Program-made: the position numbers and the translations under genes
The notes under the pieces: generated by a model
The model's input: only the letters and a program-made list of their open reading frames with translations
What the model was told of the DNA's origin: nothing
Databases searched by the model: none
Origin: Torpedo marmorata
Taxonomy: Eukaryota
Direction of reading: 5' to 3'
NCBI GenBank assembly: GCA_977017645.1
Contig: OZ360225.1
Coordinates: 30,008,001 to 30,072,000, forward strand
Length of the DNA stretch: 64,000 bases
In this document: one piece after another, positions 1-64,000 of the stretch
Layout: every line of letters starts with the position of its first letter
How positions within the stretch are numbered: the first letter of the stretch is position 1

Positions 1-261
1 TGTTTATATTTCATTAAAGAAATTTAAGTTATTGAAGATTGCTACAAGTCATCATGTGTTAATAAACATTTTGAAAATATTGGACTTGTTAGTAAATTAA
101 TTGAAACGCGTCAAGGACAAGTGTCTCACCTAGCCTCCAAGTGACTATTTATTGGATTGAAGTCACTACACTGGGGTCTCTCTTTCCTCTATAGATGGCA
201 TTTATTGAAAGCGCTGTCTATATGGGGCTCAAGGAATTATATAAGATCTTTTCTATCCAGC

Positions 262-530
262 GCACAGTATCTTCAACTCACTACCATCAAAAAGGAGGTA
301 CAGGAGCATCAAAATCAGGGGAATAGTTTCTTCCCACAGGATGTGGGACTGATGAACAGTATCCTGTAACAGTGACAATCATCTCAAATATTTATTTATT
401 TATATTTATTTTTATTATTTCTGTGATCTTTATGTACTGTGTATTGTGTGTTTTTGTGTGTGCATCATGGTCTGGAGAGACGCCGTTTCATCGGGTTATA
501 TATGTATAATCAGATGATAATGAACTTGAA
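262..530 (+). mobile_element. Degenerate 3' end of a Rex1/Babar-type LINE
   Basis: Residual 'LPS..RYRSI...NSFFPQ' C-terminal motif; 3' tail 'tcagatgataatgaacttgaa' resembles the tail at ~50080-50098. Boundaries approximate. Confidence 0.5.
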
Positions 531-840
531 TACAGCATAGAAACAAGCTTTTAAACCCATCAAGTTCATGTTGGCCATCAAGCACATATTTACACAAATC
601 CTACACCAATCCCATTTTATTCTTCTGACATTCCTATCAACTTTCTCCAGATCCCCACAGCTGCAATTTACCGTGGCTAATTCAGCAACCATCATGTGCA
701 TCTTTGCAATATGGGAGGAAACCAGAGCACCCAGAAGAAAACCAGTGGGAGAACGTGCAAACAGCATTGGACATTAGAATTGAACTTGGATCACTGGAAC
801 TGCAAGAGAGCAGCTCTACTATTTTTGCCACCGTGCCACA
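531..840 (-). mobile_element. Degenerate tRNA-derived V-SINE (HE1-like)
   Basis: Reverse complement has a tRNA-like head, the V-domain core (TTGCACGTTCTCCC...GGTGCTCTGGTTTCCTCCCA) and a CR1-type tail. Confidence 0.65.
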
Positions 841-1649
841 GTCTCCAGCCTGAAGCATTTTGAATCAAATAAATGCAAAAATTATTGGGTATGGTCTAGC
901 TAGCACCTGAACCACCACTCACCTCCAGTATCATGCATGTTAAAAAAAGGTAAATAGAAAGTTAAATTCACCTTCTTTGAGACATAAATCATTCAAAACT
1001 GGATTGGACTGATGACCCAAGAGATACAAGATGAAAAGATATGCAAGGTAATGACCAGACGAGCAGTATTTGTTCAAGTGGAGGGCAAACACCAGTACAG
1101 ATAGCACTTTGGACAAATGATCTATTTCTTTATTGAGTATATTTCTCTATCGTATAAAGCAGGAAAGATGTTCAATCAGCAATCCTGATTTAGCATTAAG
1201 AGTGCCACAGTTACTCGGAAACCTTCCAGGTTTGACACCGTGTTTTCAAAGCTAGTGAACTGTAAGATCAAATCGACTTGTCTCTCTTCGCATCACTTCT
1301 GCAGTTGAAAGGCTCATAAGCCACAGGCTGATGACTGCATGCTTTCAGGCAGGATAGCAAGCAAGGAAATTCGCGTGGAATTTAAGTCGAGAAAGTACGA
1401 AGGAAAGAAATTCACTGGTCACCAAAACAGAATGGGGTTCCAATACTAGCACATTGGGACGGAGTCAAAAGACAAGAGTTCCACATACTTTTGTGGCAGC
1501 TTCAAATTTCCTGACAGTTACAGAATAACCATTTCAATGCAGACATTTTCTAAATGCTGAAACACGCACAACTTAAAATATTTGTTAAAATTATGATACG
1601 CTTTAGAATTTAGAACAAAACAGATAAGCACCAACAATCAAGTCCCATT

Positions 1650-1732
1650 CGGAGGCCGTGTCTCCATGACAGCGAGGAGCGGTGGTGGAAGTGCGCCTGC
1701 GCGGAAGAGCCACTCTCAGCCCCACAAGCAAA
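1650..1732 (+). promoter_or_regulatory. Probable TMX3 promoter/5' UTR, locally GC/CpG-rich
   Basis: NRF1-like TGCGCCTGCGC (1692-1702) abuts an ETS core CGGAAG (1702-1707); a YY1-like AAAATGGC overlaps the ATG at 1733. Motif matches only. Confidence 0.5.
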
Positions 1733-1766
1733 ATGGCAGTGCGATTTGTGTTGCTGATGTATGGAG
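1733..1766 (+). CDS. TMX3: TMX3 coding exon 1 (signal peptide start, MAVRFVLLMYG)
   Basis: ATG in AAAATGG context, hydrophobic leader, GTGAGT donor at 1767; phase 1 splices in frame to exon 2. Confidence 0.8.
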
Positions 1767-1914
1767 GTGAGTGAGCTCTGCAGGCTGTCCTGGGCTTCCC
1801 AAATCACGAAATGCCTTCAGGTTCAAAGGGGGGAAAAAAGGGACAAACTAAACAATTCAACAGTTTCGTAATTGCCTTTGATTGGAGGTGTTTTATTTCT
1901 CTTTTCTTTTGCAG

Positions 1915-1969
1915 TTGCAGTCTTCCGGACCGCTGCGGTGTCTTCTTTTGCTATAGATTTGGATTACTC
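1915..1969 (+). CDS. TMX3: TMX3 coding exon 2 (VAVFRTAAVSSFAIDLDYS)
   Basis: Polypyrimidine tract + CAG acceptor, GTAAGT donor, 55 nt. FAIDLDYS aligns to human FVEDLDES; in frame with exon 3. Confidence 0.85.
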
Positions 1970-2549
1970 GTAAGTTGTCAGTGATACTGTGTTGTCACAT
2001 TTGTGTTGGACAGGATATAAAACAGTACATCCCGAAATGACTGGACACGGATGTTTATTTGTATCAATTGTACCCATATGCATTTGTCAAAAATGCAATC
2101 GAAACGTTTTGTTAAATGACAATTGATTGCAATACAGTATTTTGTTTTAGAATGGGGTAGCGAGGAGTGCAGAATTGACCGACAGTCAAATGAATAAAAT
2201 GATGCTGCAAGTTTCTAAAGGAGGATTGTGGGTATTTTCCCAAAAAGCTGTATGCAATTTAAGACCATAGCTTTGGAAAACATTCTGTAAATAATGTCTC
2301 CAATATTCTGTAAATAATGTTCTGCAGGCAGCTAAAAATTCATACCAGTTTGGTAAAGGTAGATGAGTCTAAAAAGAGCGAATCAACATTGAGCCAATTT
2401 GATTTTATTTAATTGATAGCTTTTCTTATGTCAACCAAATCGCAGGTTCAACATCTGTCTGACAGGATACTGGATTATCAGTAAAAAACACAAAAGCTGG
2501 AGAACTCAGCAGGTCAAACAGTGTATTTTATGTAGCAAAGGTAGAAATA

Positions 2550-2590
2550 CATAACCGACGTTTCGGGCTTGAGCCCTTCATCAAAGTATG
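2550..2590 (-). ncRNA. Mirror copy of the minimal hammerhead motif
   Basis: Reverse complement of 3781-3821. Confidence 0.7.
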
Positions 2591-3780
2591 AGAAAATGCC
2601 GGCAGGCGTCCGAACAAAGGAGTGAGGGGGGAAGGGGGGTGGCAAAGGCAGGAGATGATAGGTGGAGAAAGGAGGGAGGGGACAGCAGCAAAGAAGGGGA
2701 GGAGGGATGGCTGGGTGGGTGGAAAAAAACAGGAAGGACAGGTGAGGGGGAGGGGAAGGGAACAACAAGCAGGTTTAGTGGAAAGCAGAAAAGTCAATGT
2801 TAATGCCATCTGGCTGGAGAGTGCCGAGACGGAATATGAGATGTTGTTCCTCCAATTTGCGGGTAGTCTGGGTGGGATAGTACATGAGGCCATGGACAGA
2901 CATGTGAGTGTGGGAGTGTGACCCAGAATTGAAATGGTTGGCTACTGGGAGGTCGCTGTTGTTGTGGACAGAGAGGAGGTGCTCAGCAAAGCGGTCTCCC
3001 AATCTACGACCGGTCTCTCCAATGTATAGAAAGCCACAAAGGGAGCACCGGATGCAGTAAATAAGTCCTCTAGATGTACAAGTGAAGTGTAGTTTCACTT
3101 GGAAGGCCTGTTTGGGGCCCTGGACCGTGGTGAGGGGGGAGGTGTGGGCGCAGGTGTTGCACCTCCTGCGGGCACAGGGGAAGGAGCTTCCCCTGTGCCC
3201 GCAGGAGGTGCAACACCTGCGCCCACACCTCCCCCCTCACCACGGTCCAGGGCCCCAAACAGGCCTTCCAAGTGAAACTACACTTCACTTGTACATCTAG
3301 AGGACTTATTTACTGCATCCGGTGCTCCCTTTGTGGCTTTCTATACATTGGAGAGACCGGTCGTAGATTGGGAGACCGCTTTGCTGAGCACCTCCTCTCT
3401 GTCCACAACAACAGCGACCTCCCAGTAGCCAACCATTTCAATTCTGGGTCACACTCCCACACTCACATGTCTGTCCATGGCCTCATGTACTATCCCACCC
3501 AGACTACCCGCAAATTGGAGGAACAACATCTCATATTCCGTCTCGGCACTCTCCAGCCAGATGGCATTAACATTGACTTTTCTGCTTTCCACTAAACCTG
3601 CTTGTTGTTCCCTTCCCCTCCCCCCTCACCTGTCCTTCCTGTTTTTTTCCACCCACCCAGCCATCCCTCCTCCCCCTCTTTGCTGCTGTCCCCTCCCTCC
3701 TTTCTCCACCTATCATCTCCTGCCTTTGCCACCCCCCTTCCCCCCTCACTCCTTTGTTCGGACGCCTGCCGGCATTTTCT

Positions 3781-3821
3781 CATACTTTGATGAAGGGCTC
3801 AAGCCCGAAACGTCGGTTATG
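3781..3821 (+). ncRNA. Minimal type I hammerhead ribozyme motif in the Penelope pLTR
   Basis: catact-TTGATGA-aGGGC-tcaa-GCCC-GAAACGTC-ggttatg: core (C/U)UGANGA...GAAA, stem II, palindromic ACGU stem III, GUC cleavage triplet. Activity not shown. Confidence 0.7.
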
Positions 3822-5154
3822 TATTTCTACCTTTGCTACATAAAAGACACTGTTTGACCTGCTGAGTTCTCCAGCTTTTGTGTTTTTTACTTCTAACCAC
3901 GGTGTCTACAGATTTTCGTGTTTACTACTGGATTATCAGTTTTGCTGTACTTCAAATGTGAAGTTGTAAAATGTGCTATACAGAAATAATTCCTTTATAT
4001 TACTTGTATCTCTCTACATCACAGTAATCTCTTCACAATCAGGAAAGTACTTACTGTACACACAAATTTCCTTCAATGATGTTGCCACTTTGTACTTTAA
4101 TGCAATAGACCATAACTTTGCAGTGAGTTTCAGAGACATTTTATCCAAGTTATTATGCAAAGTCCACTTGCAACATATCTATTTTCTCTATCTTCAGAAA
4201 ATTGTTGCCTCAGTGAGTTCCAACACTTTAATCGTTTACTATAATGATTATCCTATACTTTTCTAGTTTCCAAACTTAGTTTTATTAAATAAACATTTGC
4301 AAAATCAATTGCAATTCCACAAAGCTTTAATATATGCTACAATATTGTTTCATTGATCTGAACCTGAACTTTTTTCTTCCTATGATACCTGTTTCTGAAA
4401 CTGTTCATGTGCCAAATGATGTGAAAATATTTTCTTTCTTATTGAAAAATAATCTGGGTCAACAATTCCACATACCAGAGCATGGTGATTTTCTATGTAA
4501 AATAATAGAGATAAGTAATGTTGACCGATGCTGAACATCCAGTGTAAACAACCAGCAATATAATTATTAGTATACATGCTGAAGTGAAATCAATGTTGAT
4601 TTAGGATATCCTGTGTACATTGCAACAATGAAAGAAAAGTAGATGAAAAGATAAAGACCTTCTATAAGAGAATTCTTTCTATCAGACTTTTCATTGGATT
4701 TATATTACAGTTATTAATGATCTAAAATAAATAACTTGATAGGCAATTTAACAACTTTTGTGTTATTTGTAAATCTGCTTTAATGTTTTTGTTTTCATGT
4801 CCATACTTGGATTGAAGTTGTGCACTGAAATATAACTGTATATCTTAACAATGTTGCAAACTCAGGAAGTGTCTTTCAAAAGCAAAATAAAACTGCAGAT
4901 GGTAATCTAAAATAAAGAATGCTGGAAATGGGACAGCAGCATCTCCTGTCAAGTGAGAAATGGAGATAACCTTTTGGGTCAATGACCTTCCATTCGGAAC
5001 TAAGAAAAGTCAGAACTACCGTAAGTTGTACTTGAAGGAGATGGATAGAAAGAATAAAGGAAACATTTGTTGCAGATTAGAGACCAAGAGAAACTGAATG
5101 AGACAAGTGGTGGTGCCAACTGAAAGATGATGATGAAGGCTTATTAAAGTTCAG

Positions 5155-5640
5155 AGTTCAAAGTTCAGATTAATCATCAGAGTACATGCATGACATCACA
5201 TACAACCCTGAGATTCTTTTTCCTGTGGGCCAGGCAGAAATTCTACTTATCGGTAGTGCAAAAAACTACTCAAGAAAAGATAGGTATACAAAATAGAGAA
5301 ATATAAACAAAGAAGAAATGTAAACAAATCGTGCCATACAGAAAATAAATATTCGATAATAAATAATGTGAAAAGTAATAGTCCTTAAAGGAGTCTCTGA
5401 CTGAGTTTATTGTTGAGGAGTCTGATGGTAGAGGGGTAGCAGCTGTTCCTGAACCTAGTGGTGCGAGTCTTGTGGCACCTATACCTCTTTCCTGATGGTA
5501 GCAGCGAGAACAGAGCATGTCCTGGGTGGTGTGGATCGTTGATGATTGCTGCTGCTCTCCGTCTGCAGCGTTCCATGTAGATTTTCTCAATGGGGAGAGT
5601 TTTACCTGTGATGTAGTGGGCTGTGTCCACTGCCTTTTGC
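5155..5640 (-). mobile_element. Rex1/Babar-type LINE 3' fragment
   Basis: ORF 5385-5741(-) contains 'IINDPHHPGHALFSLLPSGKRYR...RFRNSCYPSTIRLLN'; (TGAACT)n-type tail near 5155. Confidence 0.75.
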
Positions 5641-7317
5641 ATTAATAGCAATTGTTTTCTTTCTACGGTATATTTTATGTCTGGGTTCTTGATTTTGTTT
5701 GTAATAAGTAAATTGAGTTGCAAAAAATAAGGTGTATACACTTAAGATGTGACTTTTGCCAATGTTTGATTACTCAAACACTACAAAAGCAGAAAGCTTT
5801 AGCTCTTTTTAAATTAAAAGTGTTGTAATGTTTTCTTGAAACAACTATGAATCTTTATGTTTTACATTTTGGGCTAAATGTGGTTATATGTAAACAAGTA
5901 AAACTCCAACACACCTATGTTTCAAGTTTGATAATTGCTTACAGGCATTAAGTATGACTCACATTGACTGACTATGTCTACCTACTGAGTTTCTCCAGCA
6001 ATTCTTTATTATTGCTTATGATATGTTTGTGCAATGTTTGCTGTGTAAATGGAAACATATCAATTGAAGTTCAAATATTTTGTTTTACATCTGCTTGTTA
6101 CTGTCCATGAAAAAACTCCTGTGATTTCCAATGTTTAATCAAAAAGCTTGAGAAAGATTAAACCAGAAGCAACTTCAAAATGTCTGTTTCTAAGAAGCTG
6201 GTATTAATCAGTCAGAACTGGGGAACACGTGCTGTTTTCCTACACCCAGCTTTTGCATGTGTTGGATATGCTGCTTCTGGAACAGGGCATTTTACTTGTC
6301 AGGTTAGATCTTCACAACAATGTGGTTTTTTTTAAAGTTTCAGCCTGAAAAGGACTGTTTCTCAACTTCTGGAAGTGTGACTTGCTCATGGTGTCGTGGC
6401 CTTTGGTATCTGGTTGTTAGTGCATCTTAATGAGGTTTAAGGAATGAGAAACAAAAGAGGGTAAAGTAGAATCAAATTGGGTACAACTAAAGAAATGGAG
6501 AAGGAAAAAAATATTGGATTAACAAAGTTTTAATGAATTCAACCTCTAACATTTGAGGCAATAACTCTACATTTGAAATGCTAATTTCTTAGGACAATTG
6601 TTTAACAGTTAATAGCAAATATTTGCACTAATATACTGCATTAAATACATCAAAATATGCTTTATAGAAGTATTGTCAAACAGAATTTGACACTTAAGGA
6701 AATATTAATATGTGATTTAAAAAGTTTGGATTTCAAGAAATACCTCCAGAAGGAAGGATTCACGTGCTTCCTACCCAGGCCCCAGGCAGCCATTGACATG
6801 GTAAACAATGGCGGGCTAATGAAAAATTGGGACTTGGGAGCATGGAGATAGCAAGGCTGTGGTGATGGGGAAGAAAAAAAACTATACAGTAGTTGTATTT
6901 GGAAACATGGATGAAAATTTTTAAATTGTGACTTGCTCGACTTGGGGTCAGACTGAGTACAGGTGGTGTGAAAATGGGACACACATTAAGTTACAGACTG
7001 CAGAATCTTTGATAATTGTAGATGGCTGAAATATGGAAGATGGTGCATTGCCATGAGAGTATTGAAATGTATTAAGGCTGGGTAAAGAGACCTACTTAGG
7101 ATTCCTTCATTAATGTGTAAAGGCAGTGTTCGAGAATTGTAAAAGTGGAAGCAGATGACCATGTTGACGAAACATTTTTTTTTAAGCCTGCCTTGAGTTA
7201 GGTAAGATGATATGGTCGCATATCTGTTAAGGTCGGGGACGAGGAGGAGGTGGTTTAGAATCAGTGACATGAGTTTGTGGAGATTTAAATCCAGTGACAT
7301 AAGCATGTCAGGCAGTC

Positions 7318-9255
7318 ACATTGGTCTTCCATTCCAGATCATCCGAGTTATTTTCCTTCTTCAAAAATGTGGCTTGCCCTCTACCACCTTCAACTCTGCC
7401 TTTGCCTGCATCTCCTCCATTTCCTGCACATCTGCCCCATACCCTCTGCCCTGAGATGTAACAAGGACAGGATTCCCCCTTGTCCTCAACTACCACCCTA
7501 CCAGCCTTTGCATCCAACATAATATCCTCCGCAATTTCCACTACCTACAATGTGATCTCACCACCAGACACATTTTCCTTTCCCCTACTCTCTGCCTTCC
7601 ACAGGGACCGCTCCCTCCGGGTCTCCCTCGTCCACTCCTCCCTTCCCACTAATCACACTCTCAGTTCCTACCCGTGGTGATCGCAAGAAATGCTACACTT
7701 GCACGCACGCTTCCTCCCTCACTGTCATTCAGGGCCCCAAACAGTTATTTTTTAAAAAACATTTTTTTTATTTTTCACAAAAAAATTAACAGTGTAAACA
7801 TAGTCATACGATTTCCAATTGTATACAACATCATTATTAAATTTCCCCTCCCTCCCCCCCCAACTAAAGACAAACCTAAAAAAAAAAAAGGAAAAAAAAG
7901 AAAAACATAACATACAAATAAAGAAAAAAGAAAACTAAACGTACTGTCAGTGCTTACATTGCTTTTCCCACCTTTTAGGAGACATCACACCATTGATTTT
8001 GATACATTACATTTTACTGTACCTTGGGGTTTAGATTATAACTGGGCCCCAATATATTCCAGATATGGCTGCCACACCTTAACAAATGTGTCATATTTGT
8101 TCCTGATATTATATGTGATTTTCTCCATGGGAATACAACTGTGCATTTCTGCTGACCATCGAGTGATGCGAAGGGGGGAATCGGACTTTCAAGTTATTGC
8201 TATACATTTCCTTGCTACGGACAAAGCAGCCTTTACAAATTGATTTTGAAATTTAGATAATTTATAGCTTATGTCCATTAAATTTCCTAAAAGATAAAAT
8301 TCCGGGTCCAGCGGAAAGTTTACCCTCGTAATTCTAGTTAGTGTGTTAGATATATCATGCCAAAGGGGAAGTACCTTTACGCAGGACCAGGTGGAGTGTA
8401 GAAAAGTTCCAATTTCCACACCACATCTGAAACACATTTCCGATATTTCAGGTTTTGATTTGTGTAGCTTTTGTGGTGAAAGATATAATTGGAGTAAGAA
8501 ATTATACTGGATCAATCTGTATCTAGCATTAATGACCGCTGTCATACTATGCCTACACCAGTCTGACCAGCAACGTTCATGAATTGTTGTACCCAAGTCC
8601 GACTCCCACCTCTCCCTCGATCTATGTATACCTTGTTTAGGGCTCTAAACAGTTCTTCTAAGTGAAACAACACTTATGAATCTGCAGGGGTCATCTACTG
8701 CATCCGGTTCTCCTGATGTGTCCTCCTCTACATCACAGAGACTGGTTGCAGACTGGGAGATCATTTCTTTGAACACCTTCGACCTGTCCGCTGCAATAAC
8801 AAGGTCCTCACAGTGGCCAACCATTTTAATTTCCACACCGACATGACTGTCCATGGTCTCGAGTACTGGCAAAACGAGGCGATCTGTAAATTGGAAGAAC
8901 AACACCTACCCCTCCCCGAGTCTCTCTCTTTACCTATTCTCTATTCCTCTTGTTTCCTTTCCTCCAGCTTCCCATCCCCTTCCCTCTCCTATCAGAGAGC
9001 TACCCTCCCTCCTATCAACTCAGCTTTTTTTTTTCGTCTTTCCTCCCACCTGCATCCACTGATGACCTCTTGCCTGTTAGCCAATGCTCCTTCCTCCATC
9101 CTCCCCTCTTCTCCACCCCCTTACCTTTTTATTCAGGCGCCTGCCTGTTTTTTTTGCTCATACCTTGATGAAGGGCTCAGGCCTGAAATGTTTATTACAC
9201 TTTACTTCCGAGAGATACTGCGTGACCTGCTGAGTTTCTCCTGCACTTCTGTGTC
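7318..9255 (+). mobile_element. Degenerate Penelope-like element interrupted by an L1 fragment
   Basis: 'RIPLVLNYHP' linker (~7470), GIY-YIG remnants (8660-8900, 'ANHFN...KLEEQHL') and a hammerhead-like TTGATGAAGGGCTCAGGCCTGAAA near 9165. Confidence 0.75.
7747..8646 (-). mobile_element. 5'-truncated L1 LINE (ORF2 C-terminus + 3' UTR)
   Basis: ORF 8189-8596(-) has the L1 ORF2 C-terminal 'CFRC....GTFLHSTWSC'; TSD AAACAGTT at 7739-7746 and 8647-8654. Confidence 0.85.
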
Positions 9256-9888
9256 ATGCAGTCACATCTGTGAGAGGCAGAGCAAAAAACTACAATAATG
9301 CAACATTCCAAAAACAATAATTAAATCTGGTGATTGAAGGATTGATTGAACTATCAATTTGGCTAATCAGGAAAGAACTCCCCGTCCTGTTAATAAATGG
9401 TACCCTGCGATGATTTGTGTTTATCTGAAAGAATAAATTGACTTCTGATTATCTCACATAGAAATTATATCCATATAAATGCAGCACCCTTTCAGAAGCA
9501 ACAGAGAAGCTTGCTTGTATCGAGTGGAAGTTGTATTTGTAAGTTTTAGAAACTTAAATTCTCATGTGAAATAACTTTTCATATGATTGGTGAAAGAGCC
9601 AGCTTGGCGTTTTTGAATGATCAGGAATTCAGTGCCAAGAAGGGGAATGGAAACTGTGTCACGGCCTTCAAAGACAAATTGCATAGATACTCAAGGGAAA
9701 AATAGTTTTGAGGCTACAAGGAACAAGCTGGGAAATGAGAAAATGGGACCAGCAGGTAGCGCCCCAGGCAGTCAGGATTGTGGATAGAATTACCACCCTC
9801 TCTGCTGTTCTAATTCTGTGTACATTATTTCTGACAGTGATATACAAGAAAACTAGAAATCTGTGGAATTAAAAATAATATATTTGAA

Positions 9889-10736
9889 TCAATGAAGCTT
9901 CAAAAATTTTACATTTCTCACATAGTGTGTCAATATCAGCATAAAAACGAGATAATTTGAGTTTAGAGTTTCATATGTTTTGGGAATGTCCAAATTTAGG
10001 AAGTTTTTTGGGAAATATATTTCAAATTTTATCAACGATTTTTAAGATTAAAATACAACCATGCCCATTGATTGCTTTATTTGGATTTTCTCGAGCACCG
10101 GATATACTTATCTCTGCAACTCAGGAGAAAGTTTTAGCTTTTACTATGCTGATAGCCAGACGGGCAATTCTATTGAAATGGAAAGATGATCCCTCCCCTA
10201 CGCATACACAGTGGTTACACGATGTAATGTCGTGTTTAAGTCTAGAGAAAATTAGATACATTAAAGACAATAACTTTCAATTTGATAAGATCTGGGGCCC
10301 ATTCATGGAATATTATCATGATTGGAAGATTTAAGAGATTTGGATGCTCCGAGGAGTCTTTGTCTGAGCTCTGGAGGTCGCTGTTCCATATTTGTACTCT
10401 TTCTTTTTCTTTTAAATGGCAATCTTGATTAGAGGAAGGGGTTAGAATAGAATTAGGTTAGTTTTGTTTTTTTTTGTTGGATTTTTTCTTTTTTTTTCTT
10501 TTTATTCTTTTTTGTTTCTTTTCTTATTTTGAGTAATTGGGAAAGAGGTTTAGCTATGTCTATTACTGTTAATTAAAAAAAAAATTAAATAGAATTTAAC
10601 TCTGATCTGTATGAAAATGGTTCCATGTAGTACAATTAAGATATACTATATGCATACGAAAAGATGTACTATCTGTCTATTACGGATCATGTATATGTGA
10701 TATGTTTTACTCAATAAAAATATTTTAAAAATAAAG
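9889..10736 (+). mobile_element. 5'-truncated L1 LINE with a short 5' inversion
   Basis: Forward part (from 9970) encodes HMFWECP...IWGPF; 9889-9969 read on the minus strand encodes the directly preceding SKLKLSRFYADIDTLCEKCKIFEASL. 17-bp TSD AAAATAATATATTTGAA at 9872-9888 and 10737-10753. Confidence 0.85.
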
Positions 10737-10864
10737 AAAATAATATATTTGAAATTTGGATAATTGTGTACCGTTTTGGTCACCTAACTACAGGAAATAA
10801 GATTGAAAGAATGCAGAGTAGGATGTTGCCGGGACTTGAGGAACTGAGTTGCAGGGAACGATTA

Positions 10865-11515
10865 GCAGGTCACACAGCATACTTTATATAGCAAAGATAA
10901 AGATACATAATCAACGTTTCGTGCCTGAGCCCTTTATCAAGGATTAAGCAAAATGTAGGCAGGTGCCTGAATAAAATGGTGGGGGGGAGGAACGGCAGGG
11001 GGAGGAGCACAGGCAAGAGGTAATAGGTGGATAAGGGAGGGAGGGAGGGCACAAGAGAAAACAGAGGGAGGGGGGATAGCTCTCTGAATGGAGAGGGAAG
11101 GGGTGGAGAGCTGGAGGAAGGAGACAGAAGGATAGAGAAGAGAGGGAGAACAGGGAGTGGGCTAGCAGAAACCGGAGGTCGATGTTAATGCCATCCGGTT
11201 GGAGTGTCGAAATGGAATATAAGATGTTGCTCCTCCAATTTATGGGTGGCCTTGGTTTGGCAGTGCATGCGGCCACGGACAGACATGTCGGCGTGGGAGT
11301 GGGGCGCAGAATTGAAATGGTTGGCCACTTCGAGATCCCTGTCATTGATGCGGACAGAGCGAAGGTGCTCAGCGAACCATCTCCCAGTCTATGTCCAGTC
11401 TCTCCGATGTAGAGAAGGCAACAATGGGAGCACTGAATGCAGCCCAAACAGTCCTTCCAAGTAAAGCAACACTTCACTAGTGAATCTGCGGGGGTAATCT
11501 ACTGCATCCGGTACT
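10865..11515 (-). mobile_element. Penelope-like element fragment
   Basis: 'LLYIGETGHRLGD' and 'TLQPDGINID' motifs; hammerhead-like motif at ~10912-10945. Confidence 0.8.
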
Positions 11516-11942
11516 GAGGCCTGGCCCCTGAAATGTCCTTAAAATGTTTTTGCAGCTGACAAGAGTTCTGGTGCAGTTTTGCAAGCTAGAAAACTAAGAG
11601 GCATTTTAAGTTTTAAAATGTCATGAGCGTTAATCATTAATTGTTAATTTGTTTCCAAAAATAAGTTTTGAAAAAAAACAGCTATAATTTTATTGCTTTA
11701 GCATTTTAAATATACAATTTGGCTTTCCTTTGCCCCCTGAACTAGAGGGTTGGAATCTCCACTGGTTAACTCCAGCCCTCTGGTCAGAGAAGCATCTTTG
11801 CCACTCTTTATTGTGAGTTCATACTAAGGATCAGCATCAATTATCAGATGTGTGGTATTCAATTAATTATTCCAAATAAAGGTCTGGGCTTGAATGATCT
11901 TTGGATTTCTGCATTTGTGACACCATGGTAATTTTATTGCAG

Positions 11943-11982
11943 GTTTAAAGAAACTAGAGAAGATGACATTTGGTTGGTAGAT
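11943..11982 (+). CDS. TMX3: TMX3 coding exon 3 (FKETREDDIWLVD)
   Basis: GCAG acceptor, GTAAGT donor, 40 nt; matches human FKENRNDDIWLVD. Confidence 0.93.
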
Positions 11983-12022
11983 GTAAGTATGGACTTTTTT
12001 TCATTTTCAAATTTTTTAATTA

Positions 12023-13920
12023 CCGTATATTTCGGCGTATAAGTCGACCCTTGAAACCCTCAAAAATGTCTCAAAAAACGGGGGTGGACTTATACGCCGG
12101 ATATACTTTTGAGACCTTAAAATCAGCTCAAAATCGAGTTCACGCCGATTCAGCGTAAAAGTCGACCCCTGAAAACACGATTCGGCGTATAAGTCGACCC
12201 CTGAAAACACGATTCGGCGTATAAGTCGACCCCTGAAAACACGATTCGGCGTATAAGTCGACCCTTGAAAAACCAAAAAAAAACCCAACTGCAACAAATT
12301 TTCATTGACATTTTTATTGAAAACAACAAGACATTTAGAACCCTTCAAAATCACTTTCGCTATCATCGTCTGAGGCAAAGATCTTGGCAAGCACATCCGG
12401 AGTCTCACTGTTTAAACAGTCATCGTACGGGTCCCAGTCTGTATCTGATGAGGCGTCTTCAGCTTCGTCGTCAGTGTCCCACAGTAAATCATCTTCCGTG
12501 CCATCAATTGCACAAGAGATACCGCACTTTTTAAACAATTTTATTATAGTCTATACTTTCACTTTGTCCCATGCCTTGAGCACGAAGTCACACAGCACAT
12601 CAAGCGATGCAGCACGCATTGCCCCGCCTTTTGTAAAGGATTTTTCTGCACTCGACATCCATGTATTCCACTCTTCACGCACATGGTCTTTGAATGGCTT
12701 GTTCAAGCAGACATCGAGAAGTTGCAATATAGACGTCAAACCACCCGGGATAACCGCCATGTAAGTATTATGTTGTGCTAATCTACTTTTAGTCTTCTCA
12801 GTTAAGTGGCTACAAAACATATCCCAGACCAGCAAACTCCGTTCCTTGCATAAACCGCCTGGCCGCCTGTTCCACACATTGTCTATCCATAGTTTTACAC
12901 CATTTTCATCCATCCATCCTTTTTCATGAAAATGTACAAAAATACCTGCAGGGAATTTTATTTTAGGTTTAAATTTGCGTTTGAAGATTACCATGGGTCT
13001 TAACTTTGTCCCGTCGGCCATGCACGATAACACAACAGTAAACCTGGTCCTTTCATGTCCTGTACTCCTGGTTTGCACAGTTTTCACACCTTTCCATTCC
13101 ACTGTTCTATTGCCTATCATGTCAAAATTCATGGGGATTTCGTCCATGTTTCCAATATTTGCCAATGCAAACTTGTGTTTCTGCCAGTTACGTAAAATAA
13201 ACTGGTGAAAACTTACAACTTTATGATCAAGATCTTTTGGTAGTTTCTGAGCAATTTTAGTTTTTTGTCGTAATACCAGATTTTTCCTGTTCATAAAACG
13301 GTTGCACCAGCCTACTGTAGCTTCAAAATCATTACTGAGTTCTGGGTGCGACTTTGCCCACTTCAGTGCAAATGTTCTTATTTTATTTCGGGTGACTATG
13401 TAGCAATCTTGCCTCTGTTCACGTACCCATGTTGCGACGTGATTTTCCAACTCTGGCCAACGAGTGATACCTCTTCTCATCGAACATTGCCTTTTTGGTA
13501 TTTTTCTTAAAGTATCTTCTTTCTTCCTCCAATCTCTTACCAACTTCTCGTATATATCAAATTTTCTTGCAGCAGCACAGTTGTTGGTTTTCTTGGCCAT
13601 TTCTATAACTTTCAATTTAAAACTCGCCTCATACTTTCGTCGTTTCAATTGACCCTCCATGATAACAATCACCTCCAGCCAACGCCCAGCAGCTCAATCA
13701 GCGCGATCGTTGTGGGTCGACCTATACGCCGGTCAACGCCCAGCAGCTCAATCATCGCGATTTTTGAGGGTCGACTTATACGCCGGTCAATGCGCAACAT
13801 CTCAGGCATCGCGATTTTGGGGATCGACTTATACGCCGGATATACCATAAAACCATTAAAATGAGGCTGAAAAAGGGGGTCGACTTATCCGCGAGTCGAC
13901 TTATACGCCGAAATATACGG
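12023..13920 (-). mobile_element. pogo-superfamily (Passer/POGK-like, DD35D) DNA transposon, full length
   Basis: Perfect TIR CCGTATATTTCGGCGTATAAGTCGAC, TA TSD (12021-12022, 13921-13922), subterminal repeats of the TIR core. Confidence 0.93.
12335..13660 (-). pseudogene. pogo transposase (BrkDBD-like HTH, CENP-B HTH, DDE_1) with one in-frame stop
   Basis: NMDE, VWD and QLLD catalytic motifs with 35 residues between D2 and D3. TAG at 12551-12553, then the same frame continues FKKCGIS to an acidic tail. Confidence 0.88.
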
Positions 13921-14891
13921 TAAATGCAGAACACATCATGCTGTTAATTTTCCAATGTAGCTAACAGAAATTTTCCACCACAGCTAATTGACTGCATCTA
14001 CCACTAAAAATAACACTGCAGTTGACAATGATCTTTAGAGATTAAGATCAGATTGTTTTTCCAGTTAGATGTTTATGCAGGATACGCTTCATACTTGCAT
14101 TGATAAACGTGTTCTAGTGAGCATTCTATGTCACTTAGATTATTGAGCTATAAGGGCTTGGCTACTTGCGTTCACTTGTTTAGAATGAACAGTGACCTAA
14201 ATACTAAGTGCCTTGGCTGATTTTGTTTTTATTGCACCAATATGACTTTAGTATATTCACACCCTTACTTAAATCTGATGTTCATTGTTCTGGAAGAGAA
14301 ACCTGTCTGGCACTTGCTCTGTAGCCTCCTACACCTTGACAATTCAAATGCATATCCAGATTCTTTATAAATCTTGTGAGAGTCCTTGCTTCAACCTCTT
14401 GCTTCAACCTCTTCCTCAGGCAGTGTGCTCCAGAATGCAACCACCCTCTTGGTAAAAATTTGTTTTCCTCCGATCCTCTGTAATCTCATTCCCCATCTTA
14501 AACCAATTCTCTGTGGTTTGATGCATCCCTTTTTATTGGAGAACCACCCCCCACTCTACCAAAATATCCTCTTCTCCAAAAAACAAAAACCTATCCAGTC
14601 ACTTGTTATAACTGAAACATTCCAATCCACTCCTTTGCACCTTCTCCACTCCATTCCTCTTGTGTGGCGACCAGAACGGCACACAATTTTCCAGGTATGG
14701 CCGAACCTACTGGTATATCTCGTACTATTTTTGACGTTGTTCCTCAATCAATTTTTTTCCATGCAGTTCGTTGATCTTTCATTATTTCAAAATGTGTGAA
14801 TACATGCATTCTGTGTTGTAAAATGTTAACAGCCCAATTTTCTTTTAATTCAAGATCATTACTCCCCATTATACAGTAAAGCCCCAGTTAT

Positions 14892-15150
14892 TTATTTAAT
14901 TTAATTTAATCTAGACATACAGCACAGTAACAGGCCATTTCGGCCCACGAGCCCGTGCTACCCAGTTACACCTACCGGTAATTGACCTACAACGTTTCGA
15001 ACAGTGGGAGGAAACCAGAGCCCCCGGAGGAAACCCACGCTGACACAGGGAGAACGTACAAACTCCTTACAGACAGCGCCGGATTCGAACCCCAGTCCCG
15101 ATTGCTGGCGCTGTAACTGCATTGCGCTAACCGCTATGCCCTCCGTGCCA
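14892..15150 (-). mobile_element. V-SINE (HE1-like), well preserved
   Basis: tRNA-like A/B boxes (GGTTCGAATCC), V-domain, CR1-like tail ending (TTAAA)n. Confidence 0.85.
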
Positions 15151-15747
15151 CTCCGGAATTCAAGCAAACGGCAACCTCAAACAACTGGCAAAATTTTTTT
15201 TCGAGGAAAATAAATAAATAAATAAATAGACGGGACGAATAAGAATGAATACTGTTCCACTGTTTCCATCTCTTTTTTACCTATTCCTATATTTTTCCTT
15301 CTTTTTTTTCTTCTCTCCCTAACTTTTCTTCTGACCTCCCCACTCCATTCCACAGTAGTCTCTCCACTTCTCACACTTTATGACCTCGACCCTCTCACCT
15401 CTTGGCTACTCCCCCAGGTTCTTATTCCTTTATGTAGTACAGAAAAACCCCTGGTATCCGGAATTCAAGCAACTGGCAGCCTCAAGCAACCGGCAAAAAA
15501 TTGAAGGAAAATACATTTTAAAAATTAAAATAAATAAGAAGAAAAATAATAGGTAAAAAATATGTAAGTTTTAAATTGTAAAAGTAAATGTTCTCTGAAG
15601 TAAAACATAAACCTTTGGTGAAGATGGGAGCAAATACTCAGCCAGCGGAGTGCCTTGCTCGAAGCAGCTGTTTGAATAAAGTTGTGTTTGAATAAAATGG
15701 CGTCGCCCAGGATGAAGAGCTGGTTGATGCCGATCGCCGATGGGGTG

Positions 15748-16660
15748 TGTTGTGGACCATGACTGACCATTTGGACTGCGGACGGTCAGCAGGAAGGATG
15801 AAGTCTTTTGGAGTATACACTGGGGCCACGTACTGAAAGAGTTAACTTCCCCAGCTACTTGGTGTACCCAGACAAGATACATTGTTGCACTCTTGGTGTA
15901 CCCAGACAGAGAGAGACCAGAGAGAGAGAGAGAGAAACAGACTGGACAAGATACATTTGTTTCACTTTTGCAAAAAGCAGGTGCAGATTTCTGCAGGAAA
16001 AGCAGACAGTTGTAAGTTGCAAAGGCTACAGGACACAGCCAAATCCAGGCTTGTGCAAGCCAGAGAAAATCACTGGCAGAAGAGCACATGGCCTCCTGTC
16101 TCAGAGAGAAATTCTGAGAAAAAGCAACTTCTGTGGAGAACAGGCGTGAGATCAGCGAGACTAGCTGTGAGATTCAAGCACACGCCTAAATCAGTGGTAT
16201 ACTGATCTGGAACTTGCAATTCTTATGAACATACAAGAAGGGGACTTCATCAGAGAAGAAAACAAGTATTTGTAAGCATAAACAGTCATTGTCTCTCTCC
16301 AACGTTCATTCAGAAGTACTTCGACCAGACACCGAGCTGAAGTTGAAGCCTGAACTTAGAGAGTGAATTTTGTAGACTGCATTATCCTTTTTTTTGACTG
16401 ACTTGTTTTTTATGACTGACCTGGGGTTTTTGGGGAAAGTTTTTCCATTTTTACATAAGGGTTGGGCACAGACTGTAATGGTCTGGGCTTTATACACACA
16501 CACACACACACACCTTTTAGATAAGAATAGTGTTTATAGACGTTTATAGTGGGGTTAATTGTTGTGAAATTATATGTTTACTTGTCTTTAATAAATAGTA
16601 ATTTCAATTTTACCCCTTTTGCATTGCGTCTTCTTTCGTTGTTGGTTTGGTTTTGTAACA
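15748..16660 (+). repeat. 5' LTR of Gypsy copy 1
   Basis: Direct repeat of 20759-21673 with about 10 substitutions and a few indels by eye. Confidence 0.93.
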
Positions 16661-16663
16661 AAT

Positions 16664-16686
16664 TGGGGGCTCGTCCTAGGATTTGA
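16664..16686 (+). promoter_or_regulatory. Primer-binding site, tRNA-Pro
   Basis: TGGGGGCTCGTCC matches the canonical tRNA-Pro PBS (TGGGGGCTCGTCCGGGAT), 3 nt after the LTR. Confidence 0.85.
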
Positions 16687-16780
16687 ATCAAAATCCATCT
16701 TGGTAATTGAAGGAATCCCAGTTTGGTTTAAGGCATTCCTTTTGTAAAGCTAGTGTGTGTGTAACAAAAAACCAGCAACA

Positions 16781-19700
16781 ATGGATGTAGTACAATTTTT
16801 GGAATCACCTGAACCTGATACTTTAAAAAAGACGAAAAAGGAACAGTTAGTGGCTATAGCAACAGTTGGGCATTGCTTCTGTAAAAGCATCTATGAAAAA
16901 GGCAGAGATTGGGAGAAAAATAGTCAAATACTATATAAAAGAAAAAAAATTTGAGGAGAGCGTGTTAGAGCAGTTTCCCAAGGGTAAACCTTCTGAAAAC
17001 ATACAATTGGAAATAAAGAAATTGGAATTGGAACAAAAGAAATTGGAGGCAGACAGGGAACAAAAGAACAGGGAATTGGAACAAAGGAAATTAGAATTGG
17101 AGATAGCCAGGGAACAGAAGAGATTAGACTAAGAGAACGAGGAGAAAAATAGGATATATATGCTGGAAAAGATAAAGTTGGAAAATGAGAGGAGACAAGA
17201 AGAGCGCCAAGATCAAATTCGTCATCCTGCTGAGGGGTTTTTGGCTAGTAGAGAAGTTAGGTTGGTTCCTCCATTTGAGGAGGCAGAAATAGATAAGTAC
17301 TTCCAACATTTTGAGAAGGTGGCTGTGAAATTGAAATGGCCACAAGACCAATGGTCTCTTATGTTACAAAGTGTAATAAAAGGAAAAGCTCAGCAAGCTT
17401 ATTGTACTCTTACCACAGAGCAAGCTGCTGATTATGAAACGGTGAAGAAGGCTATACTCCAGGCTTATGAGTTAGTTCCAGAGGCTTATAGACAGAAGTT
17501 TAGAAATTTAAAAAGATCAGCAACCCAATCTTATACAGAGTTTGCCTATGAAAAGGTTGTGTGTTTTGACAGGTGGTGCACATCTAAGGCAGTGAACAAT
17601 GATTACAATCAATTGAGAGAATTGATAATAATCGAGGAGATAAAAAGGTGTGTTCCTGAGGATATTAAGGTATACTTAGATGAAAAGGAGGTGAAAACTT
17701 GGCAAGATTCAGCTAAGTTAGCAGATGAATATGCTTTAACCCACAAGCCTAAGTGGACGTCAGGTAGAATTTTCCAAAAGGTCACTGTGGATAATCAGAA
17801 GCAAGTGGAAAGTAAATTTGGAAGTGGTGTTAAGGAAAGGGATGAAGGAAAGTGGAAAAGGGAAAACAATTCGGGTCCCATTTGCCACTACTGTAGGAAG
17901 GCTGGTCATATGCTAGCAAGCTGTCCAGTGTTGAAAAAGAAGAGAGAAAAGGATGCAACACCTAATGCTTGTATTCAGAGTGAGAAGATGCATTACAACC
18001 AGGAAGGAGATACATTTACTGACAAAGTTAGAGATGTATTTAAACCTTTTGTGACTGATGGTTTTGTTTCAGTTAAGGCAGGATCAAAACAAGTTCCAGT
18101 GAAAATCTTGCGAGATACTGGAGCTGCTCAGTCACTTGTGTTAGATAGTGTCTTGGAATTTTGTGAAGCTACTGACACCGGTGACATAAATTTAATTAAA
18201 GGAATTGGTGGTGATGTTGAGTCCATTCCTTTGCACTAAATAGTATTAGTCTCAGACTTGGTGGAAGGACCAGTTATAATAGGAGTGAGATCAGAGTTGC
18301 CAGTAGAAGGAGTCTCACTGTTGTTAGGCAATGACTTGGCTGAGGGTAAAGTAGTTCCTGCAGTGCGAATGACCACTAAGCCAGTCATTGACAAGTCAGA
18401 GAAAGACTCTGATATTTATCCGGCATGTGCCATAACCAGGGCCATGTCTAAGAAAAATGTCACTGTAGAAAAGGCAGAGGAAAATAACTTGGTAAAAGGA
18501 AAAGACACTGATAATCAAGAAAACTTGGAAAAGGTTGAGCTATCTCCTATGTTACACCCATCCACTGATAAGACACCTAAAGGCACAGATTTGTCACTAT
18601 CCCGACAGGAGTTAATAGCAAGGCAAAAGGACGATCCTGATCTTGCTGAGGTGAGCGATAAGGTTCTCTCTGAAGAGGAGATTAAAAAGGTGCCAGTAGG
18701 TTATTATGAAAAAGATGGGGTGTTGATGAGAAAGTGGAGACCACGTGATGTTCCTGCCAATGAAGAATGGGCAGTAGTGCAGCAGGTTGTGATCACTAAA
18801 GTATATAGGGATGCAATAATAACTTTGGCTCATAGTACACCCTTAGGTGGTCATCTTGGGGTGAAGAAAACTATACGCAAGATAATGAAACAATTTTATT
18901 GGCCCAGTTTAAGAAGGGAGATTGTAAGCTTTTGCCGGGCCTGTCACACTTGTCAGGTGGTGGGTAAACCTAATCAGGGTCCCCAGGTGGCACCCTTGCA
19001 ACCTATCCCTGCTTTCAGTGAGACTTTCTCGAGAGTAATTGTGGACTGTGTTGGCCCATTGCCCAAAACGGGGAATGAGTATTTGTTAACAATTATGTGT
19101 GCAGCCACCAGATTTCCAGAGGCCATTCCTCTGAGAAACATAAAAGCAAAGTCAATTGTAAAGGCTATGGTAAAGCTTTTCACCTTGGAAGGTTTGCCAA
19201 GGGAAATTCAATCAGATCAGGGCAGTAATTTCATGTCAGGCATTTTCCAACAAGTGGTTGATGGACTAGGAGTTAAACAGATTGTATCATCTGCGTACCA
19301 TCCAGAAAGTCAAGGGGCCTTGGAGAGGTTCCATTCGACTTTGAAAACCATGATTAGAACCTATTGTTGTGAGAAGGAAAAGGATTGGGATGGGGGGTTC
19401 ATTTGTTGTTATTTGCAGCGAGGGAGTCTGTCCAAGACTCACTTGGTTTTTGTCCATTCGAGTTAGTTTTCGGACATGAGGTGAGAGGTCCTTTAAGATT
19501 ATTAAAAGAACAGTGGATTAATCGTGATGTGCATTTAAATCTGTTAGATTATGTTTCCAAATTTAAGGATCGATTGTATAGGGCTTGTGAGATGGCAAAG
19601 GAGAATTTAAAGGCCACTCAACGGAGAATGAAGGTTTGGTATGATCGAAAGGTGAAGATGAGAACTTTTAAACCTGGTGAGAACGTATTAGTTCTGTTTC

Positions 19701-20626
19701 CCGTCCATTCAAATCCTCTTCGGGCTAGATTTTCGGGACCCTATAGAGTTAAGTCAAAAATTAATGAGGTCACCTATGTCATAGAAACACCTAATCGCAG
19801 ACGAGACACACAGGTCTGTCATGTGAATATGATTAAGCCATATTTTGAACAGGTGCCGCACAAAGGGACTGAAAATGTACCAGAGGTACTGGTTATTGAC
19901 AGGGGTAAGGAGGAGACAGGTAAAACCAGTTTCAGAGAGGGTCATGGGACTGTTAATTCTCGGAGTTATGTAGTAGGACAGGGGCAGTTGGTGCCAGTAG
20001 AGGCAAAGGTTGTCACTATTTCCGAGTTCCCTGTTCCAACTGGTAAGAAAACTCTGAGGAGGTTCCTGGGAATGATTGGCTACTACCGCAAGTTCTGTAA
20101 AAACTTTGCTGATCTTGCGCTCCCTCTCACAAATTTGCTTAGAAAGAAAGAGAAATTTGTATGGTCAACAGGTTGTCAGGAATCATTTGTCAAATTGAAA
20201 GCCATGTTATGCCACCAACCTGTGCTTAAGTCACCTAATTTAGAACAGTCGTTTTCTTTAGCCGTGGATGCCAGCGATGAAGCTGTGGGTGCAGTGCTGT
20301 TACAGAAGAAGAACGAAGAGGACATTGACCATCCGGTATCCTACTTCTCTAAGAAGTTCAATGATCATCAAAGGAATTATTCAACTATAGAGAAAGAGTT
20401 GTTGACTCTTGTGTTGGCTCTACAACACTTTGATGTGTATATCTGTACAGCTTAAAAACCACTCATAGTGTATACTGACCATAATCCATTGGTTTTTCTT
20501 TGTAAAATGAAAAATAAGAATCGACGGTTGTTGAATTGGAGTCTAATTTTGCAAGAATATAATTTGGTAATCACTCATATAAAAGGGAAAGATAATGTAA
20601 TTGCTGATTGTCTTTCTCGATGTTAA
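16781..20626 (+). pseudogene. Disrupted gag-pol of Gypsy copy 1
   Basis: SCAN-like capsid (YELVPEAYRQKFR), zinc knuckle CHYCRKAGHMLASC, protease LRDTGA, integrase HHCC + D,D,E (VDCVGP, SDQGSNF, QGALE), RNase H (AVDAS...YTDH...ADCLSR). Several stops/frameshifts; no YxDD. Confidence 0.9.
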
Positions 20627-20758
20627 ACTTTATCAATGAAAATAGTTCATATTTTGTATTTGTGGATGAACTTTGTAGATTTTGTTTATATTCTGACACC
20701 TCAATTACTTTCCTAAATTTTGTTCTTGCAGACCAAAATTTCCTTTGTGGGTGGGAGG

Positions 20759-21673
20759 TGTTATGGACCATGACTGACCATTTGGACTGCGGACGGTCAG
20801 CAGGAAGGATGAAGTCTTTTGGAGTATACACTGGGGCCAGGTACTGAAAGAGTTAACTTCCCCAGCTACTTGGTGTACCCAGACAAGATACATTGTTGCA
20901 CTCTTGGTGTACCCAGACAGAGAGAGACCAGAGAGAGAGAGAGAGACAGACTGGACAAGATACATTTGTTTCACTTTTGCAAAAAGCAGGTGCAGATTTC
21001 TGCAGGAAAAGCAGACAGTTGTAAGTTGCAAAGGCTACAGGACACAGCCAAATCCAGGCTTGTGCAAGCCAGAGAAAATCACTGGCAGAATAGCACATGG
21101 CCTCCTGTCTCAGAGAGCAATTCTGAGAAAAAGCAACTTCTGTGGAGAACAGGCGTGAGATCAGCGAGACTAGCTGTGAGATTCAAGCACACGCCTAAAT
21201 CAGTGGTATACTGATCTGGAACTTGCAATCCTTATGAACATACAAGAAGGGGACGTCATCAGAGAAGAAAACAAGTATTTGTAAGCATAAACAGTCATTG
21301 TCTCTCTCCAACGTTCATTCAGAAGTACTTCTACCAGACACTGAGCTGAAGTTGAAGCCTGAACTTAGAGAGTGAATTTTGTAGACTATTATCCTTTTTT
21401 TTGACTGACTTGTTTTTTATGACTGACCTGGGGTTTTTGGGGAAAGTTTTTCCATTTTTACATAAGGGTTGGGCACAGACTGTAATGGTCTGGGCTTTAC
21501 ACACACACACACACACAAACACACACCTTTTAGATAAGAATAGTGTTTATAGACGTTTATAGTGGGGTTAATTGTTGTGAAATTATATGTTTACTTGTCT
21601 TTAATAAATAGTAATTTCAATTTTACCCCTTTTGCATTGCGTCTTCTTTCGTTGTTGGTTTGATTTTGTAACA
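20759..21673 (+). repeat. 3' LTR of Gypsy copy 1
   Basis: Follows the PPT and ends TGTAACA before the GGTG TSD. Confidence 0.93.
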
Positions 21674-21938
21674 GGTGATTCTCTTGAACTGTCTCCTTAT
21701 CCCTGCTAAGAGTCTTTAACTTTATTAGTATATTGGAGGGGGAGGTTAATTCTCTTTAATGTTATTGTTCTTCTTTCGGGCGGCTCAGTGGAGGGGGAGG
21801 AACCTGCAGATGCAGCAACAGTTAAATATTTTTAAAGAATGTGACTGAAATAAAGTAAAATGCTTTTAGGTTTATATATTCATGCAAGGGAAGTTTGCTT
21901 AGTGTAAGTACAGTATAGTATTTTTGTCTTTTAAAGTA

Positions 21939-22575
21939 CCGTATTTGATGGCATATAAGACACCCCCCCCCATTTCAGCAGGGAATATTAAGAAAATATT
22001 TTTTTGTGTATTTACGGTATTAACAGGTAAATGTCTCTCAATTCCACGACTCACCTGCACAAGCCACTGTAAAACACTTCAAAATAAAGCAGTTTAATTT
22101 CACACAACAGATTAGAATCGCAGTTTTCACTTTTAATACCACTTTAATACCACACTGCGCTCCCTCGCAGCGACCACGCTCCTTTGGTCACCCGCCGCTC
22201 CTTACCTCTCTGCCGAAGCGCGGCCACAGCGCTGTCCATGCTGCTGGACACGGCGCACACCACCACGTAGCAACTGGCTCATCTGCCACCAGGCCTGGGT
22301 CAGGTCACCGCTTCTCCCTGGCAATGTTCAGCGCCCAGTGCCCGCCGCGCACAGGATCCGCCGGGAAACTGCGGCCGGCGAACAGGAGCCGCGCACAGTG
22401 TTCGCCGGCCGCAGTTTCTGAACAGGAGCCGCGCACAGGATCCGCCGGGAAACTGCGGCTGGCGAACAGGAGTCGCGACATGGTAAGGAAATTTCAACTT
22501 CGCATATAAGACCCGGGGGATATTTTTGAGCCAATTTTTGGGAAAAAAGTGGGTCTTATATGCTGTCAAATACAG
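21939..22575. mobile_element. Non-autonomous pogo-type MITE
   Basis: TIRs CCGTATTTGATGGCATATAAGAC / GTCTTATATGCTGTCAAATACAG, TA TSD; internal GC-rich duplicated unit at ~22345-22475. Confidence 0.75.
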
Positions 22576-24043
22576 TATTTATTCTTAATGCAGGTGTGTT
22601 AGTTAGGCTTTGTAAGCATGAGCCTCAAGCAACCTGAAAACTCGCTTTTCCAGTATCTACCAATCCTCGTAGGTGCCACGTAGGTTTTACTGTATTTGCA
22701 TTTCTCAATCAGTAAATACATTGGTTTATTCATAGACACAGAACATTCCAGCCCAGTACAGGCCCTTTGGTGGTGTGCCGACCTACATAAACCTTCCCTA
22801 CCTCACACCAATAACCCTCTATTTTTATTGCTCCCATGTGACTGTCAGAGTTTATTTAAATGTCCCTATTGCACCAGCCTCCACCACCACCCCTGGTACC
22901 CACCACACTCAAAGGAAAAAAATATTTTAATTTATTTCAATAAGACTGCAGTATTGGTTTCATGGAATCAAAGTTGAGAACACAGAAGAAAACTATTCAA
23001 ACCTCTTCTTTGCTCCATGTAAGAACAATCCAGCTGATCACTTGCCCCTTCCCCCACAGCGCAAACCTCTCTATAGTTCTGCAATTTGTTTCCTTTCAAG
23101 TACTTGTTTGGTTTCCTTCTCCATCATGAATGAATCTGCTTCCTCTGTTCTACTAATAGTGCACTCCAGGTACTAATTACTTATTTTGTGTTTTTAAAAA
23201 AAAATCCTTCACTTCCTGGTTGTATCCTATCGGCCATTCATTGAAATCAAATTTTCTCTACTCTGAATTCTTCGTGATCTTAAATGCCCCTTTCAATCCA
23301 CTGTTAACCTCTTATAATAAAACCCAGCTTCTCCAATGTGTCATGTGATCAAGTTAGTTGAAGCCAATTTGCCTTTAACTCTTGCTCCACCTTACTGCTC
23401 AGTATTTCTTGCCTCTCTCTCCCTTTGTCTGGCATCTGCCAATCCTCAGACTCAGTCTGTCATGTTTCACCTCTCCCTAGATCAATTCCGTACACCTGTC
23501 CTACATCTCCCACCTGTCCTCGATCCTCAAGGACCCACACCACCCAGACCTGTCCTCTTTACAGTGGCTTCTCTACTACATTTAACCAGTCTCGATAAAG
23601 GATTTTGGCTTGACCATTCTTTCTCTCCCACTGATGCTGCTCGACCCGCTGAGTTCCTCCAACAGGTTGTTTAGCTTCAGATTCCTTCCTGTGTGTCTAC
23701 CTTTAACAAACTCATCCTTGCCTTTCCCTCATCAGTCCTCAGTTGTCCAAGTGACAGCCAGTTCTGTTGCTGATTTTAATTCTTTTATCTTTTGCTTATG
23801 AATAAAATGGCCTGTCTGTTGGAACCAACAATGGTGTGCATGGTTGAAAAGCATTCCAATTTAATGTTTTAGTTCTTGGATTGTATATATGCAAATGGTG
23901 ACAGTCACAAAATTATTGCAAATAGTTAACTTTCACCAGGAGCAATTTTGTTTTCTGTGAACGGTGGATTTCAATTTTCCATTTTCTAATTTGTGCTTTC
24001 ACAACTTTGGTTTGGTCAAACAATTGTTGACAGTGAACATTTG

Positions 24044-24972
24044 AGAATCAGAATCAGAATTTATTGTCATGAACAAGTCATGAAATTCGGTGTTTTGTGG
24101 CAGCATCATAGTGCAATTAACATTCATATTATAACCATCTTACGACATTACTATAAAAAATTATAAATAATAGTGCACGAAAAATAAGGCAGTGTCTTTG
24201 GTTCATTGATTATTCAGGAATCTGATGGCAGCGGGGAAGAAGCTGTCCTTGTGCCGTTGAGTGCTCGTCTTTAGGCTCCTGTACCTTTTTCCCAATGGTA
24301 GCAGAGTGAAGAGGGCATGGCCTGGGTGGTGGGGGTCTTTGAGGATAGAGGCTGCTTTTTTAAGACACCGCCTCATGTAGATGTCCTCGATGGTGTGAAG
24401 TTTGGTGCCTGTGATGTCACAGGCCGAGTTAACAACCCTCTGGAGTTTACTCTTGTCCTGAGAGTTGGCGACTCCATACCAGGCAGTGATGCAACCAGCC
24501 AGAATGCTCTCCACAGTACACCTGTAGAAGTTTACGAGTGTCTTCAGTGACATACCGAATCTCCTCAGACACCTCAAAGTATAGCCGCTGGCGAGCCTTC
24601 TTTGTGATTGCATCAACGTGGAGGCTCCAGGACAGATCCTCGGAGATGTTGACACCCAGGAATTTGAAGTTCTTGACCCTCTCCACTACTGAGCCCTCGA
24701 TGAGGACTGGGTCATGTTCCCCTGACTTCCTCCTGAAGTCCACAATCATATCCTTGGTTTTGCTGACGTTGAGCTCAAGGTTGTTGTCGTTAAATCATTC
24801 AACGAGCTGATCTATCTCCCTCCTGTACGCTTCCTCATTGCCGTTTGTGATTCTGTCGACAACTGTGGTGTCATCGGCAAACTTGTAGATGGCATTGGAA
24901 TTGTGCCTGGCCACACAGTCATGGGTGTATAACGAGTAGAGCAGTGGACTAAGCACGCATCCTTGGGGTGCA
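24044..24972 (-). mobile_element. 5'-truncated Rex1/Babar-type LINE
   Basis: 'KFADDTTVV', 'KTK.MIVDFRRK' and 'LKDPHHPGHALF' motifs with a (TCTGAT)n tail; nearly identical to 51467-52670. Confidence 0.88.
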
Positions 24973-25919
24973 AGGTATGTAAGCAGTACACACAGGAATA
25001 AATAGCTTGTTACAAAAACTTGTTCTTTCAGTCAGTTTATGACTGAACTTCTAACACAACTATGCTTTTCCATGAATTTTCTCTAACACTTTTTCCCTAA
25101 ATTATTTCAATGACTGAGCATTTATAACTCCAACATTACTCGTCACCTTCAAGGAAGAAATGCATTCTCATTTGTGTCCTGAGAATATGATTCCCCTGGC
25201 TTAGACTTTTCTGCCATTGGAAACAACTTCTCACTATCAGTTCTGTCAGACGATAAGAATTTGTTTTGTTGTATATTGATTATATCACCTCTAAATTTCC
25301 TAAACTTCTGAAAATGCATGTCCATTCTTTTCAATCTTTCCTCATATGATAGCTCTATCGACCCAGGAAGCAATCTGGTGAATTGTTGTTGTATCCCATC
25401 GAAATTGAGTAGACTTACCATTGGGTAAATGATCAAAAATTGCCCTCAGCTACCATCAGTAACTCAATTGGTAGTACCCTGAGACTGAAGACTTAAATCC
25501 CTCTCCAGAGATTTGAGAAGAAAAATCAAAGCTGACAGTCCATTGCAGTAGTATCAATTCTGAGGCCTGCTCGATGTAAAAAAAAAAAGTATCAAAATCA
25601 CTTGCTCTAGGAAGAGACTGTCAGTTATAGCAGCTATTCTGGCCAATATGTATCCCTCAATCAAAATGACCAAAGCAGGTTATCTTTCGCTATCACTAAA
25701 GAAGCAGTACATCCCAGGGTACTGAAAGAAATGGTGGAAGTTATAGGAGAGACTTTTGTGATAATTTACCAAAATTCTCTAGGGAAACCCTGGCGGATTG
25801 GAAGACAGCATATGTCACACCACTGTTTAAAAATAGATGTCAGCAAAAGGCAGGTAACTAAGCCAGTTAACAATGTCTGCAGTCAGGAAAATGTTTAAAG
25901 CTATCATTAAGGAAGAAAT

Positions 25920-26462
25920 GGCAAGACTATACTTTGAGAGGTGTTTGAGGAGATTCGGTTTATCACCGAAGACTCTCGAAAACCTCTGCAGGTGTACTGT
26001 GGAGAGCATTCTGGCTGGTTGCATCGCTGTCTGGTACAGAGGTGCCAATGCTCAGGACAAGAAAAAACTCCAGAGGGTCGTTAACTCGGCCTGCGACATC
26101 ACGGGCATCAGTCTTCACTCCATCGAGGACATCTACAAGAGGCGGTGTCTTAAGAAAGCAGCCTCTATCCTCAAGGACCCCCACCACCCAGGCTATGCCC
26201 TCTTCACTCTGCTACCATCAGGAAAAAGGTACAGGAGCCTAAAGACGAGCACTCAGCGGCACAAGGACAGCTTCTTCCCCGCTGCCAACAGATTCCTGAA
26301 TAATCAATGAACCAAAGACACTGCCTTACTTTGTTTGACTTTTTGTGCACCATTTTTAAATTTATTTTTGTAAAGTGGTTTATATGAATGTTTGCACTGT
26401 GATGCTGCCGCAAAACAACGAATTTCGTGACTTGTTCATGACAATAAATTCTGATTCTGATA
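25920..26462 (+). mobile_element. Rex1/Babar LINE 3' fragment inserted in a degenerate CR1 (~25680-26700)
   Basis: ORF 25873-26310 C-terminal motifs and an AATAAATTCTGATTCTGAT tail; flanks encode CR1 RT motifs ('GFRKGKSCLTN...DVVYLD'). Confidence 0.8.
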
Positions 26463-26863
26463 CATGGAGAGAAATTGTTCCATCAGGCATATGCAGTATG
26501 GATTCAGAAAGGGCAAGTCGTGTCTGACAAATTTCCTCGAGTTATTTGAGGATATAGCAAACACAATGGATAAAAGGGAACAGGTAGATGTTGTATACTT
26601 AGATGTCCAGAAGGTGCTCGATAAGGTGCTGCATAAAAGACATTAATAAGATTGGATGGATGGAGTTGAGGGTAATGTATTAGCATAGATAGAGGATTAA
26701 TGATCCATTTGAAGCAGAGCGTACCCCTCCTAATAGAGAGCTGTCTTTCTTGGCCCTCTGCCCTCTCCTGTTGTCACTTATCAGTTTCTTTCTCTTCTAC
26801 CATCCCACTTGTATCCACCTCTTGCCTCCTACCTACTAGCCTACCTTCCTCCCTCCCCCCCAT

Positions 26864-27424
26864 TGTGAGTGAGGAAACAGGTTTGGTGGGTCTCAAAGGC
26901 AAGGACTCTAGACACACAGTTTTGGTAGTAAAGGATTTTATTTACAGAAGGCAAAACTTGGGGGAGTGGCAGTAGAGGCAATACACACACACATATGCAC
27001 AATTTACAGCAGCCATGGGAAAATAGTAGCGGCGATAGAACAACGCGCAGTTTAATAGCGATCGTGAGGAAAAGTCAGGACGGCAATAAGCAACGCGCAC
27101 AGTTTAATAGCGATCGTGGGAAAATCACATGGGAACAAAGTACACACACACATACAACCAAGGGAAAAGTCAATACGACACCTGCCACCCCTGGAGGGTC
27201 CAGCCCAGGTATTTTACTGGGGGCCAATGGCAAGGTGTCAGGAAGGTTAATCCAATTACAAAGGCCAATGGCCCAAGGCCAAGTACGAAGGAATTTAAAG
27301 TGTCCAATGGCAAGGTGTGCACTGATTGGTGGGGCGGGGCCAAACCTTGATTGGCAGGTGGTGTGTCTTCCGATTAGGTAGGGGGCAGTGCTGTCATGTG
27401 ACAGCCAGGACCCTTCCCAATACA
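26864..27424 (-). mobile_element. Putative solo LTR inside a Penelope fragment (~26715-27535)
   Basis: TG...CA ends, AATAAA on the minus strand near 26938, CCAAT/GC-box-like motifs and an internal tandem duplication; no clear TSD. Confidence 0.35.
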
Positions 27425-28385
27425 CCCCCCCCCCAACTTTTTATTCAGATGACTGCCTTATTTTCTGCACAACTGAAGAAGGGCTCAGCCCCGAACCATC
27501 GACTACCTTTTACTTTCTATGGATGCTGAGTGACTTTTAACTGTCTGTTTGCAGCCTCTTCACATCTTCCTCATAGCTTCCTTTCGTACTAAGTTTTCTA
27601 TCATTAGTAATCTTTGATGTATTGCACTCGACCGGTAAACTAAGTCATTGAAATAAATTACAAGTAAGTGAAACCCAAGCATAGATCAGACCAGAGACAG
27701 TTGTTTACTGTGTTTTGAAAATACAAGTTCATAGCACCTCTCTTTTCTGTCAATTAAATAACCAGCTATTCATTCCAACACACTTCTGCCAATTTCATGA
27801 AACCTAATCTTAAGTGACGGCATTTTGGCACAATACTGAAAATCAATATGTGCTATATCCACTGGCTTCTTGGTCAACCCTACTTGTTATACCCTCAATA
27901 CTTTTAACACTATTACTTGCACTATAATGTTTAATCTATAATTTATTTTACCAGCAACTTTTTTTTTAATATTGTTATCGACTTCATTCAGTACACACTG
28001 ACCTTTTAATGAAGAAACGTTAAGCTGTATTTCGATAATAAAGTTTTGCGAAGTTGTTTTTTGGTACATTTACCCTGAATGTCACGTGCAGGGGAAAATG
28101 TAGCAAGAATGCATGCATCTGATCATTTGGTTAAAATATGATACTCTCCATAGTGAAAAATGGTAACTTAGCAAGTTAGAAGGAAGTGGAATAGCTGCAG
28201 TTGTTTGCAAGAAATGTGTGCTGTGGGGAAAATGTTTAAAGGACTTCTGGGAGAATAAGAATATTATCCAAACTATTGATCTTTTAAAAAAGAAAATGCA
28301 CTGATTATTAAGTTTCCTAAATTTCTTATGAATGAAATAACTGATAGTGGGATTGACCGCTAACCTTGCCTTGTTTTTATTTCAG

Positions 28386-28509
28386 TTCTATGCGCCTTGG
28401 TGTGGCCACTGCAAGAAACTGGAACCCATCTGGGATGAGGTAGCTTCTGAAATGCATTCCATAGGGTCCCCGGTGAAAGTTGGGAAGATGGATGCCACAG
28501 TTTATGCAG
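28386..28509 (+). CDS. TMX3: TMX3 coding exon 4 (thioredoxin active site [16 protein letters not shown]...KMDATVYA)
   Basis: TTTCAG acceptor, GTGAAC donor, 124 nt; near-identical to human [38 protein letters not shown]. Confidence 0.96.
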
Positions 28510-30334
28510 GTGAACTGTTCAGTGAATAATTGGTCCACATCTTTTTGACAAAAAAACAATTAAAATGACTATCTAAGAAATCCAACCTACAAAAAAATTG
28601 ATAAATTAAAAATAACCAATACTAAAGTTCCCCCATAAGAATCCCTTTTCCTAAGCATCTGGGGTGCTTAGCTGTAGGAATCAAAGATGGTTCCATATTG
28701 TAATTAAAACAATGTCATTAACTTTTTATTGCATGATAATATAGGTGTTTTAGAGATGATTTAATCTTGTATACTTGTAATCTTTTTCACTTCTGGATAA
28801 TCTTAGACAAAACCTATTCAGTTTATTTATAAATATAGCAGAAGTTGGAAATCTGGAATTAAAGCAAAGCTGGAAATATTTGAGTCACACAGCATCTATG
28901 GAGAGAAATAGAGTTGACATTTTAGATGATCCTTTCATCAGAATTGGGGAAAGCGACAGATAGTAAGTTTAATGATACTGAGGTAAGGGAGATGAAAATA
29001 AGTAAAGGGAGATCTATGATGTGAAGGCCCGAGGTATTTGTTGTCTATATTAAGGTATTGAGTGCACTGTACCCAAATTTGCTGCTGATGGAAAGATCAG
29101 TGGTGGTTACAAGTTCTGAAAAGGGTAGAATGAACAAGTGACCAAAGGGATAATCGAATAAATGGTATAAATTCACAGATTATTCGATATCAAAAGGTTG
29201 GTCAGTAGAAGTTGTAATTGGGAGAAACAGAATGAGATGAGAATTTGCTACAAGAAAAATGAGTGCTTGAAATGCTGGTTATCTGAAATTGTTGAACTGT
29301 TGATTCAATCCAGAAGTCTTTAATGTGCCCATTTAGAAAATGAAATGTTGTTCCTCGAGTTGTTATTGTTAAGCTTTAGAATAATGTAGGGGTCCAAGGA
29401 TAGATGGCAGAATAGGAATGGGATAGCAAATTAAAGTGACAGGCAAACTAGAGTCTCTGACTCTAGTTTGTGAACTGGATGAAGGAGTTTTGCAAAGTGG
29501 TTAACGCATCTATGTTCAGTTTTTCTAAGGTGGCTGATTTTGAGCAATTTGTGGAGCTCTGTTACAATGGTGCTACAAACTGGAGACCTTCTGTTTGAAA
29601 CCATTCATGTGTACTGTATTTAATGGCTGAACATTATTTACATCATCCAAATGAAATGCCATAATAACGGGTATATAAAAAGAGAAGCTAAAATAAATCT
29701 TGGTACCTTAGAGGATAAGACTGGGGAATTGGGAAGGGGATAACTGAATAATCACATTCACAGTTAAAGGAGTGAAAAAACATTCCAGTGATAATAGATA
29801 AGCAAGTGATTAATAGGAAAGAGGAACTTGTCCATCTCCATCAATCTTCATCACTGCAGAGAAAGTACTCGGCAAATCAATGGGGCCTGGCCTTCATTTC
29901 TCAGATCTTGAAGGAATGACTGAAGAGGTTGTAATCTACCAAAATTCCCAAGATGCATGTTGGCACGTGACAATAAATTTGAATTTGAGATTATCGAGTA
30001 GTCCCAGAGGATTGGAAAACTGCATTTGCAACATAACCTCACTTAGGTAGGAGGGGTGTGGGGAGTAGATTTCAGCAAGCTGGAAATTATGCGCCAATTA
30101 GCCAATCAGAGAAAATCAGGACTTTTGGAAAATGTGATCAGGTTGAGTCAACATGATTTTATAAAAGGGAAATCTAGTTTGACAGATTTGCGAGTGTATG
30201 AGGATGTAACAAACAGGCTGGATAAAGGGGATTAAATATAGCATATTTGGACTTTCAGAAGCATTTGATAAGGTCCCACATAAAGGTCACTACACAAGAT
30301 AAGAATGGAGTAATAGGATGACAGAGACAAAGAT

Positions 30335-30830
30335 AAAACACGAAAGTCTGCAGACACCGTGGTTGAAGTAAAAGCACAATGCTGGAGACACTCAGCAGGT
30401 CAAACAGTGTACTTTATATAGCAAAGACGAAGATACATAACCCACGTTTTGGGCTTGAGCTCTTCATCAAGGTATGGAAAAATGTTGGCAGGAGTCCGAA
30501 CAAAATGGTGGGGGGGAGGGGTGGGGGGAGTAGCATGGTCTCAAAGGCAGGAAGTAATAGGTGGATAAGGGAGGGAGGGCACAGCAGCAAGCAGGGGGAG
30601 GAGGGATGGCTCGGTGAATAGAGAGGGAAGGGGGTGGAGATCTGGGGGAAAGAAGACATAGAGAAAGGAAAGGGAGGGGGGAAGGAGAGTAGGTTAGCAG
30701 TAACTGGAGAAGTCAATGTTAATGCCATCCGGCTGGAGAATGCCCAGATGGAAAATCAAGTGTTGTTCCTCCAATTTATGGGTGGTCTTGGTGGGATAGT
30801 ACATGAGGCCATGGACAGACATGGGAGTGG
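30335..30830 (-). mobile_element. Penelope-like 3' fragment
   Basis: Same pLTR end as 3860-3925; hammerhead-like motif at ~30440-30472. Confidence 0.75.
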
Positions 30831-31287
30831 GATGCAGAGACAAAGGACTGGCTTATTTATAGAAATCACAATCATGATAAATGGGTCATTTACAGAATAG
30901 CAATTCCCATACCTATCGGGTGTCACAGGGATTGGTGCTGGATACCCAAGTATTTACAATCTATATTCATGACGGATTAAGGGATTGAGCACACTGTTGC
31001 CGAATTTGCTGATGATGGAAAGATTAGGGGGGTTACAAGTCCTGAGTGGCATGTACAGAGCCTGCAGAGATTGGTGGGTGAAATGAGTGGGCACAACAGA
31101 ATGTTATGTGGGAAAATGTATCAAAGAAAGAATGAAAGAACATTTTTATTTTAATGGATTGAGATGACAAAATATTAAGGATCTGGGAGGTTCTAATATA
31201 TGAAGCACAAAAAATTAACATGCAGGTACAGTGAATAATTAGGAAGGCCAATGGAATTTTGGCTTTTATTGAAACAGTTGTATAAAG

Positions 31288-31608
31288 CAGCCATTCTCGA
31301 CTTTTTTTGGCTATGGCCCCCTTTGAACTCTGCTCAAAGTTTATGGAAGTAAAACACGAAAGTCTGCAGACACCATGATTGAAGTAAAAACACAATGCTG
31401 GAGAAACGCAGAGATAAAGATACATAACCAACGCTTTGGGCTTGAGTTTATGGGCCCCCTTCCCTGTGAAGCAGTCAAGTTTAGTTGGTTTCTTCTGCAC
31501 TTCTCTCTTACCGACTACATTAAAAAAAAAATGATTTCAGTCTGTGGCTCCCCCTTCAATGTGCTGTGGCCCCCAGGGGGGCTGTATGGCCCCAATTGAG
31601 AATAGCTG
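31288..31608. mobile_element. hAT-type MITE containing a short Penelope-derived fragment
   Basis: TIRs CAGCCATTCTC / GAGAATAGCTG; 8-bp TSD GTATAAAG / GAATAAAG (7/8 match). Confidence 0.65.
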
Positions 31609-32949
31609 GAATAAAGATAGTCAAATTTTGAAGAAACTTTACAAGGCACAGGTGAGACCATGTCCAGAGTATTGCATACAGGATTGATCTTGTATTTAAG
31701 GAAGGATGTCCTTGCACAGAGTTGATGCAGAAAAGGTTCCCTATTTCCTGGAATGAATGGGTTGATGGAAGAAGAGCGATTGTGTATCTCTGGCTTGTAC
31801 TCTTTGAAACTTGAAAGAAAAGAAATGTTATTTTATCAAAATATAAGATTCTGAGCAGTATTGACAGTGCAGATGTGAAGGGAATGTTTCTTCTGTTGGG
31901 AAACACAGCATAGTTTCAGAGTAAGGATTCACCTATTTGAAATATAAGTGAGAAGGAGTTTCTTCTGAGGGTCATAACATGTGGGATTCTATACTGACAG
32001 AGACAGAATCCAGGATGAGCTTGACAGATGTTTTAATTCATGCGATGTGAATGAGGGATGCACGTTTTTGAAGCCAAGAATTGGGTGAGCTGTGACCTTC
32101 CTGAATGGCAGAGGTGGCTCAAGGTATTGATTGGCCTATTTCTGCACGTGCTGCTGTTTCCTGTGTTCTTATGTTCTTGTCTCCTGGAAATTCGTGTTTA
32201 TTTTCCTCCAAGAGCAGGAGTTGTTGATTGTAGTGTCCCACGTGCTCCGTTTTGAAACTTTGAGACTAAATGCAACAACTTCATGTCCATTTTTGAACCA
32301 GGCTATGTAACATTTTCCTCATTTGTAACAAACCTACATGAAGATGTAAATATCCCTCCTGTACTTGCATTCATCAGTGGTCCATGCATTATTCTTGGTG
32401 AAAGGTCCAAACAGGTCCTGTCTACCACCAGGCATCTTGTATACAAGGTTGTCCTTGATGGAGCAAATCACCACTTGCTGCTTTGGATAAAATATGATAT
32501 TATAAGAGTGGAATATGACCTTTTTAAAGATGGAAGAAACACTCTTTACAGTCCTACTCGACTGCCTGCCCTGTCAGCTGGAAATTGCTCTTTGGCCACT
32601 AAGTCTGCACCAACTATCAACCACCCAGTACGTTAATCCTACATTAAAAACATAGAAATGCTGGAGGAACTCAGCAATCCCACCAGCATTTCAGTGTTTT
32701 TACTACAATCACAGCGTCTGCAGACTTTCGTGTTTCACGTTAATCCTACATTGTTCCTTTTTTGTTCTCCCATCAGCTCTCCACAGATTTGCGCGTGCAC
32801 ACACAATATACTCTCGTAGGATCCACTTTTTGCCTCTCGTGTGTGCTGCCCAATGGCATCTTTTACAAGCCAGTCGAGTACCACAGCTGTTTACATTTTT
32901 GAAGTATAGAAATACGCGAGGATTAAGCAATTCGGCCCATCAAGCCTAC

Positions 32950-35222
32950 GATAGACAATAGGTGCAGGAGTAGGCCATTCGGCCCTTCGAGCCAGCACCA
33001 CCATTCATTGTGATCATGGCTGATCATCCACTATCAGTACCCCGTTCCTGCCTTCTCCCCATATCCCTTGACTCCGCTATCTTTAAGAGCTCTATCTAAC
33101 TCTTTCTTGAAAGCATCCAGAGAATTGGCCTCCACTGCCTTCTGAGGCAGAGCATTCCACAGATCCACAACTCTCTGGGTGAAAAAGTTTTACCTCAACT
33201 CCGCTCTAAATGGTCTACCCCTTATTCTTAAACTGTGGCCTCTGGTTCTCGACTCCCCCAACATCGGGAACATGTTTCCTGCCTCTAGTGTGTCCAATCC
33301 CTTAATAATCTTATATGTTTCAATCAGAACGCCTCTCATCCTTCTAAATTCCAGTGTATTCAAGCCCCATCGCTCCAATCTTTCAACACATGACAGTCCC
33401 GCCATCCCGGGAATTAACCTCGTGAACCTACGCTGCATTCCCTCAATAGCAAGAATGTCCTTCCTCAAACCTGGAGACTAAAACTGCACATAATACTCCA
33501 GGTGTGGTCTCACCAGGGCCCTGTACAACTGCAGAAGGACCTCTTTGCTGTTATACTCAACTCCCCTTGTTGTGAAGGCCAACATGCCATTAGCTTTCTT
33601 CACTGCCTGCCATACCTGCATGCTTACTTTCAGTGACTGATGAACAAGGACACATAGATCTCGTTGTACTTCCCCTTTTCCTAACTTGACACCATTCAGA
33701 TAGTAATCTTCCTCCCTGTTCTTGCCACCAAAGTGGATAACCTCACATTTATCCACATTAAACTGCATCTGCCATGCATCTGCCCACTCACCCAACCTGT
33801 CCAAGTCATCCTGCATTCTCATTACATTCTTCTCACATTTCACACTGCCACCCAGCTTCGTGTCATCTGCAAATTTGCTAATGTTACTTTTAATCCCTTC
33901 ATCTAAATCATTAATGTATATTGTAAACAGCTGTGGTCCCAGCACCGAACCTTGCGTTACCCCACTAGTCACTGCCTGCCATTCTGAAAGGGACCCGTTA
34001 ATCCCTACTCTTTCCTGTCCGCCAACCAATTTTCTATCCATGTCAGTACCCTACCCCCAATACCATGTGCTCCAATTTTTCCCACTAATCTCCTATGTGG
34101 GACCTTAACAAAGCCTTTCTGAAAGTCCAGGTACACTACATCAACTGGCTCTCCCTTGTCCATTTTCATAGTTACATCCTCAAAAAATACCAGAAGATTA
34201 GTCAAGCATGATTTCCCCTTCATAAATCCATGCTGACTCGGACCGATCCTGTTACTGATATCCAAATGTACCGCTATTTCATCTTTTATAATTGACTCCA
34301 GCATCTTCAGCACTGATGTCAGGCTAACTGGTCTATAATTCCCTGTTTTCTCTCTCCCTCCTTTCTTAAAAGGTGGGATAACATTAGATACCCTCAAATC
34401 CGCAGGAACTGATCCTGAATCTATAGAACATTGGAAAATGATTACCAATGCGTCCATGATTTCTGGAGCCACCTCTTTAAGTACCCTGGGATGCAGACCA
34501 TCAGGCCCTGGGGATTTATCAGCCTTCAGTCCCATTAGTCGACCCAACACCATTTTCTGTCCAATGTGAATTTCCTGTCCAATGTGAATTTCCTTTAGTT
34601 CCTCCGTTACCCTAGGTCCTCTGTCCACTATTACATTTGGGAGGTTGTTTGTGTCTTCCCTAGTGAAGACAGATCCAAAGTACCTGTTCAACTCTTCTGC
34701 CATTTCCTTGTTCCCCATAATAATTTCACCCGTTTCTGTCTTCAAGGGCCCAACTTTGATCTTAACTAATTTTTTCCTCTTCACATACCTAAAGAAGCTT
34801 TTACTATCCTCCTTTCTATTCTTGGCTAGCCTACCTTCGTACCTTATCTTTTCTCCCTGTATTGCCTTTTTAGTTATCTTTTGTTGCTCTTTAAAAGTTT
34901 CCCAATCCTCTGGCTTCCCGCTCATCTTTGCTGTGTTATACTTCTCTTTTATTTTTAGTACTGTCCTTGACTTCCCTTGTCAGCCACGGTCGCCCCTTAT
35001 TCCCCTTAGAATCTTTCTTCCTCTTTGGAATGAACTGATCCTGCACCTTCTGTATTATTCCCAGAAATACCTGCCATTGTTGTTCCACTGTTATCTCTGC
35101 TAGAGTATCTTTCCAGTCAACTTTGGCCAACTCCTCCCTCATAGCTCCATAGTCCCCTTTGTTCAACTGCAATAATGACACTTCCGATTTTCCCTCCTCC
35201 CTCTCAAATTGTAGATTAAAAC
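32950..35222 (-). mobile_element. CR1 (HER1-like) LINE, 5'-truncated, with RT region
   Basis: ORFs 33190-33468, 33478-34041, 34005-34925 and 34936-35232 carry CR1 motifs (KSPGPDGLHP, GKSCLTNL, QGSVLGP, SKFADDTKL). Confidence 0.9.
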
Positions 35223-37517
35223 TGTTATTCAATATGGTTATGGATGTTCATCCAAATTCAATGTCCTGTTCCTGCTTTCTCCCCATATCTTGAATCTTTA
35301 TAGTCATAAAAATTATATTTAAATCTGAAAATATTGAATGATTTGGTATCATTTACCTTCTGTAATGGAAAATTCCACAGGTTCACCACTCTTTGGGTAG
35401 ATATTTCTCCTCCCTTTATTCAAAATGGTTTACCCCGTGCCCTTGTTGTCTTAATGGTTGATTCTATTCTCACCCTAACCTCGCCACCAGGAACATTCTT
35501 CCTCCATCTGGTCTATCCAAATTCCTCAGGATTTTAAATGTTTCAGAGGGCCATTCACATTCTTCTAAATTCTTGTTAAAAACAAACCTATTCGTCACAA
35601 TCACTCTTTTTATTAGTTCTGCTACCAGGAATCAGTTAGTAAACCTTCATTGCAACCCCTCCGTAGCATAAACATTCTTCCTCGCAAGCAGGCGAAATCT
35701 GCACACAGTGCACAAGGAGTGATCTTGCCGAGACCCTGAATAATTGCAATAGGGCACCCCTGGTCCTGTACTCATGTCCTCTCACTGTGAAGCTCAACAG
35801 AACATTTGCCACTTTAACTATCTTCACATTAATCTGGATTATGATCATAATCCTGAAGAAAGCTCTTTTGTTTAGCACTGAGTTATGAATTTCTTATTTT
35901 TTTAATGATGCTAATTCCTTCCAGCATGAAACTTTCAAATTGTTTCCACAAATCTTTGGAACATAAGAATGGAATATACTACTGTATAGAATGCTGTCTG
36001 AATAAATCACAACCCATGCAATTGAGTAGGAAGTAGAACCAAAGAAAACTGTGATTTGAAATATTTACTCATCTAGTACGTTGACCTCTGATGTAAATTT
36101 ACGTAAAATTGTGTTATTTTGGTCCAAAGATTTGTTACCATTGCCAGTTGCATGTGTACGAAGATTAATTTTTTAAAAATCAGCTTTTGAAATCCTGTAA
36201 GGCCACAAAACATGACGACGTTATTAAACTTCAAATTACAATACCAGTATTCTGTCACTTAAAACAGTCAGAGTTTCACAGCACAGAAACTGACCCTTCG
36301 CCCCAACATGGCTACCCAAGCCAGTCCCATTTGTCTGCATCCGCCCTGCATCCTTCTCAACTATTCCTATTCATGTCACTGCCGAAATGTTTTTTTTTAA
36401 ACATTACAGTTGTACCTCGCTCTACCACTCCCTCCGGCAGTTTGTTCCATATGCCAGAGTTCCTTTCAAATCTTTCTCTTCTCATCCTAATCATTGTTGC
36501 CTACTTTTACATTTGTGTGCCCTGGAAAAAATGATAATGACAATCTACCTCTGTGATGCTCACGAGGTTTCCCCCCCTCCCCCCCAGCAGACTCTTGTGC
36601 TCTAGGAAAAGTCCCAGCATATCTACCCTCTCCTTATATTTCAAGCCTGTTGTAATATGCTGATGAATATTTTCTGCACTCTTTCTAATATCTTTCCAAA
36701 AGCTGGGTGCACAATACTACAAGTGTGGTCTTACCAATATCTTAGACAGTTGTAACATGACATCCTGCTCCTCTACCCATTGCCCTGACTGATGAAGACA
36801 AAATCTACCTATGTCACCACTTTCGTGGAATTGTGTAATGGTCTCTCTGTTCTACAACACTCTCCCAGACCTATTTACTGTGCAAGCCCTGCCCAGGTTT
36901 AATCTACCAAAGTGCAGCACCTCGCACTTGTCAGAGTTCAATTCCATCTGCCATTTCTTGGCCCACTTTCCCAGTTCATCTAGAATCAGTTATAACCTCA
37001 AACAACCTCCTTCACTGTCCACTACATTACTGGTTTTGGGTGTCATCTGCAAAACTACTGATCATGCTGACTACATTGTCATCTATATTCATAGAACCAT
37101 AGAACATTACAGCACAGAAACAGGCCCCTTTGGCCTTTCTGGTCTGTGCCAAACCATTTTTCTGCCTAGTCCAACTGACTTGCACAGTCCATATCCCTCC
37201 ATACCTCTCCCATCCATGTACCTGTCAAAATTCTTCTTCTTTTTTTTAAAATATTTTATTTAAATTTTTAAATCACACATTACATAAAATAGTTTTGCAT
37301 ATAATTCTTAAAAAATACATGTGATTACATTTTCTCACCCCCCCTTCCCACCCTCCCCTCCCTAACCCCTATATCCCCCTAATCTAAATTTAAAATAAAA
37401 TAAAATAATAAAAGAAAAAAGAAAGAAAAGGTAGAAAAATAGAATGAGGAGTTGATAAGCTTAAAAACTAATATATCTTAGAGGTTATTTCGCCAGCGGA
37501 TCTGATATCCAGAGAGT

Positions 37518-40500
37518 TTACAATGTTAAACCCATAATCCTCATATATGGGCCCCAAATTTTCAAAAAGAAATGATATTTATTTCGTAAATTATAAGTAA
37601 TTTTTTCTAATGGTATACATGATCGTAACTCTGCATGCCATCGCTCTAAATTTAAATCAACATCCGATTTCCAAGTAATAGCTATACATTTTTTTGAAAC
37701 TGCTAATACTATACGTAAAAATTCTACTTGATACATATTTAATCTATGTCTAATACTAAATTTTTTTAATGTCTCCAAATAAAAATAACATAGGATCCAT
37801 TGCAATTTCAACATTAAAAATTCTTTCTAAAAAATTCTTAACTTTCAACCAAAAATCTTGAATTTTTGGACATGACCATGTACAATGTACAAAAGATCCT
37901 ATTTCAGTTTTACATCTAAAACACATATCTGATAACGCTGGATTAAATTTCTTCAATTTTTTAGGTGTCAAATACAATTGATGAAAAAAATTATATTGTA
38001 CTAATCTATATCTCACGTTAATGACTTTTGTCATACTTAATTTACATAAATCTTTCCAATGATTTTCATCTATATTAACATTCAAATCTAATTCCCATTT
38101 CAATCTAGACTTATGCACTCCTACTTTAGACATCTTTCTTTGAAACAACTTATACATTTGTGATATAAATTTATTAACATTGACTTTAGTAATTAATAAT
38201 TCCAATTCATTTTGTCTTGGTACTGTTAATTCATTCCCTAATCTCTCAATCAAAAAAGCTTTAACTTGAAAATAAACTAACATTGTATTATCTAATATAT
38301 TAAATTTTTCTTTTAACCTCTGGAAAGTAATAAATCTACCTGCTTCAAAACAATCTTTTAAAGTCTTAATTCCCTTTAAAAACCATAACTTAAGTAACTG
38401 ATTATCCATAGAAAATGGTAAAAGCGGATTCTGATATATTGGTGTATTTAAAGAAATTAATCCTTTTTGACCTATCTCTTTGTCTACTTGTGACCAAATT
38501 TCCAACAAATGTTTAATAATTGGTGTATTTTTCTTTTTAATTAATAATAATTTAGAATTCCATTTATAAATAATATCTTCTTTATGTATTTCTCCCATAT
38601 TATTCAATTCTATATTAATCCAAGCAGAAGATTTATTTAAATCAAAGAATTCATTAATAAATTTTAATTGAGCCACTTTATAATAATACTGAAAATTGGG
38701 GAGTTGTAACCCTCCCATCTCATAATTCCACGTTAATTTATCTATACTTACTCTTGCCAACTTTCCTTTCCATAAAAATTTCCTAATAATAAATTTTAAA
38801 TCTTTAAAAAATTTATTTGGAATACCATAAGGAATCGATTGAAAAAGATATTGAATTCTTGGAAAAACATTCATTTTAATACAATTTACTCTTCCCATCA
38901 AAGTTATAGGTAAATCTTTCCAAAGCTCTAAGTCCTTTTTTATTTTCATAAATAAAGGAATATAATTTAATTTATACAAATTCTCTAATTTTGTGTCAAT
39001 TTTAACTCCCAAATATTTAATACTTTCTGTGGTCCATTTCAAGTCCGTAACTTCTTTACATCTAGTATAATCCCCTTGAGATAAAGCCAAAATCTCACTT
39101 TTATCTGAATTAATTTTATATCCTGATATCTCACCATATTCTATCAATATAGTAGCCAATTGCTGAAGTGATGTAACAGATTTCGTCATATATATTAATA
39201 CATCATCTGCAAATAGACTAATCTTATGTTCTTCCCTACCCACTTTTATTCCCATTATATTTATATCTTCTCTAATCATTTCTGCTAAAGGTTCTATTAC
39301 CAAGACAAACAAAGCAGGTGACAAAGGACATCCCTGTCGTGTTGATCTTGATAACAAAAATTTTTGCGATATTTGTCCATTTGTAACTACTTTAGCCGTA
39401 GGTTCCTTATATATAGTTTTAATCCAATTTATAAAATTATCTCCAAATCCAAATTTTTCCATAACTTTAAATAAAAAATTCCACTCTACTCTATCAAATG
39501 CCTTCTCTGCATCTAATGTTACCACCAATGGTAAATCTTGTTTCTTCTTATATATATTAATAAAACTTATCAATCTAGCTATATTATCTTTCGAATATCT
39601 ATTTTTAATAAATCCAGCTTGATCCGAATGTATTAAATTTGGTAAGTACTTAGCTAATCTATTTGCTAAAATTTTTGCCATTATTTTATAATCCACATTT
39701 AGTAATGAAATAGGCCTATAAGACTCAGTTTTCAACACATCTCTATCTTTCTTTGGTATAACCGTAATTATAGCATTTAAAAATGTCTTCGGTAATAAAT
39801 GAGTTTCAGTAACTTGATTCAATACCTCCATATATAAAGGTATCAGTAAATCTTTAAATTCTTTATAAAATTCTACTGGAAACCCATCATCCCCCGGAGA
39901 TTTGCCACTTTTCAACGTCGATATTGCGTCAATAACTTCTCTCATCGTAAAAGGTAAATCCAAAGAATATTTACTTTGAACATTCAATTTAGGTAAAGTA
40001 ATTCTAGATAGAAATCTATTAATCTTCATATCATCATGGTCAATCTCAGATCTATATAAACTCTGATAATATTCTTTAAAAGATTCATTTATTTCTTGTG
40101 GCTTATAAGTTATTTCTCCAGCATTTCTCTTCCTTATAGCATTAATAGTTTTAGAAACTTGTTCTTTTTTTAATTGCCATGACAAAACTTTATGTGCCTT
40201 TTCCCCTAATTCATAATATCTTTGTTTTGTTCTCGTTATCAACTTTTCAGTCTTACGTGTTTGCAATAAATTATAATGTAATTTCTTCCTTACTAAACGA
40301 TTCCTCTTAAGAATAGACTTATTTCTCTGTAAATCCTTTTCCATAAACTCAATTTCCTTCTCTAGTTTTTCCTCTTCTTTCAAATAATCTTTTTTTATCT
40401 TTACTGAATAACTTATTATTAAACTTCTTAAATAAGCTTTCAAAGCTTCCCATACCATAAATTTATCATTAACCGAATTATTATTTATTCTTAAAAATTC

Positions 40501-41304
40501 CTGAATTTCTCGTCTCATATATTCACAAAAGTCCTTTCTTTTCAATAAGAAGGAATCAAATCTCCAATTATATACAGTTTTTTCCTTCTCTGGAATTATA
40601 CATGTCATTAATAAAGGTGAATGATCTGAAATTAATCTTGCTTTATAAGATATCTGTGTTATTCTATCCTGAATTTGCGAAGATAATAAAAACAAATCTA
40701 TCCTAGAAAAAGAATTATGTCTAAATGAATAAAATGAATAATCTTTCTCTCTAGGTTTCAACTTTCTCCAAATATCCACCAAATTTAAATCCTCCATCAA
40801 ATTAATTATCTTTTTGACTATTTTTGGTCTAGCAGATGTTTTCGAAGTTTTATCCATAATTGGATTTAAATCTCCACCAATTAAAATATTCTCTTTAGCA
40901 TCTGATAGATGTAAAAAGGCATCTTGAATAAATTGTTCATCATCAGGATTTGACACATATAAATTCATAAGAGTCCAAAATTCTGAATAAATTTGACAAT
41001 ATATCAAAACATATCTTCCTGCCTTATCAATCACTGTCGATTGTATCTTAAAAGGTAACTTTTTATTTACTAAAATAGCTACTCCTCTAGCCTTAGAATT
41101 AAATGACGACGCTATAACATGTCCTACCCAGTCTCTTTTCAATTTTTGATGTTCAATATCTGTCAAGTGAGTTTCTTGTAAAAAAGCTATGTCTACTTTC
41201 AACTTTTTAATATATGCCAAAGTTCGTTTTCTTTTAATTGGATTATTAAGCCCATTTATATTAATACTTACTAGGTTTATACTTTTAGAATCTCCCATAA
41301 TCAA
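37518..41304 (-). CDS. L1 ORF2 (APE endonuclease, reverse transcriptase, C-terminal Cys-rich region), frameshifted near the C-terminus
   Basis: 1182-aa ORF: NINGL...LQETHL...GGD.N...SDH (APE); YRPISLLN, DAEKAFD, RQGCPLSP, LFADD (RT); CFRC...HCTWSC. Continues in ORF 37518-37814. Confidence 0.9.
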
Positions 41305-41486
41305 ATAATAACTGTTCCCTGTTAATCAAATCCACCAGCGTTTCCCTCTTTTTCTGTCGTAAATACATTTCCTCCTCAACTAGAATAAAGAATAGAAGTA
41401 AAAGAAAAGAAAACCCCCCTGTAAAAAACACAGGTCTTCTACTCCCAGTGCTACCCCCCTCCGTTGTTCGAGAAGCAGCTCTCGCT

Positions 41487-41820
41487 GCTAAGTCCAATGG
41501 TGGTCAGGCAACGTAAAGAATTTAATCCTGCAAAGGCTGTATTGTGGGAAAAAGGATATAAATTTTCGTTTAAGTATCCAGCAATTCTGAGGATTCAAGA
41601 TAATGGTGAGAAGTTTTTGTTATTCAAAGATCCTGATTTGGCTCTTTCTCACGCAAATGGTCTTCAACGTCGGCCAAGAAGTTTTCTGGATTTTGTTGAA
41701 CAACAAGATCGGAATAATCAAGCAAGTCGTGGAGAAATAGTGCCTGGTCCGTCAAGAGAAAATATTCAAATTCAAGCTGAAGAAGAATTGGAGGATTCAG
41801 TTATGCGAGGAGTTGATTGA
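41487..41820 (+). pseudogene. L1 ORF1 C-terminal domain, inverted relative to ORF2
   Basis: 'LSPMVVRQRKEFNPAKAVL..KGYKFSFKYPAILRI' is typical of the vertebrate L1 ORF1p C-terminus and lies inside the L1 TSDs. Confidence 0.8.
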
Positions 41821-44125
41821 AGTATATGTTGGACAAATATATATCTGTTGGAGGGAGGTGGTTTGTGGATACTTCTTCCGAAACAATCGTCAAAATTCTT
41901 CTTAAATGTTAAAATTGAGCCCACATTCACCACCTCAGCTGGCAGCTCGTTCCACACTCCCACCATTCTCTGTGTGAAGAAGTTCCCTTTCGTGTTCCCC
42001 CTAAACTTTTCCCCTTTCACCCTGAACCCATATCCTCTGGTTTGTATCTCACCTACCCTCAGTGGGAAAAAAAACCTACCTATTTTTACTCTGTCTATCC
42101 CCCTCATAATTTTAAATACCTTTATCAAATTGCCCCTCATTCTTCGACGCTCCAGGGAATAAAGTCCTAACCTGTTTAACCTTTCCCCGTAACTCAGTTC
42201 CTGAAGTCTGGGCAACATCCAAGTAAATCTTCTCTGCACTCTTTCAATCTTATTGATATCTTTCCTGTAGTTAGGTGACCAAAACTGCACACAATATTCC
42301 AAATTTGGCCTCACCAATGTCTTATACAACTTTACCATAACATCCCAACTCCTATACTCAATACTTTGATTTATGAAGGCCAATATGCCAAAAGCTCTCT
42401 TTACAACCCTATCCACCTGTGACGCCACTTTCAGGGAATTATGTATCTGTATTCCCAGATCCTTTTGTTCTACCGCACTCCTCAATCAGAGCCCTACCTT
42501 GATTTGGATGACAAATAACAGTGGACCCAGCATTGATCCTTGTGGAACACCACTGGTTACAGGCCATCTGTCTGAATAACAACCCTCCACTACCAACCTC
42601 TGGCTCCAATAGGCCATCTCACCCTGGATTCCATGCAATCAGCCTACAATGTGGGACCTTGCTAAAGTCCATGCAAATTATGTCCATTGCCCTACCCAAT
42701 CTTCTTGGTCACCTCCTCAAAAAACTTTATCAAATTCATGAGATGCGATCTCCCATGCATGTAGCCATACTGACTATCCCTCATCAGTCTTTGCCTTTCC
42801 AAATGCATGTAGGTCCTGTCCCTCAGAATCCCCAACAGTAACTTATCTACTGGACTGGTTACCTGGCTTGTTCTTACAACCTTTTTACAATACAGAACAT
42901 TAGCTACCCTCCAGTCTTCCTATACCTTGTGCTGATGCAAACATCTCTATAATGCACTTGCAATTTCTTCCCTAACTCTCCATAATGTCGTGGAATACAC
43001 GATCAGGCCCCATGGATTTATCTATCTTGTGTGTTTAAGAGACCTCCAGCACCTCCTCTTCTATAATGTGGACTCACTTCAAGACATCACTCTTCACTTG
43101 CCCAATTGTCCAAACATCCATATGTCTTCACAGTAAATACAGATTAGAAATACTCATTTAAAACCTCGCCTATCTCCTGTGGCTCCACATGTAGACCATC
43201 TTGTTGATCTTTAACGGTCCCTTTTAATATATTTGAAATGGATATGTGAAATGAGATTAAAGTGTGGAATAAACTCCCAGCAAGTGCTAATGCACGCTGA
43301 TTCATTCTTCTTTGGAAGAATAAGAAATACTGTTTTTAAAAATAGGTACGAGTGTTTAAATACTCAAGAGTGCAATTGAATTTGCTTGTTCAAACAGTGG
43401 AGATGACATTGTAGGGTATTCTGCAGTGCTTTTGTGACACCTGCTGATGGTCTTGCTTTGATATTCTGCAGAGTGAATTGAAAACAAGCAACTCTCAGTG
43501 GAGCTGGCATTAAATAAAAAGGGACTGTTTTTCATTAGGCAGAACATTTTAAGTTAGGCTGCCCAGTGGCACAGCTGGTAAGCTGTTGCTCCACAGCTCC
43601 AGCAAACCAGGTTTGTTCCTGACCTCGTGCAAACTTCACAATGTTCTCCCAGTAAATGCAGTTGATGTAGTGTACCTGGACTTTCAGAAAGCCTTTGATA
43701 AGGTCCCACAGTGGAGATTAGTGGGCAAAATGAGAGCACATGGTATTGGGGGTAGGGTACTGACATGGATAGAACATTGGTTGGCAGACAGGAAACAGAG
43801 TAGGGTTAAACAGGTCCCTTTCAGAATGGCAGGCAGTGTCTAGTGGGGTACCGTAAGGCTCGGTGCTGGGACCGCAGCTGTTTACAATATACACTAATGA
43901 TTTAGATTAGTGATTCCCAAAGTGGGCGGTGCCGCCCCCCTTGGGGCAGTGGAAAGATCCAAGGGGGCGGTGAGGAAAAAGGGGGCTGTCAGGGGTGGTG
44001 AGGAAAAAGGGGGCAGTCCGAACGTTTGTTTGTATTTTGGTTACGTGGTCTGGGATATTGGGCCTCAAAATTCCTGGCCGGGAAATGACAGGTGAATGAA
44101 TCCGCCGGGAGATCTGGCCACAATC

Positions 44126-45468
44126 CTACTGCAGTGGAGTGGACCATCGCCATACATTGGTCCACCCCTTCTGACACTGCAGCTCCACCACTGCTTCCTG
44201 CAGGGCATCGATGGATGCGTGCAGGGCCTCGGTGTGGCCTGGAGGAGGCGCCAACGGGGGATGGCCCAACCCGTGCCCTTTGCGGACGAATCCCATTCCA
44301 TCGCTCAACTTCCCTGCACAATGCTCCTTCCAGATTGCATACAGGGCGAAGGCGAATATCGCATTGATCCGGTCCTTAGCTAGCCCTACACTCTTTTCTA
44401 CCTTCCGGGCCCGAACACGCACGGCCCTCTCCAAGTACTCCAGCCCTTCCAGCAGTCTCCCTCGATATCTTACCAACCGCTGGACAGATTAAAGACAGCA
44501 CAATCCCCTTCAGATAGGGAAGGATGGTGGTGCCCAGGTGTCCCGCCACTGCGGCGGTAATCCAGAGCCCTCAGGGGACTCACGGCCGTGGGCGCCCTCA
44601 TAGTCCAGTAACTAGAGCCCAGTCACTAAGGGACCTAATCACATCCTCTACCGAACGCCACTCTGGCTCTGCCCGCGACTGTAAATCCCATTGCAGCAAG
44701 GAGGGGCCCGTCACCCGGACAGCAGCTTCTTCCCGGACCAACAGGGATGAGTTACCCTCCATGGCCTCAGACGGCATCCGCAGGCCGTTCTTCATGGCTT
44801 CCTTACTGGATAACCCACCCAGATACCTGCTTCCGATGGGGTACGCTCACGCCGGTACCAACCGCGTCCCAGATCTGGAGTAGCCACATGGCCACAGCTC
44901 AAACTACTGTACATTGACCAGCCTGCATGCGAGCTGTGTGCCTTTATTCTCTCTGGCGCAGGTTTCCCCATCAGGGAGCAACGCTGCAGCAGCGTTTACA
45001 CCTCAAATTTTAACTGGGTGATCTCGTGTTCCTTTCGTCGCAAGGCTTTGTGTCGGTGCCAAAGAAAGACTGTCAGCAGCCAAAAGATCCCTCTATGGCT
45101 CCCCTTACATCCCGTGAACTCCGATTATTTGAGAAGGGACACAAGATGGTGGCCAATCTCCTCCCCTTATAAGTCCACACTATCTGACCATTCCATCGGC
45201 TTGCGATGCTCCTCCAGCACGCTAGCCAGACTGCCGAACCCAGCAGTATCTTTGATCGACCACGATACTCTGACCCCTGTACACGTGGGGCCCTTCATTT
45301 TAGCCTTTTGCCAGAACATCGCTCCCACCCAATTGCCCGGTTGTTTTTCCTTGAACCATTCTCGTAGCGGCAATCTGTGGTAGGAAAAGAAATTCGTAGG
45401 GTTAAAATAGTGACAATCCTCCCTACGTGTCAGTACGAAACGGTGAACTTTATATACACACGACACCA
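44126..45468 (-). pseudogene. Decayed retroviral gag-like fragment (class III/ERV-L-like) inside the hAT element
   Basis: Stop-interrupted frames resembling ERV-L Gag blocks (see findings); possible PBS TGGTGTCGTG at 45459-45468. Similarity judged by eye. Confidence 0.5.
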
Positions 45469-45572
45469 ATACGTAACAGGAGACACACATTCACCCACAT
45501 GCAAACCAGTAATGTTCTGATACAAGTTTGCAAAACAATACCAATGTTAATTCGTGGGTTCATACAATCAGT

Positions 45573-46329
45573 AGGTCTTTTCACACCGCCGACGTCTTGG
45601 GAAGCCTGGACCTCCGGGTTCTTTCAGACCGCTGCCTAACTTACCAGGTGAAGTAGCAACCAGTCATTTTAAGGGCGTGCCGCCTCCAACGATTACGATG
45701 CGAGTGACGCATTACGCACTCACAAGAAATGTTTCAAAAAACAACGGGCCCGCTCAGGGCGGCGGCGGCTCAATTCGGGATCAATGGCCATCTTCGTTAC
45801 CCATAATCCCCCACACAGCTGGAACCGCTCTGCCAATTTGCCAGCACCAGGGAAACGCAGAGCGGTTCCAGCTGCGTGGGGAATTATGGGTAACGAAGAC
45901 GGCCATTGACCCTGCATTGAACCGCCGCTGTCCTGAGCGGGCCCGTTGTTTTTTTATTTCGGGAAGTTACAAGTTTTTCAATTTTAAAATACTTTTAATA
46001 TTGCGGCTTAGTTCCCTTTGGCATCGTTAAAGTAACATTTATATTGTTGTATCTCTTATTTCTATTGTTATGGGTTTTATGTGACGCAAGCACGCAGGCG
46101 CTGACGTCAGTAATATTACCAGGTAAGCCATTTGCTTTTTCAGACCGCTAGAAGACGGTTGCCGGGCTAACTCGTCCGGGCTCTGAGAGTACCCCTGACT
46201 AGGTCTCAGAGCCTGGTCGAGTTTGACCTGCCATGCAAGGTTGGGCCTTTTCAGACTGCACGTTTTCCAGGTAAGTTCCTGGGAAATCGGATGGTTTGCC
46301 CACATACACTCGGCAGTGTGAAAAGGCCT
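45573..46329. mobile_element. PIF/Harbinger-type MITE nested in hAT copy A
   Basis: TIRs AGGTCTTTTCACAC / GTGTGAAAAGGCCT, 3-bp TSD AGT; the empty site (CAATCAGTACC) is present in copy B at ~60996-61006. Confidence 0.82.
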
Positions 46330-47553
46330 AGTACCTACCACCCGTATCACGACAAGCAGGCATGGCACACCAATTAAAAAGGTGATGTGTATATATCTGC
46401 AAGTTACAAGAGCAAGACACAATAGTTGTTTTAAATTTGCAGTAGACCTAATACCAAGAAAGAAGTGTGTGTTCGGTTTATGTGTTTGTGTTTGGGGGGG
46501 GGGGGGGGAGGCGAAAGGGATGTGGCCTGGGAGCCAAGGGGGCGGCAGGCCGAAAAAGTTTGGGAACCACTGGACTAAAGGGTCCGTTTCCATACTGTAT
46601 GACTATGACTCTAATAGGTTGATGCATTTACTCCATTTGCCACTACCTGATTCACATTTACACAAAAGTTGGAGAAAAAGGGACCAGCTAATGCCCAAAA
46701 GAAAGGCACTTTAGGCAAATAATTAAACAGAAAGAAGCTGGTCATATGTATCATTGTATATATATATTTTTTAAATCCTGCTTCCTCCCAGATGATTGAC
46801 ACAAAAATCTTTGGTTTCTTGATTGTGTCCTTTTCGGGGGTCATTGGATATGGGCCAATCTTAACTCCCCTTCCAAAATAAAAACCTCAGAAATTAAGTT
46901 TTTTATGTATATCATTTGTGAAACAGGAAATTTACATCAGGATGTGTGCAAAGAAATGTGAACTTCCGCATTAAGTGTTGCAGTATTTGTCAGGAGGCCT
47001 TGGAACTTAATCGGGAGGTCAACAAGGGCCATTGAAATAGCACATGTTGCGGCTGTAAGCTTGCATAAAATAACCAGCAAGCAGTTGGTCAGACGATCTG
47101 GGCCAAAACTTGAAACCTGAGATGAAGGATTGAGAAAAGAATGCACAATACCAGGGGAAGCAAGCACATTTCCAGTCTTTTTTCAAACATCTCTTTAACA
47201 ACTGAGAAGTTAATCTAATGCAAGCAACCAGGAGATAAAAACTAGCTGACCAATTATAATAATTTTTCCACATGGTTGAGATATTTAAATTACTCATTTA
47301 GCTTCAAGTTTGAAAAGGAGACAAATCTAAGAATTTATATCACCACAAACACTTGTGTTTATCAAGATGGCCCAGGAAAGGGAGAGAGGAAATACGAGCT
47401 TTCCATCCCTCAAGTCAATTTAACATTTTCGTTTGTTACAAAACAGCAGAGCTTTTGAAAATCTTGGCAGATGCATCTTAATTCTTTCCTTCACCTCAGC
47501 TCTGATGACACATGCTACAGAGGGAAACATTTACAAATATAGCAACTGAAAAG

Positions 47554-47810
47554 TGGGCGGCACGGTTAGCATAGCGGTTAGCGCAACGCTGTTACAGCGC
47601 CAGTGATCAGGACCGGGATCTGAATCCCGTGCTATCTGTAAGGAGTTTGTACGTTCTCCCTGTGTCTCTGTGGGTTTCCTCCAGGGGCTCTGGTTTCCTC
47701 CTACTATTTGAAATGTACTGGGTTAATTGAGTGTAATTGGGCAGCACAGGCTCGTGGGCTGAAATAGCCTGTTACCGTGCTGTATGTCTAAATTTAAAAA
47801 AAATTAAATT
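47554..47810 (+). mobile_element. V-SINE (HE1-like)
   Basis: Same family as 14892-15150. Confidence 0.85.
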
Positions 47811-48239
47811 TAAAAGTTATAAAATATAAAAGTGCAGACCAATTAATTTTATATTATAGGGGATTTGGGAATATAATAAATTCCATAAGTAAAATCACTA
47901 GATTTGTTTGATTTGCATTTACCAAAAGATGCCCAGATTTGGTTACTCTAAGAAACCCAATCTCTCACCAATATTTGATTTCATTTTCATCTCAAAGATA
48001 ACTTTTAGGTTTTAAGAGAAGCATGTTTATTTCACAATGTAAAAGTCACTGAACACTTTTGTACTCCACATTATCTTACAGATTAAAACACATACTTCAC
48101 AGGAATTTAAAACAAATGTATTATTGACTAAAAGGGTCAACAAAGTGAAATGCAGTTACTAAAAAATTGCAATTCTCGGATACAATTCAAATTCTGAAAA
48201 TATTATAAATTATCAGTCATTTTTAGTGGAAAGAAGCTT

Positions 48240-50098
48240 GCGATGCTGCCTTCAGGACAGGGGATAGGATGGCACTAAGATCAGCCAGGGCTGAACTCTC
48301 CCATGCAATCCGGAAGGCAAAGCGGGGGTACGCACAGAAGATCCACAGACAGCCGTGTGACACCGGCGACACGAGGCGCATGTGGCAAGGGATCAAGACT
48401 ATAACAGACCACAAGTCAACCTTGAGAGTTAAGGACAATGACACCTCCCTTCTGGACAGACTGAACATCTTCTATGCACGGTTTGATGACAAGAACAGGA
48501 TGACGCCAAAGAAAGCTCCGTGTCCCCCTGATGAACGGGCCCCCTACATAGCCACATCCGAGGTGAGGAGAACCCTATCCAAGGTGAACCCACACAAGGC
48601 GGCAGGACCAGACAACGAACCTGGTCGGGTACTGAAGGTCAGCGCACACCAATTGACGGAGGTCTTCACAGACATTTTCAACACTTCACCGCAGCAGTCC
48701 ATCGTTTCCCGCAGGGTTCAAGACAGCCACCGTCATCCCAGTACCCAAGAGGGCGACAATAACAGGCCTCAATGACGACAGCCCTGTGGCACTGACCTCC
48801 ACCATTATGAAATGATTCGAGTGTCTGGTGATGGAATGCATCAAAGCACACCTCACAGAAACACTGGACCCATTTCAATTCGCCTACAGAAGAAACCGTT
48901 CCACAGACAATGCTATAGCCTTGTCCCTTCACTCCCTCCTGACCCACCAGTAGAATGCCGCCTCATACACCAGGCTGCTGTTTATTGACTTCAGCTCAGC
49001 ATTTAATACAATCATTCCCCAGAGGCTGGTGAAGAAGCTGTCCTCGCTGGGACTCAACACTCCTCTCTGTAACTAGATTCTGGACTTCCTAACGGAAAGG
49101 CCACAGATTGTTCGGGTTGGTAGCAGAACGTCAAGCACCGTCACGCTGAGCACTGGCGCACCTCAGGGCTGTGTGCTCAGCCCGCTCCTGTTCATACAAC
49201 TGACCCACAACTGCATCGCCAGATCCAGCTCCAACAGTGTCATCAAATTTGCAGTTGACACAACAGTAGTTGGCCTCATCAGCAACAACGATGAGTCGCT
49301 CTACAGAGAAGAGGTGGAAAATCTCGTGAAATGGTGCGAGAGTAACAACCTGAGTCTCGACGTGAACAAGACAAAGGAGATGATCGTGGACTTCAGGAGA
49401 ACCAGGAACGACCACCCTCCACTACACATCAACAACTGTATTAGAGAGAGTGGAGAGCACCAATTTCCTTGGAGTTCATTTAACTAGTGACTTATCGTGG
49501 ACACTCAACATCTCCTCACTTGTCAGGAAGGCGCAACAACGACTGCACTTCTTGATAAGACTGAAGCGGGCAAGGCTACTAGCCACCATTATGTCAACCT
49601 TTTATAGGAGCTCTATCGAGAGCGTCCTGGCCAGCTACGTCACAGTGTGGTACGGTTGCTGCAGAGAAATGGTCGGAGGTCAATCCACAGGACCATAAGA
49701 GTGGCAGAGAGGATCACTGGAGTCTCCCTCCCCCCCCATTGACGTGATCTACCATGATCGTTGTCTGAAGAGGGCGCACAAAATCATTGAGAACCCCTTC
49801 CACCCTGCACACAGCATCTTTCAGCTGCTACCATCGGGAAAGAGGAGTATCAGGGCCAGCACCACGAGGATGAGGAACAGCTTCTTCCTACAGGCAGTGA
49901 GAATGCTGAACGACCATCTGAGACTCTCATATTCATGAAAGCAATATTTATTCATGTATTTGTATGGATGAAATACTTGTCCTGCATATGAATTGTTTGT
50001 CTGTATGTGTGTTATGTCTGGTTGTGTGTCTGCACCGAGGACCAGAGATCATTGTTTTGTCGGGTTGTACTTGTACAATCAGATGACAATAAACTTGA
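48240..50098 (+). mobile_element. Rex1/Babar-type LINE, 5'-truncated and degenerate
   Basis: 'KAAGPD', '[11 protein letters not shown]', '[12 protein letters not shown]' and '[11 protein letters not shown]' motifs with an AATAAACTTGAA tail. Confidence 0.85.
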
Positions 50099-50838
50099 AA
50101 GAGGTAGTTTTCCACAAATGTGGGATTCCTCTGTCCCCATTCCTTCTCATTTTCTTCTCTTTCCCCTCCCTGCCCTATCTACCTGACCGTCACCCACACC
50201 TTCCTTCCTCCATCATCCCACACCCTTCCCTTCCTTCCTCCTATGAGCTATAACCCTCTGCCTCCTCCTCCAAACATCTCCAAGATTTTTATTTTTTTCC
50301 CCATTTCTTCTCCCTCCTCCTTCCTCCCCACCCTTTTTATTCAGGCATCAGCCCATTTCTTGCTATTCCTGATGAAGGGTTTCAGCCCAAAATTTCAACT
50401 ATATTTTGCCTTCCATGGATGGATTTCCAACATCTTCCATCTCTCTCTCGTTTTCCTTGGATTTTAATTCCTTATATTCCAAAGAACCAATATGCATGAA
50501 TTCCAGATCAACAAAATTGAATTTTGCTTCCAGAACCCATGCAGAAACTTGACAAAAATTCCAAAATATCAAAACGTGCTTCAAAGATGAAAGTTATCAT
50601 TCAATGAGTCACAGAATAGAAACAAGCCATTTGGTCCACTGAGTCTTAACTGACCATCAAGCACCCATTTACAGTATGCCTACACTGACCCATTTTACCC
50701 TCCCCAGATTCTACCCTTCACCTACACATTAGGGGGCATCTACAGTGCCCAATTAACATAATAACATGCACGCCTTTGAGATGTGGGAAGAAACCAGTGA
50801 ACTTGGAGAAAACCCATGCATTTACAGGGAGAACATTG

Positions 50839-53800
50839 TGTTATGGACCATGAACTGACCATTTGAACTGCGGACGATCAGCAGGAAGGATGAAGTCTTT
50901 TGGAGTACACACTGGGACCTGGAACTGAAAGAGTTAACTTGCCCAGGACTTCTTATACTTACAGAGAGAGACACCAGAGGGAGACAAACTGTGGAAAAAA
51001 GATACTTGGTTGCACTTTTGAAAAGGCAGGTGAAGACCTCTGCTAAAAAGGCCTTGAAGTTCAGTTGTGGAGGACTGAATCAGTGGCAGGTTGGAGTTGC
51101 AAAGGCGGGAGAACCCAGCAAAATCCAGGCTTGTGCATCCCAGAGGAAAAGGCTGGGAGAAGAGCACAGAGCCTCCTGAAACAGCAAAATCCAGCCTTGT
51201 GCATCCCAGGGGAAAATGCTGGGAGAATAATACAGGGCCTAGATAATTCAGCAAAATCCTGAGTTGAAGGCAACTTTTGTGAAGAACAAGCGTGAGATCA
51301 GCGAGACAGGCTGTGAGATCCAAGTATAAGCCTCAATCTAAAACTGATTTGGAGTCGCAATCCTTGTGAATGTACCAGAAGGGAAAGTCATCAGAGAAGA
51401 AAAGCAGGCCAAGCATTCGTAAGCATAAACAGTCATTGTCTCTCTCTCTCCAACGTTCATTAAGAATCAGAATCAGAATTTATTGTCATGAACAAGTCAT
51501 GAAATTCAGTGTTTTGCGGCAGCATCATAGTGCAATTAACATTCATATTAACCATCTTACGACATTACTATAAAAATTATAAATAATAGTGCACAAAAAG
51601 TAAGGCAGTGTCTTTAGTTCATTGATTATTCAGGAATCTGATGGCAGCGGGGAAGAAGCTGTCCTTGTGCCATTGAGTGCTCGTCTTTAGGCTCCTGTAC
51701 CTTTTTCCCGATTGAAGCAGAGTGAAGAGGGCATGGCCTGGGTGGTGGGGGTCTTTGAGGATAGAAGCTGCTTTTATAAGACACCGCCTCATGTAGATGT
51801 CCTCGATGGAGTGAAGTTTGGTGCCTGTGATGTCACAGGCCGAGTTAACAACCCTCTGGAGTTTACTCTTGTCCTGAGAGTTGGCGCCTCCATACCAGGC
51901 AGTGATGCAACCAGCCAGAATGCTCTCCAGGGTACACCTGTAGAAGTTTACGAGAGTCTTTGGTGACATACCGAATCTCCGCAGACACCTTACAAAGTAT
52001 AGCCGCTGACGAGCCTTCTTTGTGATTGCATCAACGTGGATGCTCCAGGACAGATCCTCGGAGATGTTGACACCCAGGAATTTGAAGTTCTTGACCCTCT
52101 CCACTACTGAGCCCTCGATGAGGACTGGGTCATGTTCCCCTGACTTCCTCCTGAAGTCCACAATCATCTCCTTGGTTTTGCTGACGTTGAACTCAAGATT
52201 GTTGTCATTACACCATTCAACGAGCTGATCTATCTCCCTCCTGTACGCTTCCTCATTGCCGTTTGTGATTCTGCCGACAACTGTGGTGTCATCGGCAAAC
52301 TTGTAGATGGCATTGGAATTGTGCCTGGCCACACAGTCATGGTGTATAACGAGTAGAGCAGTGGACTAAGCACGCATCCTTGGGTTGCGCCTCTGTTGAT
52401 AATCAGTGAGGAGGAGACGTTGTTTCCAATTCGTACCGACTGTGGTCTTCCGATGAGAAAGTCAAGGATCCAGTTGCAGAGTGGGTACAGAGGCCTAGAG
52501 TTTGTAGCTTCTTGACCAGCACTGAGGGAATAATGGTATTGAAGGCCGAGCTGTAGTCGATGAAGAGCAGCCGTATGTATGAATTGCTGTTTTCGAGGTG
52601 ATCCAGAGCTGAGTGGAGAGCCAGTGATATTGCATCTGCTGTGGAGCGATTGCGACGATAGGCGAATTGCAGAAGTCCTTCTTGCCAGCACACATAGAGA
52701 GTGAATCTTTGTGGACTGCATTTTTGAGACTGACTTGTTTTTATTACTGACCTGGGGGTTTTGGGGAAAGTTTTCCATTTTTACATGAGGGCCGGGCACA
52801 GACTGTAATGGTCTGGGCTTCACACACACAGACACACACACAGACACACACACAGACACACACACAGACACACACACACACACACGTGTTTATAGACGAA
52901 GAATAGTGTTTATAGACGTTTATAGTGGGGTTAATTGTTGTGAAATTATATGTTTAATTGTCTTTAATAAATATAAATTTCAATTTTATCCCTTTTGCAT
53001 TGCGTCTTCTGTAGTTGCTGGTTTGAAATTTTAACAAAATTGGGGGTTCGTCCTTGGATTTGAATCAAGATCCATCTTGGTAATTGAAGGAATCCCAGGC
53101 TGGTTTAAGACATTCCTTTTGTAAAGCTATTTAAAAGCTAGTGTGCGTGTAACAAAAAACCAGCAACAATGGATGTAGAAAATTTTTTGGAATCACCTGA
53201 ACCTGATATTTAAAAAAGGCTAAAAAGGAACAGTTAGTGGCTATAGCAACAGAGTTTGGCATTGCTTCTGTAAAACCATCAATGAAAAAGGCAGAGATTG
53301 GGGAAAAATTGCCAAATACTATATAAAAGGGAAAAAGTTTGAGGAGAGCGTGTTAGAGCAGTTTCCCAAGGGTCAACCTTCTGAAAACATACAGTTGGAC
53401 GAAAGAAATTGGAATTGGAATTGGAACAAAAGAGATTAGACTTGGAGGCAGCCAGGGAACAAAAGAGATTAGATATGGAATTGGAACAAAAGAGATTAGA
53501 CTTAGAGAGAGAGGAGAAAATTAGGCAATATGAGCTGGAAAAGATTAAGTTGGAAAATGAGAGGAGACAAGAAGAGCACCAAGATCAAATTCGTCATCCT
53601 GCTGAGGGGTTTTTGGCTAGTAGAGATGTTAGGTTGGTTCTTCCATTTGAGGAGGCAGAAATAGATAAGTACTTCCAGCATTTTGAGAAGGTGGCTGTGA
53701 AATTAAAATGGCCACAAGACCAATGGTCTCTTATGTTACAAAGTGTAATAAAAGGAAAAGCTCAGCAAGCTTATTCTACTCTTACCACGGCGCAAGCTGC

Positions 53801-56800
53801 TGATTATAAAACGGTGAAAAAGGCTATACTCCAGGCTTATGAGTTAGTTCCAGAGTCTTATAGACAGAAGTTTAGAAATTTAAAAAGATCAGCAACCCAA
53901 TCTTACACAGAGTTTGCCTATGAAAAGGTTGTGTGTTTTGACTGGTGGTGCACATCCAAGGCGGTAAACAATGATTACAATCAATTGAGAAAATTGATAA
54001 TAATTGAGGAGATAAAAAGGTGTGTTCCTGAGGATATTAAGGCATACTTAGATGAAAAGGAGGTGAAAACTTGGCAAAATTCAGCTAAGTTAGCAGATGA
54101 ATATGCTTTAACCCATAAGCCTAAGTGGATGTCAGGAAGAATTTTCCAAAAGGTCACTGTGGATAATCCCAAGCAAGTGGAAAGTAAATTTGGAAGTGGT
54201 GTTAAGGAAAGGGATGATGGAAAGAGGAAAAGGGAAAACCCTTCGGGTCGCATTTGCCACTACTGTAGGAAGGCTGGTCATATGCTAGAAAGCTGTCCAG
54301 TGTTGAAAAAGAAGAGAGAAAAGGATGCAACACCTAATGCTTGTTTTCAGAGTGAGAAGAGGCATAACACTCAGGAAGGAGATAAAGCTACTGGCAAAGT
54401 TAGGGATGTATTTAAACCTTTTGTGACTGATGGTTTTGTTTCAGTTAAGGCAGGAGCAAAGCAAGTTCCAGTGAAAATCTTGCGAGATACTGGAGCTGCT
54501 CAGTCACTTATGTTAGATTGTGTCTTGGAATTTTGTGAAGCTACTGACACCGGTGAAATGAAGAATTGGGGGTGATGTTGAGTCCATTCCTTTTTGCACA
54601 AAATAGTGTTGGACTGGGCCTTGGTGGAAGGACCTGTTATAATAGGAGTGAGATCAGAGTTGCTAGTGGAAGGAGTCTCACTTTTGTTAGGCAATGACTT
54701 GGCTTAGGGTAAAGTAGTTCCTCCAGTGCGAATGACCACTAAGCCAGTCATTGATAAGTCAGAGAAAGACTCTGATATTTATCCGGCATGTGCCATAACC
54801 AGGGCCATGTCTAAGAAAAATGTCACTGTAGAGAAGGCAGTGGAAACTAAATTGGTGAAAGAAAAAGTCAGTGATATTCAAGAACACCTGGAAAAGGTTG
54901 AGCAATCTCCTGTGTTACACCCATCCACTGATAAGACACCAAAAGGCACAGATTTGTCACTATCCCGACAGGAGCTAATAGCAAGGCAAAAGGACGATCC
55001 TGATCTTGCTGAGGTGAGGGATAAGGTTCTCTCTGAAGAGGAGATTAAAAAGGTGCCAGTGGGTTATTATGAAAAAGATGGGGTGTTGATGAGTTAGTGG
55101 AGACCATGTGATGTTCCTGCCAATGCAGAATGGGCAATAGTGCAGCAGGTTGTGATCCCTAAAGTATATCGGGATGCAATAATAACTTTGGCTCATAGCA
55201 CACCCTTAGGTGGTCACCTTGGGGGTGAAGAGAACTATACGGAAGATAATGAAACAATTTTATTGGCCCAGTTTGAGAAGGGAGATTGTAAGCTTTTGCC
55301 GGGCCTGTCACACTTGTCAGGTGGTGGGTAAACCTAATCAGGGTCCCCCGGTGGCACCCTTCCAACCTATCCCTGCTTTCAGTGAGCCTTTCTCGAGAGT
55401 GATTGTGGACTGTGTTGGCCCATTGCCCTAAACCAAAGCGGGGAATGAATATTTGTTAACAATTATGTGTGCAGCCACCAGATTTCCAGAGGCCATTCCT
55501 CTGAGAAACATTAAAGCAAAAACAATTGTAAAGGCTATGGTAAAGTTTTTCACCTTGGTAGGTTTGCCAAGGGAAATTTCATCAGATCAGGGCAGTAATT
55601 TCATGTCAGGCGTTTTCCAACAAGTGGTTGATGGACTGGGAGTTAAACAGGTTGTATCCTCTGTGTACCATCCAGAAAGTCAAGGGGCCTTGGAGAGGTT
55701 CCATTCGACTTTGAAAAACATGATTAGAACCTATTGTTGTGAGAAGGAAAAGGATTGGGATGAGGGGGGTTCATTTGTTGTTATTTGCAGCGAGGGAGTC
55801 TGTCCAAGAATCACTTGGTTTTAGTCCATTCGAGTTAGTTTTCGGACATGAGGTGAGAGGTCCTTTAAGGTTATTAAAAGAACAGTGGATTAATAGTGAT
55901 GTTAGATTATGTTTCAAAATTTAAGGATCGGTTGCATGGGGCTTGTGAGATGGCAAAGGAGACTTTAAAGGCCACTCAACAGAGAATGAAGGTTTAGTAT
56001 GATCGAAAGGCCAAGATGAGAACTTTTAAACCTGGTGAGAACGTATTAGTTCTGTTTGCCATCCATTCAAATTCTCTTGGGGCTAGATTTTCAGGACCCT
56101 ATAGAGTTAAAGTCAAAAATTAATGATGTCAGCTATGTCATAGAAACACATAATCGCAGATGAGACACACAGGTCTGTCATGTGAATATGATTAAGCCAT
56201 ATTTTGAACAGGTGCCGCAGAAAGAGACTGAACATTTACCACAGGTGCTGGTTATTGATCGGTGTAAGGAGGAGACAGATAAAACCAGTTTCAGAGAGGG
56301 TCATGGGACTGTTAATTCTCTGGGTTATGTAGTAGGACAGGGGCAGTTGGCGCCAGCAGAGGCAAAGGTTGTGACTATTTCCGAGTTCCCTGTTCCAACT
56401 GGTAAGAAAACTCTGAGCAGGTTCCTGGGAATGATTGGCTACTACCGCAAGTTCTGTAAATAAACTTTGCAGATCTTGCGCTCCCTCTCACAAATTTGCT
56501 TAGAAAGAGAGAAAAATTTGTATGGACGACAGGTTGTCAGGGAGCATTTGTCGAATTGAAAGCCATGTTATGCCACCAACCTGTGCTTAAGTCACCTAAT
56601 TTAGAACAGTCGTTTTCTTTAGCCGTGGATGCCAGCGATGAAGCTGTGGATGCGGTGCTGTTGCAGAGGAAGAACGAAGAGGACATTCACCATCCTACTT
56701 CTCGAAGAAGTTCAATGATCATCAAAGGAATTATTCAACCATAGAAAAAGAGTTGTTGGCTCTTGTTTTGGCTTTGCAACACTTTGATGTTTATATCTGT

Positions 56801-58060
56801 ACAGTTCAAAAACCACTCATAGTGTATACTGACCATAATCCATTGGTTTTTCTTTGTAAAATTAAAAATAAGAATTGACCGTTGTTGAAATGGAGTTTAA
56901 TTTTGCAGGAATATGATTTAGTAATAACACATATAAAAGGGAAAGATAATATAATTGCTGATTGTCTTTCTAGATGCTGAACTTTATAAATGAAAATAGT
57001 TCATATTTTGTGTTTATGGATGAACATTGTGGGTTTTGTTTATATTGTAACACCTCAATTTCCAAAGTTTTTTTCTTGCAAACCAACATTTTCTTTGTGG
57101 GTGGGAGGTATTATGGACCATGACTGACCATTTGGACTGCAGACGGTCAGCAGGAAGGATGAAGTATTTTGGAGTCCACACTGGGACCTGGTACTGAAAG
57201 AGTTAACTTTCCCAGGACTTCTTGTACCTACAGAGAGAGACACCAGGGGGAGACAAACTGTGGAAAAAAGATACTTGGTTGCACTTTTGAAAAGGCAGGT
57301 GAAGACCTCTGCTAAAAAGGCCTTGAAGTTCAGTTGTGGAGGACTGAATCAGTTGCAGTTTGGAGTTGCAAAGGCGGGAGAACCCAGCAAAATCCAGGCT
57401 TGTGCATCCCAGAGGAAAAGGCTGGAGAAGAGCACAGAGCCTCCTGAATCTGCAAAATCCAGGCTTGTGCATCCCAAGGGAAAAGGCTGGGAGAAATACA
57501 AGGCCTTGGTGATTCAGCAAAATCCTGAGTTGAAGGCAACTTTTGTGAAGAACAGGCGAGAGATCAGCGAGACAGGCTGTGAGATCCAAGTACACGCCTC
57601 AATCCAAAACGGATTTGGAGTCGCAATCCTTGTGAATGTACCAGAAGGGAAAGTCATCAGAGAAGAAAAGCAGGCCAAGCATTCGTAAGCATAAACAGTC
57701 ATTGTCTCTTTCTCCAACGTTCATTAAGAAGTCCTTCTTGCCAGCACACAGAGCTGAATTTGGACCCTGAACATAGAGAGTGAATTTTTGTGGACTGTAT
57801 TTTTGGGACTGAGTTGTTTTTATGACTGACCTGGGGGTTTTGGGGAAGGTTTTCCATTTTTACATGAGGGTTTGGCAGAGACTGTAATGGTCTGGGCTTT
57901 ACACACACACACACACTTTTTAGATAAGAATAGTGTTTATAGACGTTTATAGTTGGGTTAATTGTGAAATTATATGTTTAATTGTCTTTAATAAATATAA
58001 ATTTCAATTTTACCCCTTTTGCGTTGCGTCTTCTGTCGTTGCTGGTTTGAATTTGTAACA
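50839..58060 (+). mobile_element. Gmr1-type Gypsy LTR retrotransposon, copy 2 (same RT-core deletion)
   Basis: LTRs 50839-53036 (containing a LINE insert) and 57109-58060; TSD ATTG (50835-50838, 58061-58064); PBS at 53041; disrupted gag-PR-IN-RH at ~53169-56980. Confidence 0.92.
51467..52670 (-). mobile_element. Rex1/Babar LINE inserted into the 5' LTR of Gypsy copy 2
   Basis: RT motifs [15 protein letters not shown] and KFADD; AGAA repeated on both sides; absent from the 3' LTR. Confidence 0.9.
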
Positions 58061-60717
58061 ATTGTGAAGTTTGCATGAGGTAAGGATCAAACCTGGTTTG
58101 CTGGAGCTGTGGAGCAACAGCTTACCAGCTGTGCCACTGGGCAGCCTAATTTAAAATGTTCTGCCAGCTCCACTGAGAGTTGCTTGTTTTCAATTCACTC
58201 TGCAGAATATCAAAGCAAGACGATCAGCAGGTGTCACAAAAGGTGTCACTGCAGAATACCCTACAATGTCATCTCCACTGTTTGAACAAGCAAATTCAAT
58301 TGCACTCTTGAGTATTTAAACAATTGTTTCTATTTTTAAAAACAGTATTTCTTATTCTTCCAAAGAAGAATGAATCAGCGTGCATTAGCACTTGCTGGGA
58401 GTTTATTCCACACTTTAATCTCATTTCACATATCCATTTCAAATATATTAAAAGGGACCGTTAAAGATCAACAAGGTGGTCTACATGTGGAGCCACAGGA
58501 GATGGGCGAGGTTTTAAATGAGTATTTCTAATCTGTATTTACTGTGAAGACAATTTTACGTAAATTTACATCAGAGGTCAACGTATTAGACGAGTAAATA
58601 TTTCAAATCACAGTTTTCTTTGGTTCTACTTCCTACTCAATTGCATGGGTTGTGATTTATTCAGACAGCATTCTATACAGTAGTATATTCCATTCTTATG
58701 TTCCAAAGATTTGTGGAAACAATTTGAAAGTTTCATGCTGGAAGGAATTAGCATCATAAAAAAAAATAAGAAATTCATAACTCAGTGCTAAACAAAAGAG
58801 CTTTCTTCAGGATTATGATCATAATCCAGATTAATGTGAAGATAGTTAAAGTGGCAAATGTTCTGTTGAGCTTCACAGTGAGAGGACATGAGTACAGGAC
58901 CAGGGGTGCCCTATTGCAATTATTCAGGGTCTCGGCAAGATCACTCCTTTTGCACTGTGTGCAGATTTCGCCTGCTTGCGAGGAAGATTGTTTATGCTAC
59001 GGAGGGGTTGCAATGAAGGTTTACTAACTGATTCCTGGTAGCAGAACTGATAAGAAGAGTGATTGTGACGAATAGGTTTGTTTTTAACAAGAATTTAGAA
59101 GAATGTGAATGGCCCTCTGAAACATTTAAAATCCTGAGGAATTTGGATAGACCAGATGGAGGAAGAATGTTCCTGGTGGCGAGGTTAGGGTGAGAATAGA
59201 ATCAACCATTAAGACAACAAGGGCACAGGGTAAACCATTTTGAATAAAGGGAGGAGAAATATCGACCCAAAGAGTGGTGAACCTGTGGAATGTTCTATTA
59301 CAGAAGGTAATTGATACCAAATCATTCAATATTTTCAGATTTAAATATAATTTTTATGACTATAAAGATTCAAGATATGGGGAGAAAGCAGGAACAGGAC
59401 ATTGAATTTGGATGAACATCCATAACCATATTGAATAACAGTTTTAATCTACAATTTGAGAGGGAGAAGGGAAAATCGGAAGTGTCATTATTGCAGTTGA
59501 ACAAAGGGGACTATGGAGCCATGAGGGAGGAGCTGGCCAAAGTTGACTGGAAAGATACTCTAGCAGAGATAACAGTGGAACAACAATGACAGGTATTTCT
59601 GGGAATAATACAGAAGGTGCAGGATCAGTTCATTCCAAAGAGGAAGAAAGATTCTAAGGGGAGTAAGGGGCGACCGTGGCTGACAAGGGAAGTCAAGGAC
59701 AGTATAAAAATAAAAGAGAAGTTTAACACAGCAAAGATGAGCGGGAAGCCAGAGGGTTGGGAAACTTTTAAAGAGCAACAGAAAATAACTAAAAAGGCAA
59801 TACGGGGAGAAAAGATAAGGTACGAAGGTAGGCTAGCCAAGAATAGAAAGGAGGATAGTAAAAGCATCTTTAGGTATGTGAAGAGGAATAAATTAGTTAA
59901 GATCAAAGTTGGGCCCTTGAAGACAGAAACGGGTGAAATTATTATGGGGAACAAGGAAATGACAGAAGAGTTGAACAGGTACTTTGGATCTGTCTTCACT
60001 AGGGAAGACACAAACAACCTCCCAAATGTAATAGTGGACAGAGGACCTAGGGTAACGGAGGAACTGAAGGAAATTCACATTAGGCAGAAAATGGTGTTGG
60101 GGAGACTAATGAGATTGAAGGCTGATAAATCCCAAGGGCCTGATGGTCTGCATCCCAGGGTACTTAAGGAGGTGACTCTAGAAATCATAGATACATTGGT
60201 AATCATTTTCCAATGTTCTATAGATTCAGGATCAGTTCCTGCGGATTGGACGGTAGCTAATGTTATCCCACTTTTTAAGAAAGTTAGCCTGACATCAATG
60301 GTGGGGAAGATGCTGGAGTCAATTATAAAAGATGAAATAGAGGCACATTTGGATATCAGTAACAGGATCGGTCCGAGTCAGCATGGATTTACGAAGGGGA
60401 AATCATGCTTGACTAATCTTCTGAAATTTTTTGAGGATGTGTCTATGAAAATGGACAAGGGAGATCCAGTGGATGTAGTGTACCTGGACTTTCAGAAAGC
60501 CTTTGATAAGGTCCCACATAGGAGATTAGTGGGCAAAATTAGAGCACATGGTATTGGGGGTAGGGTACTGACATGGATAGAAAATTGGTTGGCAGACAGG
60601 AAACAAAGAGTAGGGATTAACGGGTCTCTTTCAGAATGGCAGGCAGTGACTAGTGGGGTAACGCAAGGTTCGGTGCTGAGAGCGCAGTTATTTACAATAT
60701 ACATTAATGATTTAGAT
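58061..60717 (-). repeat. Inverted segmental duplicate of 43123-43641 and 33901-36112
   Basis: Reverse-complement match that includes non-TE sequence; ORF pairs such as 35636-35878(-) / 58785-59027(+) are nearly identical. Confidence 0.92.
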
Positions 60718-60776
60718 CATTAGATTTGGATTAGTTCCCATGTCTCCCAGGCCACATCCCTTGCGCCCCCCCCTCC

Positions 60777-60868
<92 letters not shown>

Positions 60869-62615
60869 ACTTGGTATTAGGTCTGTTGCAAACTTAAAAC
60901 AACAACTATTGTGTCTTTCCCTTGTAACTTGAAGATAGATACACATCACCTTTTTAATTGGTGTGCCGTGCCTGCTTGTCGCTATACAGGTGGTAGGTAC
61001 TGATTGTAAGAACCCATGAATTAACATCGGTATTGTTTTGAAAACTTGTATCAGAACATTACTGGTTTGCATGCGGGTGAATGTGTGTCTCCTGTTATGT
61101 ATTGGTGTCGTGTGTATATAAAGTTCACCGTTTAGTTCTGACTCGTGGCGAGGATTGTCACTATTTGAACCCTTCGAACTTCTTTTCCTACCACAGATTG
61201 GCACTACGAGAATGGTTCAAGGAAAAACAACCAGGCAATTGGGTGGGAGCAGTGTTCTGGCAAAAGGCTAAAATAAAGGGCCCCACGTGTACAGGGGACA
61301 GAGTATCGTGGTCGATCAAAGATACTGCTGGGTTCGGCAGTCTGGCCAGCGTGCTGGAGGAGCATCGCAAGCCGATGGAATGGTCAGATAGTGTAGACTT
61401 GTAAGGGGAGGAGATTGGCCACCATCTTGTGTCCCTCCTCAAATAATCGGAGTTCACGGGATGTAAGGGGAGCCACAGAGGGATCTTTTGGCTGCTGACA
61501 GTCTTCCTGCGGCACCGACACAAAGCCTTGCGACGAAAGGAACACAAGATCACCCAGTTAAAATTTGAGGTGTAAACGCTGCTGCAGCGTTGCTCCCTGA
61601 TGGGGAAACCTGCCAGAGAGAATAAAGGCACACAGCTCGCATGCAGGCTGGTCAATGTACGGTAGTTTGAGCTGTGGCCATGTGGCTGCTCCAGATCTGG
61701 GACGCGGTTGGTACCAGCGTGAGCGTACCCCATCGGAAGCAGGTATCTGGTTGGGTTATCCAGTCAGGAAGCCATGAAGAACGGCCTGCAGGTGCCGTCT
61801 GAGGCCATGGAGGGTAACACATCCCTGTTGGTCCGGGAAACTGCTGCTGTCCAGGTGACGTGCCCCTCCTTGCTGCAATGGGATTTACAGTCGCGGGCAG
61901 AGCCAGAGTGGCGTTCGGTAGAGGATGTGATTAGGGCCCTTAGTGACTGGGCTCTAGTTACTGGACTATATGAGGGCGCCCACGGCCGTGAGTCCCCTGA
62001 GGTCTCCGGATTACCGCCGCAGTGGCGGGACACCTGGTTACCACCGTCCTTCCCTATCTGAAGGGGATTGTGCTGTCTTTAATCTGTCCAGCGGTTGGTA
62101 AGATAGCGAGGGAGACTGCTAGAAGGGCTGGAGTACTTGGAGAGGGCCGTGCGTGTTCGGGCCCGGAAGGTAGAAAAGAGTGTAGGGCTAACTAAGGACC
62201 GGATCAACGCGATATTCACCTTCGCCCTGTATGCAATCTGGAAGGAGCATTGTGCAGGGAAGTTGAGCGATGGAATGGGATCCGTCCGCAAAGGGCACGG
62301 GTTGGGCCATCTCTCGTCGGCGCCTCCTCCAGGCCACACCAAGGCCCTGCAAGCATCCATCGATGCCCTGCAAGAAGTAGTGGTGGAGCTGCAGTGTCAG
62401 AAGGGGTGGACCAGTTTATGGCGACGGTCCACTCCGCTGCAGTATGATTGTAGCCAGATCTCCCGGCGGATTCGTTCACCTATCATTTCCCGGCCGGGAA
62501 TTTCGAGGCCCAATATCCCAGACCACGTCACCAAGATACAAAGAAACGTTCGGACCGCCCCCTTTTTCCTCACTGCCCCCTTGGATCTTTCCACCGCCCA
62601 CTTTGTGAATCACTA
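60718..62615 (-). mobile_element. Non-autonomous hAT element, copy B (inverted; right TIR replaced by filler)
   Basis: Reverse-complement match to 43908-45572 plus 46330-~46535; left TIR ends at 62615, followed by CTTTAGTC. Confidence 0.82.
60783..60867. repeat. (CA)n microsatellite, about 42 units
   Basis: Pure CA run; the matching position in copy A (~46465-46492) is a short interrupted GT tract. Confidence 0.95.
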
Positions 62616-63390
62616 CTTTAGTCCAACTTGTCCACACTGACCAAAATATCCCACCCATACTAGTCCCTTGTGTCTCTAAACTTATCCTATCCATGTATCC
62701 ATAGAATTTTCTTAAATATTGTAGTAGTACCTGGAACAACCACCTCATCCGGCAGCCTGTTCCATACACTTACCACCTGTGTATTTTAAGCTACCCCTCA
62801 TGTTCCTGCTGAATCTCTCTCTCCATTCCCCCACCTTAAACCCATGTCATCTCATTACCTATTTCCCCAACCAAGGGTAAAAGACTCTGCGTTCACCTGA
62901 TTTTATCCTCTCATCATTTTGTATTCGTCTGAGTTCACCTTTCAGCCTCCTGCTTTACTCCAAGGAATAAAGGCCGAGCCTACTCAACCTGACCTTGTAG
63001 GCCTCTGAGTCATGGGCAACATCCCCGTAATTCTTCTCTGCACCCTCTCCAGCTTGACAACATCTTTCCTGCAACAGTGACCAAAACTGAAGAGGAAACT
63101 CCAAATGGGACCTCACCAACATTTATACAACTGCCACATGACCTTCCAACTTTGACACCCAATACTCTGACTGACAAAGGCCATTGTGCTGAAAGCCTTT
63201 TTGAGCACCCTATCTACTTGTGACTCCACTTTCGATGTTCTATACATCTGTGCTCCAAGATCCTTCTGCTCTACACCAACTCCCCAGATCCATACCATTC
63301 ACTGTGTAGGTCCTATGCGTGTTGGCCTGACCCATGTTGGACCTCCCAAAATGCAGCACCTCACATTATTCTGTAGTCAATTCCATTTCC
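62616..63390 (-). mobile_element. Degenerate CR1 3' fragment whose terminal tail is displaced to 46573-46612
   Basis: ORF 63113-63298(-) 'EQKDLG...QVDRVLKKAF'; the tail ...GGACAAGTTG-GACTAAAG continues as GACTAAAG-GGTCCGTTTCCATACTGTATGACT at 46573. Confidence 0.75.
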
Positions 63391-63740
63391 AATCCTATTA
63401 GTTCTGTTTACATTTGTTGTCAATGGATCACAAACTTTACACTCCTCACCCAAACGCCATCTTCCATTTAGCACTCCAACTAAAAGAAGTTACTTCGATC
63501 ACCAGTGGTGGAGCTCTGCTGTTGTAAAGTATGGGAGACTCCAACTCCATGGAAATTTAGCAATACAGTAAAGAACTGACTTCATACAAGGCAATTGAAT
63601 ACTTGGAGTAGCAGCAGACAATATCCACTTCTACTGAGATTCCCTCATTCCTTCAAAAAAGCTGCTGAATCAGACATTCTGCCCTTGTTGGAACTGTAGA
63701 TGTGCCTTGTTCAATGCAACCACAGCATGGTCCCACCATT

Positions 63741-64000
63741 TTAGATTTCAGATTTATTGTCAGAGTACATAGATGACATCACATCCAACCCTGAGATTCC
63801 TTTTTCCTGCGGGTGCAGCAGAATTACCACTAATTGGTAGTGCAAAAAAAAACTGTACACAGCGTATACATGTAAACAAATAAAGAACTGTAAACAGATA
63901 ACGAATGTAAACAAACTGTGATACAGAGAGAACAAAAAGAAAATCAATAAAGTGCACAAGTAAGAGTCCTTAAATGAGTCTCTGATTGAGTTTGTCGTTG
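63741..64000 (-). mobile_element. Rex1/Babar LINE 3' UTR (continues beyond the window)
   Basis: Homologous to the 3' UTR at 5155-5415. Confidence 0.7.

Follow-up and report, generated by a model that had tools for sequence, protein, structure and literature searches.

A polymerase-less form of a Gmr1-like Gypsy retrotransposon in Torpedo marmorata, probably amplified by the reverse transcriptase of its complete sisters

How does a retrotransposon come to occupy more than one site when it has lost the core of its own reverse transcriptase (RT)? The question is raised by a 64,000-nt window of the Torpedo marmorata genome (the whole stretch of DNA analyzed here), which holds two Gmr1-type Gypsy retrotransposons, elements 1 and 2, each with the RT fingers and palm gone (Table 1). 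A first-pass annotation, made from the letters alone, had described integrase (IN) 5' of RT/RNase H (RH), paired LTRs, a primer-binding site (PBS), a polypurine tract (PPT) and differing target-site duplications (TSDs). We found the LTRs, PPT and TSDs again in both elements, and the PBS in element 1. The domain order was borne out by Pfam matches in element 1, which run from a SCAN-like capsid and zinc knuckle through integrase H2C2/rve/p58-C to RT_RNaseH_2/RT_RNaseH, and by tblastn alignment to P0002 from Pristis pectinata, the best named RT-complete homolog (73% identity across the thumb/RH part). In that alignment element 1 jumps from residue 916 to residue 1197 of P0002, whose YIDD lies at 1157. 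The loss of the polymerase core was equally evident: RVT_1 had no match in element 1 at E ≤ 0.1, and neither a pol-derived [YF]xDD motif nor an RT palm was found in six frames of either element, the five minus-strand matches to the motif including the FADD of an inserted LINE. The junction is readable in a single frame in both elements, as had been claimed, and is the same in both; its position needed correction, as the join falls after GHGT, which belongs to the upstream repeat. Nor does the linker run straight into the thumb, since the last palm hairpin, with its primer-grip YLG, remains in decayed form (SRS in element 1). Away from the junction the two elements are separately disrupted by private stops and frameshifts, and the middles of their LTRs differ (68–82% identity vs 90.5% for the internal region).

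Table 1. Features of the two elements in the window
Feature	Position	Strand	Remarks
Element 1, whole	15748-21673	+	LTR pair 97.8% identical; TSD GGTG
Element 1, left TSD GGTG	15744..15747	+	right copy 21674-21677
Element 1, 5' LTR, TG...CA	15748..16660	+	97.8% identity to its 3' LTR
Element 1, PBS	16664..16681	+	presumably resembles a tRNA-Pro PBS; in the deleted and complete copies sampled, the motif likewise comes after the 5' LTR
Element 1, gag (coiled-coil repeat, SCAN-like capsid, CCHC knuckle) and protease (DTG)	16782..18400	+	private frameshift and stops
Element 1, integrase (H2C2, DDE core, p58-C/SH3), 5' of RT	18620..19850	+	private 1-nt frameshift
Element 1, deletion junction	19940..19951	+	join between 19950 and 19951; 771 nt missing relative to RT-complete sisters
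Element 1, deletion-linked block (decayed primer-grip remnant)	19951..19985	+	nested changes nearly restricted to deleted copies
Element 1, RT thumb and RNase H	19986..20626	+	nearly every sampled copy keeps D-E-D; private stop at 20453
Element 1, PPT	20749..20758	+	
Element 1, 3' LTR	20759..21673	+	
Element 2, whole	50839-58060	+	TSD ATTG
Element 2, left TSD ATTG	50835..50838	+	right copy 58061-58064
Element 2, 5' LTR	50839..53036	+	LINE RT fragment inside, ~51467-52691 (~1.2 kb); first 626 nt 94.6% identical to 3' LTR
Element 2, gag-PR-IN	53170..56280	+	degraded: private stops and frameshifts
Element 2, deletion junction	56299..56310	+	join between 56309 and 56310; breakpoint identical to element 1
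Element 2, primer-grip remnant, thumb, RNase H	56310..56980	+	degraded
Element 2, 3' LTR	57109..58060	+	PPT just upstream

The domain order, the SCAN-like capsid in Gag (PF02023, E = 1.7e-11 and 4.9e-10) and a single gag-pol frame identify the elements, at the level of sequence, as Gmr1-like Gypsy members. The frame is followed by no env, only ~130 nt separating the RH stop from the 3' LTR. Ty3 RT is the closest relative with a solved structure (E = 4e-27), and the top homologs carry an identical Pfam set. Published accounts of the Gmr1-like clade give these same traits: IN 5' of RT (PMC8220671), a SCAN-like capsid followed by protease (PR), IN and RT/RH (bioRxiv 10.1101/2025.03.03.638093) and a single gag-pol frame (PMC11117352). 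The Torpedo family differs in that ~80% of its junction-bearing copies are without RT fingers and palm. The consulted portions of the cited Gmr1 papers contain no description of a non-autonomous form of this kind, and in a search of mostly open literature no in-frame polymerase-only deletion family was found for Gmr1 or Gypsy.

The deletion comprises 771 nt (257 codons), lost in frame between imperfect in-phase repeats (GHGT/GHAT) that flank the RT cassette and are alike at 8–9 of 11 nt. All 40 sampled deleted copies show this size, and all 40 are missing the YIDD-containing 257 codons. An A at +6, 6 nt downstream of the junction, is present in 39/40 deleted copies and in 1/83 complete ones; because this base is nearly exclusive to deleted copies, the deletion appears to have had one main origin. 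Further changes are nested on the same side at +9, +12 and +14, with C at +9 in 32/40 deleted vs 0/84 complete copies, and only one deleted copy of 40 has a complete-type junction side. Every change that the deletion-linked stretch has accumulated alters an amino acid (I>N, Y>S, L>R, G>S).

The first-pass annotation had held the deletion to be older than both insertions, and the rest of the genome agrees. The exact junction 33-mer has 10,293 matches genome-wide, dispersed and on both strands, rather than being confined to the two loci; the exact 33-mer of the undeleted allele has 2,515, an RT-complete count that rests on the left-side junction allele, and a reversed-pattern control has 0 in the genome. 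The deleted form thus makes up ~80% of junction-bearing copies, about four times its complete sisters, and at 10,293 × 5.9 kb may account for ~1% of the 6.2-Gb genome, the count being a lower bound and many copies being truncated. Whereas these exact-junction counts are genome-wide, all sampled loci come from one contig. Exact 4-bp TSDs were present in 16 of 22 dated deleted copies, with 15 different sequences among the 16, and LTR pairs of copies diverge by 0.2–4.8%. The deleted element belongs to the non-autonomous LTR retrotransposons and retrotransposed after loss of the enzyme. Local duplicates or tandems also occur among the sampled loci (L121/L122, L106/L107 and L183/L184); L122 was left out as a duplicate of L121.

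RT-containing relatives with matching LTR ends are present, share the PBS and PPT as well, and have LTR ages overlapping those of deleted copies. Of 99 complete-allele copies, 69 have an intact YIDD and 21 are gapped. RT variants common to at least five complete copies comprise 11 nonsynonymous (N) and 16 synonymous (S) changes, vs 286:73 among singletons (p = 3e-5), a comparison that indicates purifying selection on the RT of complete copies. In the sampled complete copies, gag, PR, IN and RH are free of disabling changes held in common, and every domain and all catalytic residues checked are kept. As no function is missing from them, nothing suggests that they need the deleted form; dependence appears to be one-way, and a mutual complementation pair, as had been proposed, is not supported. 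Mobilization by a helper RT, also proposed, is very likely, given the amplification of the lineage and the existence of RT-complete sisters, and the recombination patterns described below make it likely that it is these sisters that copy the deleted form in trans.

Deleted and complete copies share most of their variation. The mean allele-frequency gap between them is 0.56–0.66 from −50 to +30 nt around the junction and 0.06–0.27 in every other bin, 158 of the 182 common non-CpG columns show four gametes, and in gag, IN and RH trees the two kinds of copies are interleaved. One RT-complete copy has all 13 "young" markers of young deleted copies together with a complete-type junction side, and four RT-bearing copies with deleted-type sequence to the right of the junction are mosaics. 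We considered a clonal deleted lineage and ruled it out on the interleaved trees, the four gametes and an AU test that rejects monophyly of deleted copies in gag (p = 0.00076). The proposed non-autonomous family stands insofar as the form was amplified after the deletion, but it is no separate clonal family, alleles beyond ~50 nt from the junction being common to both forms. The copies behave as one recombining population that is polymorphic for the RT cassette. We infer that exchange occurred by template switching, although DNA-level gene conversion also yields four gametes.

Among variants shared by deleted copies, stops and frameshifts number 2 vs 93 synonymous changes, compared with 153 vs 264 among singletons (p = 4e-14), and the source lineages of deleted copies by this measure stayed open in frame. 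A stop-free frame of at least 1,190 codons persists in 4 of 41 deleted copies, the longest having 1,268 codons. Each of seven catalytic positions checked is kept in 34–39 of 35–39 deleted copies, and shared variants are short of amino-acid changes in the capsid (ratio 0.11), PR region (0.31), IN core (0.27) and RH (0.20). As a sign of selection on gag, PR, IN and RH this pattern is ambiguous, since recombination with complete copies can bring it into deleted ones; likewise, because the two forms recombine, dN/dS alone cannot establish use of the proteins that the deleted element encodes. Variants private to deleted copies, a status made soft by the undersampling of young complete copies, number 1 N:6 S in the capsid (p = 0.0004) and 19:8 outside it, the latter with no departure from neutrality (p = 0.36). 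Two further RT deletions, of 609 nt (38 matches) and 615 nt (18 matches), have been amplified, both in frame, so that amplified RT deletions are in frame in 3/3 cases (1 in 27 by chance). Other large deletions, amplified or not, are in frame in 8/12 cases, a count that leaves aside L085 (849 nt), which extends across an indel private to the ruler, and L087 (75 nt), which sits in a repeat; an in-frame 153-nt deletion occurs singly. We regard the in-frame argument as weak.

The ratio of deleted to complete copies is ~2:1 in the older haplotype class vs ~29:1 in the younger (95% range 13–79), the latter being inflated by the choice of "young" markers for their class difference in the first sample. 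The 13-marker score correlates with LTR age (rho −0.68, n = 32). With the four 3' markers on their own, the separation of LTR ages falls short of significance (p = 0.11), and the comparison of LTR-pair age between deleted and complete copies gave p = 0.068 after removal of two mis-paired loci, L128 and L141, which have no TSD and LTRs >11% apart. The ratios suggest that the shorter form gains over time.

In the account that we favor, with a probability of roughly 0.85, one in-frame deletion gave rise to the more than 10,000 polymerase-less copies, which would have been copied by the RT of complete sisters in shared particles. At the in-phase repeats GGTCATGGGAC and GGACATGC(T/G)AC, a template jump of RT from one to the other would have taken out the 257 codons in a single event, with one gag-PR-IN-thumb-RNase H frame remaining. 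LTRs, PBS and PPT are all retained in the deleted RNA, whose copies are flanked by ordinary 4-bp TSDs. Deleted and complete RNAs would be co-packaged and both copied by the helper RT, with template switching swapping sequence beyond ~50 nt from the junction and turning the RT cassette into a present/absent allele, and the shorter form would then rise in share. An open frame is probably needed in cis, either for packaging by the element's own Gag or for escape from nonsense decay, which would make the deleted form semi-autonomous.

That the junction reflects local gene conversion, a segmental duplication, splicing of an intron or an assembly error is hardly credible. A few sampled loci are indeed local duplicates or tandems, but the matches are dispersed, with distinct TSDs and a range of LTR ages; GT..AG is absent from the deleted ends on both strands and in every register of the microhomology, and contigs of two independent public runs (two organisms, two studies) span the junction gap-free. 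A hot spot at which complete elements repeatedly shed the 771 nt at the microhomology, with no deleted lineage that propagates itself, would fit the flanking repeat, the non-monophyly of deleted copies and the single copy with a complete-type junction side. We nevertheless judge it very improbable, since fresh deletions would have complete-type bases, whereas all but one of the deleted copies have the +6 base. As the main source, recurrent deletion is, on these junction bases, largely refuted; an occasional repeat event may have occurred.

The more serious alternatives concern what the deleted element contributes. It might be a pure hitch-hiker for which only cis signals matter, its open frame and domains being by-products of in-phase microhomology and of refreshing from complete copies. 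The neutral look of private variants outside the capsid, the frequency of in-frame deletions even among single-copy ones and the decay of linkage within ~50 nt all point this way; the near absence of shared stops and frameshifts, although young-class deleted copies far exceed helpers, the capsid-private variants and the three amplified in-frame RT deletions point the other, and we consider this reading possible but doubtful. We think it unlikelier still that labor is divided, with the Gag, PR, IN and thumb-RNase H of the deleted element lifting the output of both forms and RT a scarce public good, as in a weaker version of the proposed complementation pair. The kept catalytic positions and the depletion of shared amino-acid changes agree with such a division, and Ty3 RT, whose polymerase and RNase H activities are supplied by separate subunits (PMC5371799), is a precedent for RNase H in trans. 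However, subunit B of Ty3 is not a thumb-RNase H fragment but a chain of full length, complete copies show no deficit, so that dependence is not mutual, conservation is explained by recombination with them, and the sole stretch that stays with the deletion gained amino-acid changes only. It is similarly improbable that polymerase comes from the RT-bearing allele (~1 in 30 in the youngest class) and functional Gag, protease, integrase and a trans-acting thumb-RNase H chain from the polymerase-less majority, the pair out-replicating the complete element alone.

With more than 12,000 datable copies, the family offers an essential retroelement enzyme segregating as a present/absent allele. One genome could yield the dynamics of cheater and helper, including how low the helper share falls before the family stalls, and could make in vivo template-switch rates and the cis-preference of LTR retrotransposons measurable. 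Gypsy surveys that count by RT domain would overlook ~80% of the family.

The deleted form belongs with known trans-complemented deletion derivatives. One of these, mouse IAP I-delta-1, has a deletion that runs from gag to pol, beyond the polymerase core, and IAP is an ERV, not a Gypsy element. Saito et al. in 2008 reportedly described an IAP in-frame fusion whose translation matters. I-delta-1, an internal-deletion type, is trans-complemented by full-length IAP, with a cis effect reported (via PMC10924933). In cattle ERVK[2-1-LTR], with ~400 loci, the C-type is autonomous and the D-type defective (PMC10924933). As in Torpedo, the defective form is the majority (85% vs 80%), four-gamete recombination is seen, linkage is near-perfect only at the boundary and the helper is outcompeted (PMC10924933). 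The D-type, however, is an ERV whose center is replaced by foreign sequence and which has no intact ORF (PMC10924933), whereas the Torpedo form is a Gypsy element that lost the polymerase core alone, in frame, and kept gag, PR, IN and RH in more than 10,000 copies. The semi-autonomous pairs of plants (BARE2/BARE1, the Angela n/a sub-families, Sabrina-WHAM/Wilma and Quinta/Cereba; PMC9744471, PMC11302176) likewise have a high-copy non-autonomous partner that co-evolves with an autonomous helper, and some are proposed Gag donors. As described there, they lose Gag only or all of pol, or their coding sequence is degenerate, unlike the Torpedo deleted form. Angela exchanges LTRs while its internal domains are monophyletic; the Torpedo family exchanges the whole internal region except for a block of <100 nt.

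Our analyses revealed that the two Gmr1-type Gypsy elements, in a window that is part of a 6.2-Gb assembly, have the Pfam domain order SCAN-like capsid, zinc knuckle, integrase and RNase H, with no Pfam match to the RT core. The same arrangement is described as the Gmr1 order in PMC8220671 and bioRxiv 10.1101/2025.03.03.638093. Aligned to its best named RT-complete homolog (P0002, from the sawfish Pristis pectinata), the element pol was 73% identical across thumb and RNase H, and P0002 residues 917 to 1196, YIDD among them, were skipped. The origin of this homolog makes a cartilaginous fish the likely host. The first-pass annotation had described the RT palm as absent, and this held in the other frames as well: no element-encoded YxDD was found in any frame of either element. 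Private stops and frameshifts break elements 1 and 2 separately.

Features of the window, in window coordinates
Feature	Position	Strand	Remarks
Element 1	15748-21673		TSD GGTG; LTRs 97.8% identical
Element 2	50839-58060		TSD ATTG; LINE fragment within 5′ LTR
Join, element 1	19950/19951
Join, element 2	56309/56310
gag N-terminal coiled-coil repeat	17033-17133		copies differ in its length, usually in 3-nt multiples
RNase H region hot spot of short deletions	about 20331		7-35 nt, many sizes, many loci; independent in deleted and complete copies
LINE RT fragment	about 51467-52691	-	in element 2 5′ LTR; 97% identical to copy at about 24156-24874
L1/Tx1-type endonuclease-RT ORF2-like frame	37756-41325	-	1,189 codons; by eye
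Likely ORF1 remnant accompanying that frame	41425-41820
GIY-YIG-like (Penelope-like) fragments	2775-3595; about 8717-9298; 10944-11498; 30400-30900		by eye; 2775-3595 holds two almost identical 153-aa frames, inverted and overlapping
pogo/Tigger-type transposase-like frame	12551-13693	-	380 codons; by eye
Repeat, two related copies	about 43989-45490; 61081-62640		several overlapping short frames, both strands
CR1-like LINE RT fragment	33478-34979	-	by eye
CR1-like LINE RT fragment	59590-60723	+	by eye

The breakpoint was placed using RT-complete sisters from the same genome, which are 89 to 97% identical on either side, and the loss was 771 nt (257 codons) in all 40 deleted copies sampled. The missing cassette comprises about 50 linker residues, the fingers and the palm, with YIDD at cassette codon 215, and is flanked by GGTCATGGGAC upstream and GGACATGC(T/G)AC downstream. 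These repeats match at 8 to 9 of 11 letters in equal codon phase (GHGT, GHAT); we infer that a template jump in reverse transcription likely caused the deletion. Nested changes mark the deleted copies immediately beyond the join (positions in nucleotides to its right), namely A at +6 (39/40 deleted versus 1/83 complete), C at +9 (32/40 versus 0/84), G at +12 (17/40 versus 0/84) and A at +14 (24/40 versus 1/85), all four of which alter amino acids and erode the remnant primer-grip YLG. By these sequences, the deletion has one main origin, because newly deleted complete elements would lack the nested changes.

The exact 33-nt junction had 10,293 genome matches and the undeleted allele (the same 29 nt, then undeleted letters) 2,515, both lower bounds biased to less decayed copies; reversed control patterns had no genome matches. 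All sampled loci lie on one contig (C1): for the deleted form, 40 of the first 100 listed, taken as every second locus among the first 80; for the undeleted form, the complete first 100 of its list. Exact 4-bp TSDs were present in 16 of the 22 deleted copies with both LTRs, 15 of the 16 being different, and LTR divergence in deleted copies was 0.2 to 4.8% (median 2.2%). The junction count and distinct TSDs thus agree with the earlier proposal that the deletion is older than both insertions, and the undeleted matches and close sisters provide RT-containing relatives for the helper that it invoked. The junction is real and not an assembly product, since contigs of two runs (X2 and X6; two organisms, two studies) span it gap-free, and it may be common to more than one species. 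Tandem arrangements, in which one LTR leads into the beginning of a further internal region, were seen at L068, L078, L087, L106/L107 and L141.

Away from the junction, the deleted and complete forms are not separate. The mean allele-frequency gap between them was 0.56 to 0.66 from −50 to +30 nt compared with 0.06 to 0.27 in every other bin, 158 of the 182 common non-CpG columns held all four gametes (one locus there having a mis-projected right side), and the two forms interleaved along a ladder in gag, IN and RH trees. Monophyly of the deleted copies in gag was rejected (AU p = 0.00076; 33 deleted versus 20 complete). All 13 markers that characterize the youngest deleted copies, spread over gag, PR, IN and the 3′ end, occur in one RT-complete copy whose junction side is still complete-type, while old deleted copies have 0 to 2 of the 13 with a deleted-type junction side. 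In four RT-bearing copies (L031 to L034), the sequence to the right of the junction is deleted-type, which looks like the product of crossovers within the microhomology. The simplest cause of exchange would be co-packaging of deleted and complete RNAs, with template switching between them; for the C and D types of cattle ERVK, the same signature served this purpose (PMC10924933). Gene conversion is another possible cause. Variation is much higher in the LTR middle (68 to 82% identity between elements 1 and 2) than at the LTR ends or in the internal region; LTRs of sampled copies span about 745 to 960 nt with 65-nt repeats, and several LTR types occur in deleted as well as complete copies.

Of 99 complete-allele copies, 69 keep an intact YIDD and another 21 have a gap at that site. 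RT variants common to at least five complete copies were 11 N:16 S versus 286:73 for singletons (p = 3e-5), amino-acid changes were likewise underrepresented among shared variants of gag, PR, IN and RH, and, outside the gag repeat, no frameshift was common to at least three complete copies. As far as tested, the complete form has all its parts, so the mutual complementation pair that the first-pass annotation had raised is unsupported.

Among 42 deleted copies, shared-variant N:S relative to singletons was 0.11 in capsid, 0.31 in NC-PR, 0.27 in the IN core and 0.20 in RH, and a nonsignificant 0.46 to 0.67 in the spacer, IN C-terminus and thumb. Stops and frameshifts (2 shared versus 153 singletons), retained catalytic residues and, in 4 of 41 copies, a frame of 1,190 codons or more still free of stops show that the source elements had open frames. 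Such a signal can be imported from complete copies through recombination, which confounds the N:S check; variants found only in deleted copies were 1 N:6 S in capsid (p = 0.0004) and a neutral 19:8 outside it (p = 0.36). Two further RT-removing deletions within this family, at loci L144, L183, L184 and L137, were amplified and are in frame: one of 609 nt, with 38 exact genome-wide matches, and one of 615 nt, with 18. Single-copy deletions include one in-frame (153 nt) and one out-of-frame (1,327 nt); however, of 12 other large deletions, 8 keep the frame whatever their copy number. We favor, as an unproven reading, a need of the deleted form for translation in cis, at least of Gag. A role for its RNase H in trans is conceivable by analogy, because Ty3 RT, the closest relative with a solved structure, draws its RNase H activity from the nonpolymerizing subunit (PMC5371799).

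The 13-marker score drops as LTR divergence rises (rho = −0.68, n = 32, p = 2e-5), and at least three of four 3′ markers were present in 17/35 deleted versus 5/74 complete copies (p = 1e-6). Scaled by genome counts, the deleted:complete ratio was about 29:1 (95% range 13 to 79) in the younger class, compared with 2.3:1 among the other copies. Four points count against this rise. The markers were picked because the two forms differed at them in the first sample, which inflates the 29:1 value, and, of the five young complete copies, only two belonged to the 60 loci added later. Within deleted copies, the four 3′ markers alone did not separate LTR ages (p = 0.11), and direct LTR ages had medians of 2.2% (deleted, n = 23) versus 3.2% (complete, n = 9; p = 0.068).

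The deleted form would work like IAP I-delta-1, reportedly a trans-complemented deletion derivative. Cattle ERVK D/C (PMC10924933) and plant semi-autonomous pairs (PMC9744471, PMC11302176) resemble what is proposed for the Gmr1 deleted form in the same respect. Unlike those systems, the deleted form has lost the polymerase core alone, in frame, and belongs to a vertebrate Gmr1 element with more than 10,000 copies and near-free exchange of the remaining sequence; no such polymerase-core-only case was found within reach of the literature searched.

Follow-up and report, generated by a model that had tools for sequence, protein, structure and literature searches.

Split target-site duplication and an inverted duplication bounded by two hAT-type element copies at the TMX3 locus of Torpedo marmorata

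In the 64,000-nucleotide stretch of Torpedo marmorata DNA analysed here (the window), two inverted copies of a non-autonomous hAT-type element bound a segment that is both inverted and partly duplicated. We give a probability of roughly 0.5 to the reading that one aberrant transposition with hybrid ends created a circular junction, and that repair then copied the circle in, in inverted orientation.

Host gene and layout of the rearranged block

The original prediction placed the rearrangement inside intron 4 of TMX3. Four exons do lie upstream of it on the same (+) strand; exon 5 was not found on either strand of the 64-kb window (best score 26/72), so that intron 4 is the presumed location. 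The insertion appears to have landed just downstream of exon 4, which shows 95% identity to proteins named TMX3-like of Mobula birostris and Hemitrygon akajei. For exon 1 the protein match (9/13) is weak alone, and the call is backed by the ATG, the donor site and the phase.

1733..1766, + strand: coding part of TMX3 exon 1, 34 nt, GT donor
1915..1969, + strand: exon 2, 55 nt (tblastn with ray TMX3, E 3e-9; AG/GT)
11943..11982, + strand: exon 3, 40 nt
28386..28509, + strand: exon 4, 124 nt, CGHC thioredoxin site (Pfam Thioredoxin, E 8.6e-12)
28510, + strand: start of intron 4, following exon 4

We write the ancestral order of the block as up-T-S1-S2-D-down, with L and R for the two ends of the element. 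D is the first insertion site, in a CR1 tail, T is the second target site about 15 kb upstream of D, and O, A-flank and B-flank denote the three copies of the CR1 piece adjoining T.

32940..35190, - strand: CR1 copy O, 5'-truncated, ends approximate (RVT_1; CR1-type homologues)
33901..33908, + strand: intact second target site T, ATCTAAAT, TA-centred
33901..43660, + strand: S1, arm in original orientation (self-BLAST)
37224..41903, - strand: young L1-like LINE, 15-bp TSD, open 1189-aa ORF2
43639..43642, - strand: empty Gypsy site, single ATTG
43659..43660, no strand: junction J, from S1 to an inverted copy of 34147-33901, 2-nt microhomology
43659..43907, + strand: A-flank, third copy of the CR1 piece adjoining T, ending in ATTTAGAT
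43908..46572, + strand: copy A of the element, both 16-nt terminal repeats intact
44020..45565, - strand: internal cargo common to A and B, no Pfam family
45573..46329, no strand: insertion in A only, Harbinger-like by anatomy (terminal inverted repeats, 3-bp TSD AGT)
46573..46580, + strand: one half of the split TSD, GACTAAAG, then the CR1 3' tail
46573..50838, - strand: S2, inverted single-copy segment (self-BLAST)
50839..58060, + strand: Gypsy-type LTR retrotransposon, ATTG TSD, inverted arm only
58061..58552, - strand: inverted duplicate of 43123-43642, 11/487 sites different
58549..58553, no strand: deletion junction in the inverted arm, where 36113 meets 43123 with 3-nt microhomology
58549..60717, - strand: B-flank, inverted duplicate of 33901-36113 whose end falls exactly at T
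60718..60743, no strand: repair scar at the inner end of B (flank repeat, stub, join to right-end subterminal sequence)
60741..62615, - strand: copy B, left terminal repeat present, right one lost
62616..62623, + strand: second half of the split TSD, CTTTAGTC, running into the body of the CR1 whose tail follows GACTAAAG

Self-BLAST gave three copies of 33901-34147 (about 250 bp), two of 34147-36113 and of 43123-43660, and one of S2. The rearrangement combines an inversion with a duplication, and S2 in its original position appears to have been lost. For the sequence to the left of 33901, the window contains no duplicate reaching 85% identity. Junction J contains no transposon end; it lies in what we take to be a SINE, and Rfam returned no match in 32000-64000. 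The inverted arm is unbroken at the Gypsy site, with 22 nt beyond it that match the + copy, and this supports the ancestral order that had been predicted, namely 33-43.6 kb, the reverse complement of 46573-50838, and then 62624 onward. No 8-bp TSD encloses the inverted block as a whole. A simple two-copy inversion with exchanged TSDs was rejected, because the outer flank of A is the S1 side of T and not the sequence upstream of it.

Element copies and their junctions

The inverted pair proposed from the sequence proved to be copies of one element, with 94.8% identity between the cores 43992-45573 and 60998-62579, and neither is flanked by a matching TSD, as had been stated. The two terminal repeats of A are identical at 13/16 nt, and A measures 1909 bp after subtraction of its later insert, which carries a 219-bp palindromic MITE and whose site is empty in B. 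The left terminal repeat of B has one mismatch and is followed by a 20-nt subterminal deletion, and about 36 nt are missing from its right end; a strict right-terminal-repeat pattern matched once in the window, at the right end of A.

Judged by its terminal repeats, TSD and target, the element is probably a Buster-type non-autonomous hAT. In the excerpted literature, terminal inverted repeats measure 10-25 bp in hAT elements generally and 14-16 in Buster (PMC3942097, PMC12637253), and the Buster target consensus is nnnTAnnn (PMC3499496). Like the Buster group as described in excerpts of these three articles, the element has 16-nt terminal repeats (seen in copy A) and an 8-bp TSD with central TA, the same 8-mer standing at the right end of A and the left end of B and rebuilding one site. 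Both target sites (2/2) fit the consensus, in a window where 3927 of about 64000 8-mers are TA-centred. Unlike that group, it has no transposase, and its ends, ~370 bp in all, enclose a 1.5-kb cargo; no transposase family was detected in 12 internal or 3 further ORFs, and the window holds no partner element encoding one.

The anatomy of the cargo suggests a short LTR, a primer-binding site and a gag-like fragment. None of its 12 ORFs gave a credible Pfam match, all Atlas scores were below 0.9, no match occurred among 276 candidates, and tblastx within the window yielded nothing convincing. Searches elsewhere returned three unnamed matches, of which the one looked at, P0241, contains the cargo outside the TMX3 locus with a sequence near the midpoint of A and B. 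Relative to P0241, A has 5 private residues and B has 7, and only 1 is common to both, so the two copies probably diverged soon after leaving their source element.

At D, the 8-mers following A and B, GACTAAAG and CTTTAGTC, are exact reverse complements, in agreement with the first description, and are the only two occurrences in the window with both strands counted. A chance match has a probability of 1.8e-5 under a Markov model, or 2.2e-4 given a central TA. When joined, the flanks form one CR1 tail, as predicted, collinear across the join with the CR1 tail at 36266-36445 (62.5% identity, 184 columns, E 7e-11). The proposed hAT-type insertion at D, with a TSD later split by an inversion whose breakpoint lay in the element, is thereby supported.

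At T, the CR1 is uninterrupted and in frame across 33901-33908. The left terminal repeat of A begins directly after ATTTAGAT (43900-43907), giving a clean L-T junction, and this exact terminal base together with the TA-centred 8-mer supports a second, transposase-type junction at this site. The claim that the other ends of both copies abut T is exact for A; B ends in a repair scar instead, made up of an imperfect 14-nt flank repeat (60718-60731) and a decayed terminal-repeat stub (60732-60740) before the element resumes. This inner junction of B reads slightly better as a stub of A's left junction: a 12-nt L stub appears to need one change less than an R end does, in an alignment with free parameters and an unpenalised switch. 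Against the scar, the L-T junction scores 25 and a chance site at another place in the window reaches 26; a 7-nt part of the scar fits the R repeat equally well. The inner end of B gives no evidence for a second clean strand transfer. In cut-and-paste chemistry, a single normal reaction cannot transfer both an L end and an R end to one and the same strand at a given site, so the B junction at T is probably derived. The probability that two independent junctions coincide at one site by chance is about 1/48 to 1/1075. Both junctions lie on the S1 side of T, and the reciprocal up-T-R junction was not found in the window.

Divergence of the copies and later insertions

Near-T flanks (37/609), the element core (78/1580) and the Gypsy LTR pair (49/914) form a homogeneous class (p=0.56), each pair being ~5-7% apart, and this similarity points to an old rearrangement whose steps lay close in time. 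A-flank differs from O at 18/247 and from B-flank at 18/249 sites, versus 12/247 between O and B-flank. It carries 13 private changes, versus 6 and 6 in the other two flanks, distributed over first, second and third codon positions as 8, 1 and 4, and one of them is a stop codon. Three amino-acid changes private to O in the T flank are all polarised as derived in O, and a Pro-to-Thr change is common to O and B-flank and absent from A-flank, the Pro being conserved in 40/41 aligned reference stretches. O/B divergence peaks beside the breakpoint, with near-T differences spread over the codon positions as 13, 12 and 12. On these counts, and with derived changes on both copies, selection on different CR1 sources behind the near-T divergence was rejected; independent CR1 insertions behind the 2.2-kb match were also rejected, because the match extends ~900 bp into non-CR1 sequence.

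The distal duplicate arms differ by 1.9% only (38/2039; p<1e-6 versus the old class), and outside CR1 at 9/852 non-CpG sites. The 11/487 differences in the inverted-arm duplicate likewise fall below those of the Gypsy LTR pair (p=0.005). This low divergence is unexplained; later conversion or alleles may account for it. A changepoint test for chimerism, made on the A and B pair, gave 23/268 at the L end versus 55/1312 (316/3000 permutations).

The L1-like LINE sits in the part of S1 that is missing from the inverted arm, and the Gypsy 5' LTR itself holds a LINE insertion. An old appearance of the Gypsy element caused by conversion of one LTR is unsupported, since derived changes occur in both LTRs (24 and 17); internal second-position divergence from a younger Gypsy copy is 4.5-5.2%. 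None of the Gypsy, deletion, Harbinger-like and L1-like steps needs hAT transposase.

Routes to the rearrangement and known systems

The favoured course begins with the insertion of the Buster-type element into the CR1 tail at D, which created the 8-bp TSD. Soon after, transposase would have joined the L end to T, ~15 kb upstream; the junction is observed, and the route to it was presumably an aberrant reaction using ends from two sister chromatids. Because the R end of the L-donating copy would still have been on D and S2, this would have closed a circle T-S1-S2-D-element. A chromatid broken at the element may then have been repaired by copying slightly more than one turn of the circle: a 12-nt L stub, T, S1, S2, D, the element, T and 250 bp more. 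The copy would have been inserted backwards, joined on one side to the trimmed R end through terminal-repeat likeness and on the other to the resected left flank at J through 2-nt microhomology. Such a repair would yield the intact T, one clean L-T junction and, on that same side of T, a second junction with a scar, as well as the split TSD, three T-flank copies and loss of the original S2; the reciprocal junction would have left with the sister product. The Gypsy, LINE and Harbinger-like insertions and the deletion came afterwards, and later conversion between the inverted arms is presumed.

In line with a hybrid-end product, an exact element end (43908) follows a new 8-bp target, and inversion is accompanied by duplication and deletion; the two TSD halves do not lie on opposite sides of the target. 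According to the excerpt of PMC2775673, an inversion accompanied by duplications and deletions results from aberrant transposition and not from simple ectopic recombination, so the combination seen here would favour the former. The original prediction went further on two points. Alternative rather than ordinary transposition for the second junction is not established, as hybrid insertion and recombination differ only by chimerism in that source (PMC2775673), and there is no need for several transposase steps, given only one new clean junction and three flanks and two elements of about the same age.

Several observations weigh against a single hybrid-end event. The Pro-to-Thr change of O and B-flank is not predicted by it, the younger-looking distal arms need an extra conversion step, the reciprocal junction is missing, the scar is ambiguous and the L end leans towards higher divergence. 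Since P0241 carries the cargo as well, its presence in A and B does not prove one insertion. The same circle and L-T junction, with intact T and nearly the same products, would arise from two ordinary insertions at D and T in direct orientation, by a local hop or from a second family member, with transposase acting only normally. Unequal recombination with a chromosome that had no insertion at T would give a tandem duplication or circle, and replication-repair with template switches, one of them between terminal repeats, would invert it. We regard this course as possible, if the less probable one. The midpoint-like cargo in P0241 and the more divergent L end speak for it, as do, in the excerpted accounts, the Galileo inversions, for which ectopic recombination is an established cause (PMC2775673), and human inverted triplications with inverted-repeat and microhomology junctions (PMC11293582). 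However, it needs at least three events and predicts that A-flank and B-flank are closest, whereas O and B-flank are; in addition, the O-private amino-acid changes are all derived in O, and chimerism is not significant.

A haplotype misjoin, in which 33-43.66 kb would be the uninverted allele joined by the assembler at J to the rearranged haplotype, appears unlikely; the S1 duplication would then be allelic, and the split TSD and the L-T junction would still be real. Distal-arm divergence may be within the allelic range and is lower than that of the LTR pair within one arm, its peak beside the breakpoint is expected between arrangements, and a near-perfect 1.4-kb palindrome at 2480-3891 in the window could be read as an artefact of the reads. 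The 2-nt overlap at J, however, is too short for an overlap misjoin, the arms differ by the Gypsy insertion, a multi-kb deletion and indels of 14-33 nt, and A-flank is 7% from both other copies and therefore no read duplicate. It is even less probable that A-flank is an independent 5'-truncated CR1 with its own hAT insertion at the equivalent site, and that CR1 exchange then brought the long S1 to T. In its favour, microhomology is frequent at the 5' ends of CR1 copies, the stricter target motif is matched at just 8 sites of the 2.2-kb CR1, and A-flank has the most private changes and keeps the conserved Pro. Yet these changes include a stop and are not confined to third positions, the even codon distribution of the O/B differences is as expected if duplicates decay neutrally, no 3' half of such a CR1 is present, and more events are needed than for either hybrid-end transposition or two insertions.

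Maize, rice and flies provide documented cases of aberrant transposition, and the class of mechanism is already known. A search of the Creative Commons literature in PubMed Central and bioRxiv, partly judged from listings, found no natural vertebrate case resolved to the base. Transposon mobilisation experimentally rearranges mouse chromosomes (PMC1584263, excerpt). As far as excerpts of the cited articles go, the locus resembles hybrid element insertion or sister-chromatid transposition of the P element and Ac/Ds (PMC2775673, PMC3744419) in its element ends at the breakpoints, a new 8-bp target, inversion with duplication and deletion, and elements as old as the duplicated flanks. Unlike those cases, it has one clean new junction without a reciprocal, an intact target upstream and both element junctions on the same side of the target, and it arose in a natural vertebrate germline and not as an induced plant or fly allele.

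For maize bz1-m4-D6856, compared here together with the maize composite insertions, rolling-circle copying that left an incomplete last repeat and a truncated element has been proposed (PMC4270019). Both features recur here, together with hAT ends around re-copied neighbour DNA and an internal microhomology junction (J). In the maize cases, as excerpted, the repeats are direct and an 8-bp TSD bounds the composite insertion, whereas our block is inverted, has no enclosing TSD and replaces part of the original. In the Galileo inversions of Drosophila buzzatii (PMC2775673), two inverted DNA transposon copies also bound the inversion and a TSD pair is split. There, in the excerpted text, both pairs have changed places, DNA is neither gained nor lost and the copies are chimeric; in our case the D pair alone is split, the outer flank of A is not up-T, S1 is duplicated and the T flank triplicated, and chimerism of A and B is not significant. 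Human DUP-TRP/INV-DUP structures (PMC11293582) share an inverted extra copy of flanking DNA and two repair junctions, one with 2-nt microhomology and one possibly formed via an inverted repeat; the fit of the scar to such an L-to-R switch turns on one change only. They differ, in the excerpt, by a kilobase repeat or Alu as inverted homology, here a transposon end of 16-40 nt, and by copy numbers of 2-3-2 versus 3-2-1; a transposase-made junction is needed first in our case.

Within 30 kb the locus preserves the target as it was before insertion, one clean new junction, the split TSD and three internal clocks, and could thus be used to test whether vertebrate hAT MITEs directly rearranged chromosomes. 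Tentatively, and with considerable doubt, it might be read as the fossil trace, in a vertebrate germline, of a hybrid-end hAT transposition linked to re-replication by rolling circle, in which one element circularised 15 kb of its flank, more than one turn was copied and the terminal repeats served as inverting template-switch homology. If true, same-side junction pairs would be a signature to search for in MITE-rich vertebrate genomes, telling aberrant transposition apart from ectopic recombination.

TMX3 itself seems little affected, as no exon was moved and no functional effect is evident. A PDB search matched other disulfide isomerases only.

A split insertion site and a scarred second junction

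Copy A of the non-autonomous element (43908-46572) carries 16-nt terminal repeats (13/16 identical), and copy B lies in the opposite orientation, its left end falling at 62615. The 8-mer past the right end of A is the exact reverse complement of that past the left end of B and has only these two occurrences in the window (chance 1.8e-5, or 2.2e-4 given its central TA), and both flanks align to another CR1 tail (36266-36445) with no gap at the join (E 7e-11). Exact 8-mers and collinear flanks thus securely establish that a single insertion site, D, was split and one half inverted, confirming the split target-site duplication (TSD) of the original prediction. With its terminal repeats and 8-bp, TA-centred TSD, the element works like a putative Buster-group hAT MITE.

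Features of copies A and B
43929-43948 (A) versus 62595 (B): left subterminal motif loss in B
46536-46560 (A) versus 60741 (B): right subterminal motif loss in B
45573-46329: nested insertion in A, with terminal repeats, 3-bp TSD and terminal motif repeated internally
45736-45954: 219-bp palindromic MITE within the nested insertion
61005-61215, copy B: cargo start, with a 190-bp TG...CA stretch, TATA-like box, then TGG-starting motif
45365-45565, - strand: cargo start, counterpart in A

The 757-bp nested insertion is later than A itself, and B is without it. The start of the cargo, the internal sequence common to both copies, suggests a captured LTR and primer-binding site, neither of which is confirmed by any database. 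A GC-rich subterminal motif is missing from B at both ends, through a 20-nt deletion on the left and a loss on the right; if this motif is a transposase-binding site, copy B is immobilised at both ends.

The left end (L) of A directly follows ATTTAGAT, and the same CR1 position is uninterrupted and in frame at 33901-33908, the second target site, T, in CR1 copy O. Both target 8-mers are TA-centred, like the TcBuster target consensus (PMC3499496). The other end of B had been described as abutting T as well; instead, ATTTAGAT is followed there by an imperfect 14-nt flank repeat and a terminal-repeat stub of 9 nt, after which the right-end (R) sequence sets in from ~36 nt inside. In a fit with free parameters, a 12-nt L stub required three changes and the R end four. 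Compared with the whole window (4256 tiles), this scar matched a chance site best (score 26) and the L|T junction second (25), a score of at least 25 being reached in 5/20000 shuffles and the flank repeat supplying much of it. Of the two new junctions, one is thus clean and the other is a scar, and the evidence leans towards the scar being a damaged copy of L|T.

The ancestral order is up-T-S1-S2-D-down, with S1 and S2 between the two sites and up and down as outer flanks. The present order begins with up, T and S1 (33901-43660) as far as a switch junction, J, where 2 nt of microhomology lead into the first 250 bp of S1, copied in inverted orientation, and then T, copy A and D. Past D, S2 is present once and inverted, and after it come a Gypsy element with an ATTG TSD, inverted S1, T, the scar, copy B, D and down. 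The empty site of the Gypsy lies at 43639-43642 in the + arm; inverted S1 lacks 36114-43122, with 3-nt microhomology at the deletion, and 4.7 kb of the missing stretch is accounted for by a young L1-like element that inserted into the + arm. On both sides of the Gypsy, the inverted arm is unbroken where S2 passes into S1, and its match with the + arm extends 22 nt beyond the Gypsy site ahead of J, which confirms the predicted ancestral order from the window itself. Read backwards, the block is T-S1-S2-D-element-T-250 bp, and thus slightly over one unit of a circular or tandemly arrayed sequence that closes at the L|T junction.

Age of the duplicated segments

Divergence between the long S1 copies (33901-36113 versus 58549-60717) drops abruptly at 34543, inside the CR1, from 6.1% near T (37/609 sites) to 1.7% beyond (27/1552; 0/5000 permutations). 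The near-T differences are spread evenly over codon positions (13, 12 and 12), with derived changes on both copies, and so represent neutral decay. The near-T flanks (6.1%), the element core (78/1580, 4.9%) and the Gypsy LTR pair (49/914, 5.4%) form one class (p=0.56), from which the distal arms (38/2039, 1.9%) are separate (p<1e-6). The third flank, beside A, differs from the two others at 18/247 and 18/249 sites. Exclusion of CpG sites left the order unchanged (element core 3.6%, LTRs 5.1%, distal arms 1.1% and 1.8%). Because the Gypsy is confined to one arm, the duplication cannot be younger than the Gypsy LTR pair, so that the low divergence of the distal arms requires either that the inverted arms later underwent conversion or that the two distal copies are allelic. 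The drop at 34543 is possibly the boundary of such arm-to-arm conversion.

Possible routes to the rearrangement

Normal transposition joins the two ends to different strands, one on each side of the target, so that the same-side junction pair at T cannot represent the halves of one TSD. For two independent junctions to share one site, the chance is ~1 in 48 to 1 in 1075, a calculation that includes a stricter target motif. The simplest reading would be a single strand transfer of L to T that was copied later. A hybrid-end reaction between sister chromatids could close the needed circle and leave, in the same cell, a chromatid that is broken but retains an intact T; repair would then copy slightly over one turn of the circle, with the similarity between the terminal repeats as its point of entry and J as its exit. 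Such copying would yield all junctions seen, with all copies of the same age. Rolling-circle copying that left one repeat incomplete and the element truncated has been proposed for maize bz1-m4-D6856 (PMC4270019).

The main rival yields the same circle through a second, ordinary insertion and subsequent recombination. This route predicts that the CR1 flanks of A and B are sisters, which is not seen. The hybrid-end model is in turn opposed by one derived residue that O and B share and the A-flank lacks. According to PMC2775673, the two routes are distinguishable only by chimerism of the copies; a changepoint test of A and B for chimerism gave a non-significant result (316/3000 permutations). 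A record outside the locus, P0241, matches the cargo frame (93% identical to A, 91% to B, one private residue besides its start), showing that the cargo exists elsewhere; the comparison also shows that A and B diverged soon after leaving their source, compatible with either route. Read duplication of the copies is ruled out by 2-7% differences, indels and TSD-flanked insertions with matching empty sites. A haplotype misjoin, which we consider improbable, would account only for J and the distal-arm match, and the split TSD and L|T junction stand even then. The locus is a real, old inversion-duplication anchored by a transposon, with hybrid-end transposition as a candidate mechanism.

In its workings the rearrangement resembles hybrid-end transposition combined with re-copying of the flanks, but it lacks the reciprocal TSD; two features of Galileo-type inversions are likewise absent, as is the copy-number pattern described for human inverted triplications in PMC11293582. 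Three hAT-flanked duplications, scars of such a kind, are described in the maize reference sequence (PMC3744419), flank capture by repair in animal DNA transposons (PMC8277862), and mouse chromosomes rearranged by induced transposon mobilisation (PMC1584263). A literature search of limited scope returned no base-resolved case that arose naturally in a vertebrate.

TMX3 and other elements in the window

Exons of the thioredoxin-family gene TMX3 (AG/GT splice sites, phases consistent across exons 1-4)
1733-1766, + strand: exon 1
1915-1969, + strand: exon 2
11943-11982, + strand: exon 3
28386-28509, + strand: exon 4

Exon 4 is 95% identical to TMX3-like proteins of Mobula birostris and Hemitrygon akajei, 93% to those of Rhinoraja and Pristiophorus, and 85-88% to those of other sharks, which marks the host as a cartilaginous fish and most likely a ray. 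The rearrangement starts 5.4 kb past exon 4 and has no evident effect on TMX3. It had been assigned to intron 4: exons 1-4 do lie upstream on the same strand, and the assignment presumes an exon 5 past the window, as none was found on either window strand (top ungapped score 26, maximum possible 72).

Other elements
2480-3891, TMX3 intron 2: 1.4-kb palindrome without spacer, 5 differences over 707 columns
12146-13839, just past exon 3: Pogo/Tigger-like element, 380-aa open frame (BrkDBD, HTH_Tnp_Tc5, DDE_1)
15741-21673 and 50839-58060, same gene: SCAN-domain Gypsy copies of one family, LTR-pair divergence 1.3% and 5.4%
24041-24971 and 51460-52388: RT-bearing LINE copies, 96% identical
37224-41903: L1-like LINE, 15-bp TSD, 1189-aa open frame (endonuclease/RT), apparently a recent insertion

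The palindrome lies in a GIY-YIG-bearing, Penelope-like element and could represent either a fold-back insertion or an artefact of the reads. The Pogo/Tigger-like element has subterminal tandem repeats of 32 bp and 54 bp, and the older Gypsy has its 5' LTR split by the LINE copy at 51460-52388.
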